Shown in pieces: positions 1 through 64,000 of a DNA stretch of 64,000 bases. Both the position numbers and the translations under genes were made by a program. The number at the start of each line of letters is the position of its first letter. Positions within the stretch are counted from its first letter, which is position 1. The notes under the pieces were generated by a model, which was not told the origin of the DNA, did not search any database, and saw only the letters and a list, made by a program, of their open reading frames with translations. Source of the DNA: a virus (Duplodnaviria > Caudoviricetes); the IMG/VR virus record IMGVR_UViG_3300021387_001614, positions 64,001-128,000 of that record; one strand, given 5' to 3'.

Positions 1-553
1 TATTCATTCCGAAATATTCCTTCATAGGTTCGGAAATCGAAAATTTCTTTGCTGCCCTATCATCATTTGCCCTTATTGCATTTGACATGGCAGTATCAAC
101 AAGAATACTTGTGGTTTTACCCAACATCGTATCCCTATCAGAAAAATTGGGATTTGTAATAATACTGCGACCATTCGAGTTTATTGCTTCTTCAAGCCCT
201 CTACCGCCAATAACGCCAACTGCCGTATCATCTGAATGAAGGATATAATCTATTTCGTTGTTTATATTAAGTATGCTCGTACTTGCACCATAAACACCCC
301 TTATATAATCGAGATAATTAGAATATGAAGATTTGTCATCATCATTAATAAACCAAGGGGTTTCCATTATAGCGTTATAATATGGGTTAGACAGTGTGCC
401 TATTGGAGTAGAATACCCGTCATACGTGAAATTTCCCGTTCCGATATTTCTATCCAAATGTTCAACCATAAACTGATAACTTTTGTTATACAGTCCTATA
501 GGTCTCACCACAAAACTATCTAAAACATTAATAATACCGTCTAATATTCCCAT
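1..553 (-). CDS. Hypothetical virion/baseplate-region protein, partial (runs off the window start)
   Basis: ATG at 553 (MGILDGIINVLDSF...), open to the window edge, directly downstream of the tape measure gene. Confidence 0.7.
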   Translation of the reverse strand, partial: MGILDGIINVLDSFVVRPIGLYNKSYQFMVEHLDRNIGTGNFTYDGYSTPIGTLSNPYYNAIMETPWFINDDDKSSYSNYLDYIRGVYGASTSILNINNEIDYILHSDDTAVGVIGGRGLEEAINSNGRSIITNPNFSDRDTMLGKTTSILVDTAMSNAIRANDDRAAKKFSISEPMKEYFGMN

Positions 554-570
554 TTTATTTCTCTTTATCT

Positions 571-3500
571 TTAAATACCAACATACATTTTTGTTGTATT
601 GATGTTATTGCTTTCTTTGTTAAATTTGGCTGCATTACCACCCTCATTTAACTTTGTCTTAATTATTTCTGTTATTTGACGTTTAAAGTCTTCGTTTCTT
701 AATAATTGTCCAAGGTCAATATTGCCAACGTTGCCGTTTGCCTCAAGTCGTATTGTTCCATTAACATTAAGATTAATGTCAGTCGGACCAATATTGAAAT
801 TAGGCTGATATGTACTGTTTTCTCTAAATGGCAGAACACTCATTGTTTTACCTAATGACTCAATAGGTGTTAATGCCGCTTGTTTAAGTGCTACAAACAT
901 GGCTTTTTGTTCTTGCGAATTTAATACCATTTCGCCACTATTTAATAACGCCGGTACTTTATCACCCTCGTATGAATGACCCGGTACTATCATACCGCGT
1001 GCGGCTTTCGCTATACCGCCCCTTGAGAACCAATTTAATGGATTAAATATCGAACCCTTTTCATTTTCGAATACGCCATATTCTTCTCCATTTTCCTTAA
1101 GACCCTTATCTGTGTTAAATTTACTTATGAGTAAGTCATGGATACCTATGGTTGCATAAGCAGCCTTTTCCATTATTGCCGGGTCATTAATATCTGTAAC
1201 ACCAAGTTTTTGTGTCTCGAACTGATGTTGCATTTCAAGGTGTTTCTCTTCTTCCTCAGTTTTACTTTTACCGAAGAGATAATCAGTTCCCTTGTCCCAA
1301 GCCGCCGTTGCGAGGTTAACAATATCTTCACCAAATTGGTCTATAATTCCATATACACCGCCAATATAGCCACCTACGGCAGCACCGGCTGCATTACCAA
1401 GTAAAGGTATCGCTGAACCTATCATTGCACCAATACCTGCACCCGTTGCGGCATCAGAGCCAACATTAAGCAGTTTATCAGTAATACCGCCTTCATCCCA
1501 CGCACCTGTCATTTGGCCACCCATGTTAACGAGGTCTGTTGCCAACCCTGCCAATGCCCATGGGTTTGCTGCTTTAGCGATTGTTCCGGCTTTAAGTACT
1601 GCACCTGCTGTGCCTTTAGCACCCATTTTAGCGGCAAGTTTTGCCGTGGGGTTCGCTGCCATTGATGTTATCGCTGCTGTTGTAGACACAGCGTCGGCTG
1701 TATTTTTAACAACACTAACGGGTGTGTCTTCTAAGAAACCTTGTGTTCCTTCTTTCTTTTTCTTGCTAGATTTGTCAATCGAAGAAAGTTTTAATGCGGC
1801 CTCCGAAGATATTCCTGCAAGTTTCTCAAGTAACGCTGTCTGTTTTTCTAACTCACTGCACGTATCACATGTAGCGCTCTGTGTTTGCGGAGTTGCCGGT
1901 TGAACTGCTGTATTTTCGTTATCGTCATCCCCACCACCAAAAACTTTATAAGCACCGTATCCAAGCGCTAAAGCACCACCTGCGATTAATGCACCTTTAC
2001 CACCCTTTTTAATTAACCCTTTAGCTTTAGATAATTTTCTTAACCGCCCAATGTTTTTTCCTTTAAGTGGTGTAGCATTATTTGTTGCGGTGGCACCGCC
2101 CCTTGCTTGTGATTGTGTTGATGGTGACGTTTTTACCTTTCCATTTCCAAGTACTCTTCCCCCCGTAAACTTGCCCCAAACATTGCCAATTGCATTAGGT
2201 ATGCCTACTGATAACGCATTTCTCAGTACACCACTAACAACACTCCCTAATGTAAGCGTCAAAATTGATAAAAAGCCATTAGTCAATAAACCCGCTGCGA
2301 GAACCGACAAGAAGCCATTGTTAAAGGAGTTAGAAAAAAACTGCATTGGGTTTGCAACCACGTCCCTTGCACCGCTTGCATAAAGACCCTCCTTGAAATT
2401 AGTAATATTTTCTTTGGTGCTTTGTGTTTCCTTAGCGGCTGTCTCGAAACTACGTGTTATGCCTAACATCGTATCAAGGTCTTTACGTATCAAAGAAATG
2501 TCTTTATAGGCATTTTCCTCTGATGGCGTTAGGCGTTGTATTTCTTCTAACTGTTTAGGGGTAAGACTGTCAACATATACTTTAGTAACCTCGTTAGTGT
2601 CTGTATTGACGTAGTTAACGTAGTGCTTCTTTTTCTCTGTGTCGTAGTTGTCACCCGCAAGGTTTGCAATTGCAGATTTTTGTTGCTCCGTAAACCCTGC
2701 TGCCCTGTCTATCTCACTCTTAACAACGTTTGATTTAACACGATTTTCAAGGAGACTTATATACTCAGCAGGATTCATGCCAAGATACTGTGCAGCAGCC
2801 TTTAATCGCATCATCTCCTGCGGACCATTTGGTGTTACCATGCCCGTTGCACGGTTATATGCCACACTCGATAATCCCGCCTTAATCGCACGTTCCATTG
2901 CTGCTTCAGGGTCGGCTATACCTTCATACATAGCACCCATTGGGTTGCTATACATTGCAGTGAATGAGCCACCAAGCATTTGGAGATTTGCACTATTCTT
3001 TATGGCATCCTCAATATTACTGAAAGAATCTGCAATTTTAACGACGTTTTCAATTGATGATTTTAACTCTTGTGCCTTTAATGCCATTCTCGTTAAACCA
3101 TCAACACCGTTTCTAAATGTATATTGATTTAATAAACCTAAATTCTTTGCTATTGCTGATGTGGCTTTTTCTACGTCAAGACCCATTCCTTTGGCTCTTG
3201 CCCTTGAAATAGCCATCATATCCCTTGATGTCTCAATGGATGCGCCAAATTTATTAAAACTTGCAGTCCATTCTTTAGCAATATCATCGCTTGTAAGGTC
3301 ACCCATCGTGCCCATCATAGCGATTTGCTCTTTATTAAGGGCAATACTTCGTCCTGTTACATTAACAATGTCCTTTTGGAATCTTATTGCTCTTTCGCTT
3401 GTAATACCAAGGGTTTTACCAAATTCTCTAACACTTTCAAGTTGGACTTTGGTTAAGGTCTGTGCCTGCTCACGGTTCAGTCCCATTGCGCGGGAAGCCT

Positions 3501-4218
3501 TAAATGTGGCGTCCTCGACCTTTAAATAATAACTAACAGAACCTGCAACCGCATTTTTTATGCCATCCCATGCACTTTTTAAAAGGCTTGATGCAAAATT
3601 TGCCTTGTTTATGTTTTTCGTTAAAGTGCCTGTATGAGATGCCGCTTCATCTACGCTCTTACCTAATTCCTTAAAATTGTCGTCAGTTTTTTCAACTTCT
3701 TTATTCCAAGTTCTCAATTCGGACATGTGCTCCCTCAGCATACGGTTTTCTGCTTCCATATCACTGATGAGGTCACCTTCTTTCTTCAGGAGTTCTTTTT
3801 GGTAATCCTTTTGTTCTTGGTAAAACTTTCTTTGTTTATCTATGTCCGTACCCGTTTTGCCGCTAATTCTGTCTATTTTACCTTGCAACATGTTAATTTC
3901 ATTCTGCCTTTTCATCATCATGTCAAGGGTTTGACAGTATTTTTCGGCTTCCTCACGAGAAATGCCAATGGATTCAAAGTTGTCCTTAAAAATTTGGTTT
4001 AACTCAGCCTTTCTCGCTATTAATTTATCATATTCCTGAATGAAACCCCTTAATTCTTTGCGTAATGCACCACTATACCTGGCAGCCTCAGCCCATTCGC
4101 CTCTATTTCTTTCTAACTGTTTCTTTATTTCGGCAATAAGCTTAATACCACTAAGGTCCTCATCACGCATGCGCTTAAGTTCGTCCTTTAATAAATCCCT
4201 TAATTCTTTATCATCCAT
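571..4218 (-). CDS. Tail tape measure protein
   Basis: 1215 aa; coiled-coil N-terminus, Ala/Gly-rich hydrophobic segments, C-terminal GGI..GMIVPG..GDKVPALLNSGEMVLN motif typical of tape measure proteins; late motif upstream. Confidence 0.85.
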   Translation of the reverse strand: MDDKELRDLLKDELKRMRDEDLSGIKLIAEIKKQLERNRGEWAEAARYSGALRKELRGFIQEYDKLIARKAELNQIFKDNFESIGISREEAEKYCQTLDMMMKRQNEINMLQGKIDRISGKTGTDIDKQRKFYQEQKDYQKELLKKEGDLISDMEAENRMLREHMSELRTWNKEVEKTDDNFKELGKSVDEAASHTGTLTKNINKANFASSLLKSAWDGIKNAVAGSVSYYLKVEDATFKASRAMGLNREQAQTLTKVQLESVREFGKTLGITSERAIRFQKDIVNVTGRSIALNKEQIAMMGTMGDLTSDDIAKEWTASFNKFGASIETSRDMMAISRARAKGMGLDVEKATSAIAKNLGLLNQYTFRNGVDGLTRMALKAQELKSSIENVVKIADSFSNIEDAIKNSANLQMLGGSFTAMYSNPMGAMYEGIADPEAAMERAIKAGLSSVAYNRATGMVTPNGPQEMMRLKAAAQYLGMNPAEYISLLENRVKSNVVKSEIDRAAGFTEQQKSAIANLAGDNYDTEKKKHYVNYVNTDTNEVTKVYVDSLTPKQLEEIQRLTPSEENAYKDISLIRKDLDTMLGITRSFETAAKETQSTKENITNFKEGLYASGARDVVANPMQFFSNSFNNGFLSVLAAGLLTNGFLSILTLTLGSVVSGVLRNALSVGIPNAIGNVWGKFTGGRVLGNGKVKTSPSTQSQARGGATATNNATPLKGKNIGRLRKLSKAKGLIKKGGKGALIAGGALALGYGAYKVFGGGDDDNENTAVQPATPQTQSATCDTCSELEKQTALLEKLAGISSEAALKLSSIDKSSKKKKEGTQGFLEDTPVSVVKNTADAVSTTAAITSMAANPTAKLAAKMGAKGTAGAVLKAGTIAKAANPWALAGLATDLVNMGGQMTGAWDEGGITDKLLNVGSDAATGAGIGAMIGSAIPLLGNAAGAAVGGYIGGVYGIIDQFGEDIVNLATAAWDKGTDYLFGKSKTEEEEKHLEMQHQFETQKLGVTDINDPAIMEKAAYATIGIHDLLISKFNTDKGLKENGEEYGVFENEKGSIFNPLNWFSRGGIAKAARGMIVPGHSYEGDKVPALLNSGEMVLNSQEQKAMFVALKQAALTPIESLGKTMSVLPFRENSTYQPNFNIGPTDINLNVNGTIRLEANGNVGNIDLGQLLRNEDFKRQITEIIKTKLNEGGNAAKFNKESNNINTTKMYVGI

Positions 4219-4252
4219 GTTTCACTCTATAATATATGATAATATCTTCTAT

Positions 4253-4357
4253 AAAATACTTTTCTTATAAATATCGGAAACAGTAAATCTATACTGTTAA
4301 GTTTTTTTAACTAAAAAAATTTGGTGTATTTCATTTTTTTATGTACCTTTGCCACTG
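4253..4357. repeat. 105-bp bidirectional promoter cassette, copy 1 (leftward late motif, rightward Bacteroidota sigma-A promoter)
   Basis: Ungapped match to 58578..58682 with 14 mismatches by manual count; TATAAATA 4266-4273, TTTG 4320-4323, TACCTTTG 4344-4351. Confidence 0.9.
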
Positions 4358-4381
4358 TAAGAAAAAAAAAAAGAAAGAATT

Positions 4382-4666
4382 ATGAAAATATTTAGAAAAA
4401 TTAATGACGAGGAGTGGGTTGAGTACGAGGAGGTTGATTGGTCAAACTTAACCTTTAAAGATTTCGTAGGTTTTATGATAATGGTGATTGTATTTGCATT
4501 TGTCTGTGTTTCAATCTTTTGTGGCATATGCTACTTCATAACATACTACAAAATCGCAATCCCTATCACCATTGGACTTATTTTCTTGTGGTACGGCGGA
4601 CTTGGTAAATACATTAAAAAGGGTCTCTATTGGCTTGGGGACAAATTTTTTGAAATATTCGAATAG
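4382..4666 (+). CDS. Small membrane protein with two predicted TM helices, early-type
   Basis: 94 aa with two hydrophobic stretches; own promoter upstream and hairpin terminator downstream. Confidence 0.75.
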   Translation: MKIFRKINDEEWVEYEEVDWSNLTFKDFVGFMIMVIVFAFVCVSIFCGICYFITYYKIAIPITIGLIFLWYGGLGKYIKKGLYWLGDKFFEIFE

Positions 4667-4686
4667 TGAAAAGTTTTGGTAAAAGA

Positions 4687-4725
4687 AAAGGGATAATCGT
4701 TGTTTGAGATTATCCCTTTATTTTT
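4687..4725. terminator. Bidirectional intrinsic terminator
   Basis: AAAGGGATAATC...GATTATCCCTTT hairpin between convergent genes. Confidence 0.8.
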
Positions 4726-4741
4726 ATTGTTTTATTCAGAA

Positions 4742-6310
4742 TTATGCGGATGCTGTCTGAACAGTCCAACCACTTGGAACTGCATAACTGCCAACATAGG
4801 TCCATTGTGCTGCATTGTTCTTGACAAATGTACCTGATGATGCAACATTCAGTACCCAATTACTTGTATAACTTGAAGCCGGATATGTTGTGAACATTGC
4901 CTTGATGTAGTTAAGACTTGTACACCCTTGGAACATAGAAGCATAACATTTACTTACCAATGTAGTAGCAGGTAACACAGGTGCTGTTGTAAGACTTGTA
5001 CAATTTTGGAACATACCACTATAACAATAATTTGTCAATGTAGTAGCAGGTAACTCAGGTGCATTTACAAGGCTTGTACAACCATAGAACATATTTTGAT
5101 AACAATTTTGTACCAACGTTGTAGCAGGTAATACAGGCGCATTTACAAGACTTGTACAACCTCGGAACATGGCATTGTAACAACTACTTACCAATGTTGT
5201 GGCAGGTAATTCGGGTGCTGTCACAAGGCTTGTACAATTAAAGAACATTCCTCTATAACAATTTTCTGCCAATGTGGTAGCAGATAACTCAGGTGCTGTT
5301 ACAAGACTTGTACAACCATCGAACATATATTGATAACAACTACTTGCCAATGTAGTTGCAGGTAACTCAGGTGCTGATGTTAGATTTGTACAACCTTGGA
5401 ACATATAAGCATAACAACTTTCAGCCAATGTTGTTACAGGTAACTCAGGTGCGGTTGTAAGACTTGTACAACCATTGAACATTTTTTCATAACAATTCTT
5501 TGCCAATGTTGTTGCAGGTAACTCAGGTGCCGTTACAAGACTTGTACAACCATTGAACATATAAGCATAACAACTTTCAGCCAATGTTGTTACAGGTAAC
5601 TCAGGTGCTGTTGTTAGTGCTGTACAACCATAGAACATATAACCATAACAACTACTTACCAATGCAGTTGCAGGTAACACAGGTGCTGTTGTCAGTCTTG
5701 TACAACCTTGGAACATAGTATCATAACAATAAATTGCCAATGTTGTTGCAGGTAACTCAGGTGCGGTTGTAAGACTTGTACAACTATTGAACATACCACT
5801 ATAACAACTACTTGCCAAGGTTGTTGCAGGTAAAGAAAGATTTTCAGCATTTACTACCTTTGCATTTCCACTGAACAATCTATAAAAAGCATAACTTTTT
5901 CCTGTAAGGTCTGTTTGTCCCTTAAAGTTATCCCCATATAATAATGACATTGCATTTCCTTGTACGTCAAACTCTGCTGTTGAACTAAATCTGCCAACGC
6001 CATTTGAAGTCGGTGTTATTTCACCTTTCCACATTATCTTGTTCCCTGCCGTTACGGTTGGACTTGCGGTTGCAGCAGCCAATTCTGTCCATGTTTCACC
6101 ATTATCCAACGAATAACTTACAGCATTAGTGCTTAATTGGAATGTACCGTCTTCCCTTGCCACAAATGTTAGGTATTCTTCTGCCCATGTCCAAGGGTTA
6201 TAATGCATGTCATCTTCTTGTACACAATGTGATACATTCGGAAGAATCATTCCACTCTCAGCATATTCTTCATATTCTTCGTGTGTTTCAAATAGTTTTA
6301 CGTATTTCAT
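4742..6310 (-). CDS. BspA-like leucine-rich repeat protein with 12 x 26-aa repeats; likely adhesin or receptor-binding protein
   Basis: APELPATTLAxxCYxxMFxGCTSLTT repeats; start moved to ATG 6310 (MKYVKLF), just downstream of late motif 6324-6331. Confidence 0.8.
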   Translation of the reverse strand: MKYVKLFETHEEYEEYAESGMILPNVSHCVQEDDMHYNPWTWAEEYLTFVAREDGTFQLSTNAVSYSLDNGETWTELAAATASPTVTAGNKIMWKGEITPTSNGVGRFSSTAEFDVQGNAMSLLYGDNFKGQTDLTGKSYAFYRLFSGNAKVVNAENLSLPATTLASSCYSGMFNSCTSLTTAPELPATTLAIYCYDTMFQGCTRLTTAPVLPATALVSSCYGYMFYGCTALTTAPELPVTTLAESCYAYMFNGCTSLVTAPELPATTLAKNCYEKMFNGCTSLTTAPELPVTTLAESCYAYMFQGCTNLTSAPELPATTLASSCYQYMFDGCTSLVTAPELSATTLAENCYRGMFFNCTSLVTAPELPATTLVSSCYNAMFRGCTSLVNAPVLPATTLVQNCYQNMFYGCTSLVNAPELPATTLTNYCYSGMFQNCTSLTTAPVLPATTLVSKCYASMFQGCTSLNYIKAMFTTYPASSYTSNWVLNVASSGTFVKNNAAQWTYVGSYAVPSGWTVQTASA

Positions 6311-6402
6311 GTTTTTTTTTTCTAATAAATATCGGGAATTCACAATGGTCACATATTTCCTATTGTTTTTTTCGCATTTTTTTTTATTTTTTAAAAAAAG
6401 AC

Positions 6403-6891
6403 TTGAGACAGCCGAAGAAGAAAACAAAAGGAAAAAATACCCCGCAAAAAAAGATAAAAATATATGATGCAAGGGGTAAAGTAGTTCGAGACCACCCCAA
6501 ATTTGGTACATCCAAACTCGAAAAAGACTTTGCGAGGGATTTTCTTGATAAACTCGGCGTTAAATATAAATGGCAGTTTGAGGCAAAGGATATAGGTAGG
6601 TTCTATGATTTTTTTATCGAACCAAGCGGTCCAATAATCGAGGTTGATGGTGGTTATTGGCATTCTGACCCACGTGTTATTAAGGAAAATGAACTAACAC
6701 CCACTCAAAAAAAGAATAAAAGGGTTGATAAAATTAAAGACGAATGGGCGTTATTACATGGCATACCCATTTATAGGATATGGGAACTTGACATTAGACA
6801 AAGCCCGCAAAAAGTCATGGAAGAACTAAGAGAAATACTAAATAAACCGGTGGAAAAACCAAAAAGAAGAAGAAAATTATTAAAATCATGA
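6403..6891 (+). CDS. Vsr/DUF559-like PD-(D/E)XK endonuclease
   Basis: SKLEKDF...FYDFF...IIEVDGGYWH...RIWE motifs; probable TTG start at 6403. Confidence 0.75.
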   Translation: MRQPKKKTKGKNTPQKKIKIYDARGKVVRDHPKFGTSKLEKDFARDFLDKLGVKYKWQFEAKDIGRFYDFFIEPSGPIIEVDGGYWHSDPRVIKENELTPTQKKNKRVDKIKDEWALLHGIPIYRIWELDIRQSPQKVMEELREILNKPVEKPKRRRKLLKS

Positions 6892-7535
6892 ACAGTATAT
6901 TTTATTTACCATACTACAATTACAATGATGGTAATTTTGATAAAGACAGCGACTTTTATACAAGTAATGAGGATTATTTTGCTGCATTAAAAGCCGAAAT
7001 AGATAAAAACGATAAACTTATCGGTAGTAAAATGTCTGATTACCAAAGGGGTGGGTCATTAATGAGTGTTAATTCACAAAACGGTCAGGTATACGTTTAT
7101 GGGCAAAATCCAAGTCAACACCAAGAAGAAAATATCGCATACGCTAAATGTGATGGCATATTAATTGATGAAAATGGTAATGATGAAACCGTTGACAAGT
7201 TCTTTTCAGTTATTTTCTCGAAAGATGTTGCCATTTATATGTTAAAACTTAACATAGACAACGCTGATGAAGAATTCGAAGAAACACTTAATCTGTGGAA
7301 CGATGAACACGCAAAAATTTCATCATATGGCGTTAAACTCGGTGATGATTGGGTTTTTAAAAATGAACCCAAGAGAAATATCCTTGTAAAATTTAAAAAC
7401 AATGCAGATGAGTATCAATGTGCAATGTTAGAAAATTGTAAAATATTAGAAAAAAACGATATATCTACTTATATTATATTAGCAGAAAGAATAAAACTCA
7501 TGGAATATATTCCTGAAGAATCATTAAATCAATAA
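6888..7535 (+). CDS. Hypothetical protein
   Basis: 215 aa ORF coupled by ATGA overlap to the upstream gene. Confidence 0.7.
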   Translation: MNSIFYLPYYNYNDGNFDKDSDFYTSNEDYFAALKAEIDKNDKLIGSKMSDYQRGGSLMSVNSQNGQVYVYGQNPSQHQEENIAYAKCDGILIDENGNDETVDKFFSVIFSKDVAIYMLKLNIDNADEEFEETLNLWNDEHAKISSYGVKLGDDWVFKNEPKRNILVKFKNNADEYQCAMLENCKILEKNDISTYIILAERIKLMEYIPEESLNQ

Positions 7536-7539
7536 AGAT

Positions 7540-8814
7540 ATGGCAAAGAAAAAATTAACAGAAGAACAGCAAAAACAATTAAAATTATTAGAAGCAAATA
7601 ATGAAATGTACGAACGTTCAAAAAAAGAAGCGATGGAACGCGGAAGAGAGAACGCCGTTAAGCAGATAGAATTTGCACAAAATGATATAAAAGCACAGAT
7701 AGCAAAGCTTCTTAAAGGTGAAAATGTGGAATCAATGGAAATTATTAATATTGATGAAAACACACCTTCCATGACTATTACACGCAATAGCGGTGAAAAT
7801 GATGATTCTGTTTTTGAAGCCATCGAAAAGGGAAAAAAGAAAAAGGCAAAAGAAAGGAAAAGTGCAGAAAACGTAGAAAATACCGGAACTCAAAGCAACA
7901 GCGCAACTAACGTACAGTACACTAATATTGACTCAAACGTTCAGTACGACCTTGTTCCTCTGCCAAGTAACGGTGAATGTTACGAAAATAAAATAAATAG
8001 ATTACCCGTAGGGTTTTTAACCGCATACGACGAAAACTTTATTACGTCACCAAATCTTTATAGAGACGGATTGGTTATTGATTTTTTGCTCAAAAACAAA
8101 GTTTTAAGCAATGATATTGATGTTGATAACCTTGTTAAGGGTGATGTTGATGCCATTGTCCTGTTTCTTCGTGCGACAAGTTATGGCGTTGAATTTCCTG
8201 TTGTTGTAAAAGACCCTGAAACGGGTGTAAGTATCGAAACTAACATAGACCTTTCTAAGATTAAAACCAAGCCATTTAACCTTAAATCTGACGAAAACGG
8301 GCATTTTTCTTTCACACTGCCTTCGGGTGTAGAGGTTAAGTTTAAATATTTAACGAGAAAAGAGGAAAAAGACTTGGAGTTTATCTCAAATTTGGAAAAC
8401 GATGCCACTAAAACAACCACTTTACGTGCAGCCGTAAGAACAATTAAGGAATCTGCAAAAAATGACACTGTGCTATCTTCTAATGATAAGACAATTATAG
8501 ATGGACATTTAAAGGACATTGAAAAGTGGATTGATGAACTCGAAAAAGAAAACCCATCACCGTTCAATAAGACGATTACAAACAGAATGGAAATGCAAAT
8601 TGTTGCAATTAACGGTAATTATGATAAAGAATACGTAAGAAAAGCAATAATGAACATGCCTGCGGGTGAGGCATTAAAACTCAGAAGATATATTCTTGAA
8701 AATGAACCGGGATTAGACTTTGAAGTTGAAATAGAACGCCCACAGAATCTGGGAGGTGGTTCTTTCAAAACCTTTCTTGAATGGGACGATTCTATTTTCT
8801 TCAATATCGCCTGA
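7540..8814 (+). CDS. Baseplate hub assembly / tail assembly chaperone (T4 gp26-like)
   Basis: VPLPSNG..Y, LTAYDENFITSPNL, GDVDAIVLFLRATSYG, FSFTLP, FKYLT motifs. Confidence 0.7.
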   Translation: MAKKKLTEEQQKQLKLLEANNEMYERSKKEAMERGRENAVKQIEFAQNDIKAQIAKLLKGENVESMEIINIDENTPSMTITRNSGENDDSVFEAIEKGKKKKAKERKSAENVENTGTQSNSATNVQYTNIDSNVQYDLVPLPSNGECYENKINRLPVGFLTAYDENFITSPNLYRDGLVIDFLLKNKVLSNDIDVDNLVKGDVDAIVLFLRATSYGVEFPVVVKDPETGVSIETNIDLSKIKTKPFNLKSDENGHFSFTLPSGVEVKFKYLTRKEEKDLEFISNLENDATKTTTLRAAVRTIKESAKNDTVLSSNDKTIIDGHLKDIEKWIDELEKENPSPFNKTITNRMEMQIVAINGNYDKEYVRKAIMNMPAGEALKLRRYILENEPGLDFEVEIERPQNLGGGSFKTFLEWDDSIFFNIA

Positions 8815-9043
8815 GTATGAAAGAGCACTCAAAGAAGAACTTTTTGGTTGTTTTAAATATGTTGGCATACCTTTAGACGTGTTGGATAAAATGCCCGTTA
8901 GGGATAGAAAATTTTACATAGCCAAACATAATCAATATGTAGAGCAAGAAAACCAAGCACGCAACAGTGGCAATGCGTCGTCAACAGAAGCGATAGAGGG
9001 ATTTACATCTCTTGAGCAAGACCAAATAAAAAACAGAAACTAA
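8756..9043 (+). CDS. Small tail assembly protein (gp51-like); possibly a frameshift extension of the upstream gene
   Basis: LDKMPVRDRKFYI motif; overlaps the upstream gene in the +1 frame; no convincing start codon. Confidence 0.55.
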   Translation: MVLSKPFLNGTILFSSISPEYERALKEELFGCFKYVGIPLDVLDKMPVRDRKFYIAKHNQYVEQENQARNSGNASSTEAIEGFTSLEQDQIKNRN

Positions 9044-9050
9044 AAATAGG

Positions 9051-9085
9051 AAAACCTACCAATATCACATGTTGGTAGGTTTTTT
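9051..9085. terminator. Bidirectional intrinsic terminator
   Basis: AAAACCTACCAA...TTGGTAGGTTTTT hairpin. Confidence 0.8.
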
Positions 9086-9151
9086 ATATCATGGCGATAA
9101 AAAATGGCACATGAAACATGTGCCAATGCGCCAAACTCGTTGATTGTTAGA

Positions 9152-9640
9152 TTAGTATGCGAGTATTGCATAGTCAAATCTCAGCGTTGCCTGTATTGTG
9201 GCAAGGTCGCTTGAACTATAATCCAACTCACCGAAGTTTACGTTGGTTAACATGGTGTTCTTCAATATCCACTTGGAAACCACAACACCGGTAGGGTCAA
9301 GCATTTCAAGTTCAACGTCACGTTTATAACCTGCTGCGTAACCTTGTCTACCCGTAACAGATTCTGACTGTAAACGCACCCATTCCATAATTGCCTGTGA
9401 TGCTGACGGTCCAATTGGGTCACGGAAAGTCACATTTATCTGTTCCCACTGATATCTACCAACAACATATGTTGATGTGTTGATAAATGGGATTGGGGTT
9501 TCTTCTTGTGTGATAGAAGGACGGGAAGCACTTGACAGCCACCACTCTTGTATTCCTAAGTCAGCTGGAAATCTAAAAAGCCATCGGTTTTTGCGAAGCG
9601 GTTCAAACTGCAACGGCGCCTTCAAAAGTAAATCACTCAT
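9152..9640 (-). CDS. Tail tube protein (T4 gp19-like)
   Basis: EPLRKNRW, W..INVTFRDPIGPS..QAIMEW, YKRDVELEMLDPTG, FGELDY motifs; late motif 9674-9681. Confidence 0.85.
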   Translation of the reverse strand: MSDLLLKAPLQFEPLRKNRWLFRFPADLGIQEWWLSSASRPSITQEETPIPFINTSTYVVGRYQWEQINVTFRDPIGPSASQAIMEWVRLQSESVTGRQGYAAGYKRDVELEMLDPTGVVVSKWILKNTMLTNVNFGELDYSSSDLATIQATLRFDYAILAY

Positions 9641-9741
9641 TTTTCTTATTATTAATCTAGATTATTATTTTATTATAAATATATTGGTTTTTAAAAATAA
9701 AATCCGTATATTTGCAAAAACTATTTCTAAAAACAATATAA

Positions 9742-10056
9742 ATGGAAAAATACGAAATATTGACAGAGGGAAATAAATGCTTAAAAAACTCCCCCGTTTT
9801 TTTTAGGTTTCTAAAAGAAAACCAAATTTATGATAAATGGATAGAGAATAGAGCTAAATTTATTAAACATGAATTGTTAGCCAAATATCCTTGGCGAGGG
9901 ACTATATGCCACACTTATTTTCCACAAAAAGCACTTTTAACCAAATATCAAACTTCCTTTGCGTGGAATGAAACACCTGAGGGTTTTACCTATTGGGACA
10001 ATATAAATACGAGATACTTAAAATTTCTTACAGAAAATCCCATCGACACAGTTTAA
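9742..10056 (+). CDS. Small early hypothetical protein (FxRFLKEN family)
   Basis: 104 aa; promoter -7 box TATATTTG at 9707-9714; shares a motif with 45036..45509. Confidence 0.7.
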   Translation: MEKYEILTEGNKCLKNSPVFFRFLKENQIYDKWIENRAKFIKHELLAKYPWRGTICHTYFPQKALLTKYQTSFAWNETPEGFTYWDNINTRYLKFLTENPIDTV

Positions 10057-10091
10057 GTCCGATGGGATTTTTCTCATTATTGGGAAGAAAT

Positions 10092-10478
10092 TTAAAAATC
10101 ACCAAATTCAGCCCTATTTTTCATTTGGCGTTCTTTTGCTTTTTGTATTGTTTCTTTGTCGAGTTCTCTCTTCATCAACATGTTACCCTTTGTTCTGAAA
10201 AGACGGTCTGAATTATTTTTAGCCGTACCACGTTTTTCATTTTCTCTTTCAGAATAATAAACATCAGGATTAACAATCATATTAGCCTTGCCCGCCTTTT
10301 CTTTGGCTGCTTGGTATTGACGAACAGCCTCAAGCCACGCCTTTGTTCCCTTCTTCGACCTCTTTACCCTTGCCTTAAGTGCCTCTAGGTCTTCCTCTTC
10401 TTTTATAATTCTTTTTACTGAATTACTAATAATTCTATGAAGGTCAGATTCCGTTAATCTTATAAGTTTTTTTGCCAT
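10092..10478 (-). CDS. Basic protein with N-terminal LTESDL tag (putative internal head protein)
   Basis: Begins MAKKLIRLTESDLHRIISNSVKRIIKE. Confidence 0.75.
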   Translation of the reverse strand: MAKKLIRLTESDLHRIISNSVKRIIKEEEDLEALKARVKRSKKGTKAWLEAVRQYQAAKEKAGKANMIVNPDVYYSERENEKRGTAKNNSDRLFRTKGNMLMKRELDKETIQKAKERQMKNRAEFGDF

Positions 10479-10493
10479 ATCTTTTTAATGTTT

Positions 10494-10865
10494 TTAATCT
10501 TTATTTCCGGTATCGGTTAGAACTTTATCGCTCTCTAAGAAGACCTTTTTGAAAAATTCATATAAACTCGATGTCGGGCTATCTGAATATTTTTTCAACC
10601 CCTCTATTGCGGTCTCTCTAATTTTACCGATAATAGGCTCATGGCGAATAACTTCATTTGCATGCATTTCTTTCTCCTCTACGCTATCACCACGTTCCAT
10701 GTCATCGTGTCCGCCACGCATTTCTCTTTCATCATAAGGCATTTCATCACCTCCACCCATTTCGGGAGAATCAGAAAATTCGTCATCAAAAACATATGCC
10801 TCGCTTAAATATTTTTTGGCTTCATTTAATGTTCTCATGAAGTCGTTTTTAATGTTTCTTCTCAT
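10494..10865 (-). CDS. Acidic late hypothetical protein with LxE-rich N-terminus
   Basis: Start reassigned to ATG 10865 (MRRNIK), downstream of late motif 10880-10887. Confidence 0.7.
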   Translation of the reverse strand: MRRNIKNDFMRTLNEAKKYLSEAYVFDDEFSDSPEMGGGDEMPYDEREMRGGHDDMERGDSVEEKEMHANEVIRHEPIIGKIRETAIEGLKKYSDSPTSSLYEFFKKVFLESDKVLTDTGNKD

Positions 10866-10924
10866 ATTTCTATTTTCTATATAAATATTATCATAAACAA
10901 AAAATGCAGCCATTCTGGCTGCAT

Positions 10925-11084
10925 TTAAGTATTTTTTAACGTTTTAGTCGATTTCCAAACATATTTAACGATTCCACAATCATATATTCTAAAAATCTCA
11001 AGTTTTTTTGTCATTTCCAATTCTGTCATCGAAAGCGGAAAACCGTATTTCTTATGAAGGATTTGCTTTCTAAAATTAAACTTA
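10925..11084 (-). pseudogene. C-terminal fragment of a homing-endonuclease-like gene, cut by the IS element
   Basis: KFNFRKQIL...TELEM...RIYDCG..KYVW resembles the C-termini of phage Hef-like endonucleases; abuts the left TIR. Confidence 0.65.
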
Positions 11085-11196
11085 GGTAATGATATAGCAG
11101 TTGGCACAAAATAGGCTGTTATACGTATAGAAATGTCCTATAAACGCTGGACTTTTCGTAAATTTGCATTATAATTTAAAAGAAAAGTTCAGCGTT

Positions 11197-12183
11197 ATGA
11201 TTAATTTCAAGAAGTTCAACAACATCATTTCACTCACAGCGTATTTCACCTCTGATGAGAAGTGCAAGCAAGCCATTGTTGAGAGCCGTTGGGGTGTTGG
11301 CAATGAACAAGACGTTGTTTGCCCATATTGTGGTAAGCATCACTGCAAAATGTCCAAGAATGGACGTTTCCATTGCACTGAGTGCAACAAGAACTTTTCT
11401 TGCCTCGTTGGTACTATCTTCGAGAACACAAAGTTGCCACTCATCAAGTGGTTCGTTGCAATGTATCTTATATCTTCTCATAAGAAGGGTATCAGTAGCC
11501 ATCAACTGAGTCGTGACCTTTCAGTTACACAGTCAACTGCTTGGTATATGCTTCAGAAGATTCGTCTTCTTTACCCTCAGAGCGATGCAGATGCATTTGA
11601 GGGTACTGTTGAGTGTGATGAGGTGTACATCGGTGGTAAGGAAAAATGGAAACATAAGTCAATGCGCACTCCCAATACCCAAGGTCGTTCCATGAAGACC
11701 AAGACTCCAGTCTTTGGTATGATGGAGCGTAGCACCTTTGAGAATGAGAAGGGTGAGATTGAGCCTATTACGTATGTCCACGCATTCGTTGTTGAGAACA
11801 CGAATAGAGCCACATTACAGCCAATCATTCAGCAGTTCGTTGCTGATGGTTCAAGAGTCATCACTGATGAACTCAATGCATACAATGGACTTGCTGAGTT
11901 AGGATATACTCACGCTGTGGTTGCCCACGGTGCTGAAGAGTATGCCAATGGTGACGTATTCACCAATAGTATTGAGGGCTTTTGGAGTCACTTCAGACGT
12001 ATGATTGTTGGCTGTTATCACGATGTGTCTGATGAGCATCTTCAGCAGTACATTGACGAGGCTGTGTATCGTTGGAATACAAGAAAAATGAGCGAATCAG
12101 AGAGATTCGCCCATATGTTCGACAAGTCAATCGGGCTTGTTCGTAGATGGAGTGAAATTAGAGTTGGTCTGATGGCTGCATAG
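11197..12183 (+). CDS. IS1595-family (ISXO2-like) DDE transposase
   Basis: CPYCG..C..C zinc ribbon, GTIFENTKLPL..WF, VECDEVYIGG, ITDE...Y, TNSIEGFW, YIDE..YRWN; visibly higher GC than flanks; -7 box TAAATTTG 11159-11166. Confidence 0.95.
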   Translation: MINFKKFNNIISLTAYFTSDEKCKQAIVESRWGVGNEQDVVCPYCGKHHCKMSKNGRFHCTECNKNFSCLVGTIFENTKLPLIKWFVAMYLISSHKKGISSHQLSRDLSVTQSTAWYMLQKIRLLYPQSDADAFEGTVECDEVYIGGKEKWKHKSMRTPNTQGRSMKTKTPVFGMMERSTFENEKGEIEPITYVHAFVVENTNRATLQPIIQQFVADGSRVITDELNAYNGLAELGYTHAVVAHGAEEYANGDVFTNSIEGFWSHFRRMIVGCYHDVSDEHLQQYIDEAVYRWNTRKMSESERFAHMFDKSIGLVRRWSEIRVGLMAA

Positions 12184-12196
12184 ACAAGTATAACAA

Positions 12197-13018
12197 TCAT
12201 CTACGCATTGTTTTTAATATATGTTTACCTGAACTCGTTTGCTCTAAGAAAAAGTCCATACCTTGTTCAATTGCATTGTGTATTATATCTGCCACAGTTG
12301 CATATGCACGTTCATCTAAAATCCATTTTTTTAGCCTTTCTTGATATTGGTCCATTATATTATCATATGCCATATCTGTTGCCTTAGAAACATCATTATA
12401 CAATTCATCATAGCCTGATGCTAACGACCAATGTTCTTTCAATACTCTATTTACTGATTCTTTTACTATCTGTTTCAAATCACTTTCTGTGAGCCTAATC
12501 TGTTTCTTGTTCATATTTGTATATTTTATTTCTGTTATTATTTCTGGTGTTTCGTTTGGTCTTAATACCATTACTTTTGCGTGTTTGTGAGTGTTTGCCA
12601 ATGGGTCTTTAAAACCTTTGTTTTGCCATATATTCTGAACTGCTTGATTTATTAGTGCTGCATCATTATCATCAAGTATTTGGCAGTTGTAAACATACTG
12701 TATAACCTCAAATGATTTCCTTTCACCAACAACATTTCCTTGTTTATCTTTTATTTCCATGTCTACAGACACATCAGATTTATCTTCTCCGTTTTCCGAA
12801 TAAACCACACAAGTGTTTATTGCATAGGATGGGTCATAGTCTTTGTCATACCAAGTCCACAACCAAGTTCCGTGATTTGAAATTCTTGCTTGCATAGGTC
12901 TGCTATCTTCCATCCTATAAGTTCTATAATATGAAGTGTCTCTTCTGTTTGGTTTGAAACCACCATTACGTCTAATTAACTCTATTGCTGTATTAAAATC
13001 AATCATTTTGTTAAACAT
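12197..13018 (-). CDS. IS passenger protein: unknown N-terminal domain (SYY...RISNH) plus internal LTESDL tag
   Basis: Contains MNKKQIRLTESDLKQIVKESVNRVLKE; late motif at 13025-13032. Confidence 0.8.
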   Translation of the reverse strand: MFNKMIDFNTAIELIRRNGGFKPNRRDTSYYRTYRMEDSRPMQARISNHGTWLWTWYDKDYDPSYAINTCVVYSENGEDKSDVSVDMEIKDKQGNVVGERKSFEVIQYVYNCQILDDNDAALINQAVQNIWQNKGFKDPLANTHKHAKVMVLRPNETPEIITEIKYTNMNKKQIRLTESDLKQIVKESVNRVLKEHWSLASGYDELYNDVSKATDMAYDNIMDQYQERLKKWILDERAYATVADIIHNAIEQGMDFFLEQTSSGKHILKTMRR

Positions 13019-13068
13019 TTCTAATATAAATAGTTTGTAAGAAAGAAAAATATTAATTTTGCAGCATT

Positions 13069-13539
13069 ATGGCAAAGCAATACAATTCACTTTCTTTTTT
13101 TGATTACCCACCAACAGAATTGTTGGGTAGCAATATCTATGAAAACTCTATTAAAAGGTTATCATTTCAATACAGAACTAAAAATGAGGATAAACTCATT
13201 GCTTATATTGCTGTATCTCAAGACAAACCTAATATAGATGTACCAAATGTAGAAAACCAAATGAATGGTTGCAGAATCTTAGGTATTTATACAGAAAATT
13301 ATCAAATAGGGCACTATCAAGTAACAGATTTACAATTATTAGGGGCTTTACTTGATGAAGCTGAGTTTTACATTAAAGGTTGGGTTAATAACCAAAATGG
13401 TCAATTCCAATTTGATTACTTGTGGTTCAATGTGGTTGATTTTGATTCACAAGATGTTGTAGAAAGAATAGATAATATGATATTGAATAATGGTATAGCA
13501 TATAAACTTATAAAAAGAAATGAGCAGCCAAATCATTGA
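13069..13539 (+). CDS. IS passenger hypothetical protein behind a host-type promoter
   Basis: 156 aa; TAATTTTG -7 box at 13054-13061; terminator 13518-13550 just inside TIR-R. Confidence 0.75.
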   Translation: MAKQYNSLSFFDYPPTELLGSNIYENSIKRLSFQYRTKNEDKLIAYIAVSQDKPNIDVPNVENQMNGCRILGIYTENYQIGHYQVTDLQLLGALLDEAEFYIKGWVNNQNGQFQFDYLWFNVVDFDSQDVVERIDNMILNNGIAYKLIKRNEQPNH

Positions 13540-13586
13540 CTGCTCATTTTAAATAAGCAATTTGTGCCAACTGCTATATTATTGCC

Positions 13587-13702
13587 TGTTTTTTACATGT
13601 AACAATTATATTGGTTTTCGGGTTAACATATACTGATTTACTATAATCGAATAAATCACCATGTTTCTCTTTTGAACGCCTTATAAATTCCTCTGTGTTC
13701 AT
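13587..13702 (-). pseudogene. N-terminal fragment of the interrupted homing-endonuclease-like gene
   Basis: MNTEEFIRRSKEKHGDLFDYSKSVYVNPKTNIIVTCKK, a DUF723-like zinc-ribbon start, ends at TIR-R; its promoter is retained (CAAATATA 13721-13728, CAAA 13748-13751). Confidence 0.7.
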
Positions 13703-13780
13703 AAAATTTTTTCCTTTTTGCAAATATACAATAAATATTTGTAAAAACAAAAAAATAGGGGCAAAAAAACTTTTTATATT

Positions 13781-13811
13781 AAAAAAAGTGAGAGAAAAAA
13801 TCTCTCACTTT
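13781..13811 (-). terminator. Intrinsic terminator after the tail sheath gene
   Basis: AAAGTGAGAGA...TCTCTCACTTT with a U-tract on the minus strand. Confidence 0.8.
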
Positions 13812-13830
13812 CAAGTTATCTTCTTAACGA

Positions 13831-16800
13831 TTAAATATCGTCAAATGATACAGACTCCGGTGTTATAATAAAGTCGAGAGTGATGTACTCCAATGCATTG
13901 ATAGGTTTGAAGAATATCTTTGCTGGAAGTTCTCTGCGGTCTCTTGCCTCAGGACTGTCATCAACCTCAATTCTATAATCGGAAATACCCCTATTGCTTC
14001 TAATATTGTCAAGAATAGGCGTAACGATTGTCAGGAACTTGTTTTTAACCGTTGGGTCATTTGGCTCAAAAATGAGGTTGCGGCAACCAATTGCAATAAG
14101 TTTTCTCATTCTAAGCAAAAGTCTGCGAACAGAGATACGGTTAAGTTGTGACTCACCAATTTGTAAGTTCTTTTGCCCCCATATTTTAACTCCGTCCGTG
14201 GCAAATGTCTTAATTGGGTTAATACGTCCCTCATAAAGAACATCTTCCTCGCTAACCTTTGTTACGATACGAGCTCTAACGCAACTTACATCACCACGAT
14301 TGATACCTGCTGGTGCATACCAAGGATATGTGCTGTTGTCAGTCTTTGCAAGGTTTCTTACAACGTCCTTAGTTGGTGGCAAGTAAATGTATTGGTTATT
14401 GTCTTGGTCGAGATATTTAACCCATGGATAATACGTACAAGTATAATTAGAGTTAATTTCTGTATCCTCAAGATTAGAAACAACGTCATCTGCTGTGAAC
14501 ATTTCATCAACGAAATCACCTGCACCGCTTGGCTTATCAGGTGTTGTTACAACATAGATTGAGTCTGCACGTTCCTCTTCAATCATTTCAATAGCCTCTT
14601 CAACAAGTGTCTTATTGTTTACGTAATCAATACCCGGAGTTGCAAACACGTTAATATCAACAGCCTCAGGATTAGCAAACTGTCTAATACCTGCTAAGTA
14701 AGCGTACCAGTCAGATGTAATACCGTTCTGATTCAGTCCAATTGCTTCGGGGTCTGCGATTCTGTTAAATGAATAACCTTCACCACTGTTAACATCATAA
14801 GAACCTAAGTACTTAGAAAGTTTAAAGTCGTCTGTGTTGGTTCTCTCATCACGATATATATCCCAACCATCGAAACCGCCATAGAAATAAACAGTAAACT
14901 TACGTAAGTTAACATTCTCATAGATACTTCCCGTCATTGCTGCCTCTGTACCGATTATAGGCGCTTCTGTAAGTATGTTGGTTCTGTTGTTCTGTGACAC
15001 AGCGTCAAACTTATAACCCTTAACACCGTCAACAGTGATTTCAGGTGTTGAATCTGCGTCATAACCATCCAAGTTAAGTCTACTATCCAAGTGGAATCCG
15101 TTTGTAAGGCTTTCAGGTACGTCAATATATGCAGTTTCACCCTTATATGTAAATGCATCGATATCTACACCTACTCTTGAAGAAAGACCGAAATATTGTT
15201 TTCTGTTCTTAACATCCTCATCATAATTAAGGTTGTATTTCAAAATTGGATTAATAATGTCTTCACCATTATTCGGGTCAACGATAGGTGTTCCTGCGAA
15301 ATTAACTTGAGGATATCCTAAGAAACCTGCCGGAACAGAGTTCTCTGTGATTGAGTTCTCGTTAACCTCTACTGTAATGAACTTAGATTTGCTCTCATAA
15401 ACACCATCATAAGAACCAATCTTAAATGCAACGTAATTGTTTGTTCCCGGAACTAATGAACAACGTGAGAATTTCTCCAATGGGATTTGATATTCATCAG
15501 TATCGTCTATTCTGCGAACAACAACGTCGAATACACCCTCGTCAGGACGTACATTCTCAATAGAAACCTTAATTTCATTGTTAGATGAGTTACCATCAGA
15601 AATTGTGTGGAATCTAAACAATTTGTTAATCTCTATCTTATTGTAGTCACCCTTCAGATTAGAAACAATCCAAGGTGTTGATGCATATCTGTACGCTGAC
15701 TTGTAGTTGTTAAGGTCACAATCAACATAGGTTACATCAGTGTTTTCCGAATCTTTCATTCTATAATACAAACCGTCCTGCAAATTTTTTACAATGACCA
15801 TTTTTGTTTCATCTTCTGACTGCAACTCTTTTCCATAAACAAGTTTATCAATAACTGCAACCGTTGTTTCACCACTAGGTATTGTACTCTCATCCCAATG
15901 TCTGTAGAAATATTTGCGCTTACCGTCTGCATCTGTGTATTGTGCCACCGTATAAATTTGACCAACTTGAACATTTTCCACCTTTAATCCGTCAGTTTCA
16001 CCTGAATCCGCTATTGGTTTACCTGTTTTGAAATCATATGGGTGGCAAGTGATTGCCGGTTCGCCGTTTGCTGCATTTGCGTCAGCAAGGAACCTTTGTC
16101 CTACATTCTTTCTTGAAAGGAAATTTTCTTGTACGGTCATTATACCACCAACAGGCTCAAGACCACAATAGTCAGCAGGATAATAAACTTGATAGAATGT
16201 TAAATCGCTGTCAATACTTTCTGCGTGGAAATCAGACTCGTTAGCCTCATTAACTGCTTGTCTTAATGCAACATCATAAAGACTTTCAACGAATACGGGC
16301 GCGTCACCGTCTGATGGTGATGTACCAAGTACATTAAGAATGAAGTCCTTATCTACAGGATTAAGAGAAACAGGATACTCGAAATAACTGCTTATACCTT
16401 CTCCATCATCGGTTGCTTTTTTGTTATCTTTATCAATAGTAGCATCTTTATCGTGAACGCCTGCTATACCGATAATTTTGAAACGACCAAGATTTGTGGT
16501 GCTCACACTGAAATCGCCTGTTTCACCTGAAAACTGCCAATTATCACACTCATTACCCACTGAATAAAGTGGGTTGTAAACATCAAGTGCAAGTGCATTT
16601 GGATTGTACTGAACCGGAGTGTTGCATGTACTACCCGACTTTTTAATTTCACCAACCTCATAAACAAGGCTGTCATAATCTTCATTTGGACATTCGCACG
16701 TTCCCGTGTTTGCGTCAAACTTACGATACTTCTGATACTCTCCCCTTGAACGGAGTACGCATACTGCCATTTTCTTACCATTCTTAAGGTTTGCTGTTAC

Positions 16801-17130
16801 TACCCATGCCGGACCTGCGTTATAGCCACCAAGTCCAAGAACACGAACAACCTCAAGTTGTTTCGATTCTGTCAGATATGATTTTGCAATATAAGGTAAT
16901 TCATACTTAGGATATTGATTACCCTTAAATTTCTCTGTGCTTGTTCCACCAAACATTGATGTGAACTCACGCCAATCTTCAATGTGCATTGGCTGGAATG
17001 CGGGACCTCTCAGTGTTTCACCAACGACACCAAGCGTGGTGATACCAAGACTCTTAACTGCATAAGTCAACTCCACCTCACGTGAATAAACACCTGGAGA
17101 TACGTGAATGCCTCTAGCGTTGTCTGCCAT
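13831..17130 (-). CDS. Contractile tail sheath protein
   Basis: N-terminal SPGVYSREVE, GET.RGPAF.P; C-terminal YYPWV, PWYAPAG..RG, RINPI, WGQK, LNRISVRRLL, FEPND. Confidence 0.95.
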   Translation of the reverse strand: MADNARGIHVSPGVYSREVELTYAVKSLGITTLGVVGETLRGPAFQPMHIEDWREFTSMFGGTSTEKFKGNQYPKYELPYIAKSYLTESKQLEVVRVLGLGGYNAGPAWVVTANLKNGKKMAVCVLRSRGEYQKYRKFDANTGTCECPNEDYDSLVYEVGEIKKSGSTCNTPVQYNPNALALDVYNPLYSVGNECDNWQFSGETGDFSVSTTNLGRFKIIGIAGVHDKDATIDKDNKKATDDGEGISSYFEYPVSLNPVDKDFILNVLGTSPSDGDAPVFVESLYDVALRQAVNEANESDFHAESIDSDLTFYQVYYPADYCGLEPVGGIMTVQENFLSRKNVGQRFLADANAANGEPAITCHPYDFKTGKPIADSGETDGLKVENVQVGQIYTVAQYTDADGKRKYFYRHWDESTIPSGETTVAVIDKLVYGKELQSEDETKMVIVKNLQDGLYYRMKDSENTDVTYVDCDLNNYKSAYRYASTPWIVSNLKGDYNKIEINKLFRFHTISDGNSSNNEIKVSIENVRPDEGVFDVVVRRIDDTDEYQIPLEKFSRCSLVPGTNNYVAFKIGSYDGVYESKSKFITVEVNENSITENSVPAGFLGYPQVNFAGTPIVDPNNGEDIINPILKYNLNYDEDVKNRKQYFGLSSRVGVDIDAFTYKGETAYIDVPESLTNGFHLDSRLNLDGYDADSTPEITVDGVKGYKFDAVSQNNRTNILTEAPIIGTEAAMTGSIYENVNLRKFTVYFYGGFDGWDIYRDERTNTDDFKLSKYLGSYDVNSGEGYSFNRIADPEAIGLNQNGITSDWYAYLAGIRQFANPEAVDINVFATPGIDYVNNKTLVEEAIEMIEEERADSIYVVTTPDKPSGAGDFVDEMFTADDVVSNLEDTEINSNYTCTYYPWVKYLDQDNNQYIYLPPTKDVVRNLAKTDNSTYPWYAPAGINRGDVSCVRARIVTKVSEEDVLYEGRINPIKTFATDGVKIWGQKNLQIGESQLNRISVRRLLLRMRKLIAIGCRNLIFEPNDPTVKNKFLTIVTPILDNIRSNRGISDYRIEVDDSPEARDRRELPAKIFFKPINALEYITLDFIITPESVSFDDI

Positions 17131-17253
17131 AATTTATTTACTTTTAATTTAATAATTTTTTATTTTTCTATTAGGAAAGGGCAAGGTTATGCCCTCACTA
17201 TTTAATAATAAATAGTTTAAATATTTCCAAAGTTACATTTTTCTTAAAAAAAC

Positions 17254-17469
17254 TTAAAAAAAAATTTCTTCTTTTTCCATTTTTTTCTTATATTCTTCCA
17301 ACTCTTCTATAGAATGGGACTCTGAATATTCTGCAAGTCTATTAAAAAAAATGGACGTGATTTCAGATATTTTTCTCCACCTTATTAAATCTGAAAGGGG
17401 TAATTGTTCGTTTTTTTTCTCCAAATACCCCTTTTCCTCTATCATTAAATCCTTAATTGTCATTATCAC
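17254..17469 (-). CDS. Small hypothetical protein
   Basis: 71 aa ORF overlapping the stop of the upstream gene in the operon. Confidence 0.5.
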   Translation of the reverse strand: MIMTIKDLMIEEKGYLEKKNEQLPLSDLIRWRKISEITSIFFNRLAEYSESHSIEELEEYKKKMEKEEIFF

Positions 17470-18823
17470 CGTTGATTATTATATCTTCCTCATCAGGAAC
17501 GACGTCAAGTTCTGATTCGGGGTCAGTTCTCTTATCGAAAACGATATTCGGGTCATAACCTACTAATGTCAGTGATGTTGGCAAATATTCATCGTCTCGT
17601 GATACCTTTACCTCCACTTTATCGCCATCAATAAATTTAATATCCCACTCAAGGTCAGCGTATTCGTCATTTATGAATAACTTAAAATCATAAACATTGC
17701 TCGTTTCAACTGACGTTAAGACCATATCGTTATCCATATAAAAGATAACATTTTTTTCACAATCGGGTATATTAATAATGACTTTTATTATCTTATTATA
17801 GTAAAATTTATCATCACTCTCGTCATTTTCAACGCAACAAGCATCCGGAAGTTCTTCTTCCTTAAGAACAACTGTGGGTTTTTTCTTTGTGATATCAACG
17901 GGGTCTAAAATATCACATTTGCCTAAATAATCTAAATTAAACGCCTTATTTTCGGCTTCCGCGTTTTTTGAACGTTTCTTACTTGAAGCCTCAGTTTCAG
18001 ACAAAGAATAAGATGGTATAAGGTCATCGCCACTGTTTCTTTTTTCGATGCTACGTTTATTGTCACCAAATCTATCTTCTGTTTCAAGAAACCTCATAAC
18101 CAATCTCGATGGCAGATGTGTGACTTTCATATCCTCTTCCCTTATAATATACCCCATGAGTTTGATTATATACGTCTGTGAGTAAAACTTACGGTCATCT
18201 ATTGTATATTCAGACTCATCGTTAATTCCATCAAGAAACATTGGCATTGGGTGGTCATTTGGTGCTATGTAACATTCAAGGCCGCTAAAGGTATAATTAA
18301 TTAATTCATTAAATTTGTTAAGTAATTCATACTTATTACACACAAAATTAACTGTATATATAAAATTAACAGCAAACGGCTGCTTTATCGAATACATATC
18401 ATACGCTTCCTCACCGTTTTCTTGTAGCACGGGAACGTAAAATATGGGATAATCACGATGTCCGGGTATATTATACGAACTACCTTGGCTTTCTCCGTGT
18501 TGCGGGTTATTCTCTCTTGTTATTGTTTTAAAATTAACAACAAGATTACCCGTTTCATCAAGGTTTTGCCACGTTTGCGAATACTCACTAATTTTTTGGG
18601 TACTAAAAAGACGATACGTAGGTAATCTCTTACCCATGTACGATATATCGAGCGTTTTATCTACCCAATTAAAAAACGCTTGGTCTATGTCTTCATACTT
18701 AATCGGTTTCGGAAAGGGCGTACCTCTTTCAAGAATCATCTTTGAGATGTTTCTTCTTCTTTCGACACCAATTGCATGGTTTCTCAAACGCAATCTATTT
18801 AAAAACGGTTTTGGCTGCTGCAT
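17453..18823 (-). CDS. Putative tail completion / sheath terminator protein
   Basis: 456 aa; IDQAFFNWV...P.AVNFIYTV...RKFYSQTY.IKLMGY pattern; position next to the sheath gene. Confidence 0.5.
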   Translation of the reverse strand: MQQPKPFLNRLRLRNHAIGVERRRNISKMILERGTPFPKPIKYEDIDQAFFNWVDKTLDISYMGKRLPTYRLFSTQKISEYSQTWQNLDETGNLVVNFKTITRENNPQHGESQGSSYNIPGHRDYPIFYVPVLQENGEEAYDMYSIKQPFAVNFIYTVNFVCNKYELLNKFNELINYTFSGLECYIAPNDHPMPMFLDGINDESEYTIDDRKFYSQTYIIKLMGYIIREEDMKVTHLPSRLVMRFLETEDRFGDNKRSIEKRNSGDDLIPSYSLSETEASSKKRSKNAEAENKAFNLDYLGKCDILDPVDITKKKPTVVLKEEELPDACCVENDESDDKFYYNKIIKVIINIPDCEKNVIFYMDNDMVLTSVETSNVYDFKLFINDEYADLEWDIKFIDGDKVEVKVSRDDEYLPTSLTLVGYDPNIVFDKRTDPESELDVVPDEEDIIINGDNDN

Positions 18824-18835
18824 TTTCTATTTTCT

Positions 18836-19720
18836 TTACTCTTCTGTTGTATTTTCAAAAACTATTCCGTATCTCTTGCGGTCTTGCTCTTGATTATATA
18901 GTATTTCTTCTTCATTTTTTAATGTTTCATTTACAATATTTGTAAAACTAAAGCCTTCGTTAGTGGTGTAAAGTTTATTTTCGTCAGCACCAAATACACC
19001 GTCATTAGCAAGCGCTTCCCTTGATGCCACGCTCATATCACCCCTGCCATATCCAACATTCCACTCAGGTTCTTCTCTCTGTGGGCTTCTTGTTATGGGC
19101 ATTTCCGAAAGTTTTCTCACCTCAAAAATGTGTCTGCCAATGCAATCACACGCACTTTTTTTATCAAAATAAGGTTTTCCGCCACGCTTAGTTCTTGGTT
19201 TTACACCATATTTGTTTAACGTAATATATATGGCTCTTTCTGTATAATTGCCTTCGTAACCATGCATTTTAAGCATCTTGATTATTTGTGCCGTAGATAC
19301 TAAGTTTACAAACTTTCGCTTTATTTCCGCTTCTGTTAAATTCGTGGTGTTTCCCCCGTTTAACAATCCGTTTATCTCCCTTTGTCCGTTAGGGTTTGCT
19401 GAATGCACATAGAAACGTGGTAATTCCTTATTATTTGCCTTACAATATTTAAGAAGCCACTTTGCACATTCAAACCCCTTTTTCAGCCCCTTGCCAAGGT
19501 CATGGTCAAACGAAATAAACTGAGGAATGCCGTTTTTTAAAATAAACCCCGTAAATTCTTCAAAATTCTTTACCCACACAAACTTAATGTTTCTTTTATT
19601 CATCAAGTTATCATAGTAAGATTTGTTTCTTTTAAAGGTCTTTGAATCTGATTTTTTATTTAAATAGTTATATGGGTTGCGTTTATCGTCTAGCCACAAA
19701 ACAGTTAAATTTTTGCCCAT
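18836..19720 (-). CDS. Cyclic-phosphate-processing receiver-like domain protein with an LTE-containing linker and C-terminal extension
   Basis: LWLDD.RNP, WVK.FEEF, ISFDHDLG, G.ECAKWL, VHSANP.G motifs. Confidence 0.75.
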   Translation of the reverse strand: MGKNLTVLWLDDKRNPYNYLNKKSDSKTFKRNKSYYDNLMNKRNIKFVWVKNFEEFTGFILKNGIPQFISFDHDLGKGLKKGFECAKWLLKYCKANNKELPRFYVHSANPNGQREINGLLNGGNTTNLTEAEIKRKFVNLVSTAQIIKMLKMHGYEGNYTERAIYITLNKYGVKPRTKRGGKPYFDKKSACDCIGRHIFEVRKLSEMPITRSPQREEPEWNVGYGRGDMSVASREALANDGVFGADENKLYTTNEGFSFTNIVNETLKNEEEILYNQEQDRKRYGIVFENTTEE

Positions 19721-19739
19721 TTAAAATGTCTTTTAGTTT

Positions 19740-20282
19740 TTAAGCCTGAAACTCTGATGTATCCACCGGAGCACAATTTATTGTTCTGAATAACGGACAA
19801 GTTCCGAATAATGTATGCGCATTATCGTAATAATTTCGTCCATCATTGGTTACCGTGAAAAACTCCATATGTTCGGGTGTTATTTGTATGCCTATGTAAT
19901 CACCAACAGTAATTTCTATCCCCAATTCTGTCAGCGTTTCTTGATAAACACCAATTGTGAGTTTTCCCGTTTTCATATATGTCCCAAGATTTTTGGTCTT
20001 ATCGTATGATTTAAGTTCGGGTTGTTCTATTTTGTAAACACAGTGAAACTCTACGGGTGTTTTAAAAACCACATTATTATCGGTTTCCCCATAAATGGCA
20101 TCGACGTTTGACTTAGAGATATCAACACGATACAACACTGCCGTTTGATTCATGTCCTGTTCAATGTAGTTTTTACCCACATCACGCTCGAACTTAAAAG
20201 AATCCTCACCATAGAAAAGTCTGTTTCTATTGACCGGAACCCTTCTTATGTTCTTTGTATTAAATTCTAATCCGTTTGCCAT
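19740..20282 (-). CDS. Putative neck / head-completion protein
   Basis: VLYRVD..KSNVDAIYGE...F..PVE...GDYI pattern; structural operon context. Confidence 0.55.
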   Translation of the reverse strand: MANGLEFNTKNIRRVPVNRNRLFYGEDSFKFERDVGKNYIEQDMNQTAVLYRVDISKSNVDAIYGETDNNVVFKTPVEFHCVYKIEQPELKSYDKTKNLGTYMKTGKLTIGVYQETLTELGIEITVGDYIGIQITPEHMEFFTVTNDGRNYYDNAHTLFGTCPLFRTINCAPVDTSEFQA

Positions 20283-20284
20283 TT

Positions 20285-21085
20285 TTATCTGTAAAATAAA
20301 TGTTTATAATATTGTCTGTAATTATTTGTAAACCAATTAATTACGTTAATTAGCCCTTTATTGGCATATAGTATTCTATCACTAATTATTGATTTAATAT
20401 ACCACACACCTCTTGCATAATCATGAAATATAGGACATACGTATCTGACTGCTCTGCCATTAAATATAGCATCATATTCTTCATCCAACGCATGATATGT
20501 CTCAACACCACTTGCAAGACAAATGACACAATCTTTTCCGTAACATGATTGATTCATCTGCTCGTATTTTATTGTGTTTACAAGATGACCAAAAGCGAAA
20601 ACACCGTTTTTCTCATCGGGCATTAAATTATGCGTCCACGGAAGTTGTTCAAAGTCATCTACACCTTTTTTAAAGCCTTCCTTTGCAATTTCCTCCGCAT
20701 GGTCAGTAAAGTGTATAACCCACTTATTAGAAAATGTTTTTTCGTGGTGCATTGTTAAATGTGCAGGTGCACCATGAAACTCTCCATACCCATTAACAAA
20801 ATTTTCAGACATTTCGTTATAGAAATCATTTGGGTTTGCACCCATTTCAATCGCCATATCATAAATCTCGTTAAAATTATAATATTTAAGATTGTTAAAT
20901 TCATTTCCATATTTTGATACACACCACTCTATAAATGCACCGGGATATTTCTCAATGCACTGTCTTGTTTTCTTCTCTGTATTGGTAAAATAATTTTTAA
21001 GGTCTATACCCTTTTTTTCCCAATACTCAGAAACAGAATTTTCGAAAAGTTTCTTAAATGTACCTTCTGAAATAACAAGTCTCAT
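20285..21085 (-). CDS. Tagged late protein, putative ADP-ribosyltransferase-like fold (paralog of 35726..36448)
   Basis: MRLVISEGTFKKLFE tag variant; WVIHFT..A..IAKEGF, FAF, DEEYDAIF; late motif 21097-21104. Confidence 0.55.
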   Translation of the reverse strand: MRLVISEGTFKKLFENSVSEYWEKKGIDLKNYFTNTEKKTRQCIEKYPGAFIEWCVSKYGNEFNNLKYYNFNEIYDMAIEMGANPNDFYNEMSENFVNGYGEFHGAPAHLTMHHEKTFSNKWVIHFTDHAEEIAKEGFKKGVDDFEQLPWTHNLMPDEKNGVFAFGHLVNTIKYEQMNQSCYGKDCVICLASGVETYHALDEEYDAIFNGRAVRYVCPIFHDYARGVWYIKSIISDRILYANKGLINVINWFTNNYRQYYKHLFYR

Positions 21086-21207
21086 GGGTTTTTCTTTATA
21101 AATATCACTTTTCTTAAATGTCTCTGCATCAAACCGTTTACAGACTTGAAATATATATAAAAAATGCTATATTTTATATGTAGGGGGGGTGATTAAATAA
21201 GAAAAAA

Positions 21208-23166
21208 ATGGGAATATCACTTAAAAAAGTAGAAGAAGCACATTTAATTTTAAAAGAATATAAGGGGAATAATCCATATATTATTTCTCTTAAAAATGGC
21301 GTATATGCATATAAAACCGCCTCACTTAACGATTTTCAAGTGGAATTCATATTAAGAAACCACGATAAAGAACCCATTTACGTGAATAAACTTGTTAAAA
21401 TCACAGAATGGTATGGCGAAAAGCTAAAAGAAAAGTGGGAAACTGAATTTACGCCCGAAATGTTTGTTATCGGGTGGTATATGGGCGATACATCAACACA
21501 CTATGTGTTTAATTGTAAATACAGAAGAAGTCAGGATAAACCTGTTATGCTTTTTGCACCCAAAAACGCCATTTTAACGGACTTTTTGGCTGATGAATAC
21601 AATAATATCGAACTTGATTTTTCGAAATATGAGGAAAAAAGCGGCAGAACCGTAATGGAACACCAAAAAGAGGCTGTAAAGTTCCTTATTTCAAGGAAAA
21701 AGTGTATTTTGGCAGACCAAATGGGGGGAGGCAAAACCATGTCCGCCATTCTCGGTGCATTAATGGGTGATTATAAACATGTTTTAATAATTTCACCCTC
21801 ATCGGTGAAAAAAACATGGGAAAATGAACTCAAATTGTTCGTGGATGATGACGATATCACTATTGTGCAAGGGTCAAAGTGGAAAGACGCCAAATTTACC
21901 ATCATCAACTACGATATTTTGGATAATTTCTATACCATACCAACGCAAAAAATCAAGAAAAAGGAAATAAACGTTGATGAAAACGGAAAAATAGTCACAG
22001 AATATAAGGAAAAAGAAATTGTTTCAAGAAGCAAAAAGATTATTTCTGAGGCAATGGCTGAAAGTCAGTTATTTCAAGCAAAATACGACCTTATAATAAT
22101 AGACGAGGCACATAAACTTTCTAATAATACATCGGGTAGATTTAAAATTATTTCCGACCTCGTTAAAAGAAGTAATCCAAAGGGTATTTTTGAGTTAACG
22201 GGTACAATGATTACGAACTCAAGTAAAAATTTATATAATATTCTTAAAATCATTAATGTTCCCGTAACACATGATTGGCAAAACTACATGACAAGGTATT
22301 GTGGTGCTAAGTTTTTCTTTAAAAAGAACGAGAGAAACGCTTATACTGCTATGTTTTGTAAATCTATGGGAAAAAATGAATGGGCTGAGTTATCTTACGA
22401 TGAAAAAGGAAAATTAAATGAGTTCTTAGAAAAGAAATGTAAAAAAATATGTATTCCCGGTGAAGATACAAACATGGAAGAACTACAGGAAATAATCAAG
22501 CCTTATTATTTAAGACGATTAAAAAGTGATTTTGCTGATATTGTTAAAAAAGAGGTGAAATATTTGCACTATGAAATGACTGACGAAGAAAAAGATTCTT
22601 ACAATCAATTATGGGAACAATATTTAGCGTTGCAAGAAGACACCGAAAAAACAATTAAAAACAAGCAACTTATTGAGACAACGTTAATGCGACAATGGTT
22701 GGCTGATAAGATGATTCCAAGAACAATAAAACTTGCTCGTGAAATTATCGAAAAGGGGCACAAAGTGATTATTTTCTGTGCATATGACAATGAAATAGAC
22801 AAATTCAGAGAAGAATTTGGTGACATATGTGTTTATCATAATGGTAAACTAACAGAAAAAAAGAAAAATGACGCTGTTGAAAAATTTCAAAATGACGACA
22901 ATATAAAGGTGTTTATAGGAAACGTTATAAGTGCGGGTGTTGGTTTAACTTTAGTTTCAAGTGATACCGCAATATTTAATAATTTTTCATTTGTTCCTGC
23001 TGACTGTTTGCAGTGTGAGGATAGAATACACCGCCTTAACCAAACTAAACCATGTACCATATATTATCAGTCATTTAATGGCACTTATTATGATAAAATG
23101 TTAGAAATTATTCATAGAAAACAAGATGTCATTGATAAAATAATTATAACTGAAAAAGAAAAATAA
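21208..23166 (+). CDS. SNF2-family (SF2) helicase
   Basis: ILADQMGGGKT, IIIDEAH, LTGT, GVGLTL, QCEDRIHR motifs. Confidence 0.92.
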   Translation: MGISLKKVEEAHLILKEYKGNNPYIISLKNGVYAYKTASLNDFQVEFILRNHDKEPIYVNKLVKITEWYGEKLKEKWETEFTPEMFVIGWYMGDTSTHYVFNCKYRRSQDKPVMLFAPKNAILTDFLADEYNNIELDFSKYEEKSGRTVMEHQKEAVKFLISRKKCILADQMGGGKTMSAILGALMGDYKHVLIISPSSVKKTWENELKLFVDDDDITIVQGSKWKDAKFTIINYDILDNFYTIPTQKIKKKEINVDENGKIVTEYKEKEIVSRSKKIISEAMAESQLFQAKYDLIIIDEAHKLSNNTSGRFKIISDLVKRSNPKGIFELTGTMITNSSKNLYNILKIINVPVTHDWQNYMTRYCGAKFFFKKNERNAYTAMFCKSMGKNEWAELSYDEKGKLNEFLEKKCKKICIPGEDTNMEELQEIIKPYYLRRLKSDFADIVKKEVKYLHYEMTDEEKDSYNQLWEQYLALQEDTEKTIKNKQLIETTLMRQWLADKMIPRTIKLAREIIEKGHKVIIFCAYDNEIDKFREEFGDICVYHNGKLTEKKKNDAVEKFQNDDNIKVFIGNVISAGVGLTLVSSDTAIFNNFSFVPADCLQCEDRIHRLNQTKPCTIYYQSFNGTYYDKMLEIIHRKQDVIDKIIITEKEK

Positions 23167-23167
23167 T

Positions 23168-23797
23168 ATGATTAATTTAAATTTAAAAGAGGAAGATATT
23201 AAGGAAATAAAATGCACTCTTGATAACGGAAAAATTGTAACATTTAGTATGAGAGATTCTGTTTTACAGGATGTAGACGTAGTTGTGCCACAAGACAACA
23301 CCAAAAGAAATGAAGAATTAATGGGCAAAGAATTTGAAAAATTATTCGATGATTATATCAAGTGGACTGACAAATACAAAAAAATACCCCTATCAAAACA
23401 GGATTTTAAGATACTGTTTTTATCAAAAGAGGGTGTATGGAAAGGCGACACTAAGTTCCCAATCATTACAATTAATGAAAGCAAGACGCCAACATCTTTA
23501 TCTAAAAATGGAGATATCCGCAACACATTAGAAGCCGCAAGAACCGGTGAATGGAAAGAAAATGTTAAGGCAACAGGCTCTTTTGTGCCAAAACCCGAAC
23601 CTCGTGACGGTAAACCAATTAATCGAACACCAACAGCAGCTTCAGATGAAGAAATAAATGATTTCAAGGAGTCACAAAAAGAAAGTGATGAATATAGATG
23701 GGATAAAATCAAAAAAAGCATAGAGAAAGAAGAAGACGAAAAAATAAAAGAGGCTACTGCAATAATTGAACACCGTAAGTATCGCAAACAAGATTAA
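23168..23797 (+). CDS. Hypothetical protein
   Basis: 209 aa ORF in operon with the helicase. Confidence 0.7.
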   Translation: MINLNLKEEDIKEIKCTLDNGKIVTFSMRDSVLQDVDVVVPQDNTKRNEELMGKEFEKLFDDYIKWTDKYKKIPLSKQDFKILFLSKEGVWKGDTKFPIITINESKTPTSLSKNGDIRNTLEAARTGEWKENVKATGSFVPKPEPRDGKPINRTPTAASDEEINDFKESQKESDEYRWDKIKKSIEKEEDEKIKEATAIIEHRKYRKQD

Positions 23798-23799
23798 AA

Positions 23800-24192
23800 A
23801 TGGAAGAATTATATTTAGGTTTCGTTAAGTTAATAGGACAAGAAACAGATGGATTAAACAGATATGAGTTTATTTTCACTGATAATGTTGATGAATTTTG
23901 GGGTGAGGATTTCGATATAAAACCCGCAGGATTATGTAATGACATTGCCCCTGATGATAAATATATGTCCGAAATTCATATTGTTAGAACAACAATGAAA
24001 TTTGACCTTGCTCAAAAATGTAATTGTTTTTCCATGCAAGACTGTATAGATGGGTGTATTGCACTTGCGTGGGAAAACATTGACGATTATGAAGAATATC
24101 CCGAAGATACTGGGAGATTGGTCTTTAATTTTGGAGAACCGTTTGATGAAGTTGAAAGAAAGTTCGCATTAAGGGGCATTTTATTAAATTAA
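23800..24192 (+). CDS. Acidic hypothetical protein
   Basis: 130 aa ORF in operon, followed by a terminator. Confidence 0.7.
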   Translation: MEELYLGFVKLIGQETDGLNRYEFIFTDNVDEFWGEDFDIKPAGLCNDIAPDDKYMSEIHIVRTTMKFDLAQKCNCFSMQDCIDGCIALAWENIDDYEEYPEDTGRLVFNFGEPFDEVERKFALRGILLN

Positions 24193-24220
24193 AAAACCGG
24201 TGATTTTTGCACCGGTTTTT
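24192..24220. terminator. Bidirectional intrinsic terminator
   Basis: AAAAACCGGTG...CACCGGTTTTT hairpin. Confidence 0.85.
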
Positions 24221-24226
24221 ATTTTT

Positions 24227-24559
24227 TTAATACCCACTATCAGGCCATTCATCAGGGTGTTCATCCAAATCATTTATGTCATCATCGTTTCCACCAAACT
24301 GACTTCTCTCAAAGTTTCTTACAGCCTCACTTTCGTCATCTTCAATACCGCTAAAATCAAGTCCTACCTCACCGAGTTCGTCAGCAGCGTCCAATTCGTC
24401 ATCTGACGGAACGTCAAATTCATCATCTTGATGCTGCCATTCATTGTCATTTGTTTCTAATGAATCATAATCATCAATGCCAAATTCTTCATTGACAAAA
24501 TCCCTAATTGTTTTTTTAACCGTTTCAAAAATTAATTGGTTTGAAATATTCTTTTTCAT
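24227..24559 (-). CDS. Very acidic small protein with a tag-like N-terminal helix
   Basis: LIFETVKKTIRDFVNE followed by an Asp/Glu-dominated tail. Confidence 0.7.
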   Translation of the reverse strand: MKKNISNQLIFETVKKTIRDFVNEEFGIDDYDSLETNDNEWQHQDDEFDVPSDDELDAADELGEVGLDFSGIEDDESEAVRNFERSQFGGNDDDINDLDEHPDEWPDSGY

Positions 24560-24570
24560 GATGTTTTTAC

Positions 24571-24948
24571 TTATTTTATCGTTATCATTAATTCTTCTCT
24601 TATGGGCATTATTAGTTTACCCTTTGGAAAAGTTAAATCGTCTGACTTAATTTCCCCAAATGTGATTTCAAATGTCCCCTCATAGGTTCCTGCTTCTTTT
24701 GTATCCCTTTCCTTCCAATCATAACATATTGCATATTGATTGGTGCATCCACCTATTTCTCTTTCTTTAATATATGCCGGTGCTTTTGCAATTTTAGTTA
24801 CACCCGTTTCCATATTTACCATCGAAAACGTTATTGTGGCATTCTGTATCGCATCATAAAACTTCATATAATCATGCCTACCGTCATGAATCAAATCCAT
24901 TCTGAGGATGGGTAACACAGCACCTTTTCTTATGTAGAATTCCTGCAT
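24571..24948 (-). CDS. BppU-like Ig-fold structural protein
   Basis: FYIRKG..LP.L...Y.W...DT..AG.YEG.FEI pattern; late motif 24964-24971. Confidence 0.6.
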   Translation of the reverse strand: MQEFYIRKGAVLPILRMDLIHDGRHDYMKFYDAIQNATITFSMVNMETGVTKIAKAPAYIKEREIGGCTNQYAICYDWKERDTKEAGTYEGTFEITFGEIKSDDLTFPKGKLIMPIREELMITIK

Positions 24949-24972
24949 TTTTATCTTTTTTTAAATAAATAG

Positions 24973-27900
24973 TCAGGTTTCTATTGTTTCAAATTCGGGA
25001 CTACGAATATCATCAAAAACAAATCCACCCGTCGAAGGTCTAACATCAGGTAATTTTTTGAAATAGAAATACATATTAGAATCCATTGTGACAATATCAC
25101 TTAACTGTTTCGGAATAATACCCTCATTTTCAAAGTCTTCTATATCTTTATTCGTAAGGCTATTAAGTGCTTCAAGATATTTTTCATCTTCTATTTTAAA
25201 CAGTTCAGTGTCTTCTTTTTTCTTTTCTTCGATATATTTTTCAACAAGTTCGTCCCATTTTATTCCACACTCATCAATGAATGGCGGTCTTTCGTTTATT
25301 TTAAGCCAAAACTCAATTTCCTTATTTTCTGGCGTCATAAGTGCCTCATATGTATCTTGGTCACCGGGTTTATTTGGGAAACCTGATACAAGTTTTGACT
25401 CTTCTTCCGTGAAATATTGTCTGTCAGAAGGCTTAGTGATAATAATTTTATCCCTTATTTCGGGCGAAAAACAAACCAATAACGGTGTTATTCTTTTATT
25501 GAATTGGTCGATGTATTTTTCAACGTTATATTCCATATCATCAACATCGCTACACAACACATCACCTTCACTATTTACAATTTCATTTGGTACGAGTTTG
25601 CAATTCAATATAATCTCATCTTCTTCCCTAACAACGTATTTACTAACCATCTTTTTTAAAGCGGCCGTTTTAACACTTTTTATGTCTATACCTTCTTTTT
25701 CACAATCAGGTAAAATTAACTCTTTTGCCAATTTAGTGTTAAGTTCTGTTTCCACACCGTCTTGAATAACAAACTTATGCGTTATTCTTTTAACATCGGA
25801 ATGTGCTTTCTTGGTTCCCGTATTAATATAGTATATCGTATCGCCCACGTCTGCATTAATACCATCCTTCATAACAAGTTCATACCACGCTTGTCTTGCC
25901 TTTTTGTTTCCTGCCTTTGTTACTGTTTTGCAATCCTCCTTATATTCTGCAATGGTTTTCTTTATTTTACCCTTTGATGCAATTTCCTTTATTGGTATTC
26001 TATAATTGTATATGTTGTCAATATACTCATAATAATTTTCAAGAAATTCGTGTCCTTTACCCCTTAGTAACAAGTCAACACCCATGTCAATAAATCGTTC
26101 GAGATACCCGCTCATTTTTCTTGATTTAATGGTATTCCCTACCTTTTTGGTTGACCCGTCAGGCATAAGGTCGGCATAATTCTTTCTCGAAAATTGAATA
26201 CAAGCATCACAGAACTCGTCTATTCCTAATCCCATCTTATTAATACCACCATCATACGCCTTTGAAAGGAACAGGTCTTCAAATTCCGCAACATCGGCAT
26301 TAACTTTGGTATAGGCTTTACCCTTAACGGTATTTCGCCCTTCACCGGTACTTATATACGGGTGTTCATCTGTATACCTAAAATGCTCATTATCAGGCAT
26401 TTGAAAATTAAATCCGTCAGTATCACCCACGATAGGTGTGTATCCTATCGACGTGAAGTGACTAATCATTAGGCGTAAACTCATTCGCCCTACGCATGTT
26501 GTTTTTTCAGCACCATCTATATCACCAAACGGAAAAATAAGGGGACAACCATAAGAACCGAAAAAACTATTTGCTAAAATTTTAAGTGGTAATTGTTTTT
26601 TATCGTTACCTGTTTTCTCCATTTTCCAATGGTGAATTTCTTTCTCTAATTCAGTTCTTTCTTCGGGTGTTGCGTCCTTAATTTTTTCTTTAATTTTATC
26701 AACCATGTCACCCGCTTCACCCTTAAGTTCTTTATATTTTTCACGTTCAGTAAGAATATATTCGAGAAAATATAACATTACGTTCATGACATCCAACGCA
26801 GTTCTAATGTTCCACGTAAGAATAATTGATGGGTATAGAGAATTAAAGTCAAGTTTAACAATTCTATCAACCCACCCTGTTTTCAAGAGACGTGAAAGAC
26901 CACCCGTAAATCGTTTATTTGTTCCAGTTGCAGGAACTGCCAAATCATTTTCATAACACCACGCAAGCATTATAAGTTTCCATATTCCCGCAGTTCCCAT
27001 TGTACATGCACGCTGAAATGTGGTAGGAAGCATTTTTCCCACCAAGAAATTGGACTCATTTAATTTAAGTTCGACTTGTTCCGCCTCCCAAATATCATCT
27101 AAAAGATAGCGTTCGACAATGTATTTTCCTGATTTAGGCACGTACCCATCTTTAATTTCTTTTCCTTCCTTTATTTCATACCAATCGCCATTACTATTAT
27201 TAAAAGCAAATTTTTCGTCTGTTATATTCCATATCTTACTAATATCATTTCCCGGAACATACACACGATTTTCTTTCTTTAAATCAAGGTATTTGGTGAC
27301 ATATTTAAGGTTTGCCATCTTCATGTTTGAATCCAATGCTTGCGCACGTCTAACAGCATGAAGAGAATCAAGAATTATAAAACCCCACATTATAGTAGGA
27401 TGAAAAAACTCCATTTCGCCACCAAGTTTTAATATTGTTTCACGCTTACGTTTATATATAGGATGCCTAAAATACTTAAGCGACATTTTTTCAAAATCAC
27501 TTCCAAGAACCTCGGCTCTAACCATCAAAAAATTCCAATCAAAGTTCTCTGAGTTATGCCCAAAAATCGTGTCCGGTTTTTCTTCCGCAATAATTGCAAG
27601 TGTTTCATCTATTGCTGCAAGTTCATTTTTGCGTTTTTCTTCTTCTGTGTTTCCTGTGATGGATATAATTTTTTCAAACCCTTGGTTTGTCCTTATACCG
27701 ATTTGTTCTATTGCGTGTATTTTAGGGTTAAGTCCTTGGGTCTCAATATCGAATGACATTCTTTTAAGTTCATCATAATTTTCATACCCTTTAAATAATC
27801 GTTTTCCCGTAGAAATCATGTATTGTTCGACAGGGGAAACCGCAAGAAATTCTTTTGATGATGTGTTGTCATCAGAACCTTTCTTTTTCCTCTCGTATAT

Positions 27901-28287
27901 TGGTGTACCGGCGTCCGTGAAAAACGCAAGAAAACTTGTATATGACATTTTACGTGTGGCATAGAAAATATAAACATACCCATTATTTAACCGTTCACTT
28001 TCTTCTGCTTTTTCACCTTTATTAAGTGTTTTAATCCATATGCCATATTCTCTTAGTTTTCTCTTAAGTGTACCTTTATTTCCTTGATACATTCGTATCG
28101 CAGCGCTGTGTTTAACCCAAACAAAGGGCTTAAAGTCATCCTGTTTAACCCTTTTTTGCCCTTTTTCATTAACATAAACAATACTAACCTGATTTTCGTT
28201 GTAATCACACTCAATCGTGATTATTCTTTCCATTGGGTCGTAACCACTAAGAAATTTGTTTACTACATCTGCCGTTATTTCCTTCAT
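24973..28287 (-). CDS. Family B DNA polymerase
   Basis: Exonuclease motifs FDIET, HNSENFD, YLLDD; polymerase motifs DFNSLYPSII, KILANSFFG, GDTDG; host-type promoter at 28339-28369. Confidence 0.95.
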   Translation of the reverse strand: MKEITADVVNKFLSGYDPMERIITIECDYNENQVSIVYVNEKGQKRVKQDDFKPFVWVKHSAAIRMYQGNKGTLKRKLREYGIWIKTLNKGEKAEESERLNNGYVYIFYATRKMSYTSFLAFFTDAGTPIYERKKKGSDDNTSSKEFLAVSPVEQYMISTGKRLFKGYENYDELKRMSFDIETQGLNPKIHAIEQIGIRTNQGFEKIISITGNTEEEKRKNELAAIDETLAIIAEEKPDTIFGHNSENFDWNFLMVRAEVLGSDFEKMSLKYFRHPIYKRKRETILKLGGEMEFFHPTIMWGFIILDSLHAVRRAQALDSNMKMANLKYVTKYLDLKKENRVYVPGNDISKIWNITDEKFAFNNSNGDWYEIKEGKEIKDGYVPKSGKYIVERYLLDDIWEAEQVELKLNESNFLVGKMLPTTFQRACTMGTAGIWKLIMLAWCYENDLAVPATGTNKRFTGGLSRLLKTGWVDRIVKLDFNSLYPSIILTWNIRTALDVMNVMLYFLEYILTEREKYKELKGEAGDMVDKIKEKIKDATPEERTELEKEIHHWKMEKTGNDKKQLPLKILANSFFGSYGCPLIFPFGDIDGAEKTTCVGRMSLRLMISHFTSIGYTPIVGDTDGFNFQMPDNEHFRYTDEHPYISTGEGRNTVKGKAYTKVNADVAEFEDLFLSKAYDGGINKMGLGIDEFCDACIQFSRKNYADLMPDGSTKKVGNTIKSRKMSGYLERFIDMGVDLLLRGKGHEFLENYYEYIDNIYNYRIPIKEIASKGKIKKTIAEYKEDCKTVTKAGNKKARQAWYELVMKDGINADVGDTIYYINTGTKKAHSDVKRITHKFVIQDGVETELNTKLAKELILPDCEKEGIDIKSVKTAALKKMVSKYVVREEDEIILNCKLVPNEIVNSEGDVLCSDVDDMEYNVEKYIDQFNKRITPLLVCFSPEIRDKIIITKPSDRQYFTEEESKLVSGFPNKPGDQDTYEALMTPENKEIEFWLKINERPPFIDECGIKWDELVEKYIEEKKKEDTELFKIEDEKYLEALNSLTNKDIEDFENEGIIPKQLSDIVTMDSNMYFYFKKLPDVRPSTGGFVFDDIRSPEFETIET

Positions 28288-28380
28288 ATTCTTAATATTT
28301 TTTTAAGACATATTTTAATGCCATTTAACTTTCGTTTGCAAATATACTAAAAAAAATAAAAAAAACAAAATATATTCATA

Positions 28381-28416
28381 AAAAATGAGCGAACCTTTTT
28401 TGATTCGCTCATATTT
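28381..28416 (-). terminator. Intrinsic terminator
   Basis: ATGAGCGAA...TTCGCTCAT hairpin with A-tract. Confidence 0.75.
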
Positions 28417-28443
28417 GGGTATATATTCAAAATATAACTAACT

Positions 28444-31400
28444 TTAACTTTGTGGCGTATATGCGAAACCATTCGTAAGGTTAGTAATAATTTGCTCAAG
28501 TTCAGCAACACGTGATGTAAGTGCCCTTAAATCATCTTTTAATGATGATATATCATTGGCGTTGGTTGTAACATCATCTTTAACGTCATTTAAATCTGCT
28601 GTAATCGCTGAATTTGCAACAGGATTGATAGAATCGGCATCGAGCGCTGTATCAACCATCACAACACCAAAAGTCTGATTACCTGCCACCGGTATGTGTG
28701 CAACACCATCAGCCACCTCAACATTGTGCCATGACGTACCACGCATCACTGCCACGCCGCTTAACTTATTACCGGTGTCTGCCGAAATAGTATTAATTCT
28801 ATCATCAATATCAGTAAGTGCTGCTGCTATAACTTGTTCATTGTTGCTAACAACATCTTCTAAACTCGTCAATCCCGAAGCATCAGCCTTATCATCGAGC
28901 AAGCCATCAACGTCAGTCTTGGTGTAAGTTGTTGCAGTGTCGGCCTTGTTAGCAAGCGCTGTATCAACATCGGTCTTATTATAATAGTTTGACGGGTCGA
29001 ATATGTCCGTCAGTGGTATAGAAATTGTTTGTTTACCTGATTCTTCATTAAATGTGATAACCAAATTATTACCACTAATTTCAACATTATCAACCATGCC
29101 GTCCTTTATAAAGTTGGTAGCATCAATATTAGCTATTGGCTCATCTGCTGTAGATGTTGGGTAGAAATAAATCTTCTTTGCAGTGCTATCATATGCAACT
29201 GCGCCGAATTTACTATTTAACGCTGTTGCAATTTCAGTAGCACCTGATGTTTCATCCTTTGCATAAACATCACTTGCATTTGCTTTTGTAGCAATGGCTG
29301 CCGTATTTGCAGTAACAGCACCACTAATTGTGCTAATATCACTACTTACACTACCCGTGTTGGTTTTTAACGTTTCAACATCACCGCTAATTGTATTGAC
29401 ATTGCCTGATATTTCATTGATTTTCAATGTAATAACTTTATTCTGAACAGGGTTTTCTGATGTTGTAGAAAGAGCGTCATCAACAGTGCCTCCACCTTCA
29501 ATAACTATATTACCCGGTCCTGCAAGGCTTTCACCGTTGATTGTTTTAAGGTTATTAAACCTATCGTTAAGGTCGTTAAGCGATGCGGCCGTAACCCTCT
29601 CATTATCAACAATAGTTCTTGTAACTGCTGAATTCGCAACAGGATTTGGTGAATCCATATCCATTTCATCATCCACCTCTGTTACCACTTCTATAGCGGC
29701 TACTTTATCTGTTACAACAACTTCATCACCGTTAAGCGTTATTGCAGTTATAACATTCTCTTCTGCTTTATTCCACTTAGTTTTATCTTCTGTTGTTACA
29801 TGTATATCCGTATTACCCGTATGTTCTGTGATAGCAGTGTCAATTGCACCAAGGGCAGAAGCTATTTCGGTAGCACCAGATGTTTCCGATTTTGTATAAA
29901 CATTATCAGCGTCTGCTTTCTCCGCAAGTGCGGTATCAACCTCTGTCTTAGTGTAAGTGGTTGCTGTGTCCGCTTTTTCTGCAAGTGCTGCTTCAACGTC
30001 AGCAGTGTTTGCCTTTTCTACAAGTGCTGTTTGTACCTCTGTGAGTGCGGTTTCAATGCCGCTAACAGACGTTTCAAGTGCGCCTACTCTGCCTTCAAGT
30101 TCGTGTACGTCACCCGTCGCTTCCTCAATTCTCTCGTCAGTTTCTGCTTTAGTATAAACATTTCCTAACGCATCCTCAACAGAGTCGCCGTTAGGCATCT
30201 TTATATTGCTTGCACTACCGTTTACATAAAGGTAGTTACGAAGAACATCACCTTCTGTATCAGGTATTAATTCGAGAATATTGTTTTCACTTGTAGAAGC
30301 AATGTGTGTGGTTGCCGATAATCTGTTTTTGTCGGTGCTATCCTTATATTTAATTAACTCAACGCCCGTTGGGAATTCATTTTCAAGAACACCGATTTCA
30401 TCAAATAAATCACTAACAGGAACAGTAATTGTCTGACTTTGGCCCGCTGCATTAGTATATTTTAACTCAAGTGATTTAGTGTTTGGGTCATAATTAATGT
30501 CATTAATTATTGTACCCACACCAAGTGGAATTTCCTTAGAGCCTTCTGTTGTTGTAAATTTTAAGGTGTTGGTGGCTGCACTATATTCAACATCAACCTT
30601 AACATAAAGTCCGTTTGTTGTGTTAATTATGTTACCTGCCTCTGTGCTAATTCTAACATTACCACTAATAACATTTTCATTAGACTTATTAAGTTCTAAC
30701 GTGTTAGTACTTGCAACTGAAACGTCAGCATCACCTATTTTTTCATCAACTTCTGTTTTAGTATAAACGTCTGCTGCATTTGCCTTGCCATCAATTCTGT
30801 CACTTAAGTCTTCATCTGCATGCGTTCTGTTTGCAGTCTCATCGTCTATCAAATGTTCTAACATTGTTTCGGCATTTGTTGCCCTTGTCTGCTCTGCTGT
30901 TACTGCTGACTGTAAGGCAGTCTCGGCACTTGTTGCTCTTGTGATTTCTCCGCTTACAGCATCTTGTAATGTACTAACAGAAGATTTAACATTGGCAATT
31001 TCTGTTTCAGCACTGGTTATTCTTACATCTAATGCAGAGTCGGCTGCTGTTCTTGCTGCCTCTTCGTTTCCTAATTCAGTTTCAATTTCAGCGGTTCTTG
31101 CTAATAATTCGTTAATATCATTCTCATTATCAGTTGTTTTTCCCGATAACTCATTAATATCTACTTCTATTTCATCAAGGAATGGACTTGTTGGTATTTT
31201 TAATTCGTGTACCTCATGTGCGGCTGTTTTGTATGTAATAACAATTTCCTCGTTTGTTTGGTCATAGCCACTATATACAATATTGGTGTCTGCCGACAAT
31301 GGAATTTCCCTTATAACACTTGTTTGTCCCGATTTCGATGTGTCAGAAACTTTAATAACATTAGTGTTAGCGTCATAATCAATTGTCATGTAGATACCGT

Positions 31401-33075
31401 CAGCAGCTGCAAGTATAGTGTTGTTTGTCATTTCCGCGATTTTAACATCTGCTGAAAGCGTGTCAACACCCGCATCTTCGGTCTTGGTTAATGCAACGGT
31501 ATTTGTGTCTTCAACAACAAAACCTTGGTCTTCAACCTTACCGCTTAATTCTGCAATATCGTCAGTATTTTTATCAACTTGCTCAGTTAATGATGATAAA
31601 TCACTCGAAATTGTCTCAACGTTACCGCTAATTTCATTAATTTTATCATTAATTTCACTCTTTTCTGTATCTATTCTATCAAGAGCACCTTTAACGGTTT
31701 CGTCGTCGCTATACTTAATATTTGACGCCTCGCCACGAACAACTAACATGTGGTCGGAAACCTCAAGAATATTGGTTGGAACTGACGTTTTTGACGCAAT
31801 TTTAACGTCGGCTGAAAGAATATCCTTGCCCGGCGTGTTGTGTTGTTTAACAAGTTCTACCGTGTGAGAATCATTATTAACTACCCATTCGTCGATAATA
31901 TCAGCCAACTTAATATCAATACTATGAATATTACCGTTTTGGTCAACGTATCTAATTGTAAGAATTTCTGTTACAGAATCATATGAAATATCATCAATAA
32001 ATGACGCCGCATTTAATTGGAATGTTGTGGTCTTATTACCGCCATCAACGGAACTTGTCGTGAGTGAAAGTTTATTAGATGCTTCATCGTAAGACATTGA
32101 CACTGATGCAAATATACCCTCTTCAGCACCACTTGAGCCGTATCTTTTAGTAATAACATTATTCTCGTTAGGTGAAACTTTTGTCTCAATACTGTCTAAC
32201 GCTTCCTTAACTGTTATTTTATTACCGTTTTTCCAATATGAAATATTACTTGCCTTGCCATCAACATAAAGATATTTATTGTCGCTTGTGGCTTTCAGAA
32301 TATTATCAGATGTAACACCTGATGGCGCTATGTTAACTTCACCCCACAGAACGTCTTTCCATTTATGTGTTTCTTCATCCTCGCCATGTTGTCTATCTCT
32401 ATGTAATGTAATTGGAGTTACGGGAGCACCCTCAACAGTCCATTCCTCAATAAGTTTATCAACACTAACAGATATAGTTTTTCCGTCAGTATAAGTAAAG
32501 ATAATTGATTCTGTTTTGGGGTCATATGTTGCTTCTTCAATTACAGGAATTGAAAATTCTGTGACGCTATTATTTACTTGAAATGTAAATGTATTAGTAT
32601 TATCGTCAAAAACGAGGTTTACATAAGAATATATGCCGTCTTCATCTTTCTTAATAATACTATCAACCTCTTCGCGGTTTATTACAACGGTTTCCTTAAG
32701 TTTAACTTCACCGCCAATAACAACACCACTTTCTGTTTCATCAACATTCATCTCGATGGTGTCACTATTTTTACCAATGAAAACAAGTGATGCCGCAAGT
32801 GCCGCAATTCCATCTTCAAGTGCTACAATATCCTCCTTTAAACCTTCAATATCAATAAAGAATGTTTTGTTAGAAGCATCAATGCTTCCATCACCAACAG
32901 AACCTATTGCCAATATAATATTAGGTTCTGCTTCATTACCGTATTTTAAAACCATCGGCTCTGCATAAAGTGATGGTCTATCAATTGTCTGACTGTTCTT
33001 AACATACGCAATAGCCTCATCCCTTGTTGCAAAAACTTGATTGTGGTGTACGAACTGTAATCTATTTTTGTTCAT
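28444..33075 (-). CDS. Large fibre-like virion protein (1543 aa)
   Basis: Acidic and Thr-rich; repeated beta modules (L.ADVKI), coiled coils and YTK.EVD repeats typical of phage fibres. Confidence 0.7.
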   Translation of the reverse strand: MNKNRLQFVHHNQVFATRDEAIAYVKNSQTIDRPSLYAEPMVLKYGNEAEPNIILAIGSVGDGSIDASNKTFFIDIEGLKEDIVALEDGIAALAASLVFIGKNSDTIEMNVDETESGVVIGGEVKLKETVVINREEVDSIIKKDEDGIYSYVNLVFDDNTNTFTFQVNNSVTEFSIPVIEEATYDPKTESIIFTYTDGKTISVSVDKLIEEWTVEGAPVTPITLHRDRQHGEDEETHKWKDVLWGEVNIAPSGVTSDNILKATSDNKYLYVDGKASNISYWKNGNKITVKEALDSIETKVSPNENNVITKRYGSSGAEEGIFASVSMSYDEASNKLSLTTSSVDGGNKTTTFQLNAASFIDDISYDSVTEILTIRYVDQNGNIHSIDIKLADIIDEWVVNNDSHTVELVKQHNTPGKDILSADVKIASKTSVPTNILEVSDHMLVVRGEASNIKYSDDETVKGALDRIDTEKSEINDKINEISGNVETISSDLSSLTEQVDKNTDDIAELSGKVEDQGFVVEDTNTVALTKTEDAGVDTLSADVKIAEMTNNTILAAADGIYMTIDYDANTNVIKVSDTSKSGQTSVIREIPLSADTNIVYSGYDQTNEEIVITYKTAAHEVHELKIPTSPFLDEIEVDINELSGKTTDNENDINELLARTAEIETELGNEEAARTAADSALDVRITSAETEIANVKSSVSTLQDAVSGEITRATSAETALQSAVTAEQTRATNAETMLEHLIDDETANRTHADEDLSDRIDGKANAADVYTKTEVDEKIGDADVSVASTNTLELNKSNENVISGNVRISTEAGNIINTTNGLYVKVDVEYSAATNTLKFTTTEGSKEIPLGVGTIINDINYDPNTKSLELKYTNAAGQSQTITVPVSDLFDEIGVLENEFPTGVELIKYKDSTDKNRLSATTHIASTSENNILELIPDTEGDVLRNYLYVNGSASNIKMPNGDSVEDALGNVYTKAETDERIEEATGDVHELEGRVGALETSVSGIETALTEVQTALVEKANTADVEAALAEKADTATTYTKTEVDTALAEKADADNVYTKSETSGATEIASALGAIDTAITEHTGNTDIHVTTEDKTKWNKAEENVITAITLNGDEVVVTDKVAAIEVVTEVDDEMDMDSPNPVANSAVTRTIVDNERVTAASLNDLNDRFNNLKTINGESLAGPGNIVIEGGGTVDDALSTTSENPVQNKVITLKINEISGNVNTISGDVETLKTNTGSVSSDISTISGAVTANTAAIATKANASDVYAKDETSGATEIATALNSKFGAVAYDSTAKKIYFYPTSTADEPIANIDATNFIKDGMVDNVEISGNNLVITFNEESGKQTISIPLTDIFDPSNYYNKTDVDTALANKADTATTYTKTDVDGLLDDKADASGLTSLEDVVSNNEQVIAAALTDIDDRINTISADTGNKLSGVAVMRGTSWHNVEVADGVAHIPVAGNQTFGVVMVDTALDADSINPVANSAITADLNDVKDDVTTNANDISSLKDDLRALTSRVAELEQIITNLTNGFAYTPQS

Positions 33076-33104
33076 TGTTCTTTTGTTTTTTTTTATTCTA
33101 ATTT

Positions 33105-35222
33105 TTAAAACTCGCCGTAATTACCGTTAAGATTAATAATTATGTTATTATCTTCATCGTTTGCAAGTAAAGTTATTGATTCAACCCCATGATTTTCTTC
33201 ACTAATATCAACAGTTGCACCCGTTATAATTTGTGACCATACCTTATCATCGATTTCATCAATTTCTTCTTGTAATACCGCATCGGCTGCAATTCTTTCC
33301 TCACGTTCAGTTGCTATTGCTTCATTTAAAGCATCATCTGCTGCAACTCGTTCATCATGTTCTGTTGTAATTGCAGTGTTAAGTGCCTCATCTGCTGCAA
33401 CTCGTTCATCATGTTCAGTTGTAATTGCTTGATTTAAAGCATCGTCTGCCGCAACTCGTTCATCATGTTCAGTTGTAATTGCTTGATTTAAAGCATCATC
33501 TGCTGCAATTCTTTGTTCTGTTTCAGCATCGAGTGCATCTGTAAGAGTTTCAATCGCAATTATTCTTTCCTCACGTTCAGTTGTGATTGCAGTGTTAAGT
33601 GCTTCATCGGCTGCAACTCGTTCATCGTGTTCAGTTGTGATTGCAGTGTTAAGTGCATCATCTGCTGCAATTCTTTCAGATGTTTCTCTATCTAATTTAC
33701 TATCAAGTTCAGTAAAAAGCGGCATAATTTCCTTGAGAACTGCCAAATAAATAACATCACTCGTTGCAATTAAGCGTAAAACACCATCAATTTTAACGAG
33801 ACGGAATTCAGTATCAGCATCATACTCAATATATTCACCCGTAGAACTTTCTATTCTTGTAGGAGAGTTAATAACAATAGTGTCACCTTCTACAAGACGT
33901 TTTCTTTCCCAATTCTTACCTGTCCAATGATTGATTATATACGCCTTATGTTTTGATGTGTTATATAAATCGCCATAATCAGAATAACTTATATAATTTT
34001 CTTCGCTAACACCTTCATTTTTGCTTAAATCAATATTAACGGATGTCCATATAGAATGACCGTGTTTATTGTTTGGATTACTATCATCTTTAAGCGACGG
34101 CATTAATACCGTTGGATAATATTTTCCTGCGATATACTCCGTCTCATGCGCGTTAGAACCATCGTAATCCTTAACAAGTCTCAGTGAATAATAATTATCA
34201 GGACACTCTGCCGTTTGCCAAACACCCGTTGAATCATAAGTGAATGTCTTTGTGTAATAATCACTTCTTATGCCCGGAAATGTTTGTGTCGAACTCCAAA
34301 ACGTTCCATGTTCGCCAAAGTAAATCAAATTTTTGTCTTTGCTTACACCATATCCACCCGGAAGAACACTAAAGCCATAATCATCTGTTCCTATTGGGTT
34401 TATTGCTTTTTCTTGCGGTACAATATCCTCATAAAGATAATCAACATCGTTAGAAAGTTGACTGGTAGTATTATCACACAACCATTTATCAGCAGTTTTT
34501 AATTTTTTACCTGCTAACTTGCCTAACTCAACGTGGCATTCAGCAGAATTATGATTTCTATATGCACAAGGCTCAATTGCATTAAGCATCGAATCCCAAT
34601 CTGCCTTTGTGGGTATTCTCCAAGGACTGTTTGTGTCTGCCAACATCTGTGCGATTTGACTAACACCCGCATAATTGTAAAGATTGCCATAATCATCTAC
34701 CTCTTCGAGTGTTAAATATCTATCGCCATTATTATTACACTCGGGTAAAACGCCACCGGTAGTAGTATCAATAAGGCTTATAACGGGTTTATAAAATCCT
34801 GTCTGCTCTATGGGATTTAACCCTAAAGGGGAATCGTCACGCCCATTACCAACTATCGTACCGTCAGTAATTGCTTCAGTCATAATTTTATCGCCTAAGT
34901 TCTTTTGTGTAATAAACCCACTAATAACTTTGGTAATGCCATTATAACTAATGGTAAGTTCACCTAAGCAATCATCAAAAGATACGTTAAGGTCTCTTGT
35001 AACACCTGAAATCATTGATGATAAATCAACTTGCAACGTTTCACCATTATTTCTTGTCAATGTTAAAACGTTTGTTTCCTCATCAAAGTCCATGCTTTTA
35101 ACATCATAATCCTTAAGAGTTATGAAATTACTGTCAATCTCATTCACCGTCAATTTGCAGTTCTTTGTGACATCTTCCTCATAAGGACTTATAAGTTTAT
35201 AAAAATAAAGGCTTTCTGCCAT
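33105..35222 (-). CDS. Virion protein with FISUMP (Fib_succ_major) domain and C-terminal 18-aa coiled-coil repeats
   Basis: YGNLYNY, WRIPTKADW, GKKLK, DDYGFSVLPGG, FWSST, SLRLVKD; late motif 35254-35261. Confidence 0.75.
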   Translation of the reverse strand: MAESLYFYKLISPYEEDVTKNCKLTVNEIDSNFITLKDYDVKSMDFDEETNVLTLTRNNGETLQVDLSSMISGVTRDLNVSFDDCLGELTISYNGITKVISGFITQKNLGDKIMTEAITDGTIVGNGRDDSPLGLNPIEQTGFYKPVISLIDTTTGGVLPECNNNGDRYLTLEEVDDYGNLYNYAGVSQIAQMLADTNSPWRIPTKADWDSMLNAIEPCAYRNHNSAECHVELGKLAGKKLKTADKWLCDNTTSQLSNDVDYLYEDIVPQEKAINPIGTDDYGFSVLPGGYGVSKDKNLIYFGEHGTFWSSTQTFPGIRSDYYTKTFTYDSTGVWQTAECPDNYYSLRLVKDYDGSNAHETEYIAGKYYPTVLMPSLKDDSNPNNKHGHSIWTSVNIDLSKNEGVSEENYISYSDYGDLYNTSKHKAYIINHWTGKNWERKRLVEGDTIVINSPTRIESSTGEYIEYDADTEFRLVKIDGVLRLIATSDVIYLAVLKEIMPLFTELDSKLDRETSERIAADDALNTAITTEHDERVAADEALNTAITTEREERIIAIETLTDALDAETEQRIAADDALNQAITTEHDERVAADDALNQAITTEHDERVAADEALNTAITTEHDERVAADDALNEAIATEREERIAADAVLQEEIDEIDDKVWSQIITGATVDISEENHGVESITLLANDEDNNIIINLNGNYGEF
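33262..33690 (-). repeat. 54-bp (18-aa) tandem repeat, about 8 units
   Basis: TEHDERVAADDALN(T/Q)AIT units. Confidence 0.85.
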
Positions 35223-35322
35223 GACTCATATGTATTTATTCTTGTTATTTTTTAATAAATATTTTAAGAAACCTATTATTTATTAAAATAACCCACTTTA
35301 TTTATATAAACCTTACAATTTT

Positions 35323-35661
35323 ATGAAAAAAAATATCAAACACCCCAAAGGATATTGGAAAATCAAAGAAAATATGATGAAAGAGGCGAAAAAATACTCC
35401 ACAAAAGACGAGTTTCAAAAAGGTAATTTAACCGCATTTCTTGCTGCACACAGATACGGTTATATAGATGAAATGACGTGGATGGTTAAACAAAAACAGC
35501 ACAAAAAAGGTTATTGGACTTATGAAAATATAGAAAAAGAAGCAATTAAATATGCAACTAAAACCGATTTTTTTAATGGCAATCAGACGGCATATAGAGC
35601 CGCATTAAAAATGGGGATTATTGATGATTTTTTTGCCTTGGATATATACATACAAAAATGA
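35323..35661 (+). CDS. Stand-alone homing-endonuclease-associated helical repeat protein, no nuclease domain
   Basis: Two KGYW...EA.KY.TK..F..GN.TA..AA...G.ID repeats; late motif TATTTATA 35299-35306 on the + strand. Confidence 0.65.
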   Translation: MKKNIKHPKGYWKIKENMMKEAKKYSTKDEFQKGNLTAFLAAHRYGYIDEMTWMVKQKQHKKGYWTYENIEKEAIKYATKTDFFNGNQTAYRAALKMGIIDDFFALDIYIQK

Positions 35662-35725
35662 GCACACTTTAAATGTACTCATTTTTATAGCAGTATGAAA
35701 TAAGTGTTGGTTTGGTTACTCTTTT

Positions 35726-36448
35726 TTACTTATTGAAAGTATGCTCTTTTTTATTTGAAAGTTCTTTTCTATATTGCACATAATTTTCTTTAACCCATTT
35801 CACAACCCTTTCAAGACTATTGTTAGAATATAAAGGTTTCCAAAATTTATTTAAATCATTTGATATAACATTCCATTTATGAGGAAAATTTTCCTCACCA
35901 TAATTGTAATTGTTAATGATTCTAACAAAATCGTGTGCAGACTTGTTAAAGAAAATAACTTCCTCACCGTAATCGTTGTGTACAGTGTTTTGCGTCTTTA
36001 TTCCACTAGCAATGAACATAATAGCATCATCAGTCACTTTACCATGACAAAGTTTTTTAACTCTATCGTCAAGATATTTGTCATCAGCGTCAAAGGCAAA
36101 TGAATACCCTTCATCACATTTTGGAAAATTAAAATCACCAGTCATATAGAGATATCTCATTGCGTCTTTTGGAAAAGCCCGTTTAAAACCCTGTGAATAA
36201 ATTATTTCTTTCCCAATATGTACAAGCCATTTAGATTGTATTATTTTTGGTTTTGTAAATGCATAAACATCAGGATTTTTTTCTCCTTTATATATGTCTG
36301 ATGATGCCGCATAGTTAAGGTCGTTTTCAAACCAATGTTCGTCTGGATTTTCAATTTTATCATTTATATAATCATAAAGAGGTTTCATATAATCTTTATC
36401 AAGATATTCCTTTAAAACCCCTCTAACAATTCTTTTAATTGATTTCAT
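35726..36448 (-). CDS. Tagged late protein, putative ART-like fold (paralog of 20285..21085)
   Basis: MKSIKRIVRGVLKE; KWLVH..., GF, FAF, FIASG, EEVIFF, W...NY.QY.K.L shared with the paralog. Confidence 0.55.
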   Translation of the reverse strand: MKSIKRIVRGVLKEYLDKDYMKPLYDYINDKIENPDEHWFENDLNYAASSDIYKGEKNPDVYAFTKPKIIQSKWLVHIGKEIIYSQGFKRAFPKDAMRYLYMTGDFNFPKCDEGYSFAFDADDKYLDDRVKKLCHGKVTDDAIMFIASGIKTQNTVHNDYGEEVIFFNKSAHDFVRIINNYNYGEENFPHKWNVISNDLNKFWKPLYSNNSLERVVKWVKENYVQYRKELSNKKEHTFNK

Positions 36449-36493
36449 ATAACTTATTACTTTTATGTAAAATATTTTGGTGAGTTATATTAT

Positions 36494-38443
36494 TTAATTT
36501 GTATTGGTTTGTGGCAACAGGTATATAGTTCCTTTTTCTTCAACCTTAGCGTTGTTAAGTATGTCTGTGTATTCCATTGGACATCCGTAAAATTTAAAAG
36601 ACTTAAAATACCCGATAAATGACCCTGCAAAATTTTCCTCTATGGGATAAGTTCTTGTTGGGTTTAACATATAATTATTAAGTATTGTTTCAGATAAGCC
36701 TTGTGTTCCACCACCTAATGATATGTTATAAGGAACACCCTCTTGTTTTTCATACAAATCATCTAAATCATGTAAATTCACTTTTGGTAAATCCTTTGTA
36801 ATGTACACTAATTTACCATTAACATAAAAATAGATTTTCATTGTGTTTAGGTGGGGTATTATTTTTACATGTATTGTGTACCACTTATCATTTTCTATGA
36901 CATTAGGGAAAGAATACCCTTCAATTATTGATGTTTTGTTTTCACCGCTTATTTCACAATCATATGTTAACAGTCTATATCCTAATTCACCATTATCAGT
37001 AATTCTAAGGGCAAAAGCGTTATTGTATATATCTTTATATAAACTGTCGTATTTAGAATTTTCTTCGTCTCTTAATTCATTGATGGTATTCACGTTATAC
37101 CCGGTACAAGTCCTATTCATTAAAATAAAAAGATTACCTTTAAATTTATCCTTTTTACCATAATACATCATTTTTGTACCTTCTTCCCAATTTCTTACGG
37201 TATATCCATTACATGTACGGTCAAACAGCAAAAACTTATTATCTGTGTAAAAGAAATAATCATTTGCTGACTTTAACTTAAAACCGTCAGATGTTTCATA
37301 TTCGAAATCTGAAATATCCATTTCCGGTTCCCAATAGTCAGTATCATAGTCAAGACCATCGTAATCGTCAATATATCCGTCCCCAAAAATTAAATCAGAT
37401 ATACTTTCATCAGTTTTTGATTCATCTATAATTTCTTCAGATGGCGGACGTCTAATACATCCACATGACATGCACTGACATCTCGAAAAATCATATCTAA
37501 TTTTTTTATTTTTATCTGAATTATCATTTTCGCCGTTGCAACACCAATTATCCATGTTGATATGGGGAAGATTTTCATCAATTATTACCGTTCCCCCACT
37601 ATAATAAGAATCATCATAATAGTTAAAATTTAGATAATCGTCTATATCAAGTGGCGGTATTGGTGTAAACTCGGGGTCAAGGTCATAAAAATTGCCTATA
37701 ATATAATCATCAAAACTTATTTCCGAATCTTCTACATAATTATCGGGTGCAAGTGTATTGCACTCGTCTTCTTCTTCATAATAGTAAATCCATTTATTCT
37801 CTGCACGTGTTCCTATGTAAAAAAATATGCCTTTATTATCAGGATATTTATCATTAAGCGTTTTATTAGACTCAGGTTCTAAATCAGACTTTTTAAGGAC
37901 AAACTCAAATTCCCACGGCATTTCTTCACTTAATGCCGAAGGTAAAATGTAATATTTATCACACTCTGTTTTAAAGAAACCTTGATAAAATCCACCATTT
38001 AATTTTATAACATCATTTTCTTTTTTAAGGGGATAATCATATAAAAGCGTATTTCCACTAACTGCGTGCAATTTAAGCCTTGCATCGTTGTTAATTTGAT
38101 ATTTACTGTTTTGAAAAATTTCTACAAAATCCTTATTGCTTATTCTATCCTTTCTAAATGTTATCAACCCATTATCAACACCCGTATATCCTATATTTTC
38201 CAACGTATAGTCGCTGGTAACAGCGCTTTCCCAAGTATATTCGCCACTGCCAATTAACATATTATCCTCTACACACTCATCAATAGACGTATCAATATAT
38301 GACATTAAACATTTGTCATATATTGAATCTGTACTGAATGAGTATGGACTAAAATTATCTTTATTGACAAAGAAATCCCAATAGTCATCTCTGTCAATTT
38401 TTAATTTTAGATTATGATAATTGTTTTCCTGTAAGTTTCCCAT
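36494..38443 (-). CDS. Virion protein with a probable ConA/LamG-like domain
   Basis: 649 aa; WYTIHVKI...IYFYVNGKLV...ISLGGG...F.G....FKFY. Confidence 0.55.
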   Translation of the reverse strand: MGNLQENNYHNLKLKIDRDDYWDFFVNKDNFSPYSFSTDSIYDKCLMSYIDTSIDECVEDNMLIGSGEYTWESAVTSDYTLENIGYTGVDNGLITFRKDRISNKDFVEIFQNSKYQINNDARLKLHAVSGNTLLYDYPLKKENDVIKLNGGFYQGFFKTECDKYYILPSALSEEMPWEFEFVLKKSDLEPESNKTLNDKYPDNKGIFFYIGTRAENKWIYYYEEEDECNTLAPDNYVEDSEISFDDYIIGNFYDLDPEFTPIPPLDIDDYLNFNYYDDSYYSGGTVIIDENLPHINMDNWCCNGENDNSDKNKKIRYDFSRCQCMSCGCIRRPPSEEIIDESKTDESISDLIFGDGYIDDYDGLDYDTDYWEPEMDISDFEYETSDGFKLKSANDYFFYTDNKFLLFDRTCNGYTVRNWEEGTKMMYYGKKDKFKGNLFILMNRTCTGYNVNTINELRDEENSKYDSLYKDIYNNAFALRITDNGELGYRLLTYDCEISGENKTSIIEGYSFPNVIENDKWYTIHVKIIPHLNTMKIYFYVNGKLVYITKDLPKVNLHDLDDLYEKQEGVPYNISLGGGTQGLSETILNNYMLNPTRTYPIEENFAGSFIGYFKSFKFYGCPMEYTDILNNAKVEEKGTIYLLPQTNTN

Positions 38444-38882
38444 TATTTTGTGTGTCTTTAAGGTTTTGTTGTGGGTTTGGTTTTGCGAGTTTAGGCGGAC
38501 GTTTAACCGTGTTAACAGGTTTAACTTGATTTCTTTGTGCTTGTACCGCGTTTTTTGCCCAACTTTTTATTGTTTGCTGTGCCTCATTGTCTGCTATCGC
38601 TCCGGGCGACTTTAACGCACTTGCTATTTGTTTAGCCGTGGTTGCAGGCATTTTAACAACTTTGTTAGGGTCATTGTCAAAAGCATCTGAAACTTTTATC
38701 CCTTTTTTGTTTTTAAACTTATTATAATCACTGTCTAAAATATGAGACAAACGCTTATAACCAACTGCTTGCTTGCTAGGGTATTCGTTTCTTACCTTCA
38801 TAGCAAGTTTGCGGATATATTTAGGAACAATAACGTCCCTTTTATTAAGTTTCTTATTTTCTTCCTCGTTGATAATCAGCAT
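38412..38882 (-). CDS. Basic late hypothetical protein
   Basis: Start reassigned to ATG 38882 (MLIINEE), after late motif 38901-38908. Confidence 0.65.
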   Translation of the reverse strand: MLIINEEENKKLNKRDVIVPKYIRKLAMKVRNEYPSKQAVGYKRLSHILDSDYNKFKNKKGIKVSDAFDNDPNKVVKMPATTAKQIASALKSPGAIADNEAQQTIKSWAKNAVQAQRNQVKPVNTVKRPPKLAKPNPQQNLKDTQNNGKLTGKQLS

Positions 38883-38964
38883 TTTTAAAAAACCTTTTTC
38901 AATAAATATCAAACAACAAAAAATGCAGCCATTTCTGACTGCATTAAGAGATTTTTTTTATGAT

Positions 38965-39213
38965 TTAAGGCATTACTCTTGCACCGTTTTGTGCATTTGC
39001 CCAATAATTTTGTAGTGTTAAGAAATCTCCGAGTTCATCTGTGTCATGCTGTTTTCCATATTTATATTCACCATTTTCGTCATGAACCGGTGCTGTTGTG
39101 GAAATTTCAGCATCACTATTATATTCCTTTACGTCACCGTTATCAAAAGTTGGTGCTGTTTCAGCCTCAAGCAACTTTCTAAACTGTGACTCATTTAAAG
39201 TTATTTTTTTCAT
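38965..39213 (-). CDS. Small tagged protein
   Basis: MKKITLNESQFRKLLE; late motif 39228-39235. Confidence 0.75.
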   Translation of the reverse strand: MKKITLNESQFRKLLEAETAPTFDNGDVKEYNSDAEISTTAPVHDENGEYKYGKQHDTDELGDFLTLQNYWANAQNGARVMP

Positions 39214-39246
39214 TTCTCGTCTTTTCTTATAAATATCACCACAAAA

Positions 39247-39969
39247 TCATTTTTTATTAATATTCTTTTTGAACACTAACTTTGCTTCGTATAAATCACC
39301 ATTGTCCGTTATGAAACTAAATTTGTTTCCAAGTTTAATTGCTTTCAATTCGGAACTATTTTCATTAATTATCTTGCCCTCGTTTAAGTATTTTTTCATG
39401 TATGCGCCAAGATATTTCTTCATTGTAGATTCAACAATTGTTTTAATAAGCGAATAATCCACACCGTTTGACGCTGTTTCTGTTATGACTCCACGTGAAA
39501 CATTCGGCTCTTGATACATACTTTCTTGAATCAATTGTGTATCATTTCCCATTTCTACACCTTCTTCTTTAATTATCGTGCCATCATTATCGGTCTCGAT
39601 ACCAAAAGTTTCTAATATCTCTTTAGGTAAACGTGTTTTTCCACCAACTACAGACGATGTGTTGGTTGTTATTATGTTCTTTCTCCTAAGACTATTTAAC
39701 TTTTTGTTAAGTTCTTCCTCAAGGTACTGACCATGAGCACCTGTTTCTTCATTTAACATACTACTATCAACAGATGGTGTAGTGGTAGTATTTGCAAAAA
39801 CCATTGAATCATATTGTGTTGCGCCTGCTGACGTTTTATTGAGATTTTTCATCCTATCAGCAGTGCGTTCTTTAATTATATGTGAATCTTGTTTTGCGTC
39901 TTGATGTATTAATTGTCTTGCTCTATCTTTAATAGATGCAAATTTGCTACTTGATAATATTTCATCCAT
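39247..39969 (-). CDS. Hypothetical late protein rich in (I/L)xE sites
   Basis: IIKE, MLNE, LIQE, VITE, LIKTIVESTMKKYL, YLNE, IINE. Confidence 0.7.
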   Translation of the reverse strand: MDEILSSSKFASIKDRARQLIHQDAKQDSHIIKERTADRMKNLNKTSAGATQYDSMVFANTTTTPSVDSSMLNEETGAHGQYLEEELNKKLNSLRRKNIITTNTSSVVGGKTRLPKEILETFGIETDNDGTIIKEEGVEMGNDTQLIQESMYQEPNVSRGVITETASNGVDYSLIKTIVESTMKKYLGAYMKKYLNEGKIINENSSELKAIKLGNKFSFITDNGDLYEAKLVFKKNINKK

Positions 39970-39980
39970 AATCCTAAAAA

Positions 39981-40733
39981 TTAAACATTATTGTCATCAT
40001 CATCTTTTTCACCCCCATTTGAATGCTTATCGGCTATAGGTCCGCTCTTATTCACTGTTGTTTGGTCTTGTGACATTTTATCATCAACATCTTTCCATAG
40101 TTTATCCCACTCATCCCTTGTTCTTTGTGTTGATGCGATGTTCTTTTTAACCATATCTGTGTCTATGCCGCCATATTTACCTTTTCTTCTTAAAGCACTA
40201 AATCTTATTTGGTTATACGGCACTTTGTCATAAGCACTTGTGTCATTCTTTTTAACATTAACACTACCAAGGTTTTTCGCTGCTGTTGTTCCACCCTTAG
40301 CGGCATTAAGTGACGGTTGATAAAGACCATCTTCATCAAACTGTACTTGTCTGATTATACTTGTCATAGATTTATCGCCATTAGGGTTATATGCAGGAAC
40401 ATTGGCACCGGCGGTTCTTGGGTCTGTAACAAAAGGGTGCTTTTTTCGTGGTTTCCACGATTCTATTCTATCAAGACGTAATGTTTCATATCTCGGTGCG
40501 CCTCTAAAAGAATCACCTTTCCACATAAATGCCCTTATAATAGGATTACCCGCTTTAGAAATTCCATAAACATATGGCTCGATTAATCTTCTTCCGGGCG
40601 CGTGATTTTCCTCATCACTATAATTTATCCATACTTGATACTTGTTGTCAATGGCATCAATAACCAAGTTCGAATCAACAGATTCGGACAACACGCTCTG
40701 CATTATGTCATATAAATTAAGTGTCACGCTCAT
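39981..40733 (-). CDS. WYL-domain protein
   Basis: DAID.KY.V.INY.D......RLIEPY.YG...G...IRAF......LRLDRI. Confidence 0.75.
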   Translation of the reverse strand: MSVTLNLYDIMQSVLSESVDSNLVIDAIDNKYQVWINYSDEENHAPGRRLIEPYVYGISKAGNPIIRAFMWKGDSFRGAPRYETLRLDRIESWKPRKKHPFVTDPRTAGANVPAYNPNGDKSMTSIIRQVQFDEDGLYQPSLNAAKGGTTAAKNLGSVNVKKNDTSAYDKVPYNQIRFSALRRKGKYGGIDTDMVKKNIASTQRTRDEWDKLWKDVDDKMSQDQTTVNKSGPIADKHSNGGEKDDDDNNV

Positions 40734-40748
40734 TTAAGTGGTTTTTAA

Positions 40749-41138
40749 TTAGATATAAATTTGACCTTGTGCAATATTTTCTGCTGTGTTAATAAGGTCA
40801 GCACCGTACTGATTTTCTGCATTATACATTGATGATGCAAGCGCTTTTTCACGACCGCCGATATCGTTTCTACCCTTTATATCATAAATGCCACCACCGT
40901 TAAAAGTATCAAAGTTGCTATAATCAATCATATTGGTGGGTTTGGTACAATCGGGCAACCAAGCCGTGTGTCCACCATGTCCCGTACCCTTTCCTTGAGG
41001 GTCACCGTCGCTTATTGCGTCGGGGTGAGTAGCACCATATTGATTTTCAATATTATAGTCACTTCTTACGATTTCCTGACTTCTTTCGTCAATACCACGC
41101 TTTTCAAGACATGATTGACCATTTTCAAAAACTGCCAT
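40749..41138 (-). CDS. Late hypothetical (probable virion) protein
   Basis: 129 aa, Gly/Asp-rich; late motif 41172-41179. Confidence 0.7.
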   Translation of the reverse strand: MAVFENGQSCLEKRGIDERSQEIVRSDYNIENQYGATHPDAISDGDPQGKGTGHGGHTAWLPDCTKPTNMIDYSNFDTFNGGGIYDIKGRNDIGGREKALASSMYNAENQYGADLINTAENIAQGQIYI

Positions 41139-41211
41139 AGTTAAAATATATTATTGACTGCATTATTTTTTTATAAATATCTGATTTAAAAAATAACACA
41201 GTCAATAATTA

Positions 41212-42435
41212 CTATTTCTTTGAATCTTCTACTATCTTTTTATATGCCTTAACTCTTTCGGCACATATTTTATCTATCGAATATGTGTTAACAACATAAT
41301 CGTGCAGATTTTTCTTTAATTTCGCAACCAACTCAGGGTCATTTGCTAATCTCGTTATATACTTTCCCCATAATTTGTGGTTTTTAGAACTATCCACCAA
41401 TAAACAATTACCATCTTCATTGATAGCGTTACCCTTACCTATAATTGGCTTTAAGTCTATTGTATATGCACCAAAATTTTGGGCAATGAGTGCCGTGTTA
41501 GTAAATCCTGCCTCTATTTCTTTAAGTTGTGATTTCATTTTATTAAATTCACACTCTTTTAAAGGTGCAAGAAGAACATCAACATTTTCATAATGTGTGG
41601 CATATTTGTTAATATCCCTTGTCCACATTCTTCTATAAGACTCATTTTCAAACGGGTCATCAACCCCTTTCATGAATTTAAGCAAGAAATCCTTATGTTG
41701 GGGACTGATATACTTGTAATTGTCTGTTATGATTTTTTCATAATCAAACCAAACGCTTTCTTCGGGAAGAATTGGTCGTCTTTCCACTTGTCCGGTATCA
41801 TTATGATAAATCGTCCTCGTACCATTTGTGTCAAAACCACAAAGTACAAACTGAACCTTATCAAGTGGAACTTGATTCACAACTCCCTTTAACAACATAA
41901 TATCGTGCAAATGTGATGAGCCACAAATAATACCAATTCTAAGCAGTTTAGAATCTTTTTTAACTTGTTCTTTATACTGCTCTTCTTCGGGATTTATGGC
42001 ATTTGGAAAAACAAGAACATTTTTATTGTGCTTGGATAATTCCTTTGCAAAAATTGGCGTTGTTGTCGATACATAATCAGCGGCACGCAAGTGTTCGATA
42101 ATAGGCACATGCCACTTTTCTTTCTTTGCACTCAGTGACATGGGATGAAAATCGCCTAATTTATAGTGGTCGTCAACATCCACAATTACAGGTATACCCA
42201 AAAATTTAATCATATTCATAATCTCTAACCTTGGGTCAAGTTGTTTATGAATATGAATAAGGTCATATTGTTTTAAAAAACCTTCCAAATTTTCTTTGGG
42301 AAGTTGATATACAATATCTATATCAAACTCATCCTTATAGTGCTCTGCAATATAAACGTGAGGGTCTATCGAGCGGAATTTTCCCACACCCGTGCGGTCA
42401 CTCGGTACCACCAACATCTTAATTTTTTTATCCAT
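41212..42435 (-). CDS. Glycosyltransferase (GT-B fold)
   Basis: GVGKFRSIDP, VDVDDH, FPNAI, GSSHLHD, DVLLAPL...FN..KSQLK.IEAG. Confidence 0.85.
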   Translation of the reverse strand: MDKKIKMLVVPSDRTGVGKFRSIDPHVYIAEHYKDEFDIDIVYQLPKENLEGFLKQYDLIHIHKQLDPRLEIMNMIKFLGIPVIVDVDDHYKLGDFHPMSLSAKKEKWHVPIIEHLRAADYVSTTTPIFAKELSKHNKNVLVFPNAINPEEEQYKEQVKKDSKLLRIGIICGSSHLHDIMLLKGVVNQVPLDKVQFVLCGFDTNGTRTIYHNDTGQVERRPILPEESVWFDYEKIITDNYKYISPQHKDFLLKFMKGVDDPFENESYRRMWTRDINKYATHYENVDVLLAPLKECEFNKMKSQLKEIEAGFTNTALIAQNFGAYTIDLKPIIGKGNAINEDGNCLLVDSSKNHKLWGKYITRLANDPELVAKLKKNLHDYVVNTYSIDKICAERVKAYKKIVEDSKK

Positions 42436-42498
42436 AAAATCTCTTTTTTAAAAAAATAAAAAAAAGTTTTAAAGTGTCAACAGTTATATCGTTACATA

Positions 42499-43398
42499 TT
42501 AATAATCTTGTTTGATATTAAAATATCTGCTATATGTAGGGTTTTTATAATTTCCGGCTGTTTTTTGAAACAAAAGTTTTTTAAGATAGTTTGTTTCATC
42601 ACTAATCTCACACTTATTTAGTTCGAGATTTCTCATTTTATCGTAAACATGAATTTTATTTCTTAATTTGGAATTCTTTATTAATTTATATAAACTCATT
42701 CTTTCATTAAGATTTCTTTCGCTAAAATTATACGGTAAAAGTAGTATATCAACTCTTAAAATATATTGATTTGCGTTTGGTATAGCGTTTGCATATGTTG
42801 TAAGTCTATCCTCCGCTTGAAAATAAGGGTGACCTTGTTTATCCCCAACACCATCCACATAACCCATTTTATCACTTTTTTTGCCATAATTAATTGGAAG
42901 ATATGATGATGTATAATCATTGCTTTGCATCATCCATTCTTTGCCATTATAAGCAAACGCCCCATCGTGTTCATCTGCAAATGTATACGGGTCGCCATTA
43001 TTGTGGATTTTATATGCCCAATCAAATGGCTTTATCAGCATGTTATATTGTTTCCCATTAACTTTAAAATTTGGTTTTTTATTAAATAAATCACCGTCTA
43101 TCGTCAAGCGTATTGCACACCAATCATCACCTTTTCCGTCGTCACCTGAATACATTATTATTGGCCAACCTTCCCTAAATGATTTCGTTCTTGAGAATGA
43201 CATTGTATTTTTTCCATTATGCCATTTCTTTTCAAAACCAGTGGGGGTAAACGAATCTGTCTTAACTAACGCCTCAAATCTATCAAAAGATAAAAAATGA
43301 TATAATAAGTTTGAAGCAGATTCTTTTAATACTGATGTTACAGATTCTTTTATGATATTACATAAATCCGTTTCGGTGAGTTTTATTAGTTTCTTCAT
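42499..43398 (-). CDS. LTETDL-tagged protein, putative ART-like fold
   Basis: MKKLIKLTETDLCNIIKESVTSVLKE then LYHF, MSFSRT, IRLTIDGD, QAEDRL. Confidence 0.6.
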   Translation of the reverse strand: MKKLIKLTETDLCNIIKESVTSVLKESASNLLYHFLSFDRFEALVKTDSFTPTGFEKKWHNGKNTMSFSRTKSFREGWPIIMYSGDDGKGDDWCAIRLTIDGDLFNKKPNFKVNGKQYNMLIKPFDWAYKIHNNGDPYTFADEHDGAFAYNGKEWMMQSNDYTSSYLPINYGKKSDKMGYVDGVGDKQGHPYFQAEDRLTTYANAIPNANQYILRVDILLLPYNFSERNLNERMSLYKLIKNSKLRNKIHVYDKMRNLELNKCEISDETNYLKKLLFQKTAGNYKNPTYSRYFNIKQDY

Positions 43399-43438
43399 AT
43401 ATGTATGCATACTATTAACAGACTTAAAAAAAAAGGAA

Positions 43439-43891
43439 CTATAACATTCCTTTTCCTTTTACAACCCTTTTAATGGATTCTGAAATAATTTTATTTAACC
43501 TTTTTTTATCCTCGTGTATCGTAAAATTCACAAGATAGAGACTGCGCTGCATATCGCTTAAAAAAGACTCGACGTCGCTTCTCATTCCGATATAATCATC
43601 GCCCATATTCTTTAATGACTTATAGAATGCATTGGTTGCGGAAATAACATCCTTAACGAATTTTTTTAAATCCGTAATTTTATACTCTATGGGATTTAGT
43701 TTACCGAATTGTAAATTACCGGTTATTGATTGTTCAACTTCTGAAACTTGGTCTTGAAAATCTGCAATTTTTTCCGCAATATCGTCGCATAATTTATGTT
43801 GGGATAAATTTAAACTATTCCAATGTAAACTTTTTATTGCAGTTTTGAAGCCTTCAAGTCTATTGATAAAGTTTAAAATATTCTTTGTCAT
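43439..43891 (-). CDS. Ferritin/Dps-like four-helix protein with C-terminal tag
   Basis: K.LHWNS....QHKLCDD.......D..SE pattern; ends RLNKIISESIKRVVK. Confidence 0.65.
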   Translation of the reverse strand: MTKNILNFINRLEGFKTAIKSLHWNSLNLSQHKLCDDIAEKIADFQDQVSEVEQSITGNLQFGKLNPIEYKITDLKKFVKDVISATNAFYKSLKNMGDDYIGMRSDVESFLSDMQRSLYLVNFTIHEDKKRLNKIISESIKRVVKGKGML

Positions 43892-44269
43892 TTACATGAG
43901 ATGTTTCTTAATTATTTTCTTCACTACACTTTCAACAATTCTGTTAAGTCTACGTTCTGAACGTATTCTATTTTCCTTTACCGCATTATCATACTCCCAA
44001 CCCTTATGGAAAAATTCTTTTGGTGTAGCATCATTTTTTTCCATGCGTGCATCAAGTTCAGAATCATGTTCGTGTGCTTTTTCAAACTCTAACTCTTCCA
44101 TTGCGTCTTTAACGTTCTCACGGTCAGGTATTTCAGGTGTATTGGCTGTAAGTGCGCCAAAAAGCAACGCACCTGCACCGCCTGCAGCTGCTGCTCTATC
44201 AAACCACTTGCCTTCTTCAATACTTTCTTTTACCAAATTGTCAATGTGCTTTCTTAATTGTCTATCCAT
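43892..44269 (-). CDS. Small protein with tag-like helices at both ends and a central hydrophobic segment
   Basis: IDNLVKESIEE ... AAAAGGAGALLFGAL ... RLNRIVESVVKKIIK. Confidence 0.7.
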   Translation of the reverse strand: MDRQLRKHIDNLVKESIEEGKWFDRAAAAGGAGALLFGALTANTPEIPDRENVKDAMEELEFEKAHEHDSELDARMEKNDATPKEFFHKGWEYDNAVKENRIRSERRLNRIVESVVKKIIKKHLM

Positions 44270-44433
44270 TTTCTTAATAGGTTTAATGCGCTCCCGCGCG
44301 TAATATTATACTATATATTACTTCTTTTTATTAATATTATATAGTAATTGGTACCGGTATATTAACCGGGACCCCGGTATATTATTAAATATATCAAAAA
44401 AAAGAAAAATATTAAAAAGAAAAAAAAGATTTT

Positions 44434-44465
44434 TTTGTTTTTTTCAAAAAAAATCCGTATATTTG
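44434..44465 (+). promoter_or_regulatory. Bacteroidota sigma-A-type promoter
   Basis: TTTG-N20-TATATTTG; the same AAATCCGTATATTTGCA core occurs near 9700 and 61167. Confidence 0.85.
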
Positions 44466-44490
44466 CAAAAAACTTTAACAATTAAAAACA

Positions 44491-45039
44491 ATGGATAAGC
44501 AGAAAAATCTTGACCTATTTTTTGAAAAATTAGAAAAAACAGGTGTTGATACTACCGAATTACGTGAATTATTGGGTGAGTATTTACAAAAAGCAACATT
44601 TAACCCATCATTTGACAGTGGTTTATGTGGTGAGGGAACATTTCTTTCAACAATTCTTTATGAGTTAACACCGTACGCTGTCAGAATTAATGAACTCTTA
44701 CCCGAAAACAAAAGAGCAAGTAAAACATCTCTTGTAAAAGTTTGTTTGCTTCATCAAATAGCAAAAGCAATAAGACTAATCCCCAATGATAATACATGGG
44801 AAATTGAAAAACGAGGCATACTTTACAAATATGACACATCATTGCCCTCAATTAGAACAGGATTACATTCACTTGCAATTGCACAGTCTTGCGGTATAAA
44901 TTTTTCAATTGATGAGGTTGAAGCAATGACTATAATAGATAAAGACTTAACAGACAATCAAGCAAGGTATCATTCAAGTGTTATGGCTTCAATTATAAGA
45001 CAAGCCAATGAATTAACATATTTAACAAACAAACTATGA
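44491..45039 (+). CDS. HD-domain-like protein, degenerate (HQ in place of HD)
   Basis: SLVKVCLLHQIAKA...W...RG..YKY...G..SL. Confidence 0.6.
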   Translation: MDKQKNLDLFFEKLEKTGVDTTELRELLGEYLQKATFNPSFDSGLCGEGTFLSTILYELTPYAVRINELLPENKRASKTSLVKVCLLHQIAKAIRLIPNDNTWEIEKRGILYKYDTSLPSIRTGLHSLAIAQSCGINFSIDEVEAMTIIDKDLTDNQARYHSSVMASIIRQANELTYLTNKL

Positions 45040-45509
45040 CGCTTAAATCACTTTTTTTAAGATTTTTAAAAGAAAACAACGTATACACAACGACTGTGGT
45101 TGATAAAATTATATCGCCTTCAAATGATGATGTTAATGTATTTGTAAATAAAAAAAACCTATTTTTTTCTATTTCATCATATAGGATTGAAAACTGGATA
45201 AAGGCTCTGCGCAATTATTTTGGCGTAAATAATTATTATTCACTTCACAGGAAATGGAAATCTTTATGTGAAAAAATAGAGATAAGTAATTGCAATATAA
45301 ACGTTGGGGATACAATAAGGCATCCTTATGGGTTTAATGATTTAACGGTAAAAGAAATTGATTTAAAATCAAAAAAAATCTTATGTAAAAATGAAAATAT
45401 CGAATGTTTCATACCCATCTATGCAATCAGAATTATCAACAAAAAAAAGTTTGTACCGTTTAATGATATCGAAGTTAAATATAAATACAGAAATAAAATA
45501 TACGAATAA
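45036..45509 (+). CDS. Hypothetical protein (FxRFLKEN family)
   Basis: LFLRFLKENNVY; coupled ORF. Confidence 0.7.
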   Translation: MTLKSLFLRFLKENNVYTTTVVDKIISPSNDDVNVFVNKKNLFFSISSYRIENWIKALRNYFGVNNYYSLHRKWKSLCEKIEISNCNINVGDTIRHPYGFNDLTVKEIDLKSKKILCKNENIECFIPIYAIRIINKKKFVPFNDIEVKYKYRNKIYE

Positions 45510-46636
45510 TGGCGTTAATAAGAGAAATTAAATACTGTTACAATGATATCAGCATTGTGCCCGCAATTAAGAGCAATATCGAACATCGTGATGAATGCAA
45601 ACCATTTCTAAGCGAACGTGATATTGATAATTTACCTATTTTTGCGTCACCGATGAGTACAGTAGTTAACAAGGAAAATTTTAGCTTATTTGAAGATAAC
45701 CAAATAATACCAATTCTTCCACGAAATTTTAGCCTTGAAACACGTATAGAATATATCAAATCGGGCAAATGGGCAGCACTTAGTTTACAAGAATTTATAG
45801 ATTTATTTATTGATAATGATTGGGACATGAAATCTTGCTTTAGTGTTAATGTGCTCATTGATATTGCAAACGGTCACATGACAAAATTGCATAAAACGAT
45901 ACATTCAGCAAAAAACAAATATGAATGGTCTTCTAAATTTAAAATAATGGCAGGTAATATTGCGAATCCACTAACATATATTGAGCTTGCAAAGGCAGGG
46001 TGTGATTATGTAAGATTATCTGTGGGGTCGGGTAGTGGATGTATTAGTTCTACGCAAACGGGCATACATTATCCATTAGCGTCTTTAATTTCAGAAACTT
46101 ACGAAATTAAAAAGAAATTAAATCATCTTGGTGAATGGACACCAATGATAATTGCTGATGGCGGCGTTCGTAATTATGATGATGTTTTAAAGGCGTTGGC
46201 TTTAGGTGCTGATTATGTCATGATTGGTGGACTTTTCTCTAAACTCGTTGAAAGTGCCGCTCCTACATTTTATTATGATGAAGATGGTGAAACAATTCAC
46301 GAAATAAGCCCATTCGAGCATAAAATTAATATTAATGCCGATGGCACATTTGACATTAATGGAGAAATAACCGTTGATAATCTTTATAAGGTATTCTATG
46401 GCATGGCTTCACGAAGGGGTCAAGAAGATATTAGTGGCGAAAAGAAAAAAACAAGTGAGGGTGTTCAAAAAGTCTTTAATTGCACCACTAATTTAAAGAA
46501 ATGGTCAGAAAATATGGCGGCTTATATGCGGTCAGCAATGAGTTATACAAACTGTTATTTTATAGAGGAATTTAATCCCGAAAATGTTGATTGTGTTATA
46601 ATATCCCCTCAAACAAAAGAAAGTATAAATAAATAA
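45509..46636 (+). CDS. IMP dehydrogenase / GMP reductase family enzyme
   Basis: SPMSTV, IDIANGH, MAGNIA, VGSGSGC, IIADGGVR, KALALGADYVMIG, FYGMAS, SEG, RSAMSY. Confidence 0.9.
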   Translation: MALIREIKYCYNDISIVPAIKSNIEHRDECKPFLSERDIDNLPIFASPMSTVVNKENFSLFEDNQIIPILPRNFSLETRIEYIKSGKWAALSLQEFIDLFIDNDWDMKSCFSVNVLIDIANGHMTKLHKTIHSAKNKYEWSSKFKIMAGNIANPLTYIELAKAGCDYVRLSVGSGSGCISSTQTGIHYPLASLISETYEIKKKLNHLGEWTPMIIADGGVRNYDDVLKALALGADYVMIGGLFSKLVESAAPTFYYDEDGETIHEISPFEHKININADGTFDINGEITVDNLYKVFYGMASRRGQEDISGEKKKTSEGVQKVFNCTTNLKKWSENMAAYMRSAMSYTNCYFIEEFNPENVDCVIISPQTKESINK

Positions 46637-46655
46637 TTTTGACAATAAAGTAGTG

Positions 46656-46693
46656 AAAAATGGACGAATCATAACGATTCGTCCATTTTTTTT
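46656..46693 (+). terminator. Intrinsic terminator
   Basis: AAAAATGGACGAATC...GATTCGTCCATTTTTT. Confidence 0.85.
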
Positions 46694-46732
46694 GCTTTTT
46701 TTAATATTTTTTTTATTTTTTAAAAAAAAGTA

Positions 46733-47428
46733 ATGGATGAAACTATATCAATAGTTGTTTGTTCTACAAAAAGTGCGGAAGAAAACGAAAAATTTATTAA
46801 AAACATAGAAGAAACAACAGAATGTACATGTCACGTTTTCTATCTCGTTAACATGGAAGGTGTGGGTTTAACTAAAATTTATGGTGATTTTATTAAATCA
46901 ACAGAAATACAAAATAAAGACGATATCGTTGTTTTTATACATGACGATATTGAGTTTTTAAAAAGGGGGTGGGATAGAGAAATTATCCGGCTGTTTAATG
47001 AAAATAAAGACTATGGAATTATAGGTGTTGCCGGTTCCGCACAATTTGACCAAAAGGGTGCATGGTGGAATTATGAAAAAAAATACGGGCAAGTTCTTCA
47101 TAGAAGTGAAGGTAAAAGTTGGCTAACTGCATTTTCGCCATTACTGAAAAAAGATTTAGAAGAGGTTTGTGTTATTGATGGCTTATTTATGGCAGTACAC
47201 ACCAAAAGAATTAGTAAAGATTTTGACGAATCAATAAAGGGATTTGATTTTTATGATATTGATTTCTGTTTGGCAAATTTTATAGATAAAAAAACAAAAA
47301 TAGGCGTTACGACAAATATACGAGTTGCACATAATTCTGTGGGAAAATTAAAGCCCACTTGGTACGAGAATAGGGACTTAATCAATGAGAAATATAAAAA
47401 TTACTTACCGATAAATTTAAAGAAATAA
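46733..47428 (+). CDS. GT2-like glycosyltransferase
   Basis: ISIVVCS, VFIHDDIEF, GIIGVAG, IDGLFMA, FDFYDIDFC, H.S.G. Confidence 0.85.
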   Translation: MDETISIVVCSTKSAEENEKFIKNIEETTECTCHVFYLVNMEGVGLTKIYGDFIKSTEIQNKDDIVVFIHDDIEFLKRGWDREIIRLFNENKDYGIIGVAGSAQFDQKGAWWNYEKKYGQVLHRSEGKSWLTAFSPLLKKDLEEVCVIDGLFMAVHTKRISKDFDESIKGFDFYDIDFCLANFIDKKTKIGVTTNIRVAHNSVGKLKPTWYENRDLINEKYKNYLPINLKK

Positions 47429-47853
47429 TGGAAAAAAATATACGTTTTTGGAAATCATGCTATATTTTCATGGATGATGTGAAGAAATATATGGATACGG
47501 TGTTTTCAAAAACAGCAGGTGAAATAAGTAACAAAGAAATAAGCGAACTGCAAAAATACATTGATAATGGATTAAAGATAGTCTTTAATAATGTTTACGA
47601 AATGGATAAAAATTTAGATAATATATCTTTAGATGAATTAATTTCGCTAAGAAATGAGGTAAAAAATATTTCAGATACACACGCCAAAGAACTCACTGAC
47701 TTTTCTGTTATGTATGGCGACCCATCAAATATTGATGTTAGTAAAGATATGAAAAATGATTACGATAAGTTGAATAAATTCACTAATTTTCTTAATTTAT
47801 TAAATCATAAAATAGAGAATAAAATCTATGAACAATATATTCAGAAAGATTAA
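47428..47853 (+). CDS. Hypothetical protein
   Basis: 141 aa coupled ORF. Confidence 0.65.
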   Translation: MEKNIRFWKSCYIFMDDVKKYMDTVFSKTAGEISNKEISELQKYIDNGLKIVFNNVYEMDKNLDNISLDELISLRNEVKNISDTHAKELTDFSVMYGDPSNIDVSKDMKNDYDKLNKFTNFLNLLNHKIENKIYEQYIQKD

Positions 47854-48835
47854 AAACGGAGTAGAAAGGTTTATTTACGCTTTACCGTTCGGACTTAAGG
47901 CGGCCAATGAAGAAGTCATGACAGCCACAAAAGTTGATGGGGTAGAGGCGACAATGGATGTTAGCGACCAAAGGGTTGCCAAACACATGCTTAAAGGTGA
48001 ATTAACTCAAGAAGTTAAAGATTTAAGATATAGGACATATAAAGTAGCAAACGAATCTAAAAAATTTCAGTATATAGGAAATGGTGTTTCAGTAAAAAGG
48101 GATGTTGAAAAAATTAATGACAGTAAATTTAAATTTTCACAAGAGTGTAAAATAATCTGTTCGGACATATTAACGGAACTTAAGCACATAAATGATTATG
48201 GCGATGAAACTTATACATTATCAATTTCATATATGTATCCGGGTGTAAAATTTAAGCTCGAACAATTTGCAACACAGATAGATGTGTATGTTGAAGATGA
48301 TTTTTACGAGACAACTCTTCATTTTAATTCTATTGCAAACGCTTACGATAAAAAATCCATGCCTTTTATTAATACACTGAAAAAACTACAAAAAGATATA
48401 AATGAAGCAAAAGAAAAGGGGTTAAGTTTAGATGCGCTTTTAGCGAAAGAAGAAATAACATCAAGTATGATTACGTTGTCATTTATAACATTTAATGCAA
48501 CAAATGATTACCCCGATATGGTTAGTTTTACGTTTACCGAACCACAACTAACATCAATTAATATGAGTAATTCTGAGTTTAGATTATCTTTTAGGTGGAA
48601 AACCATGAAAAAAGATGACTTAATGGAAAAGATTTACTCTGAAAACATGGAAAATAAATATAAAAATCACGAAAGAAAAAATGTTCAGTTAGATATTATA
48701 AACAAAGAACGTGTAAGATATTGTTCAGTTTGTGGAAAAAAAATAAATGTATATGATGGCGATTTAACTGAATATGATAGTGGCAAGGCACTTTGTATTG
48801 ATTGTTTTAAAAAAGAAATGTTAAATAAATTATGA
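47828..48835 (+). CDS. Hypothetical protein with C-terminal zinc ribbon
   Basis: CSVC...CIDC near the C-terminus. Confidence 0.7.
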   Translation: MNNIFRKIKNGVERFIYALPFGLKAANEEVMTATKVDGVEATMDVSDQRVAKHMLKGELTQEVKDLRYRTYKVANESKKFQYIGNGVSVKRDVEKINDSKFKFSQECKIICSDILTELKHINDYGDETYTLSISYMYPGVKFKLEQFATQIDVYVEDDFYETTLHFNSIANAYDKKSMPFINTLKKLQKDINEAKEKGLSLDALLAKEEITSSMITLSFITFNATNDYPDMVSFTFTEPQLTSINMSNSEFRLSFRWKTMKKDDLMEKIYSENMENKYKNHERKNVQLDIINKERVRYCSVCGKKINVYDGDLTEYDSGKALCIDCFKKEMLNKL

Positions 48836-49443
48836 TAACAATAGGTGTTGAATTAAACGATGTCGTTAGAGACATTAAAAAACAGATGCTGAAATACTTT
48901 AAAAAAGAATTTGGCAGTGATTATGACCCGGATGACATTGAAAGCAGCGAGGATATTTTTGAAAAGGGGTATATAAAGTTTAACTCAAAAAAGGATGAAA
49001 AAAATTTTATATACATAGATTATCCTTATGAATTGTTTGGTTGTGCCAAACCAATGGAAAAAAATCTTCCAACAAAAATAAATCAATGGCTAACAGATAT
49101 GTCTAATATTGATGACGAAGAGTTTAGGGTTATTTATTTTTCAATGGACGAGGAAGCGCTTACAATACAATCAAGTTTCTTTTTTTTGAGCAAAATAGGC
49201 ACACGTGTAAGAGAAGTTTTATTCCCTCAAAATATAGACGAGATAAAGGGAAAATTTGATTTTGTTGTTTCTGCAAATAATGACATTATCAATAAACTAG
49301 GTGAAAACGGAGTGAAAACGATTAAAATAAAGAAAGATTGGAACACTGAGACTAAATGTGATTTTGAATTTGATTCATTATCAGATGTTGTTGATGATGA
49401 GAACTTTCTAAATAAAATTGTTGAAATTAAGAAAAATGGCTAA
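48832..49443 (+). CDS. HAD-fold 5'(3')-deoxyribonucleotidase-like protein, degenerate
   Basis: MITIGVELNDVVRD in place of IGIDxDxV; IKIKKDWN near the C-terminus. Confidence 0.55.
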   Translation: MITIGVELNDVVRDIKKQMLKYFKKEFGSDYDPDDIESSEDIFEKGYIKFNSKKDEKNFIYIDYPYELFGCAKPMEKNLPTKINQWLTDMSNIDDEEFRVIYFSMDEEALTIQSSFFFLSKIGTRVREVLFPQNIDEIKGKFDFVVSANNDIINKLGENGVKTIKIKKDWNTETKCDFEFDSLSDVVDDENFLNKIVEIKKNG

Positions 49444-49750
49444 TTTTAATGAAAAAATGTACCTCAACTTGGATGCGATAAAGGATTTCATTTTTGAGGA
49501 AGAAAAGCGTAACAGTGATGTTGAAGTAACTGAAACTATGGGAGCATCAGGTGGTGAAAAATTAGAAACCGTAAGCAAAGTTATTAGAGAGGTTAAAAGC
49601 AGCGACTTTTCAAATAAACAGACCATTAAGTATGACATGATTAAAATGTTTATTGAAATACTTAATGAAATCGAACAAAATGGTACACCAATGACTTGTG
49701 GAGAAAGTGTGGTGGTTAATACAATGGTTGCATATAATTTTTTAATTTAA
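49436..49750 (+). CDS. Hypothetical protein
   Basis: Start reassigned to ATG 49436 (MANFNEK). Confidence 0.7.
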   Translation: MANFNEKMYLNLDAIKDFIFEEEKRNSDVEVTETMGASGGEKLETVSKVIREVKSSDFSNKQTIKYDMIKMFIEILNEIEQNGTPMTCGESVVVNTMVAYNFLI

Positions 49751-49759
49751 AGAGATAAA

Positions 49760-50905
49760 ATGATGGAAGATAAGAAAACAAAAGCCTTACAAAAAGTTAA
49801 GGAGGAAATTGAAAAAATAAATAAAAAAGAAAACAATGTTTTTTTCTTTGTTCTTGATACGAAAGGTAATCCAAGTGGTAGTTTGGAATATATTTACAAC
49901 CTTGCTCTGATTACTAAAAATAATGGATATAAAGTATCTATGCTTTACCAAGAAGAAAAGAAAGAAGATTTTGTTGGCGTAGGTGAGTGGCTAGGCGAGG
50001 AGTATGCAAACATTCCGCATTATAATATCGCAAGTGATGATGTGGAAATCACGCCGTCTGACATTTTATTTATCCCCGAAATTTTTGCTAATGTAATGAA
50101 TCAAACAAAGAAATTGCCGTGTAAACGAATAGCATTGTTTCAAAATTATGATTTTTTGGTAGAACAAATGCCGTTTGCTGCACAATGGGGTGATTTTGGT
50201 ATACTTGAAGCAATTACCAACACAGAACACAATGCAAAACTCATTAAGGATATTTACCCATACGTTAAGACAACGGTAATTCAGCCATTTATTAAAAAAT
50301 ATTTTGGAAACACCAATGAATCCAAAAAGATGGTTGTCAATATTGTTGCTGAAAATCAGAGTGATATTAATAAAATAATTAAGCCATTCTATTGGAAATA
50401 TCCGTCATATAAGTGGGTATCATTCAGAGATTTACGAGGTTTCCCTAAAACAAGATTTGCTGAACTCCTTCGTGAGGGTGCTATAACCGTATGGGTGGAC
50501 GATAAGGCAACCTTTGGATATGGCGCAATTGAGGCAATGAAAAGTGGTTCTGTTGTTATAGCAAAAGTTCCTGAAACACCGTTACCGTGGATGGAAAGCA
50601 GTGATGAAAACCAAAAGGGAGTATTAAAGAATTGTTGCTTATGGTTTGATGATTTCCATGAGGTACAAAGAGCCATTGCTAATGTTGTACGTGCTTGGAT
50701 TACTGATAAAGTTCCTGATGAAATACAAAAAGAAGCAGAGAAGGTTTCTAAAATGTATGATGAAGAAACAACAACAAAACAGTTCTTAGAATATCTTACA
50801 GAAGTGAATGAAAAACGTAAGGCTGAAATGGAAGAGTTATACAATAACGTAACAAAGGATGCTGAAGCAAAAAATAATAAGAAAAAAGCAAAGAAAAATG
50901 AGTAA
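49760..50905 (+). CDS. Glycosyltransferase-like protein (GT-B fold)
   Basis: DILFIPEIF, FRDLRG, VWVDD.ATFGY.AIEAMKSG. Confidence 0.75.
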   Translation: MMEDKKTKALQKVKEEIEKINKKENNVFFFVLDTKGNPSGSLEYIYNLALITKNNGYKVSMLYQEEKKEDFVGVGEWLGEEYANIPHYNIASDDVEITPSDILFIPEIFANVMNQTKKLPCKRIALFQNYDFLVEQMPFAAQWGDFGILEAITNTEHNAKLIKDIYPYVKTTVIQPFIKKYFGNTNESKKMVVNIVAENQSDINKIIKPFYWKYPSYKWVSFRDLRGFPKTRFAELLREGAITVWVDDKATFGYGAIEAMKSGSVVIAKVPETPLPWMESSDENQKGVLKNCCLWFDDFHEVQRAIANVVRAWITDKVPDEIQKEAEKVSKMYDEETTTKQFLEYLTEVNEKRKAEMEELYNNVTKDAEAKNNKKKAKKNE

Positions 50906-51674
50906 CATAACAGTAATTGTACCAATACATAAATATGACGATGAGGTTGCATCTCTTCTTGAGGATGCAGTAAATTCAGTGCCGAACGACATGAATGTTC
51001 GCTTATCGTGTCCTAAGTCCATTGAAAAAAGTCTTAATGAATGGTGTACGGGTAGAAAGAATGTGTCAGTTTTTTCTATCTCAGACGAAAGTGATTTTGC
51101 TACCTTAGTTAATCAGGCAATTGATGATACTGAGTATTTTTCTATACTTGAGTTTGATGATGAATATACTCCAACATGGTTTAACAATGTACAAAAGTAT
51201 ATCTCTGAACAACCCGAAACGAGTGTTTTTTTACCACTTGAGGATTTGGTTGACTATACAACTAAAGAATATATAGGATATGGCAACGAAGCACCTTGGG
51301 CATCTTCATTTTCTAATGAAATAGGTTTTATAGACCTCGATTGCTTACAAAATTTCTTTAATTTTTATATGACAGGTTCGGTATTTAATACAAAGGATTG
51401 GAAGAAAATCGGTGGACTTAAAAAATCAATTAAACTTACTTTTTGGTACGAATTCTTGCTTCGTATGACCAGTAAAGGTAAAAAAATTTTTGTGATACCA
51501 AAGGTGGGGTACGTTCACTATTTAAAGCGTAAAGGTTCGGTACTTGATGAATATATCAATACGATGGACGAAAAAGAAAGTGAGTTTTGGTACAATATAG
51601 CAAAACAAGAATATTTATTTAAAGATGATAGGGGCAAAACATATAATCCCGACAATAACAAAAAAGAAAATTAA
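50898..51674 (+). CDS. GT2-family glycosyltransferase
   Basis: ITVIVPIH, FSILEFDDEY, GGLK, YEFLLR, IPKVGY.H; start ATG 50898. Confidence 0.8.
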   Translation: MSNITVIVPIHKYDDEVASLLEDAVNSVPNDMNVRLSCPKSIEKSLNEWCTGRKNVSVFSISDESDFATLVNQAIDDTEYFSILEFDDEYTPTWFNNVQKYISEQPETSVFLPLEDLVDYTTKEYIGYGNEAPWASSFSNEIGFIDLDCLQNFFNFYMTGSVFNTKDWKKIGGLKKSIKLTFWYEFLLRMTSKGKKIFVIPKVGYVHYLKRKGSVLDEYINTMDEKESEFWYNIAKQEYLFKDDRGKTYNPDNNKKEN

Positions 51675-51692
51675 TCTTGCGTTAAGGATAGT

Positions 51693-51740
51693 AATGGATT
51701 CCTTGAGACATTCCCATTATGTTTCGGGAATCCATTTTTT
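51693..51740 (+). terminator. Long hairpin with U-tract immediately upstream of the sigma factor gene
   Basis: AATGGATTCCTTGAGACAT...ATGTTTCGGGAATCCATTTTTT. Confidence 0.75.
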
Positions 51741-51777
51741 CCGTCGCTAAAAATAATAAACACACGAACCATTAAAA

Positions 51778-52554
51778 ATGGCAAAGAGAGGACGTAAACC
51801 CGGTACAAAACGAAAAGGATATTTTTATGAAAAAGAGGAACAAGCAGTTGTAGATTACCTTAACACCACAGATGAGAAGGTAAAAAACGACATATATAAC
51901 AAATATCTTCATCCCGCGTTTTCGAAAATGGTGGAATCAATAATTAATAGATATAAATTATATCCGCCAGATGAAAGTTTTCAAGAAACGTTTGAAGATA
52001 CTATATCATTTTTAATGACTAAAATTGATAAATTTGATGCATCAAAGGGGTGTAAATCTTATTCATACTGTGGTACAATCTGTAAGAACTATTTAATACA
52101 TAAAATAGAGGCGATAAATAAAAACAAAAAAAGAATTGAAAACTATGATTGTATTAATGACAGCATTGCAGACAGTATTAAATTTTCTTATGGTAGTAGT
52201 AAGCAAAACAACTTTTTAAATAATTTAATGAATAGTACTATTAATGAAATAAAAAACACTATAGAAACCAAAGAAGAAAATAAACTGAGTAATAATGATA
52301 TAAAGGTAGGTTTAGCGTTAATAGAACTAATGACAAATTGGGAAGAAATGTTTGCTCAAATGGGTAGTAATAAATTTAATAAAAGTTCAATTCTTCTTTT
52401 TTTGAAAGAAACTACGTTATTATCGCCAAAAGAAATACGTGAAAGCATGAAAAAATATAAATGCGTGTATTATGCAATTAAGAAAGAACTTATCGAAGAT
52501 GACGAAAAAGTTTTTTCACAGATTAAATCAACTGAAGAAAATGGCGAAATTTAA
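51778..52554 (+). CDS. Phage late-transcription sigma factor (gp55-like)
   Basis: YF....EQAVVDY, F.KMVESIINRY, KFD..KG.KSYSY.GTI.KNYL resembles sigma region 2. Confidence 0.7.
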   Translation: MAKRGRKPGTKRKGYFYEKEEQAVVDYLNTTDEKVKNDIYNKYLHPAFSKMVESIINRYKLYPPDESFQETFEDTISFLMTKIDKFDASKGCKSYSYCGTICKNYLIHKIEAINKNKKRIENYDCINDSIADSIKFSYGSSKQNNFLNNLMNSTINEIKNTIETKEENKLSNNDIKVGLALIELMTNWEEMFAQMGSNKFNKSSILLFLKETTLLSPKEIRESMKKYKCVYYAIKKELIEDDEKVFSQIKSTEENGEI

Positions 52555-52945
52555 AATTATACTAAACGATGAACAAAATGTAAGGGATTTGCTTCAAAAT
52601 GCTTATAACCTTGCTGATGAACAACTTGTACAAGCACAAAATGAAATGGATAAACTTGCCAATTCAACTAAACTTGAACAAGAAGTCATGGACTCAAAAC
52701 AAAAATATTCGAAGGCGATGAATGATTATCTTTCGATAAAAGATAAAGCAATAAGTAAAAAAATAGAAATTGCTAAACTTTTATCTGAGATTATATCTCG
52801 TGTATCAGCAGGTAAAAACAATTCTGTTGGCGGCTCGGCTACGAATGGCAAGGGTTTTGATTTTAGCGAAATCAAAAAACTCGTAGATTCATCACTTACA
52901 GAAGATAATGAGACAACTAAAAAAATAGAACTAACCAAAAAATAA
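52541..52945 (+). CDS. Coiled-coil hypothetical protein
   Basis: Start reassigned to ATG 52541 (MAKFKII). Confidence 0.7.
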   Translation: MAKFKIILNDEQNVRDLLQNAYNLADEQLVQAQNEMDKLANSTKLEQEVMDSKQKYSKAMNDYLSIKDKAISKKIEIAKLLSEIISRVSAGKNNSVGGSATNGKGFDFSEIKKLVDSSLTEDNETTKKIELTKK

Positions 52946-52948
52946 AAA

Positions 52949-55777
52949 ATGACAGCATCGGGAACAACATCGAACGAAACCAACGCTAGATATAGCAATG
53001 TTTATGATACGTCAACCACACCGAAAAGTTTAGAAATAAAAAGAATAAACGGTGGGGCACAAGAACCCGTGTCTAATGTTAATCCCCCTAAAAAATTATC
53101 GCAATCAATAAAGGAGGGGCAAATTAAAATGTTTGCTACAATTAATGCTGCAAACACTATATTAGAAAAATTACCATCTTTTATTGATGCGGGTTATGAT
53201 ATTATATCAGCAAATCAATTTTCATTTTCGGCAAGTCCATTGGGGCTTTTAATTAAGTTACTTTACCTTTTTGGCGTTACCGATAAACAGATTGTAGATT
53301 GGTTGGTTGATTTTATGGTGAATGTTCTACCTTATGCAGAGATGGGGTTAAAAGCAGCGCTTCTTGCAAATATTAAAGAGATTGTTTCTTGTTCTGCTGA
53401 CCCAAGAATCCCAAAAAGGCTTAGGAAGAAAATAGGTTCTTATTATTATGAAACGGGTATTTCAGCAGAATCTGATGAAAGAGGATTGATAATTCCTGTA
53501 GATTCAATTGACCCGAAGGGAATATTGGGAAAATCGCCATACAATACAGAAAGCATGCTTTATTATTTTGGTGTGATGAGTGGTAAAGTCATGCAAAATA
53601 AACTACTTGAAGAAAACCTTAATGATTTTGTAGTATCAGCCAAATTACCGGTTTATAAGTTAGTTAGAGCAGATGATTTTAACGCTTTTTTGTGGTTTGT
53701 GATACACAAAGGAAGATTTTCATCACCAAGTAATGTCGTTATTAATAAAGAAGATGGCACTATAATTGTTAACAATGACACTTATAACATTGATAAAACA
53801 AAGGGTGGTGACACAATTCTTTCAAAAATGGTTGTTAATCCTGTTTATCCCGGTGAGGGCGTTAAAAAGGATAAAATGCCGTTAGGTCAAACTTTCACCG
53901 TAGATAATTCGCCTAATATAATTTCAATGTGTTTTCACAAAGATGTTGGGTATGAAGAAGATGGCTCGGAATATACAACAAGCGACACTCTATTACCCGT
54001 ATCTAACGATTGGGTGAGTGTAAATTGGTACGCAGATAGGAGAAATTATTATGCTAGAAATTTAGGGCTAACTGATAAATTTGGCACTGATTTTAATTCA
54101 CGTGACTTTAGTAACGAACGTGGTATTTGTAACCTTCAATATCTTACGCCAATAGAAAATGGGAACTATGTGGGTGAAACAACGCAAAATTTAAAATTTA
54201 CCATTTTACCTAAGCCATATGTTGTTTTAGACCTTGATTATATTGGTAGAATACTTTTTAATGAAGAAGGCGAAGCCGATAGTAACGGAAGATTTTCTTT
54301 ACCGACAGATAAATTAACATCATCGGGTACGGCATATGTACGTAATGAAAATTTAAAAATATCAAGCGAAAACCTTATAGATTACGTTAATGCAAACGCG
54401 GCAGAATTAGAAAGCGAATGGAAAACCGTATATGATAGCGTTGCAGGTGGCGATGTAAGCGTATTAAGTAATAAAAACAGTATGACACTTAATGTTCTTG
54501 CTCAGATAATATCTAAGGCGACCATTATAAAGGATAATACGGATGTTATAGATGAGCGTGCAAAGGTGTTAAGTGTTATCGTGGAAGAACAAAATAAGAG
54601 AATTAAGGAAGAATTAAGGGAAAGCGGTCAAGACGAATTAATATTTAACGTGGGCGAGGATGCAGATGATTGTGTTCTTCACGTTAATGTTTCTAATGGA
54701 AGTTATTATTTGTCAGATTCACAAGGAAACAAAAACAAGGATTTTACAAAGCATCTTGTAGAATGTTATAATGGATTAACGGTGTATGAGTTTAATTATG
54801 ATTATATAATGAGTCAACGCCTTTTTAATCCGGCGACAGTATGCTATCAATTACTTTCAAACATATCAAACGGTGCTGATAGAAGTACGTTCACAGTAGG
54901 AATTAATCTTAATAAAGATGATAATGACTATACTTTCGGCTATTCATCACAACGTATAACGGAAATAGTTAAAAATATTATCAATTCTGATGAAGAAGAA
55001 CTTTCTGATTGTTTTTATAAATTTTCTAACGCTGATTTTGCTGCAATGTTAGAAGAATCAGAGAGAAAACGTTTTAATAGGTTAGCATACACCAATAATT
55101 TCGGAAATGTTAATTTAACCGAGGCAAATGCGATATTATCAACACTTTCTATGGATATGAGTAGAGAGGAATGGACTCTAATTTTAAATAGGGCTATAGA
55201 GACTACAATGGCAAGTGTTGTTAATGAAAATAATGTTGCGCTTCAAGATGAGGGAACTGTTCGACTTGATTTTGCTACAAACATGCTAAGTCAATTAGCG
55301 GCAATATTAATCGACTCTATTTTATCACCAAAAGTTCTTTTGCTTATTGCAGTTAATAAAGCATTGGTTGGCAATTCTACAAGGACAATAAATGCAGAGG
55401 ATTTACTTAACGCCATGAAAGGTGTTGTTGTTGGACTTGTAAGGGAGGTTAGAGATTTGGTACTCCAAAAATTGCTTGATTATTTATTGTCATTACTAAT
55501 GCCGATTGTTGCGGAACTTGCAGCAAAAATAGAATTAGAACAATATCAGTCATATATGGCACTTTTGCGAAGTTTGTTGTCATTAATAAGTGACACAGCA
55601 TCAATAGGAATGGAAATAACATCAACTATTAAAACCATCCTTAATAAATATGGTGCTCATAATAGCAAACGAAGCGATATTGATTTACCAACGGTATTAG
55701 ATAATGTAACATATGCAGACATAACACCGGAAGATGCTGCAAATAATGAAAATAATAATGAACCAAGTATTTGTTAA
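52949..55777 (+). CDS. Large hypothetical protein, probably baseplate-associated
   Basis: 942 aa; lies upstream of spike-like genes. Confidence 0.6.
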   Translation: MTASGTTSNETNARYSNVYDTSTTPKSLEIKRINGGAQEPVSNVNPPKKLSQSIKEGQIKMFATINAANTILEKLPSFIDAGYDIISANQFSFSASPLGLLIKLLYLFGVTDKQIVDWLVDFMVNVLPYAEMGLKAALLANIKEIVSCSADPRIPKRLRKKIGSYYYETGISAESDERGLIIPVDSIDPKGILGKSPYNTESMLYYFGVMSGKVMQNKLLEENLNDFVVSAKLPVYKLVRADDFNAFLWFVIHKGRFSSPSNVVINKEDGTIIVNNDTYNIDKTKGGDTILSKMVVNPVYPGEGVKKDKMPLGQTFTVDNSPNIISMCFHKDVGYEEDGSEYTTSDTLLPVSNDWVSVNWYADRRNYYARNLGLTDKFGTDFNSRDFSNERGICNLQYLTPIENGNYVGETTQNLKFTILPKPYVVLDLDYIGRILFNEEGEADSNGRFSLPTDKLTSSGTAYVRNENLKISSENLIDYVNANAAELESEWKTVYDSVAGGDVSVLSNKNSMTLNVLAQIISKATIIKDNTDVIDERAKVLSVIVEEQNKRIKEELRESGQDELIFNVGEDADDCVLHVNVSNGSYYLSDSQGNKNKDFTKHLVECYNGLTVYEFNYDYIMSQRLFNPATVCYQLLSNISNGADRSTFTVGINLNKDDNDYTFGYSSQRITEIVKNIINSDEEELSDCFYKFSNADFAAMLEESERKRFNRLAYTNNFGNVNLTEANAILSTLSMDMSREEWTLILNRAIETTMASVVNENNVALQDEGTVRLDFATNMLSQLAAILIDSILSPKVLLLIAVNKALVGNSTRTINAEDLLNAMKGVVVGLVREVRDLVLQKLLDYLLSLLMPIVAELAAKIELEQYQSYMALLRSLLSLISDTASIGMEITSTIKTILNKYGAHNSKRSDIDLPTVLDNVTYADITPEDAANNENNNEPSIC

Positions 55778-55815
55778 AGAAAAAAATAAAAAAAAATATT
55801 TAAAAAAAAATGGAG

Positions 55816-55858
55816 CGGCGATTCCTCCCACCGCTAAAGCGTGTGGGTTTCCTCGCCG
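55816..55858. repeat. GC-rich hairpin resembling an IS200/IS605-family end sequence (orphan)
   Basis: CGGCGATTCCTCCCACCGCTAAAGCGTGTGGGTTTCCTCGCCG with nested inverted repeats; no tnpA/tnpB nearby. Confidence 0.55.
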
Positions 55859-55866
55859 AAATTTAT

Positions 55867-56259
55867 ATGAATATATCATCAATAGTTTCTGCTATTTCAA
55901 AATTGTTTAGTACGGTCAGGAAACCTGCACCCGAAGTTCCTACTCCGCTGATTTCTCTTGGCGGTACGATGAGACCGGGACTTTCTACGGCATCATCAAG
56001 CGCTAAAATTATAGTAAAATTAGCAGAACGTGGCATTCCAACAGACCCATGTCCTGATGGAACACAAAATCTTACAAACGCAATGGTCGCGGAAATAGTT
56101 AATGAAATATTCAGGGCACTCCGTGAAGACGCAAAAATAGAAATATCAATTGCACCGGGTGGCGCCATTGTGGAAACAAATGGTGCTAACGGTGGCGGGC
56201 CTTTGGTTGGAATCGGTGGAAATATTAATTTTGTTAAAGGTATGGGGGTTATACAATGA
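55867..56259 (+). CDS. Putative baseplate spike-tip-associated protein
   Basis: RPGLS, GIPT, G.NGGGP.V..G; start reassigned to ATG 55867. Confidence 0.55.
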   Translation: MNISSIVSAISKLFSTVRKPAPEVPTPLISLGGTMRPGLSTASSSAKIIVKLAERGIPTDPCPDGTQNLTNAMVAEIVNEIFRALREDAKIEISIAPGGAIVETNGANGGGPLVGIGGNINFVKGMGVIQ

Positions 56260-56438
56260 AGAAATATGATAGTTACACAAATGCCGAACTTAATATTGAG
56301 ATGAAAAAACTCGAAGAAAATTATGAAATATCAAAAATAAAGGTATTAAAATTAATTGACGAGATGAAATCAATGGACGAAGCATATGTGACAATAAAAA
56401 AAGAAATTGAAAAACGCAAGGGAGGACTTTTTAAATGA
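56256..56438 (+). CDS. Small coiled-coil protein
   Basis: 60 aa, ATGA-coupled on both sides. Confidence 0.65.
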   Translation: MKKYDSYTNAELNIEMKKLEENYEISKIKVLKLIDEMKSMDEAYVTIKKEIEKRKGGLFK

Positions 56439-57340
56439 ACAAAATAAATATTATCAAAATAGCGCAAGTAGAGGACGTAAAGGATGATGCTGACGGTTTA
56501 AGAATAAAGGCGAGATTGCCACAAGAAAAAGGACAAGTCAGTGAGTTGCCATATGCGTTTCCACTTTTACCAAAGACATTTCAAAGTGTGCCGAAGGTGG
56601 GTGAGGGTGTTATTATATTAACAATGGAATCTGATAATAAAGAAAGTGACAGATTTTATATTGGTCCGATAATATCACAGCCACAGTTTCAGGAGAAGTG
56701 TACACATTCTTATGGCCGAGGTGCAAGCATGTCACTTTTAAATGAAAGGTCAGTTAAACCCGAAGAAAAAATCAGTAACCATGCCGAAACTGTGGGTGCA
56801 TTTCCTGCTGTTGCTGACGTTGCTGTTGTGGGGCGGCAAGGGCAAGACATAACTTTAAGACAAACACCCGGAAGGGAGGAAGAAGAGATTGATATAAGAT
56901 GTGGCATAAGAAAACAAGCCACCGCACCGCTTATAGGAAAAGTTATTTTTAACAATGTTGACCCTGCATATATTCAGTTAAAATATGGCGTAAATATCGC
57001 ATCAGGTGTTGATAAAAACGGTGTACCCGTAGATGCTAACAGCGTGGTAAATATTGCTGCTGACAGAATTAATATTATAAGCACAAAGGATTTATCACTA
57101 AACAGTGAAGTTACTAACCCCGAAAATCTTATACCTGACCTTGCACAAACAATGAATGATTTACACCAAGTACCACTTGGTGATAGACTTGTTGATTTTT
57201 TAAATAAATTCGTTACTGCATTTTTGAATCATGTGCATAACCATAATTTAAAAGAGCCATCAGACGGCACTTTAGGTTATCAGGATTTAAAAAACTATCA
57301 GATAGATAAAATTTTATCTGAGTATGTAAGAATATCATAA
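56435..57340 (+). CDS. Baseplate central spike protein (gp5/gpV-like OB fold)
   Basis: V.D..D..RIKAR, FPLLP....VPKVGE.V, RFYIGP, C-terminal H.H.H. Confidence 0.7.
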   Translation: MNKINIIKIAQVEDVKDDADGLRIKARLPQEKGQVSELPYAFPLLPKTFQSVPKVGEGVIILTMESDNKESDRFYIGPIISQPQFQEKCTHSYGRGASMSLLNERSVKPEEKISNHAETVGAFPAVADVAVVGRQGQDITLRQTPGREEEEIDIRCGIRKQATAPLIGKVIFNNVDPAYIQLKYGVNIASGVDKNGVPVDANSVVNIAADRINIISTKDLSLNSEVTNPENLIPDLAQTMNDLHQVPLGDRLVDFLNKFVTAFLNHVHNHNLKEPSDGTLGYQDLKNYQIDKILSEYVRIS

Positions 57341-57375
57341 AAAAAATGGGCAACCGTGATTGGCTGCTCATTTTT
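57341..57375. terminator. Bidirectional intrinsic terminator
   Basis: AAAAATGGGCAACC...GGCTGCTCATTTTT. Confidence 0.8.
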
Positions 57376-57415
57376 ACATTCTATGTTATTGCCAAAATTT
57401 TTAGAAAAAACAAAA

Positions 57416-58573
57416 TTATCTAACCAAAAAGTTAAACGGCATCGGTTTGTTTTGTAAAACCTTAATGAGACTGTCAGTGAGGTCTGCTTGGTTTTTCATT
57501 AAGTTCCATGGAAGCATCCTATCAAGACGTTCTTTCAACTCAGTTAAAACGCGGTCTTTTTCTTGTTTTCCTTGGTCGAGAAGCATGTTGTAGTCCATCT
57601 GCATCTCTGCTTCAGGAATTTTAACAGCACCGCTATATGTTCCTCGAATAATACCTAACGTTATCATCGCCTCAGCGACAAGCAACTGTCGTATTGTCTG
57701 CTGTGTGGGTTCATTCATGAGTTCATAACGCATCTTATTCAGTGGAACTTGGTCGGGCGTTATTAAGACATCATCTTTATTATCAATAAGACATTGCGTG
57801 AGTTCATCGTCATTCTTACCCGTTATGTCGTAATATGTATACCAAACGTAACAATTCGCATATCTGTTCCATCCCCACGTATCATCGGCAGCAATACCAC
57901 CAACCATATTTGGCGAACCGGGAACGCTTAAAAGGTGAACCAAATGAGTACCCTCTGGTCCGGCTGTCACTTGATATGCTAAGTCACCCCTTAAAAGTGA
58001 ATTTTTATATTTAAGGTCAGCTGCCATAAGGCTTGTATCATATGCAGAACCAACATAAAATCCCGTTATGCCCATACCGTTTCCCATATTTCCATATTGT
58101 CCAAAACCACCACCGATACCCGTATCGAGTGTTCCAAGGTTACCGTATAATGCAGCCTTAGTTGTTGATGGTGTGACATAAAGTACTTTATTTATTTCAC
58201 GCCCTGCTGGAATAATGTAAACTTGTTTTCCGCGTTCTACCTTAAAGAAATCCTTTTTCAACTCCCACGGACCCCTTTGTTGTAAACCCACCTCACGGCT
58301 AAACCAATAAGAGAAATCTCTACTCCAATCAAGTGACCTTGTTGTGAGCGCATAAGCAAGTTCTGACGGGTTGGTTATTAGTTTATTGTTACCCATCATA
58401 TTAAGCCATTGGGACTCAATCACCCAATTTTGAACATACGATGCATAATCACCCACAGCAACTTCCAATAATGCACAGAGTTGGTCATCCTCTAACTGAA
58501 CTACTCTAATTGGCGCACCAAGTTTGGTTCTTACTATCTTAAATAAATCTTTTAATTCATCACTTAGTATCAT
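57416..58573 (-). CDS. Neck / head-tail adaptor protein (gp13-like)
   Basis: LGAPIR.VQLEDDQL, LG.IRG.YSG.V.IP.......Y..L...G..EK..L..EL; late motif 58591-58598. Confidence 0.7.
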   Translation of the reverse strand: MILSDELKDLFKIVRTKLGAPIRVVQLEDDQLCALLEVAVGDYASYVQNWVIESQWLNMMGNNKLITNPSELAYALTTRSLDWSRDFSYWFSREVGLQQRGPWELKKDFFKVERGKQVYIIPAGREINKVLYVTPSTTKAALYGNLGTLDTGIGGGFGQYGNMGNGMGITGFYVGSAYDTSLMAADLKYKNSLLRGDLAYQVTAGPEGTHLVHLLSVPGSPNMVGGIAADDTWGWNRYANCYVWYTYYDITGKNDDELTQCLIDNKDDVLITPDQVPLNKMRYELMNEPTQQTIRQLLVAEAMITLGIIRGTYSGAVKIPEAEMQMDYNMLLDQGKQEKDRVLTELKERLDRMLPWNLMKNQADLTDSLIKVLQNKPMPFNFLVR

Positions 58574-58577
58574 ACCA

Positions 58578-58682
58578 AAAATACTTTTCTTATAAATATC
58601 GGAAATAGTAAATATATGTTGTTAAGTTTTTTTAACAGAAAATATTTGGTGTTTTAAAACTTTTTTTGTACCTTTGCCATTG
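58578..58682. repeat. 105-bp bidirectional promoter cassette, copy 2
   Basis: Matches 4253..4357; TTTG 58645-58648, TACCTTTG 58669-58676; TGTTAA-N6-TTAACA palindrome. Confidence 0.9.
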
Positions 58683-58714
58683 AACTTAAAAAATATATTT
58701 TATCTAAAAAAATT

Positions 58715-58969
58715 ATGTGCGAATTTTATATGGAAGAACCTTCTTCATCTATTGACCGTGATGAAGTATTTGATGAACTCTCAGAGAGAATCACAAACAA
58801 TTGGGATATAACCATCGAATGGGAAACCTATGAACAAAAAATATATGAAGCAATTGATAAAACAATTACCTCATATACGAAAGATGGCAATCTCTATATT
58901 GAAGATTGGGACATGTGGGACCAAGACCTTTATAATAATGCGGTAGAAGCACTTGGATTATACGATTAG
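58715..58969 (+). CDS. Small acidic early-type protein
   Basis: 84 aa, Asp/Glu/Trp-rich, behind the cassette promoter. Confidence 0.75.
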   Translation: MCEFYMEEPSSSIDRDEVFDELSERITNNWDITIEWETYEQKIYEAIDKTITSYTKDGNLYIEDWDMWDQDLYNNAVEALGLYD

Positions 58970-60783
58970 AAGCCAGATGCACTATAAGCATTAACTAGAC
59001 ACATGATGTTATTACTACTTTGTTCGGGTAATTTTTCCTCTAATGCATCTATCACAATTTTAAGAGTTGCCCCACTATTTATGTCCTCATCAAATATTAA
59101 GAATTTTGCGTTTCTATAACGTTTCAATAATTCTCCATTATTCATGTAGTCATCGGCAACAATATATAAATTTGATAAAAATGGTCTGAATTGCTTCTTA
59201 AATGCCGTTATTTTGAACCGTTTGGTATTGAATCTCAATTTATAGCCTCTTTGTTTAAGCATATCAGAATATTGTTCTATTAATTCTTTTGTTTGCATCA
59301 ATACTTGGTTAAACACTTTTTGCCCTATTTTTCTTTTAATTCTTAGAGACACTTCATTAAAAATGTGCGATGAATTATATCTTTTTTGATAAAGTTTATT
59401 CTGATTGGACAGGAAATTTTTACAAAGGTGCTCAGAAACAGAGTCGTTATCAAGACTATTAACAATTGTTTTATATGCATAAATCATCGTACAGTTAAAA
59501 ACATCTTTCATACTTGTTTTTTCACGACTATGTTTCTGAAGTGATATGTTATTAAAAATTGTTTCATATTGTTTTAGAAAATTACGTATCGGCTCAGATA
59601 CATAATATGCAATTTCGTTATAAGCGATATTCTTAGCTTGGCTCTCGAATTCCATAACGTCTTTTGGAGAAAAGCCTTTAGATAATAAATCTTCTCCATC
59701 AGCATATCTTACGTTTATAACATTTCTTTTAAAAAAGTCGCTAATATATGGAATGCCCAATTTATTACTTAAATTCGTACAATAATATTGGTTAAATTTA
59801 GATGATGAAGGGGCTGATACTATCACGTCTGGTGAGAACTTTTCTTGCCTTAATGCATATGCTGCATAATTAACTGATTTGTCGAGGAATTGAGAAACAG
59901 ACGAATACCCCCCTTCTCCATTTAAGCCAAATTGTTGCTTATAATGTTTATCCCGTACATTATTTAAAGAGAAATTTTGAGCAATGTTAGGTTTTATATT
60001 ACCGTCATATGTTACGTCAATCGTGGCTAAATTACCATTAGCGTCAACACGTCTGTCTTTTTCACCTATGCCAAGTATTTGGTCTGTGTTTCCATTTTGA
60101 CGAACAGTTCCATGTTTAATTGCATCACTAAAATTAAAATCGGTCATTGAGAATAACGATATGTATTTAACATTAGTAGAAGGTACAATACCGGTTAAAT
60201 ACCTTGCTACGTTGTCATTGTTATCCGATTGTGATACACGATTATATGTCATAAATGTTTGTGTTGCCTCAGACGAAATACGATTCAATGTCTTCTTACA
60301 TGCGTCTATAATTTTATTATCAGAGTCGCCCCTATCAAACCATTTCTTCACACTATTCAGTGTAATAGTGTCAAGACCCGGAACTTCTTCTATTGTGCCT
60401 TTACGCCCATTTTGAATATATTGTATTACATTCTGATAAAACTGGATGGCTGCTTGCTTTGATTTATAATTCTGCTCTAATGATTTTGAATTTCCACTTT
60501 CGTTACCATTTTTAGTAAGTATTTTTCCTTTTAGAATATCATCTTTAGTACCAAATACCCTAGTATCAACACTATTTTTACCTTTATTTGAGTTGTTATC
60601 TTTTTTCTGATTTATTGAAAAGTTAATACTACCGTTATCGTTTTTAGACCAATCAACACCTTCATTGATTATATCTAACCAATCAATGATTGCTGTGTTA
60701 TTGCCTTTATTAATGGTGTTTTCAGCATCTTCCTTAATAATTGCAAGTCTTTTAAATTGTTCCTCTTTTAAATTAATTCTCAT
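58966..60783 (-). CDS. Tagged protein with a phosphoribosyltransferase-like domain
   Basis: MRINLKEEQFKRLAIIKE tag variant; DVIVSAPSSSKFN and FLIFDEDINSGATL (PRPP-loop-like). Confidence 0.7.
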   Translation of the reverse strand: MRINLKEEQFKRLAIIKEDAENTINKGNNTAIIDWLDIINEGVDWSKNDNGSINFSINQKKDNNSNKGKNSVDTRVFGTKDDILKGKILTKNGNESGNSKSLEQNYKSKQAAIQFYQNVIQYIQNGRKGTIEEVPGLDTITLNSVKKWFDRGDSDNKIIDACKKTLNRISSEATQTFMTYNRVSQSDNNDNVARYLTGIVPSTNVKYISLFSMTDFNFSDAIKHGTVRQNGNTDQILGIGEKDRRVDANGNLATIDVTYDGNIKPNIAQNFSLNNVRDKHYKQQFGLNGEGGYSSVSQFLDKSVNYAAYALRQEKFSPDVIVSAPSSSKFNQYYCTNLSNKLGIPYISDFFKRNVINVRYADGEDLLSKGFSPKDVMEFESQAKNIAYNEIAYYVSEPIRNFLKQYETIFNNISLQKHSREKTSMKDVFNCTMIYAYKTIVNSLDNDSVSEHLCKNFLSNQNKLYQKRYNSSHIFNEVSLRIKRKIGQKVFNQVLMQTKELIEQYSDMLKQRGYKLRFNTKRFKITAFKKQFRPFLSNLYIVADDYMNNGELLKRYRNAKFLIFDEDINSGATLKIVIDALEEKLPEQSSNNIMCLVNAYSASGF

Positions 60784-60792
60784 AACGCTTTT

Positions 60793-61095
60793 TTATCCTA
60801 TTAAATGATATCCTTCTTTTTCAGCATAATCTTGTGCAATCCTCATTGCATCTTCATAAGTATTATATGGGCCGTCAACATATCCGGCAGATGAATTTTG
60901 TAAATCTTCCGCTTCATTTCTTTCTACAACGGTACAAATGGTATCCTCATAGCCAATGGTTTCAATTGCCACATAATAGCCATCAGGCAGTGGTTCATTA
61001 TCCCATCCGTCGTAAATCTCTTCTTTTAAAACCCTTCTTATTGACTCTTTTACAATTCTATGCAAATCTGATTCTGTTAAGTTAATTTTTTTCAT
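60793..61095 (-). CDS. Small acidic protein with N-terminal LTESDL tag
   Basis: MKKINLTESDLHRIVKESIRRVLKE; late motif 61109-61116. Confidence 0.8.
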   Translation of the reverse strand: MKKINLTESDLHRIVKESIRRVLKEEIYDGWDNEPLPDGYYVAIETIGYEDTICTVVERNEAEDLQNSSAGYVDGPYNTYEDAMRIAQDYAEKEGYHLIG

Positions 61096-61149
61096 AAAAA
61101 ACTTTTCTTATAAATATCTTTGATACAAAAAACAAAAATTTAACTTTTC

Positions 61150-61181
61150 TTTGCTTTTTCAAAAAAAAATCCGTATATTTG
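61150..61181 (+). promoter_or_regulatory. Bacteroidota sigma-A-type promoter
   Basis: TTTG-N20-TATATTTG. Confidence 0.85.
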
Positions 61182-61197
61182 CATAAAAAAAGAAAAA

Positions 61198-62364
61198 ATG
61201 AAGAGAACTATTGCAAGTGAATATGTAAGTTTTGGTCATCCCGATAAAATAGCAGACCAAATAAGTGATGCGCTATTAGATGCGATACTGTTACAAGATT
61301 CAAACCCACGAACGGGTATTGAGGTTATGGTTAAAGATAATGTTGTGGTACTTGGTGGTGAAATAAATACCACTGCACACATAGATTATGATAGCGTTGT
61401 AAGAAGGGTTTTTAAAAAATTTAATTTTTCTTCAGAACATGGGCTTTCTCCCGAAAAGATTAAAATAATTAACCTCATTGGAAAACAATCACCCGAAATA
61501 CACAATGGTGTAGATAAAAAGGGTGGTGAAATTGGCGCGGGTGACCAAGGCTTTGTTGTTGGCTTTGCCACAAATGAAACAGAAGAATTTCTTCCGCTTG
61601 GATATTATATTGCTAAAAAAATATGTACTTATGTAAGTAAAAAGATGGAAGGGGTTGGACCGGATGCAAAATCACAAGTCATTGTAACATATGATGAAAA
61701 CGGTAATTCTACAATAGATTCAATACTTGTATCAACAATGCATGGAGAAAGTGTAAGTCTTTCTTACATTAGAGAAAATGTTGCGGACGCAATTGTTTGT
61801 AACAAGGTTGGGTTTAGCGATGTTGTTTATAAAAAAATAGTAGATGGGTTTTCAAAACGTTTAAATATCATGGTTAATCCCTGTGGCGAATGGAGAATGG
61901 GCGGTCCCGTTTCTGACTGTGGTTTAACCGGAAGAAAAATAGTTGTTGACCAATATGGTGGCTATTGCAATGTGGGTGGTGGCGCTTTTAGTGGAAAAGA
62001 CATGACAAAGGTTGACCGTTCAGCCGCATATATGGCACGATATCTCGCAAGAAACATTGTAGGTAGCGGCATTTGTAATAACGCCAAAATAGAGATTTCT
62101 TATACGATAGGCGTTCCTGAACCAAGTTCATTAAATATTGAAATGGATATAAATCATGAAAAGTCAGAAAAAATTAAAACTTTTATATTAGAAAATATAG
62201 ACCTCACACCAAAGGGAATTATGGAACGATTTAGACACTCGATACCGCGTTATGAGCATCTTGCAGAATATGGACATTTTGGAAATGGCAAAAATGCAAC
62301 ATATTATCCATGGGAGGTAAATGATTTTTCCGAAAAATTAAAGGTTTATCTTGAAAATACATGA
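61198..62364 (+). CDS. metK: S-adenosylmethionine synthetase
   Basis: SE.V..GHPDKIADQISDA, GAGDQG, GLTGRKIVVDQYG, GGGAFSGKD.TKVDRSAAY. Confidence 0.96.
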   Translation: MKRTIASEYVSFGHPDKIADQISDALLDAILLQDSNPRTGIEVMVKDNVVVLGGEINTTAHIDYDSVVRRVFKKFNFSSEHGLSPEKIKIINLIGKQSPEIHNGVDKKGGEIGAGDQGFVVGFATNETEEFLPLGYYIAKKICTYVSKKMEGVGPDAKSQVIVTYDENGNSTIDSILVSTMHGESVSLSYIRENVADAIVCNKVGFSDVVYKKIVDGFSKRLNIMVNPCGEWRMGGPVSDCGLTGRKIVVDQYGGYCNVGGGAFSGKDMTKVDRSAAYMARYLARNIVGSGICNNAKIEISYTIGVPEPSSLNIEMDINHEKSEKIKTFILENIDLTPKGIMERFRHSIPRYEHLAEYGHFGNGKNATYYPWEVNDFSEKLKVYLENT

Positions 62365-63524
62365 GGCAAACAATAAGAAAACAGATTAGAAATGCAAATG
62401 AAGATATAATAAAGGAAAAGGATATTTTAACGCTTTTAATAGACGCTAACAATCTTCTTAAAATATCTCTCGTTGATAAACGAATGAATGGAAGGGGTGA
62501 AGAATATGGTGCGGTGTACCAGTTTCTTTATCAATTACATAAGTTTCTTGGTGTGCGCGACTTTGACTATGTTTATTGCCTGTACGATGGTGATAAAAGC
62601 GGTCAGTTAAGGTATGATGTTTATAGCGATTATAAGGCGAACAGAGATAAACATTATGATAATGAACAGACAGAGTATGATAGAAAAATAAACGAATATT
62701 GTAAAAAAGTTATTGCATATCATAAAGGAAACAAAGCAGCAGTAAAACGCACGGAAACTGACGATGAAGTGTTTCAGAGACAACGTGCCATTTTGCAGGC
62801 AATACTTGAGGAGGTTTTTGTTAGACAAGTTATGTGTGACAAGGTTGAGGGTGATGACCTTATTGCTTATTACGTTAAAAATAAAAAACCAAACGAAAAA
62901 ATAGTTATTGTATCCGGCGATAGAGACCTAACACAATTAATATCAGATGACGTTACTATTTATATACCTTCATTAAAAAAATATGTAACCCCAAAAAATT
63001 CAGAAGAGTTGTTGGGTATTACACACGAAAACATTGTATTAAAGAAAATATTATGTGGCGACGCATCAGATAATATAAAGGGCATTAAAGGCTTAGGCGA
63101 GACCACATTGGTTAAACTTTTTCCCAAAATAAAAAGGGAAAAAATGACATTAGATGAGGTTATTATATCATCGAAAAAAATGTTAGAAGAGAGGCAAAAA
63201 GAGAAAAAGAAGCCACTTAAATCCCTTGAAAATATTGTTAATAGAATAACTGACGGAATACAAGGCGAGAATATATATGAGATAAATGAAAAAATTATAG
63301 ATTTATCAAAACCAATGTTAACAGAAGATGCTGAGGACATAATGAACTCATTAATGTATGCGCCAATAGACCCAGAAGGAAGAGACATGAAAAACGCATA
63401 TACCATAATTCAAAGTCAAGATATGCAGGATTTGCTTAAAGAAAATTCATTTGGAAACTTGTTTGGCATATTCGAAGGGCTTATAAAAAGAGAAAAAATG
63501 AGGTTTGAAGCAAAAAAAAGTTAA
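62361..63524 (+). CDS. 5'-3' exonuclease / flap endonuclease (T4 RNase H or PolI N-terminal type)
   Basis: LLIDANN, YKANR, EGDDLIA, SGDRDLTQL, GDASDNIKGIKGLG. Confidence 0.92.
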   Translation: MRQTIRKQIRNANEDIIKEKDILTLLIDANNLLKISLVDKRMNGRGEEYGAVYQFLYQLHKFLGVRDFDYVYCLYDGDKSGQLRYDVYSDYKANRDKHYDNEQTEYDRKINEYCKKVIAYHKGNKAAVKRTETDDEVFQRQRAILQAILEEVFVRQVMCDKVEGDDLIAYYVKNKKPNEKIVIVSGDRDLTQLISDDVTIYIPSLKKYVTPKNSEELLGITHENIVLKKILCGDASDNIKGIKGLGETTLVKLFPKIKREKMTLDEVIISSKKMLEERQKEKKKPLKSLENIVNRITDGIQGENIYEINEKIIDLSKPMLTEDAEDIMNSLMYAPIDPEGRDMKNAYTIIQSQDMQDLLKENSFGNLFGIFEGLIKREKMRFEAKKS

Positions 63525-63530
63525 AAATAA

Positions 63531-63562
63531 TTTGTTTTTTAACAATTTTTTAAGTATATTTG
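63531..63562 (+). promoter_or_regulatory. Bacteroidota sigma-A-type promoter
   Basis: TTTG-N20-TATATTTG. Confidence 0.8.
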
Positions 63563-63608
63563 CATCGAAATATTTTTTTATGTTAAACAATTTAATTTTT
63601 TTTAAAAA

Positions 63609-64000
63609 ATGAACGAAACAAAAGATTACAAAGAAGAGAGATTTGAGTTTGCGCTTTATGTAAATAACAATGTAATATGCAAGCGAAATTTTAAAATCAA
63701 CAATTTTATTGAACACAGCATGGAAACTGCTGAGTTTAAGAACAGAATCGATTCGATAGTAGAAACAATTAAAAACGACCTGAAATCAAAGAGTAGGGTT
63801 TACACTTGGTATTATTTTAATCCTGAATTTCCCGATGCCAACAAGGAGGCTACTGCTGAATTTACGTCACCCCTTATTAAACCATGGGAGTGTACCTTTA
63901 AGTTCGTGGTATCTGATAATAAAAGGGTTGTGATTTCGAAAATTTGGGATGGCGGCGTTTATCCAAAGGCAATACGAGATAAGGTTGACCTTGCAAACAA
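63609..64000 (+). CDS. Hypothetical protein, partial (runs off the window end)
   Basis: ATG 63609, MNETKDYKEERFEF..., open to the edge. Confidence 0.7.
   Translation, partial: MNETKDYKEERFEFALYVNNNVICKRNFKINNFIEHSMETAEFKNRIDSIVETIKNDLKSKSRVYTWYYFNPEFPDANKEATAEFTSPLIKPWECTFKFVVSDNKRVVISKIWDGGVYPKAIRDKVDLAN

What the first reader, a model, noticed from the sequence alone, without database searches (positions are those of the whole stretch)
10092..61095. Portable LTESDL peptide tag on many unrelated late proteins: candidate capsid-loading system for injected effectors
Seen: four near-perfect copies of KKxI(R/K/N)LTE(S/T)DLxxI(V/I)xxS(V/I)xx(V/I)(L/I)KE occur at the N-termini of 10092..10478, 42499..43398 and 60793..61095, and internally in 12197..13018. 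A variant (R/K)IxLxExQFKxL starts 38965..39213, 58966..60783 and 20285..21085. Half-tags occur in 35726..36448, 24227..24559, 43439..43891 (C-terminal), 43892..44269 (both ends), 39247..39969, 39981..40733, 10494..10865 and 18836..19720. The DNA copies differ at synonymous positions, so the peptide is what is conserved. All carriers are minus-strand genes in operons preceded by the late motif or a variant of it. Sheath, tube, tape measure and the replication or metabolic enzymes lack the tag; one weak look-alike starts 23168..23797. Established: T4 internal proteins use a short N-terminal capsid-targeting sequence, and the gp21 prohead protease cleaves after (I/L)xE. This tag contains up to three such sites (LTE, VKE, LKE). 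Inference: it is a position-independent helical address label that binds the prohead core, is clipped at maturation, and lets the phage swap in diverse payloads for injection.
Basis: partly seen in the sequence, partly recalled or inferred. Interest (0 to 1): 0.92.

Follow-up and report, generated by a model that had tools for sequence, protein, structure and literature searches.

The report
Capsid-loading leader peptide of rumen jumbo phages
A giant phage of rumen Prevotella puts the same 26-residue leader, ending in the cutting motif of a T4-type head protease, on many unrelated small proteins; it is most likely a label that loads them into the capsid, a larger, untested version of a trick known from phage T4.

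Summary
The core observation is real. MKKxIRLTESDLHRIVKESVxRILKE occurs four times in the window and nine times in this 147-kb contig, a 44%-complete jumbo-phage fragment. It is conserved as a peptide, not as DNA. Two of the three "variant" carriers belong to a recurrent shorter leader. Most "half-tags" are noise.

Complete relatives (295-412 kb) carry 9-20 tags each. The protein database holds over 4,800 tagged proteins, with more than 120 unrelated payload families.

Five lines favour a T4-style capsid-targeting, protease-clipped leader:
- Both invariant Glu lie in (L/I)xE, the T4 gp21 motif.
- Relatives encode a gp21-type protease, and tagged genes cluster beside it in the T4 gp67/gp68 slot.
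- Tagged genes share the TATTTAT promoter motif of the capsid, scaffold and protease genes.
- LxE and IxE are the two most depleted of 296 tripeptide patterns in payloads, but enriched in scaffold and capsid propeptide.
- Orthologues of one payload, an ADP-ribosyltransferase-like fold, swap leaders yet keep (L/I/F)xE at the junction.

Packaging, cleavage and injection are untested. Tagged genes also sit in Prevotella chromosomes as IS1595 passengers that keep the phage promoter. This scan has found comparable leaders in other T4-like giant phages.

The parts
10092..10478 (-). Tagged gene (128 aa). The tag is residues 2-28 (nt 10395-10475); the payload is basic and low in complexity.
   Evidence: Tag HMM E 1.5e-17; sequence.
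12197..13018 (-). IS1595 passenger gene (273 aa): an unknown domain of about 165 aa, then Met, then the tag (residues 170-196, nt 12431-12511), then about 80 aa. TATTTAT lies 7 nt upstream (13026-13032 on the + strand).
   Evidence: HMM E 6.5e-18. Homologues with the same layout are in Prevotella genomes and relatives. Motif coordinates.
11164..12183 (+). IS1595-family transposase, convergent with the tagged passenger gene.
   Evidence: PF12762 6.4e-45 and PF12760 1.7e-9. Homologues lie beside tagged genes in 37 loci.
42499..43398 (-). Tagged gene (299 aa). The tag is residues 1-26 (nt 43321-43398). The payload has an ADP-ribosyltransferase-like fold, nearest to DarT and Tpt1.
   Evidence: HMM E 3e-16. 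AF2 pLDDT 79, pTM 0.76. All top structural matches are ART-fold proteins: Foldseek prob 0.92-0.94 to DarT, Z 6-7.6 to Tpt1/DarT. In 38 orthologues the leader varies but the (L/I/F)xE junction is kept.
60793..61095 (-). Tagged gene (100 aa). The tag is residues 1-25 (nt 61021-61095); the payload is acidic. TATTTAT lies 14 nt upstream (61110-61116).
   Evidence: HMM E 4.5e-17. AF2: residues 1-20 pLDDT 94, helix 8-28, the rest poorly modelled. Motif coordinates.
38965..39213 (-). Gene with the short variant leader MKKITLNESQFRKLLE (nt 39160-39213). It carries LNE and LLE motifs, and TATTTAT lies 15 nt upstream (39229-39235).
   Evidence: Variant HMM, with five non-seed N-terminal hits in relatives. 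Motif coordinates. This sequence was a seed, so its own score is not independent.
58966..60783 (-). 605-aa gene with the variant leader MRINLKEEQFKRL (nt 60733-60783) and a phosphoribosyltransferase-like C-terminal end.
   Evidence: Variant HMM E 3.5e-5, but this sequence was a seed. It has no Pfam hit of its own. One tagged protein of a relative hits Pribosyltran. The PRTase reading here rests on the visible FDEDINSGAT motif.
43439..43891 (-). DUF5856-like gene with a weak C-terminal half-tag (nt 43457-43498). Its G005 homologue continues into a 580-aa protein with two diverged full tags.
   Evidence: HMM E 0.0016 to 0.036. PF19174 E 1.3e-5, below the family cut-off. blastp to the G005 protein: 61% over 143 aa.
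43892..44269 (-). Small gene with a weak C-terminal half-tag (nt 43907-43960). Marginal.
   Evidence: HMM E 0.011 with the broad profile.

Best explanation
The 26-residue leader is most likely a capsid-targeting propeptide of a clade of T4-type jumbo myophages that infect rumen Prevotellaceae. It has a basic extended start, MKKxIR, followed by a helix of about 20 residues, LTESDLHRIVKESVxRILKE.

Proposed mechanism: the tagged proteins are made late, together with the head proteins. The leader docks them into the assembling prohead core. The gp21-type (Peptidase_S77) prohead protease then cuts after the invariant Glu of L-T-E (position 9) and of (L/I)-x-E (position 26). This releases an intact payload that stays in the head and probably enters the next host with the DNA. 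Payloads include an ART-fold protein, a NUDIX enzyme and many small charged proteins.

Shown here:
- the leader and its breadth;
- its late-promoter link;
- its clustering next to the protease;
- the invariant (L/I)xE grammar;
- avoidance of that motif in payloads.

Inferred, not shown: physical docking, the docking partner, the cleavage itself, retention in the head and injection.
For: 1. Breadth and portability.
- This contig has 9 tags. Five complete relatives of 295-412 kb have 9-20 each.
- At least 4,874 database proteins carry the tag.
- 170 payload segments fall into 126 unrelated clusters. Only 5 Pfam families were hit, by 6 of 133 tagged proteins.

2. Protease.
- PF03420 is above cut-off in 8 of 9 tag-bearing records that are at least 90% complete.
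- The head-module order in relatives is TerL, portal, a 765-aa protein, a 144-aa protein, 1-4 tagged genes, protease, an acidic 480-520-aa scaffold candidate, then the major capsid protein. The tagged genes occupy the slot of the T4 core proteins gp67/gp68.
- 10 of 70 tags lie within 3 kb of the protease, against 1.1 expected (p 2e-7).
- 8 of 17 contigs covering at most 15% of a genome, fished out through the tag, hold the protease, against about 12% expected (p 4e-4).

3. Late promoter.
- TATTTAT lies 15-45 nt upstream of the capsid, scaffold, protease and portal genes of relatives, and of their tagged genes.
- It is within 60 nt upstream of 62 of 118 tagged genes against 122 of 446 other ORFs in viral loci (p 3e-7). 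In bacterial loci the figures are 28 of 40 against 26 of 231 (p 3e-14).

4. Tag logo from 373 unique tags.
- E9 and E26 are 100% conserved, L7 90% and L/I24 93%.
- Conservation stops at E26, and Gly, Asp and Pro follow it.
- T4 gp21 cuts after L/I-x-E, and CTS residues 8 and 10 govern processing (PMC9026906).

5. Motif avoidance in payloads.
- [LI]xE observed/expected is 0.79 in payloads (95% CI 0.65-0.94) against 1.21 in size-matched untagged neighbours.
- LxE and IxE rank first and second of 296 a-x-b patterns for depletion.
- [LI]xD, [LI]xK, [LI]xQ and Ex[LI] are not depleted.
- A second set of 221 segments replicates the result at 0.74.
- Positive controls behave as in T4. The capsid protein has 4-5 [LI]xE sites in its first 60 residues (5 in three of the four relatives) and few afterwards. 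The scaffold candidate is enriched 1.6-2.2-fold.

6. Leader swapping.
- The 38 orthologues of 42499-43398 carry a full, truncated, variant or unrelated leader.
- All keep (L/I/F)xE just before the payload core. In the 29-sequence alignment A7, E26 is invariant and L24 is at least 90% conserved.

7. Payload parallel.
- That payload has an ART-like fold. T4 Alt, a packaged protein processed by gp21, is an ADP-ribosyltransferase by my own knowledge.
Against: - There is no virion proteomics, cleavage assay or cultured phage. Every step after translation is inferred.
- This contig lacks the head module, because it is a fragment, so the protease link rests on relatives.
- About 80% of tags lie far from the head module.
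- In this contig the late-motif enrichment is only p=0.05.
- One record rated 95% complete (G025) has no detectable protease and only fragments of a capsid-protein match.
- The tag shows no profile similarity to the scaffold candidate, and no docking partner is identified.
- Payloads still hold about three quarters of the expected [LI]xE sites.
- Other hydrophobic-x-hydrophobic patterns are also low in payloads. After cluster weighting IxI ranks above IxE and LxE. Part of the signal could therefore reflect structural make-up.
- Tagged genes in host chromosomes have no capsid to enter unless a phage infects.
- (L/I)xE is common in amphipathic helices in general.
Confidence: 0.6

Rival explanations
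1. The tagged proteins are assembly-only prohead core or scaffold accessories, like T4 gp67 and gp68. The leader brings them into the core, but they are degraded and expelled at maturation. They would not be kept or injected as effectors.
For: The tagged genes conserved between relatives sit exactly in the gp67/gp68 slot between portal and protease. Many payloads are short, acidic and low in complexity: 44% are clearly acidic against 26% of controls.
Against: Payloads avoid the protease motif, whereas the scaffold candidate is enriched in it. Some payloads are folded enzymes: an ART-like fold and a NUDIX domain. Payload families are very diverse and turn over, which is unlike structural core parts.
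Confidence: 0.17
2. The helix is a docking module for a partner outside the capsid, either a conserved Prevotella protein or a phage hub. It would recruit diverse small proteins in the cytoplasm, with no proteolysis.
For: The sequence is highly conserved across many phages of one host group. Copies exist in host chromosomes. Some tags are internal or repeated. AF2 models a free-standing helix.
Against: All tag-bearing viral contigs look like one jumbo-phage clade rather than diverse phages. This reading does not explain the invariant Glu at the exact end of conservation or the LxE/IxE-specific depletion in payloads. It also does not explain the kept (L/I/F)xE junction under different leaders, or the clustering beside the protease.
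Confidence: 0.1
3. The leader is a recognition sequence for a modifying enzyme, in the manner of RiPP precursors, or an anchor for proteins on the outside of the capsid or tail, such as decoration or fibre adaptors.
For: Another shared phage leader in this scan turned out to track a radical-SAM enzyme (e1-127136). N-terminal anchors with variable C-terminal parts are usual for fibres.
Against: No enzyme or other gene apart from the IS1595 transposase recurs beside tags. Payloads are small charged proteins or enzymes, not fibre-like. Proteins on the outside of the capsid would not need to avoid the prohead protease motif.
Confidence: 0.05

Closest known systems
Phage T4 capsid targeting sequence (CTS) on internal proteins IPI, IPII, IPIII and Alt, removed by the gp21 prohead protease (PMC9026906; Mullaney and Black 1996, as cited there)
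   Same: - A short N-terminal leader is shared by otherwise unrelated proteins.
- The leader ends in (L/I)xE.
- The clade encodes a gp21-family protease.
- Expression goes with the head genes.
- Payload sets vary between relatives.
- One payload is ART-like, as Alt is.
   Different: - The leader has 26 residues against 10, and two or three motif copies.
- There is no evident sequence relation to the T4 CTS.
- Each genome has 9-20 carriers, and there are more than 120 payload families.
- Tandem multi-tag proteins exist.
- A second, shorter leader class is interchangeable with the first.
- Cassettes are carried by IS1595 into host chromosomes.
- Nothing has been tested at the bench.
Processed head and ejection proteins of giant phages phiKZ, 201phi2-1 and SPN3US (PMC5694885, PMC9026906)
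   Same: - These are jumbo phages with many internal head proteins cut after Glu by a gp21 relative.
- Their propeptides contain redundant cleavage sites.
- The SPN3US paralogues gp53 and gp54 share an identical 15-residue N-terminus.
   Different: - Their cleavage motif is S/A-x-E, not L/I-x-E.
- Their propeptides are mostly longer than 100 residues and are not one portable conserved tag.
- They have a different head-gene layout and different hosts.
T4 prohead core proteins gp67 and gp68
   Same: Both are small genes between portal and protease whose products enter the core and are cut by gp21. The tagged genes conserved between relatives occupy this slot.
   Different: No sequence similarity was tested or seen. 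Here the same leader also heads dozens of dispersed, fast-changing genes.
Passenger-carrying ('transporter') IS1595 elements
   Same: An intact DDE_Tnp_IS1595 transposase lies convergent with a passenger gene. The same layout occurs in Prevotella chromosomes.
   Different: The passenger is a phage-type cassette of late-promoter motif, capsid-type leader and payload.

Membership tests
T4-type capsid-targeting propeptide system (CTS + gp21) | One short N-terminal leader is shared by otherwise unrelated proteins of one phage. | tested here: met
   The contig has 9 carriers and relatives have 9-20. Payloads fall into 126 unrelated clusters, and 127 of 172 tags are N-terminal.
T4-type capsid-targeting propeptide system (CTS + gp21) | The leader ends in the protease motif L/I-x-E. 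| tested here: met
   E26 is 100% and L/I24 93% conserved. A second site has L7 at 90% and E9 at 100%. The junction is kept in 38 orthologues with differing leaders. The motif is as given in PMC9026906.
T4-type capsid-targeting propeptide system (CTS + gp21) | The phage encodes a gp21-family (Peptidase_S77) prohead protease. | tested here: inconclusive
   This contig has none, being a 44%-complete fragment without a head module. The protease is present above cut-off in 8 of 9 near-complete tag-bearing relatives. One record at 95% completeness has none.
T4-type capsid-targeting propeptide system (CTS + gp21) | Carriers are expressed late, with the head genes. | tested here: met
   This rests on a shared promoter motif only. 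TATTTAT lies upstream of the capsid, scaffold and protease genes and of 57% of tagged genes. There are no transcript data.
T4-type capsid-targeting propeptide system (CTS + gp21) | The leader is necessary and sufficient for packaging, and is removed in the prohead. | not testable with these tools
   This needs virion mass spectrometry, a protease assay or a reporter fusion. The only indirect support is LxE/IxE avoidance in payloads.
T4-type capsid-targeting propeptide system (CTS + gp21) | The leader is homologous in sequence to the T4 CTS. | not tested
   The T4 CTS has 10 residues and this leader has 26. No alignment was run, because no tool returned the T4 peptide.
ADP-ribosyltransferase fold (payload of 42499-43398) | The ART core fold, with a conserved His in strand 1 and an acidic catalytic residue. 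| tested here: inconclusive
   All top structural matches are ART-fold proteins (DarT, Tpt1, SopF, pertussis S1), but Z is only 6-7.6 and Foldseek E about 6e-3. Y33-H34-F35 and E196 are invariant in orthologues. There is no Pfam hit.
IS1595 insertion sequences | A DDE_Tnp_IS1595 transposase with an N-terminal zinc ribbon. | tested here: met
   PF12762 6.4e-45 and PF12760 1.7e-9 on 11164-12183. I did not re-check the terminal inverted repeats; they are taken from note e1-5687441.

The most novel reading that the evidence does not exclude
The IS1595-borne cassettes in Prevotella chromosomes each consist of a phage late-promoter motif, the capsid leader and a payload. They may not be dead cargo. 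They could stay silent until a phage of this clade infects, then be switched on by the phage's own late transcription and loaded into its proheads. That would make them either a host- or transposon-encoded 'Trojan horse' that spoils or exploits progeny virions, or a shared reservoir from which phages draw new injected effectors.
Probability: 0.12. Interest if true: 0.85.

Novelty: new variant of a known kind. Interest (0 to 1): 0.62.

Why it matters
If the reading holds, one 26-residue profile marks the injected or packaged protein repertoire of a whole clade of uncultured rumen jumbo phages. That repertoire spans thousands of proteins in more than 100 families, nearly all without annotation. 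It would be a ready list of candidate host-takeover and anti-defence effectors, among them an ART-like enzyme and a NUDIX hydrolase.

It would also give three further things:
- a natural, long and highly conserved packaging tag for loading foreign proteins into phage heads;
- a simple computational signature, avoidance of the protease motif, for predicting head-internal proteins without proteomics;
- an example of transposons moving such cassettes between phages and their hosts.

The principle itself has been known from T4 since the 1990s, and this scan has met comparable leaders in other T4-like giant phages. The advance is therefore one of scale, grammar and mobility, not a new mechanism.

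Tried and rejected
- Pfam and PHROGs give no family for the tag or for nearly all payloads.
- tblastn of the tag and of a tagged protein against 50,697 GenBank phage records gave nothing usable. The query is short and the clade is uncultured.
- A full-text search for 'LTESDL' found no paper. Papers on gut and rumen jumbo phages do not mention such a leader.
- The first search for related loci attempt, with all 9 tags, failed for lack of a conserved stretch. A 4-sequence alignment worked.
- hhalign of the tag against the acidic scaffold candidate showed no relation (probability 0.6%). This drops the idea that the tag copies a scaffold segment.
- I considered a ribbon-helix-helix DNA-binding N-terminus, from a remembered likeness to CopG-type strand-plus-helix. 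I rejected it because only 26 residues are conserved, there is no second helix and no RHH Pfam hit, and the grammar fits protease sites better.
- I considered a modifying-enzyme recognition leader, after note e1-127136. No recurrent neighbouring enzyme was found.
- The ESM Atlas look-up of the 42499-43398 payload was uninformative.
- A tag-like match in a Prochlorococcus single-cell contig (L120) is marginal, and its context was unresolved.
- The AF2 model of 60793-61095 modelled the payload poorly, so no fold search was run on it.
- The missing protease in record G025 could not be explained.

Full report
WHAT THE DNA IS

The window is bases 64001-128000 of a single 146,936-bp viral contig. 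CheckV rates the contig 44% complete. It encodes a long tail sheath, a tape-measure protein, DNA polymerase, helicase, UvsX-like recombinase, a sigma factor, SbcC and anaerobic ribonucleotide reductase. No capsid, portal or protease gene was found on it.

Neighbours of tagged genes in other contigs are 50-90% identical to its genes. Complete relatives measure 295-412 kb, and two of them have terminal repeats. The contig is therefore a fragment of a jumbo myophage.

Matches in bacterial assemblies are almost all Prevotella, Prevotellaceae or Bacteroidales from rumen and gut. That group is the likely host.

THE OBSERVATION

A profile built from the copies finds nine in the contig, all on the minus strand. 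Eight are at N-termini and one is internal, directly after a Met.

After widening the profile to 431 tags from relatives, the same nine stand out. Only three weak partial matches follow, at E 0.01-0.04.

The 'variant' is real in part. A shorter leader, MK(I/K)IxLNESQ(F/Y)(K/R)(K/R)L(F/L)E, recurs at N-termini in relatives. 38965-39213 and 58966-60783 carry it, though both were seeds of the profile. 20285-21085 is not detected.

Selection is on the peptide. Identical residues use the same codon only 48% of the time.

BREADTH

- The 5.8-billion-protein collection holds at least 4,874 tagged proteins. The best-scoring of these carry 2-4 tags each.
- Five complete relatives have 9-20 tags each.
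- By their completeness estimates, all tag-bearing viral contigs look like pieces of the same jumbo clade.
- Of 172 tags in fetched loci, 127 are N-terminal. Most of the rest keep a Met just before the tag. Those 10-45 residues in are ORF-extension artefacts, and those further in look like fusions of a tagged gene behind another ORF.
- 170 payload segments fall into 126 clusters with no detectable similarity.
- Only 6 of 133 tagged proteins hit any Pfam family: one NUDIX, one phosphoribosyltransferase, two DUF3008 and two zinc ribbons.

LINK TO THE HEAD

Near-complete relatives encode a Peptidase_S77 (T4 gp21-type) prohead protease, in 8 of 9 records.

In four relatives the head-module order is: large terminase, portal, a 765-aa protein, a 144-aa protein, one to four tagged small genes, protease, a very acidic 480-520-aa protein that I take to be the scaffold, then the major head protein. 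In T4 the order is portal, gp67, gp68, gp21, gp22, gp23. The conserved tagged genes thus sit where T4 keeps its small core proteins.

- Ten of 70 tags lie within 3 kb of the protease, against 1.1 expected.
- Eight of 17 small contigs (at most 15% of a genome) that were retrieved through the tag also contain the protease.
- These counts are not independent events, because the genomes are related and tags cluster. The direction is nonetheless clear.

TIMING

The motif TATTTAT lies 15-45 nt upstream of the capsid, scaffold, protease and portal genes of relatives, and of the tagged genes among them.

- Across viral loci it precedes 62 of 118 tagged genes against 122 of 446 other ORFs.
- In bacterial loci it precedes 28 of 40 tagged genes against 26 of 231 other ORFs.
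- In this contig the enrichment is weak, 6 of 9 against 45 of 127.

GRAMMAR

In 373 unique tags the two fully invariant residues are Glu9 and Glu26. Each is preceded at -2 by Leu or Ile: L7 at 90% and L/I24 at 93%. Conservation ends exactly at Glu26, and Gly, Asp and Pro follow.

T4 gp21 cuts after L/I-x-E, and in the T4 CTS residues 8 and 10 govern processing (PMC9026906).

AF2 models residues 8-28 of 60793-61095 as one confident helix after an extended basic start.

A TEST OF EXPOSURE TO THE PROTEASE

Proteins that must survive inside a prohead should avoid the protease's motif. I compared observed and composition-expected counts of every residue-x-residue pattern in payloads, and in untagged ORFs of the same loci.

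- LxE and IxE are the two most depleted of 296 patterns (z -4.3 and -3.8).
- With one vote per cluster and size-matched controls, [LI]xE is 0.79 of expectation (0.65-0.94) against 1.21 (1.13-1.28). IxE and LxE then rank second and third, behind IxI.
- [LI]xD, [LI]xK, [LI]xQ and Ex[LI] are not depleted. VxE was not depleted in the first set (0.95), but fell to 0.77 in the second.
- A second, non-identical set of 221 segments from database proteins gives 0.74 for [LI]xE.
- The proteins that should be cut show the opposite. The capsid protein has four or five [LI]xE sites in its first 60 residues (five in three of the four relatives), the last being I-Y-E or L-K-E before Ala. The scaffold candidate is enriched about twofold.

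LEADER SWAPPING

The payload of 42499-43398 has 38 orthologues. Their leaders are the full tag, truncated tags, the short variant or unrelated sequence. Every one ends (L/I/F)-x-E just before the conserved payload start.

The two leader classes are therefore interchangeable. The junction motif is what is kept.

That payload is modelled with pLDDT 79. All of its best structural matches are ADP-ribosyltransferase-fold proteins: DarT, Tpt1/KptA, SopF and the pertussis and cholera A subunits. The scores are middling, Z 6-7.6. T4's packaged, gp21-processed Alt is an ADP-ribosyltransferase by my own knowledge.

A relative encodes the tag, a Gly/Gln-rich linker of about 45 residues and a NUDIX domain, 4 kb from its protease.

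HOST-CHROMOSOME COPIES

In 24 of 36 bacterial-genome loci an IS1595 transposase lies within 4 kb of the tagged gene. Two of these genomes are isolates: Segatella bryantii DSM 11371 and Prevotella sp. MA2016. There the cassette is flanked by ordinary host genes.

The window's own example is 11164-12183 (transposase) with passenger 12197-13018. These copies keep the phage promoter motif. What they do in the host is open.

VERDICT

The system works like the T4 CTS and gp21, and meets every membership feature that sequence can test. It differs in length, sequence, scale and mobility. Packaging, cleavage and injection are inferred. I put the capsid-targeting, clipped-leader reading at about 0.6. 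The main rival, that the proteins are assembly-only core parts, is a variant of the same idea.

The scan has reported comparable leaders in other T4-like giant phages, and an 'RLTEGDL-family' gene in another giant phage.

Noticed in passing
window 42499-43398 (-): The payload behind the tag is predicted to have an ADP-ribosyltransferase-like fold nearest to DarT and Tpt1. Y-H-F and a Glu are invariant in 29 aligned homologues. It has no Pfam family.
   Followed up: partly
L089 (Segatella bryantii DSM 11371 chromosome) 4001-4264; L093 (Prevotella sp. MA2016) 3398-5413: Tagged genes sit among ordinary host genes, next to an IS1595 transposase that is degraded in S. bryantii and intact in MA2016. 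They still have the phage TATTTAT motif upstream.
   Followed up: partly
window 18836-19720 (-): This 294-aa protein has an N-terminal cREC_REC domain (PF20274, cyclic-phosphate processing receiver domain, E 8.5e-21).
   Followed up: no
G005:C1:120214-121956 (-) versus window 43439-43891: The DUF5856-like protein of the window is only the first 143 residues of a 580-aa protein in a complete relative. That protein continues through two diverged tags, so it is either a split or fused cargo polyprotein or a case of gene fission.
   Followed up: partly
L125:7807-9633 (+) (G002): In one complete relative the prohead protease domain lies in a 608-aa ORF with a long N-terminal extension. A tagged gene starts 33 nt after its stop.
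   Followed up: no
L127:8708-9679 (-) (G003): An HNH or homing-type endonuclease gene is inserted between the tagged genes and the protease in one relative.
   Followed up: no
window 33105-35222 (-) and 28444-33075 (-): Large late genes. One has a Fib_succ_major domain. The other has patches resembling tail fibres of Vibrio and crAss-like phages. They are probably host-binding proteins.
   Followed up: no
L071:2998-3762 (+): A NUDIX hydrolase carries a full N-terminal tag and a disordered-looking linker of about 45 residues. It lies about 4 kb from the prohead protease of that contig. In the window's own genome the NUDIX gene is untagged, but it overlaps the start of a tagged gene by 4 nt.
   Followed up: partly
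G025 (IMG/VR record behind L034, 317 kb): The record is rated 95% complete, yet has no detectable S77 protease and only fragmentary capsid-protein matches. Either the head module is missing from the contig or it is very diverged.
   Followed up: partly

Follow-up and report, generated by a model that had tools for sequence, protein, structure and literature searches.

Some insertion sequences (ISs) of the IS1595 family carry passenger genes; these 'transporter ISs', for example the ISNha5 and ISNwi1 groups, are recorded in ISfinder and TnPedia. ISs in phages are considered rare and usually harmful. Two further systems share features with the locus described here. The internal proteins of phage T4 (IPI-III and Alt) bear capsid-targeting sequences that are cut by the prohead protease after L/I-x-E, and in polymorphic toxin loci (CDI, Rhs) the C-terminal domain, which can be exchanged, begins at a conserved motif.

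We analyzed a 64,000-nucleotide stretch of a Caudoviricetes genome (the window; positions 64,001 to 128,000 of IMG/VR record IMGVR_UViG_3300021387_001614), in which an earlier note had proposed an IS1595 transposon specialized for jumbo phages, with cargo that is tagged for packaging and read from a phage late promoter. Window positions 11085-13586 (2,502 bp) form a single transposon of the IS1595 family with its cargo within its inverted repeats, and this element is a member of a large Bacteroidales-wide clade of IS1595-family transposons. The clade has apparently not been described before: a search of the literature on IS1595 elements with passengers or in Prevotella found nothing about it. 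Our overall explanation, which we hold to be probable, is a cargo-bearing IS1595 transposon from a clade shared by Prevotella and its phages, with phage-type wiring of the cargo and a 27-residue tag acting as a docking handle.

The likeness to transporter ISs is extensive and includes a transposase with a zinc ribbon and a DDE_Tnp_IS1595 domain, repeats that start with GG, 8-bp target duplications in relatives and genes inside the repeats. The passenger differs in being fixed throughout the clade and in having a single conserved 27-residue motif; moreover, it is convergent with the transposase gene, abuts the stop codon of that gene and has a terminator-like hairpin within it, and it is phage-like in composition with a phage-type motif upstream. 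Another difference is that this clade inhabits host chromosomes and phage genomes alike.

A single transposon with cargo inside its ends

The terminal inverted repeats were recovered as reported earlier, with 24 of 26 positions agreeing between the left repeat (11085-11110, plus strand; GGTAATGATATAGCAGTTGGCACAAA) and the right repeat (13561-13586; GGCAATAATATAGCAGTTGGCACAAA as read on the minus strand). Extended outward by one base each, the arms (11084-11110 and 13561-13587) are complementary at 25 of 27 positions; we estimate that ~4e-6 such pairs would be expected by chance within 3.7 kb. The left end recurs in L002, L007, L026-L031 and other related loci, and the right end likewise agrees with the ends of relatives. 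The transposase gene (11197-12183, plus strand; 328 aa) is intact, as the note had stated, with its ATG at 11197 rather than 11194. Its product covers the full profile of Pfam DDE_Tnp_IS1595 (PF12762; 6e-45), matches Zn_ribbon_IS1595 (PF12760; 1.6e-9, 38 bits with a cut-off of 25.4), scores over the family cut-off of NCBIfam transpos_IS1595 (NF033547; 1.9e-58) and is 95% identical to the copy in a rumen Prevotella metagenome-assembled genome (L026). Both passenger open reading frames were found as well: a 273-aa gene convergent with the transposase gene (12197-13018, minus strand) and a divergent 156-aa gene (13069-13539, plus strand). Against the GenBank phage collection, the DNA of positions 10000-14500 had no match and the transposase query returned distant matches only.

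The earlier note had allowed for homologous elements that end right after the transposase; instead, they extend past it. Among 38 anchored relatives, mostly 2.2-3.1 kb in length, 28 have 8-bp target duplications around the transposase and cargo together (27 perfect and one 7/8), so that the cargo is part of the element. In L001, L002 and L007, transposase and cargo are enclosed by perfect 8-bp duplications, and L007, which lies in other genomic surroundings, has both of the cargo genes found here (68% and 76% identity). The standard layout of the clade is a transposase gene, a convergent tagged gene and usually a third, divergent gene. The product of the convergent gene carries RLTESDLHxIVKESV..LxE, often with a variable N-domain ahead of it and always followed by a C-terminal tail that varies. 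Cargo that varies yet is consistently tagged had been anticipated, and a strict tag pattern was indeed present in 24 of the 38 elements, with further ones detected by tblastn. In the mechanism that we propose, the DDE transposase would move the whole inverted-repeat unit into AT-rich sites, making the 8-bp duplications seen in relatives. Duplications at many sites and near-identical copies in different contexts suggest that the element is active.

At the present copy, the flanks (TAAACTTA on the left and TGTTTTTT on the right) match at three of eight positions and form no target-site duplication. Alignment to intact genes (L006:1776-3431 and L001:861-2519) identified these flanks as the two ends of one 551-aa phage gene without its middle: the N-terminal 38 codons lie at 13588-13702 and the C-terminal 52 codons at 10925-11083 (both on the minus strand), and ~475 codons (about 1.4 kb) are absent between the two pieces. 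Pfam assigns DUF4379/DUF723 zinc-finger repeats and a Mom-like C-terminus to this gene, whose place is between the tail-tube and tail-sheath genes of the phage; PHROG annotation of ten neighboring phage genes found no head genes. This copy would have inserted into the 551-aa gene, of which ~1.4 kb would later have been lost, accounting for the missing duplication. A target-site duplication is the footprint of one insertion event and not a property of the element. Since this copy has none, we infer its mobility as a unit from its relatives.

Phage and bacterial copies are interleaved

Restriction to jumbo phages, the part of the earlier proposal that concerned host range, did not hold. In Prevotellaceae genomes the element adjoins genes for transketolase, NrdD and an aldo-keto reductase, the same architecture has housekeeping genes as neighbors in genomes of Prevotellaceae and Bacteroidaceae, and the cultured isolate Prevotella sp. 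tf2-5 carries one copy; because it sits among such genes, the element is not specialized for jumbo phages. Most bacterial copies come from metagenome-assembled genomes, in which mis-binning is possible, and the housekeeping flanks on the same contigs together with the one cultured isolate argue against it. On a transposase tree obtained by a quick search, phage and bacterial sequences are fully interleaved: placing the eight viral transposases takes 8 label changes, compared with a mean of 7.7 for shuffled labels. Copies appear to pass repeatedly between the chromosomes of Prevotellaceae and Bacteroidaceae and the large phages that infect these hosts, and the whole clade appears to live across the phage-host boundary in a genus that ranks among the main ones of rumen and gut.

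Transcription signals and composition of the cargo

The phage motif that had been reported ahead of the passenger gene is present as TATTTATA (13025-13032, minus strand), 7 nt before the first ATG; it is identical to a strand-biased motif of the phage and is kept in phage and bacterial copies alike. Measured from Met5 (13006), where homologues start, the distance to the motif is 18 nt, a spacing usual for this phage. The claim that the cargo is consistently preceded by this motif also stood. Its form (G)ATATTTAT(A) lies upstream of the cargo in 22 of 24 elements, and 22 of the 24 have TAT[TA]TAT at a distance of 11-39 nt ahead of the cargo gene, compared with 4 for the complement control and a shuffle mean of 2.7. 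In the phage, GATATTTATA occurs 11 times (10 on the gene strand) versus 2 for its control, and the motif also precedes the tail-tube gene; in two Prevotellaceae genomes GATATTTATA is not enriched (26 versus 21 and 8 versus 12 for the control). The 156-aa gene has a different signal: TAATTTTG (13054-13061, plus strand), a conserved alignment block found in 20 of 24 elements, lies 7 nt before the gene and matches the Bacteroidota -7 box, for which Bacteroides promoters have the consensus TAnnTTTG.

A terminator scan and RNA folding identified a terminator-like hairpin with a T-run for the cargo gene at 12088-12114 (minus strand), antisense within the last 33 codons of the transposase gene. Inverted-repeat and terminator scans found another hairpin, with a 14-bp stem, over the stop codon of the 156-aa gene (13518-13549, unstranded). 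Across all 21 measured elements, whatever their flanks, GC content is lower in the cargo (median 0.327) than in the transposase (median 0.444; ~0.44 in the present copy), and the cargo value, low also in bacterial copies, matches that of the phage and not that of the transposase. In composition, upstream motif and signature peptide, the cargo gene is of phage type and not of host type.

The tagged gene would be read from a motif that is used before many phage genes and not in host genomes, its transcript would end at the antisense terminator in the transposase tail, and the 156-aa gene would be read from the host-type -7 box. Taken together, these signals, which are sequence motifs and for which 'late' timing is putative, suggest that synthesis of the tagged protein probably coincides with the activity of a phage that has the cognate transcription machinery, even where the copy is chromosomal. 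If the cargo is wired in this way, bacterial chromosomes hold phage-inducible genes that were delivered by an IS.

A conserved peptide precedes an exchangeable tail

The 273-aa cargo protein consists of an N-domain, the tag and a C-terminal tail, in that order. Homologue alignments give Met5 (13006) as the likely start of the conserved N-domain (12515-13006, minus strand; ~165 aa), while the open reading frame reaches 13018. After this domain comes a full internal tag with its own Met at 12514 (MNKKQIRLTESDLKQIVKESVNRVLKE; 12434-12514, minus strand; 27 residues), just as the note had described. Internal translation starting at Met169 is possible for this protein. A tag profile gave nine matches in the 147-kb phage record and one in a 3.5-Mb Prevotella genome, the latter located inside the IS, making the tag >200 times denser in the phage. 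It is N-terminal on eight other open reading frames of the phage and internal here, at residue 169, as in most IS cargo proteins; many proteins have two to four copies. Internal and repeated tags are a poor fit to a simple N-terminal address.

More broadly, the tag matches 9,313 representative clusters (E<=0.001) and is without a Pfam model. A tblastn search of the GenBank phage collection with a 32-aa tag query gave no match at E<=0.1, a literature search for 'LTESDL' did not find it, and the scores of an Atlas feature search with the tag did not exceed 0.81, which we treat as a lead only. Conservation is at the level of the peptide, with identities of 0.68/0.78/0.43 at the three codon positions and synonymous sites that vary freely. 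Residues L8/E10 and E27 are nearly invariant, Leu is the most frequent residue at position 25, and a helix is predicted over residues 178-198 of the cargo protein, in the tag region. A role as a DNA or RNA element was rejected because third codon positions are free and Ser and Leu use both codon families. We also dropped half a ribbon-helix-helix, which a strand-then-helix appearance had brought to mind, as the model is a single continuous helix of low confidence. We infer that the tag is a peptide-level handle common to thousands of otherwise unrelated, mostly phage-borne proteins, and most likely it docks its carriers onto one common phage or host partner; these are the weakest steps in our explanation.

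Beyond the tag, residues 196-273 form a variable C-terminal cassette (12197-12433, minus strand). Four relatives (L108, L112, L007 and L031) have homology to this element of 78-93% over 11085-12182 and from 12434/12450 to 13587, and none over 12183-12433; two protein alignments agree with the break at 12434/12450 and the return at 12182. Otherwise similar elements have thus exchanged the segment that lies between tag and transposase stop, and P0007 and P0017 likewise combine the same three-gene layout with different tails. The tag would accordingly mark the point beyond which C-terminal cassettes are exchanged. As in polymorphic toxins, a conserved peptide delimits the exchangeable C-terminal segment with a sharp boundary, and unrelated C-termini are swapped between near-identical genes. 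In contrast to those systems, the far boundary of the cassette is the transposase stop codon, and the tails are short (75-130 aa) and often acidic, with no domain match in Pfam, NCBIfam or PADLOC and no recognizable toxin domain. Nor does a co-varying immunity gene follow: the 156-aa gene retains 93% DNA identity where the tail has been replaced.

The 273-aa protein, the 156-aa protein and the other tagged proteins had no credible match in Pfam, PHROGs, NCBIfam or PADLOC. The N-domain has 286 homologues and no domain family except a zinc-ribbon match (PF13240) on a few of them. Its structure model (pLDDT 80-93 for residues 40-160) had no match in a Foldseek search of the PDB, and its ESM Atlas matches all had a TM below 0.35; the wide VIA search barely probed this domain because the helical tail took up the match list.

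The 156-aa protein is GNAT-like in fold

The model of the 156-aa protein (pLDDT 90) matches the GNAT fold over the whole domain, with 4pv6_C aligned by VIA at Z 11.2 and an rmsd of 3.4 A over 125 residues. At Z>=8 it matched 110 chains, all GNAT or GNAT-like among the matches listed, and Foldseek gave a probability of 1.00 (E 6e-4). Unlike GNAT enzymes, it has no acetyltransferase family match in Pfam or NCBIfam, and inspection of the alignment by eye found no conserved acetyl-CoA-binding Q/RxxGxG/A motif after strand 4. For these two reasons we class it as GNAT-like in fold only, and it may not be an enzyme. A complex of the N-domain with this protein is predicted, with a score of 0.66 compared with 0.40 for the best of three controls; the mark used was attained by 58 of 80 solved complexes and by 2 of 110 mismatched pairs. 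Agreement between the runs covers >=5% of contacts, the partner pLDDT is >=78, and one of the three runs scored 0.00. Related elements can have other third genes: hhalign found no relation of those of L053 and L002 to the 156-aa family, and ten third genes gave nothing credible in Pfam, PHROGs, NCBIfam or PADLOC.

Alternative explanations and implications

We weighed three other explanations of these data. The least probable by far is that the cargo consists of normal phage genes caught between ends left by two distinct, partly decayed IS copies, with a right repeat foreign to this element, an account that would explain why this copy is without a target duplication and why its cargo has the GC content of the phage and not of the transposase. 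A solo end of the same IS does exist elsewhere (L023 4840-4865). However, the same unit is perfectly duplicated at other sites (L007 with the same cargo, and 27 elements in all), the interval between the transposase stop at 12183 and the cargo stop at 12197 has neither room for nor a trace of a right repeat, cargo GC is low in bacterial copies too, and the 1.4-kb loss from the target gene explains the missing duplication. A distinctly unlikely alternative, closer to the earlier proposal, is a jumbo-phage-specialized element whose tag is a capsid-targeting sequence, such that late-promoter cargo is packaged in virions and enters the next host by injection. The tag does resemble T4 capsid-targeting sequences as a short leader common to unrelated phage proteins with many copies per phage genome, and its L8/E10, E27 and position-25 Leu yield (L/I/V)-x-E triplets, which we take to resemble the cleavage sites of T4-type prohead proteases. 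Its N-terminal position on eight other phage proteins, its >200-fold greater density than in the Prevotella genome and the phage motif before the cargo of 22 of 24 elements and before the tail-tube gene agree with this account; so do a plausible genome size of ~330 kb (the record is estimated to be 44% complete) and relatives on contigs of 184-401 kb. Yet the element is common in bacterial chromosomes, where its copies interleave with those of phages, and the tag differs from the T4 sequences in its length (27 residues versus about 10), in being internal here and in most IS cargo, in its two to four copies in many proteins and in being encoded by bacterial chromosomes as well. Packaging and cleavage are candidate functions here. 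A Peptidase_S77 search of the phage record gave no match and was uninformative, as its controls were equally silent.

Less improbable than either, though still unlikely, is that the cargo is a two-protein conflict module (toxin-antitoxin-like, anti-phage defense or counter-defense) that benefits any carrier replicon, in which the GNAT-fold protein acts on a target, the N-domain protein regulates it and the tag is no more than a common helical or oligomerization segment. The fold resembles tRNA-acetylating toxins (AtaT, Z 9.7; TacT3, Z 9.8) besides other GNATs, and binding of the N-domain is predicted (0.66 versus 0.40, with the one run at 0.00). The N-domain and the 156-aa protein also co-occur and co-diverge in L007, L031, L033, L042, L062, L108 and L112, and a variable tail and third gene would fit an arms-race pattern. 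Against such a module, PADLOC had no match, the two genes are divergent and form no operon, and the acetyl-CoA motif is not conserved; moreover, many elements combine the tag with an unrelated third gene, and the tail can change next to a third gene that stays the same.

The docking-handle explanation, which we prefer, could be extended further. It is conceivable, if distinctly improbable, that the clade spreads polymorphic, phage-addressed proteins, with a tag that directs them to a phage structure or compartment and a promoter that fires only under phage machinery. Chromosomal Prevotella copies would then be silent until infection, when their variable tails would be placed on or inside the infecting phage. 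Should this sabotage the phage, the result would be an IS-borne host defense; alternatively, the cargo could act as a portable accessory, leading phages to tolerate the element and carry it into new hosts. Aside from this extension, an unannotated family of 27-residue motifs gains a defined genetic context for study, and the element, with its one-gene transposase, defined ends and swappable cassette, is a simple test bed suited to experiments on the addressing and exchange of phage proteins.

Degraded copies retain the cargo unit

Four degraded copies (L010, L011, L015 and a second copy in L002) have kept their ends and lost most of the transposase, as in non-autonomous (MITE-like) IS derivatives. 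They differ from such derivatives in what they retain: the complete cargo transcription unit and, of the transposase, precisely the last 33 codons. That this block is a mere detection limit was rejected, given that unrelated upstream sequences join it at the same base at several loci. The boundary of the block is marked by the hairpin at 12088-12114, the stem of which is invariant in the alignment of remnants, with variation only in the loop.

Architecture of the element

Inverted repeats with 24 of 26 bases in agreement (25 of 27 with one flanking base) enclose the element at 11085-13586, whose interior holds three ORFs: an intact transposase on the plus strand (11197-12183; DDE_Tnp_IS1595, 6e-45), a convergent cargo gene on the minus strand whose 273-aa product carries the tag (12197-13018), with 13 nt between the two stops, and a divergent second cargo gene on the plus strand (13069-13539). 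The transposase also matched the zinc ribbon of the IS1595 family at 1.6e-9 and NCBIfam transpos_IS1595 at 1.9e-58. The earlier note's description of an IS1595 transposon with terminal repeats, an intact transposase and two passengers is confirmed. The virus record is a single contig of 146,936 bp with 0.349 GC and a CheckV completeness of 44%, and the element lies between the tail-tube (9152-9640) and tail-sheath (13831-17130) genes. We file it as an IS1595-family transporter IS that shuttles between host and phage and whose passenger gene is fixed, phage-wired and polymorphic; our literature search found no description of such fixed tagged-passenger, host-phage shuttling IS1595 elements.

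Cargo in related elements

Scanning IMG/VR with the window transposase returned 20 loci, and in all 20 a convergent tag-bearing ORF lies within a few hundred bases after the transposase or its remnant (the last ~35 codons). Perfect 8-bp duplications surround transposase plus cargo in loci L001 (AAAAATTA), L002 (TTTCCTTA) and L007 (TTTTCAAT); the last of these, in genomic surroundings unrelated to the window's, has homologues of both window cargo genes (68% and 76% identity). When one genome per GTDB species was scanned with a profile, >560 relatives came up; 80 loci were kept, and repeats were anchored in 38 elements for duplication, length and layout. These were mostly 2.2-3.1 kb long, usually ordered as transposase (+), tagged gene (-) and third gene (+), and 28 of the 38 had a duplication matching at 7 or more of 8 positions (27 perfectly). 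The earlier note had allowed that homologues might end right after the transposase; that objection fails because none of the 38 anchored elements is a bare form of ~1.1 kb, and its expectation of variable yet consistently tagged cargo holds across the relatives. On this comparison, the cargo as part of the element, and with it the transposon-with-cargo reading, is strongly supported. In many other elements the third gene is unrelated to the window's and has no annotation. Duplications were mostly A/T-only, suggesting a preference for certain target sites; L027 and L045, distinct elements from separate genomes, have an identical palindromic 8-bp duplication, TAATTAAT.

Residence in bacteria and phages

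The proposed restriction to phages did not survive. GTDB copies are flanked by genes for transketolase, Ser/Thr kinase, anaerobic ribonucleotide reductase, peptidase U32, aldo-keto reductase, FMN reductase, a prolidase-like protein and a Y-family polymerase, and in the cultured isolate Prevotella sp. tf2-5 a HicAB-like pair and a secreted subtilase flank its single copy, so the clade is at home in chromosomes as well as phages. Both window cargo genes occur (69% and 76% identity) in L031, a Prevotellaceae MAG locus adjoining transketolase, and the transposase nearest to the window's, at 95% identity, comes from a cattle-rumen Prevotella MAG. A quick maximum-likelihood tree covered 74 transposases, eight of them viral; on it the viral label needed 8 changes, at least 6 of them forced by well-supported branches (shuffled-label mean, 7.7), and one viral copy was sister to the isolate copy with support of 98. 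This interleaving indicates repeated exchange between phage and bacterial copies, in either direction.

Phage-like composition and upstream motif

GC content was measured in 21 elements; in every one the transposase part lies at 0.40-0.50 (median 0.444) and the cargo part at 0.29-0.36 (median 0.327), independent of whether flanks were bacterial (0.43-0.55) or viral (0.30-0.39). Phage and bacterial copies share a conserved intergenic sequence between the two cargo genes, with TATTTATA on the tagged-gene strand and a TAnnTTTG box ahead of the other gene. The phage motif that had been predicted ahead of the cargo holds in 22 of 24 elements, as TAT[TA]TAT 11-39 nt upstream of the tagged gene (complement motif, 4; 2,000 shuffles, mean 2.7 and maximum 9), the extended consensus being (G/A)ATATTTAT(A/T) followed by an A-run. 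TATTTAT also precedes 23 of 121 greedily called phage genes, the tail-tube gene among them, and the 10-mer GATATTTATA occurs 11 times in the phage, 10 on the gene strand (reversed control, 2), with no enrichment in two Prevotellaceae genomes (26 versus 21 and 8 versus 12 for the control). Enrichment in the phage and not in host genomes marks the motif as a signal of the phage rather than a promoter of the host; it may plausibly be "late" in timing. Because homologues of the 273-aa protein begin at Met5, this is the likely start, which places the motif 18 nt upstream, as in other phage genes.

Exchangeable tail and the tag

The 273-aa protein has 286 homologues. Conservation covers the N-domain (residues 5-155), linker and tag and reaches 96% across the protein's full length, but what follows the tag is unrelated between close relatives. 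At the DNA level, L108, L110, L112, L113, L007 and L031 match 11085-12182 at 82-88% (from 11156 in L108-L113), have no match over 12183-12433, and resume from 12434 or 12450 to 13587 at 78-93.5%. Two proteins with different tails, P0007 and P0017, both sit in the three-gene layout beside an IS1595 transposase, one on a 300-kb contig. The homology break and the different tails in the same layout point to an exchangeable segment bounded by the tag and the transposase stop.

A profile built from 53 tags matched the 147-kb phage record at 9 places and a 3.5-Mb Prevotella genome at one, within the IS; Hoylesella loescheii gave a weak match alone. Across 66 tags, identity at codon positions 1, 2 and 3 was 0.68, 0.78 and 0.43, and both codon families are used for Ser and for Leu; this third-position freedom and mixed codon use therefore place the constraint on the peptide. 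The structure model has a low-confidence helix at residues 178-198. That the tag loads proteins into capsids, as had been proposed, is a conjecture: its phage bias and L-x-E triplets count in its favour, whereas its internal position and its repetition within proteins count against it. Among 1.84 billion proteins the profile found 9,313 representative clusters (E<=0.001), many with 2-4 tags spaced by acidic, aromatic-rich stretches. Five such proteins (P0169, P0170, P0173, P0182 and P0200), with two to four tags and acidic, aromatic-rich spacers of ~100 aa, resemble tagged modules strung together by in-frame fusion. In several otherwise different proteins (L003, L006, L057, L071 and L078), the tag is followed directly by another short motif, ELDWKT.

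Insertion site and degraded copies

The window copy has no target duplication (left flank TAAACTTA, right flank TGTTTTTT). It is flanked by the 38 opening and 52 closing codons of a single 551-aa gene (remnants at 10925-11083 and 13588-13702; ~475 codons missing). Two related phage contigs carry this gene intact, beside the tail-tube gene (L006:1776-3431 and L001:861-2519). Insertion into this gene would have been followed by loss of ~1.4 kb, for example via recombination between two copies, and this loss would explain the absent duplication. The gene product has several DUF4379/DUF723 zinc-finger repeats and then a Mom-like or GNAT-like end, an architecture that recalls homing-endonuclease-associated proteins. 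The tube-to-sheath interval of related phages has a transposase remnant beside an orthologue of the window's tagged 128-aa gene (10092-10478), or another tagged gene (L017 4001-4565; L012 4001-4454), and in L006 two transposases in tandem. The interval appears to be an insertion hotspot, and past insertions may be the origin of some tagged genes found there.

A terminator-like hairpin on the cargo strand (12114-12088; stem of 11 pairs, 5-nt loop and T-run) falls within the final 33 transposase codons. The block kept by degraded copies (L011-L020; window 12084-12183; L002 7517-7574) begins at the identical base, just ahead of the Met opening these 33 codons, and the sequences upstream are unrelated to each other; in L011, L015 and the second L002 copy, the left repeat is joined directly to the block. 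Within it the stem is invariant, variation being confined to the loop and synonymous sites (CGT/AGA, TCT/AGT). The cargo transcription unit would then be what outlasts decay, and three roles are conceivable for the block: terminator, antisense target or small peptide.

The 156-aa protein and the N-domain

The 156-aa product of the divergent cargo gene, modelled from 24 homologues (pLDDT 90, pTM 0.84), has a GNAT fold (VIA Z 11.2, rmsd 3.4 A over 125 residues aligned with archaeal Ard1; 110 chains at Z>=8; Foldseek E 6e-4). It matched no acetyltransferase sequence model, and the conserved acetyl-CoA motif is absent from the homologue alignment. It occurs together with the N-domain in L007, L031, L033, L042, L062 and L108-L113. 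Complex prediction for the pair scored 0.66 (best of three controls, 0.40), a model confidence and not a measurement, which supports predicted binding; of solved complexes, 58 of 80 came up to that mark, as did 2 of 110 mismatched pairs. Runs agreed in at least 5% of contacts with partner pLDDT of at least 78, and one of three runs scored 0.00.

A second IS1595 element in the same phage

A different IS1595 element lies ~13 kb ahead of the window (L023 4866-7065, equivalent to G000:C1:48865-51064), with perfect 25-bp inverted repeats, an 8-bp duplication (TTATTATC) and a transposase 52% identical to the window's. Its cargo is a convergent BspA-type LRR gene with GATATTTATA upstream, and LRR cargo is also found in its bacterial relatives (L090, L092 and L095). 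Abutting its left repeat is a solo end of the window IS type (L023 4840-4865; 22 of 26 matches), ~145 bp upstream of a 327-aa gene; when the second IS inserted, the stretch it duplicated was the tip of that old end.

Follow-up and report, generated by a model that had tools for sequence, protein, structure and literature searches.

At positions 11085-13586 of the window, by which we mean the whole 64,000-nucleotide stretch of viral DNA analysed here, lies an IS1595-family transposon of 2,502 bp that encloses a transposase gene and two divergent passenger genes encoding proteins of 273 and 156 aa (Table 1). The window corresponds to bases 64001-128000 of a viral record of 146.9 kb, whose estimated completeness is 44%; this suggests a genome of roughly 330 kb and hence a jumbo phage. 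The record has genes for the tail tube and the sheath, between which the element is situated in the window, and a megablast search of 8.2 kb against the INPHARED phages returned zero matches.

Table 1. Features of the transposon in the window, and target duplications around homologous insertions.
Feature	Position	Strand	Basis or detail
Left inverted repeat	11085..11110		terminus GGTAAT...; 27-nt arm 11084-11110
IS1595-family transposase	11197..12183	+	Pfam and NCBIfam matches
273-aa ORF	13018..12197	-	ORF call
Hypervariable helical C-terminal tail, residues 201-273 and stop	12197..12418	-	homology break
Internal leader peptide copy MNKKQIRLTESDLKQIVKESVNRVLKE, residues 173-200	12419..12502	-	match to N-termini elsewhere
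Conserved orphan N-terminal domain, residues 1-165	12524..13018	-	conservation and AlphaFold2
Divergent control region, 50 bp	13019-13068		leftward phage-type motif core 13025-13033; TTTG 13034-13037; -7 box 13054-13061
156-aa ORF	13069..13539	+	ORF call
Terminator-like hairpin	13518..13549	+	inverted repeat I16; 14-nt arms, 93% complementary, then TTTT
Right inverted repeat	13561..13586		terminus ...ATTGCC; 27-nt arm 13561-13587
8-bp target duplication, L016			AATATTTA
8-bp target duplication, L018			TTTTCAAT
8-bp target duplication, L031			AAATCTAT
8-bp target duplication, L041			AAAAATAA
8-bp target duplication, L042			CTTATTTA
8-bp target duplication, L045			CAAATGGA
8-bp target duplication, L050			TTTCTTGA
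8-bp target duplication, L052			TTTTTATT

The transposase matched the Pfam families DDE_Tnp_IS1595 (PF12762, 6.4e-45) and Zn_ribbon_IS1595 (PF12760, 1.7e-9) as well as the NCBIfam model NF033547 (197.9 bits vs a cut-off of 75). Its ORF opens at a TTG (11164), the ATG being the likelier start, and a TAAATTTG box is located 30 nt upstream of the gene. The element thus has the hallmarks of the IS1595 family, namely a DDE transposase with an N-terminal zinc ribbon and terminal inverted repeats that bound the whole unit, their arms being 93% complementary; homologous elements elsewhere end in identical GGCAAT...ATTGCC termini. At the right-hand side, the terminator-like hairpin overlaps the stop codon of the 156-aa gene. 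Perfect 8-bp target duplications were found at eight independent homologous insertions, where they enclose all three genes or their remnants around the same termini, and therefore the three genes move as one unit.

The copy in the window has no 8-bp target duplication at its flanks (TAAACTTA and TGTTTTTT) and may no longer be mobile. Two short minus-strand ORFs (10925-11107 and 13574-13750) flank it, which look like the C- and N-terminal pieces, respectively, of one endonuclease-type gene, the N-terminal piece carrying a '...HGDLFDYSKSVYVNPKTNIIVTC' pattern that we take to be DUF723-like. Since this copy lacks a duplication and lies between two gene pieces, part of the split gene was probably deleted at one end after the insertion. 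Elsewhere in the window (57335-57393), a relic that looks like the element's right end lies just before the gene at 57416-58573; it has the hairpin and the terminal CTATGTTATTGCC, and the inner part of its inverted repeat is deleted. About 14 kb before the start of the window, the record also encodes a second IS1595-family transposase (G000:C1:49021-49911), which is 52% identical to that of the window.

Homologous copies occupy many sites in the chromosomes of rumen Prevotellaceae, and most copies sampled are chromosomal. One bacterial copy lies beside rpsP, another beside psd and a CDP-alcohol phosphatidyltransferase gene (pssA-type), and a further one, with Peptidase_M48 and LemA genes nearby, interrupts an IS4 transposase gene; copies in GTDB Prevotella/Prevotellaceae rumen MAGs are flanked by genes for transketolase, GH2, EamA, a Y-family polymerase and an aldo/keto reductase. 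In L045-L047, which have a bacterial context, the gene split by the element encodes an IS4-family (DDE_Tnp_1) transposase and was left in pieces of 240 and 166 aa. Two different chromosomal sites carry 2,546-bp copies that share 99.3% identity, and therefore the element is active. Furthermore, the element has repeatedly entered Prevotellaceae jumbo myophages. It is carried by at least three phage contigs, of 147 kb (the window record), 184 kb (L018) and 300 kb (L016), and the L016 copy shares 99.1% and 97.8% DNA identity over two blocks with the bacterial copy L045, the sole difference being the segment that encodes the tail of the larger protein. On the 300-kb contig, a gene for a BspA-type LRR_5 protein (L016:7221-8396) starts 29 bp outside the IS end.

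The gap between the passenger genes reads CTATTTATATTAGAAATG on the minus strand. Gene calling gave 122 genes across the whole record, and 8-mers were counted in the 80 nt upstream of each. The most enriched were TATTTATA, ATATTTAT and ATTTATAA, the first of which was upstream of 16 of the 122 genes compared with 1.3 expected. The full upstream consensus of the phage, GATATTTATAAGAAAAG, precedes about 20 genes at a distance of 18-57 nt from the ATG, including those of the tail tube and other large virion-type proteins. Examples in the window stand upstream of the genes at 20285-21085, 38965-39213, 57416-58573 and 60793-61095. The arrangement TTTG-N19/20-TAnnTTTG precedes about ten other genes of the record, and because the two signals head separate sets of genes, they suggest two transcription classes in the phage, GATATTTATAAGAAAAG genes and genes with canonical Bacteroidota promoters.

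Both signals recur in the gap, each weaker than the best examples in the genome. Only the 8-nt core of GATATTTATAAGAAAAG is present, 13 nt before the ATG of the 273-aa gene, which is closer than in any typical case; the 156-aa gene has a rightward -7 box (TAATTTTG) that ends 7 nt ahead of its ATG, such a box being expected by chance about 0.03 times in 50 nt of one strand. The original prediction had described a leftward late motif and a rightward -7 box of different type in this gap, with a shorter TTTG-to-box spacer than usual. The ORFs and the sequence bear out the two signals and the short spacer (16 nt vs 19/20), and both signals are kept in 12 of 12 diverged copies: ahead of the 156-aa gene, TAnnTTTG stands 5-7 nt from the ATG while its free positions vary (TAAT, TAAC, TACC, TATC), and a TATTTAT-type core faces the larger gene even in bacterial chromosomal copies. 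Conservation of the latter could partly reflect the adjacent rightward promoter.

The N-domain of the 273-aa protein, with a conserved core from residue 5 to 155, belongs to a family that forms over 324 clusters at 90% identity and, among 1.84 billion proteins, 107 representative clusters at 50% identity. Eleven residues were at least 90% conserved in 66 diverse members (S29, Y31, R45, H49, T51, W56, N68, Y108, Y110, D138 and P139). The S-Y-Y...R-I-S-N-H pattern pointed out previously is indeed present, as S29-Y30-Y31 and R45-I-S-N-H49, and its catalytic-looking residues are the family's most conserved. AlphaFold2 predicted the domain with pLDDT values mostly above 90. Pfam, PHROG, NCBIfam and PADLOC gave no family for the domain and likewise nothing credible for its distant relatives. 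Nothing below E = 0.7 came out of profile searches of the PDB by sequence, and Foldseek comparisons of the 273-aa model with the PDB and BFVD found no match at E values under 0.1. EndoMS/NucS was rejected as evidence for a nuclease, the Foldseek rows being too weak (probability at most 0.18). It should be noted that both VIA runs on the 273-aa model were dominated by the helical tail, which masked the N-domain. The genomic context of a distant relative, P0261, was uninformative.

The N-domain is followed, after a short linker, by an internal copy of a leader peptide that also heads several small proteins in the record. The leader reads MxKKxIRLTESDLHRIVKESVKRIIKE, examples in the window being encoded at 10416-10463, 43339-43386 and 61039-61086; a further leader-bearing ORF (51555-51644 of G000:C1) is near the second IS1595 transposase gene. 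Its copies in the genome differ at synonymous sites, including TCN/AGT serine switches, while the peptide is almost invariant, and therefore the leader peptide itself is under selection. Among 66 unrelated metagenomic proteins of 74-222 aa, 62 have the leader in their first 12 residues, some of them on contigs of 160-411 kb. In five Prevotellaceae genomes, it occurs almost solely in the transposon's own protein, with one or two hits in each. A full-text literature search for 'LTESDL' returned zero papers, and prohead proteases of the Peptidase_S77 and Peptidase_S78 families (T4-type and HK97-type) were not found in the record, which covers 44% of the genome.

Homology between copies ends directly after the leader, and 107 tails fell into 59 unrelated clusters. 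In some cases, the tail is the same as the body of a free-standing leader protein (P0170 with P0326, and P0189 with P0303). Since the tails are unrelated past the leader and some are shared with free-standing leader proteins, the 273-aa protein is, judging from these alignments, an N-domain fronting a swappable 'leader + body' module.

The 156-aa protein is predicted to have a GNAT-like fold, possibly with a non-canonical activity. Its family comprises 48 clusters at 90% identity, and P0121 has 91 member sequences. The predicted structure displays the alpha/beta fold that defines GNATs, and in fold comparisons N-terminal acetyltransferases scored equal to acetylating toxins. The searches by sequence gave zero matches for the protein in Pfam, PHROG, NCBIfam and PADLOC, nothing credible for its distant relatives, and zero matches to the Pfam GNAT families in 22 family members at E values up to 5. 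The Q/R-x-x-G-x-G/A acetyl-CoA loop is absent from both the 156-aa sequence and the family consensus, and alignment by hhalign with five GNATs encoded in the same Prevotella genomes gave a probability of 0.1%. Even alleles of 32% identity keep LSF-x-(Y/L)R, GC(R/K)I, a W, F-(D/S)-Y-x-W-F and, in the long helix, an EA.

Linkage of the two passenger genes was scored by tblastn over all fetched loci. The divergent pair, usually with the transposase, was found in 18 distinct loci, and its layout and shared control region of 50-60 bp are kept in all 18 of these intact loci. The pair is kept in L038 and L048-L050, in which the 156-aa protein is only 32-37% identical and the N-domain 59-75% identical, so the claim that the genes are a real, anciently linked pair holds. 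Pairwise divergences of the two genes are correlated (Spearman 0.82), of which relatedness alone gives much. L048 is a mosaic with a distant 156-aa allele in an otherwise similar element. Comparison of phage with bacterial copies gave dN/dS values of 0.10-0.17 for all three genes, which indicates that all three are under purifying selection. On these comparative grounds, the two passenger genes are evidently functional and co-inherited.

Each passenger gene was also found without the other. In L009-15, one lineage represented by 13 contigs, the 156-aa gene is intact and the larger gene is deleted just past its first codons; in L024 and L025, the 156-aa gene stands beside remnants of its partner of 20-40 residues, and in L027 it has no partner. 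The right inverted repeat is kept beside these solo genes in L009, L024, L025 and L027. Conversely, L019 (G001) encodes an intact 309-aa N-domain protein, the 156-aa gene having been precisely removed (the equivalent of 13031-13499 of the window is missing) and the terminator hairpin being retained despite this; no 156-aa homologue was present elsewhere in the sequence of its 280-kb record, which is estimated to be 80% complete. A similarly intact N-domain gene without the 156-aa gene is found on a 354-kb contig (L044), the proteins of L019 and L044 measuring 305-309 aa. In the decayed element L052, the N-domain gene is frameshifted and the 156-aa gene missing. Both passenger genes outlast the loss of the transposase (L009 and L019). 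The strict co-occurrence expected of a toxin-antidote pair was therefore not observed among the loci scored: the two genes did occur together in many elements, but solo 156-aa genes and solo N-domain genes occurred as well. The independent assortment that the original prediction had named as refuting it was thus seen in part, although unsampled parts of the genomes might contain intact copies that complement the solo ones. Co-folding of the N-domain (residues 1-166) with the 156-aa protein gave a score of 0.00 with the tool verdict 'no answer', which counts neither way.

We consider it reasonably probable that the pair is functional cargo of an active IS1595 transposon, serving either phage-host conflict or the benefit of the transposon, and, given that either gene survives intact in the other's absence, that the two do not form an obligate toxin/antidote pair. 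The highest weight among the explanations is given to a conflict-related or 'plugged-in cargo' reading. The signals in the control region suggest that a near-leaderless host-type transcript would yield the 156-aa protein constitutively, be it in any Prevotella cell or during early infection, and that the 273-aa protein would be made mainly while the late transcription of the jumbo phage runs. The leader may then route the 273-aa protein to the destination of the phage's own leader-bearing proteins, loading into virions being possible, and the pair would act either in the conflict between phage and host or to the advantage of the transposon. A more specific version, which we regard as rather unlikely, proposes that a transposon shuttling between Prevotella and jumbo phages has plugged its cargo into the phage late regulon and leader pathway; an infecting phage would activate even a chromosomal copy and carry its protein, possibly in virions, and the GNAT-like protein would modify that protein or protect its carrier.

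Some IS1595-family members carry passenger genes (ISfinder, 'transporter IS'), which lends some plausibility to the idea that the passenger genes serve the transposon itself, for instance through modification of the transposase, or of some host factor, by the GNAT-like protein, and through an N-domain protein that couples transposition or target choice to phage infection. That three genes under similar purifying selection are kept inside the inverted repeats over deep divergence, in an element evidently active at many sites, is consistent with such a service. In typical IS1595 members, however, the transposase alone suffices; the second IS1595 in the same phage has different cargo and no 156-aa homologue, and both passenger genes are known from loci that have lost the transposase (L009 and L019). 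We accordingly assign this explanation a small probability.

According to the original prediction, all progeny heads would be loaded with the 273-aa protein as a toxin, its early antidote being the 156-aa protein, encoded only by element-bearing genomes, and the two would act together as a gene drive in mixed infections. The divergent genes with different promoter types and their tight linkage over deep divergence agree with such a drive. So do the truncated partners in L009-15, L024 and L025, in which the order of loss would be toxin and then antidote, and the deeply divergent allelic classes of the 156-aa protein, one of which lies in an otherwise similar element (L048). A strict drive is nevertheless improbable, because intact solo copies exist (with L019 and L044 having intact N-domain genes and no 156-aa gene), most sampled copies are in bacterial chromosomes, a setting that offers no heads for loading, co-variation of the tail with the 156-aa protein is lacking, the tails being wholly different between copies whose 156-aa proteins are 92% identical, and the enzyme-like, GNAT-like predicted fold belongs to the supposed antidote. 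Moreover, the N-domain matched no toxin family, and no toxin fold in structure searches that were in part dominated by the helical tail. Competition of phage with phage is not the natural frame for the pair, since the transposon that carries it, an IS1595 element, is found mostly in bacterial chromosomes, a point that the prediction had missed.

It is also improbable that the two genes are functionally unrelated hitch-hikers, brought together only through one small transposon. Each of them is indeed alone and intact in some genomes, and L048 joins a distant 156-aa allele to an otherwise similar element; the divergent layout and the control region, however, persist in every intact locus down to 32-37% identity, and the divergences of the two genes are strongly correlated, though relatedness alone explains much of this correlation. 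The reverse polarity, in which the 156-aa protein would be a TacT/AtaT-type acetylating toxin neutralised by the 273-aa protein or its N-domain, is very improbable and fails because solo, intact 156-aa genes are widespread (P0121, 91 members; 13 contigs read), and it is further opposed by the divergent genes that form no operon, by the lack of an RHH or DUF1778-type partner, of an acetyl-CoA loop motif and of sequence similarity to GNATs, and by N-terminal acetyltransferases scoring as high as toxins. A polymorphic-toxin/immunity reading was rejected for want of co-variation between the tails and the 156-aa protein.

Phage genomes seldom keep insertion sequences. In this case, phage and host share one element in near-identical copies, with cargo that bears host-type and phage-type expression signals, and the element offers a concrete system for studying the traffic of mobile elements between a bacterium and its viruses, as well as a way into the function of a strongly conserved leader present on dozens of unrelated small proteins. 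Two orphan protein families are defined, a sequence-orphan family with a predicted GNAT-like fold and a conserved domain with an enzyme-like constellation of residues; neither was found described in the literature searched. If the late-regulon and leader reading were true, a mobile element would be parasitising a phage protein-delivery system.

Compared with the GNAT superfamily (Ard1/Naa10-type enzymes, TacT, AtaT, KacT and GmvT), the 156-aa protein lacks the acetyl-CoA loop and the sequence similarity of its members. Its invariants LSFQYR, GCRI and FDYxW are not GNAT motifs, and, in contrast to the GNAT toxins TacT, AtaT, KacT and GmvT, its gene has no adjacent RHH-type antitoxin gene. The 273-aa protein resembles polymorphic toxins in its conserved N-domain, sharply conserved junction motif and hypervariable C-terminal part, but its tails are short helical segments common to ordinary small leader proteins, and the 156-aa gene is upstream and divergent rather than downstream, without co-variation with the tail. 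The 'L-T-E' of the leader resembles the cleavage context of T4, which is L/I-x-E. The leader is also a short N-terminal peptide common to otherwise unrelated phage proteins, in this respect like the T4 capsid targeting sequence (Mullaney & Black 1996, as cited in PMC10052503) and the N-terminal propeptides of head proteins of the giant phage SPN3US (PMC10052503). It differs from both in being about 27 residues long and almost invariant, and in being internal in the 273-aa protein. The closest likeness of the whole element is to the passenger-gene IS of the IS1595 family, with which it shares an ISXO2-like DDE transposase with a zinc ribbon, short inverted repeats, extra genes inside and, at the eight homologous insertions, an 8-bp duplication. 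Unlike in those elements, the cargo consists of two orphan families, one of its proteins carries a leader common to unrelated small proteins of phage-like contigs, the cargo has a phage-like upstream motif, and the element resides in both host chromosomes and jumbo phages.
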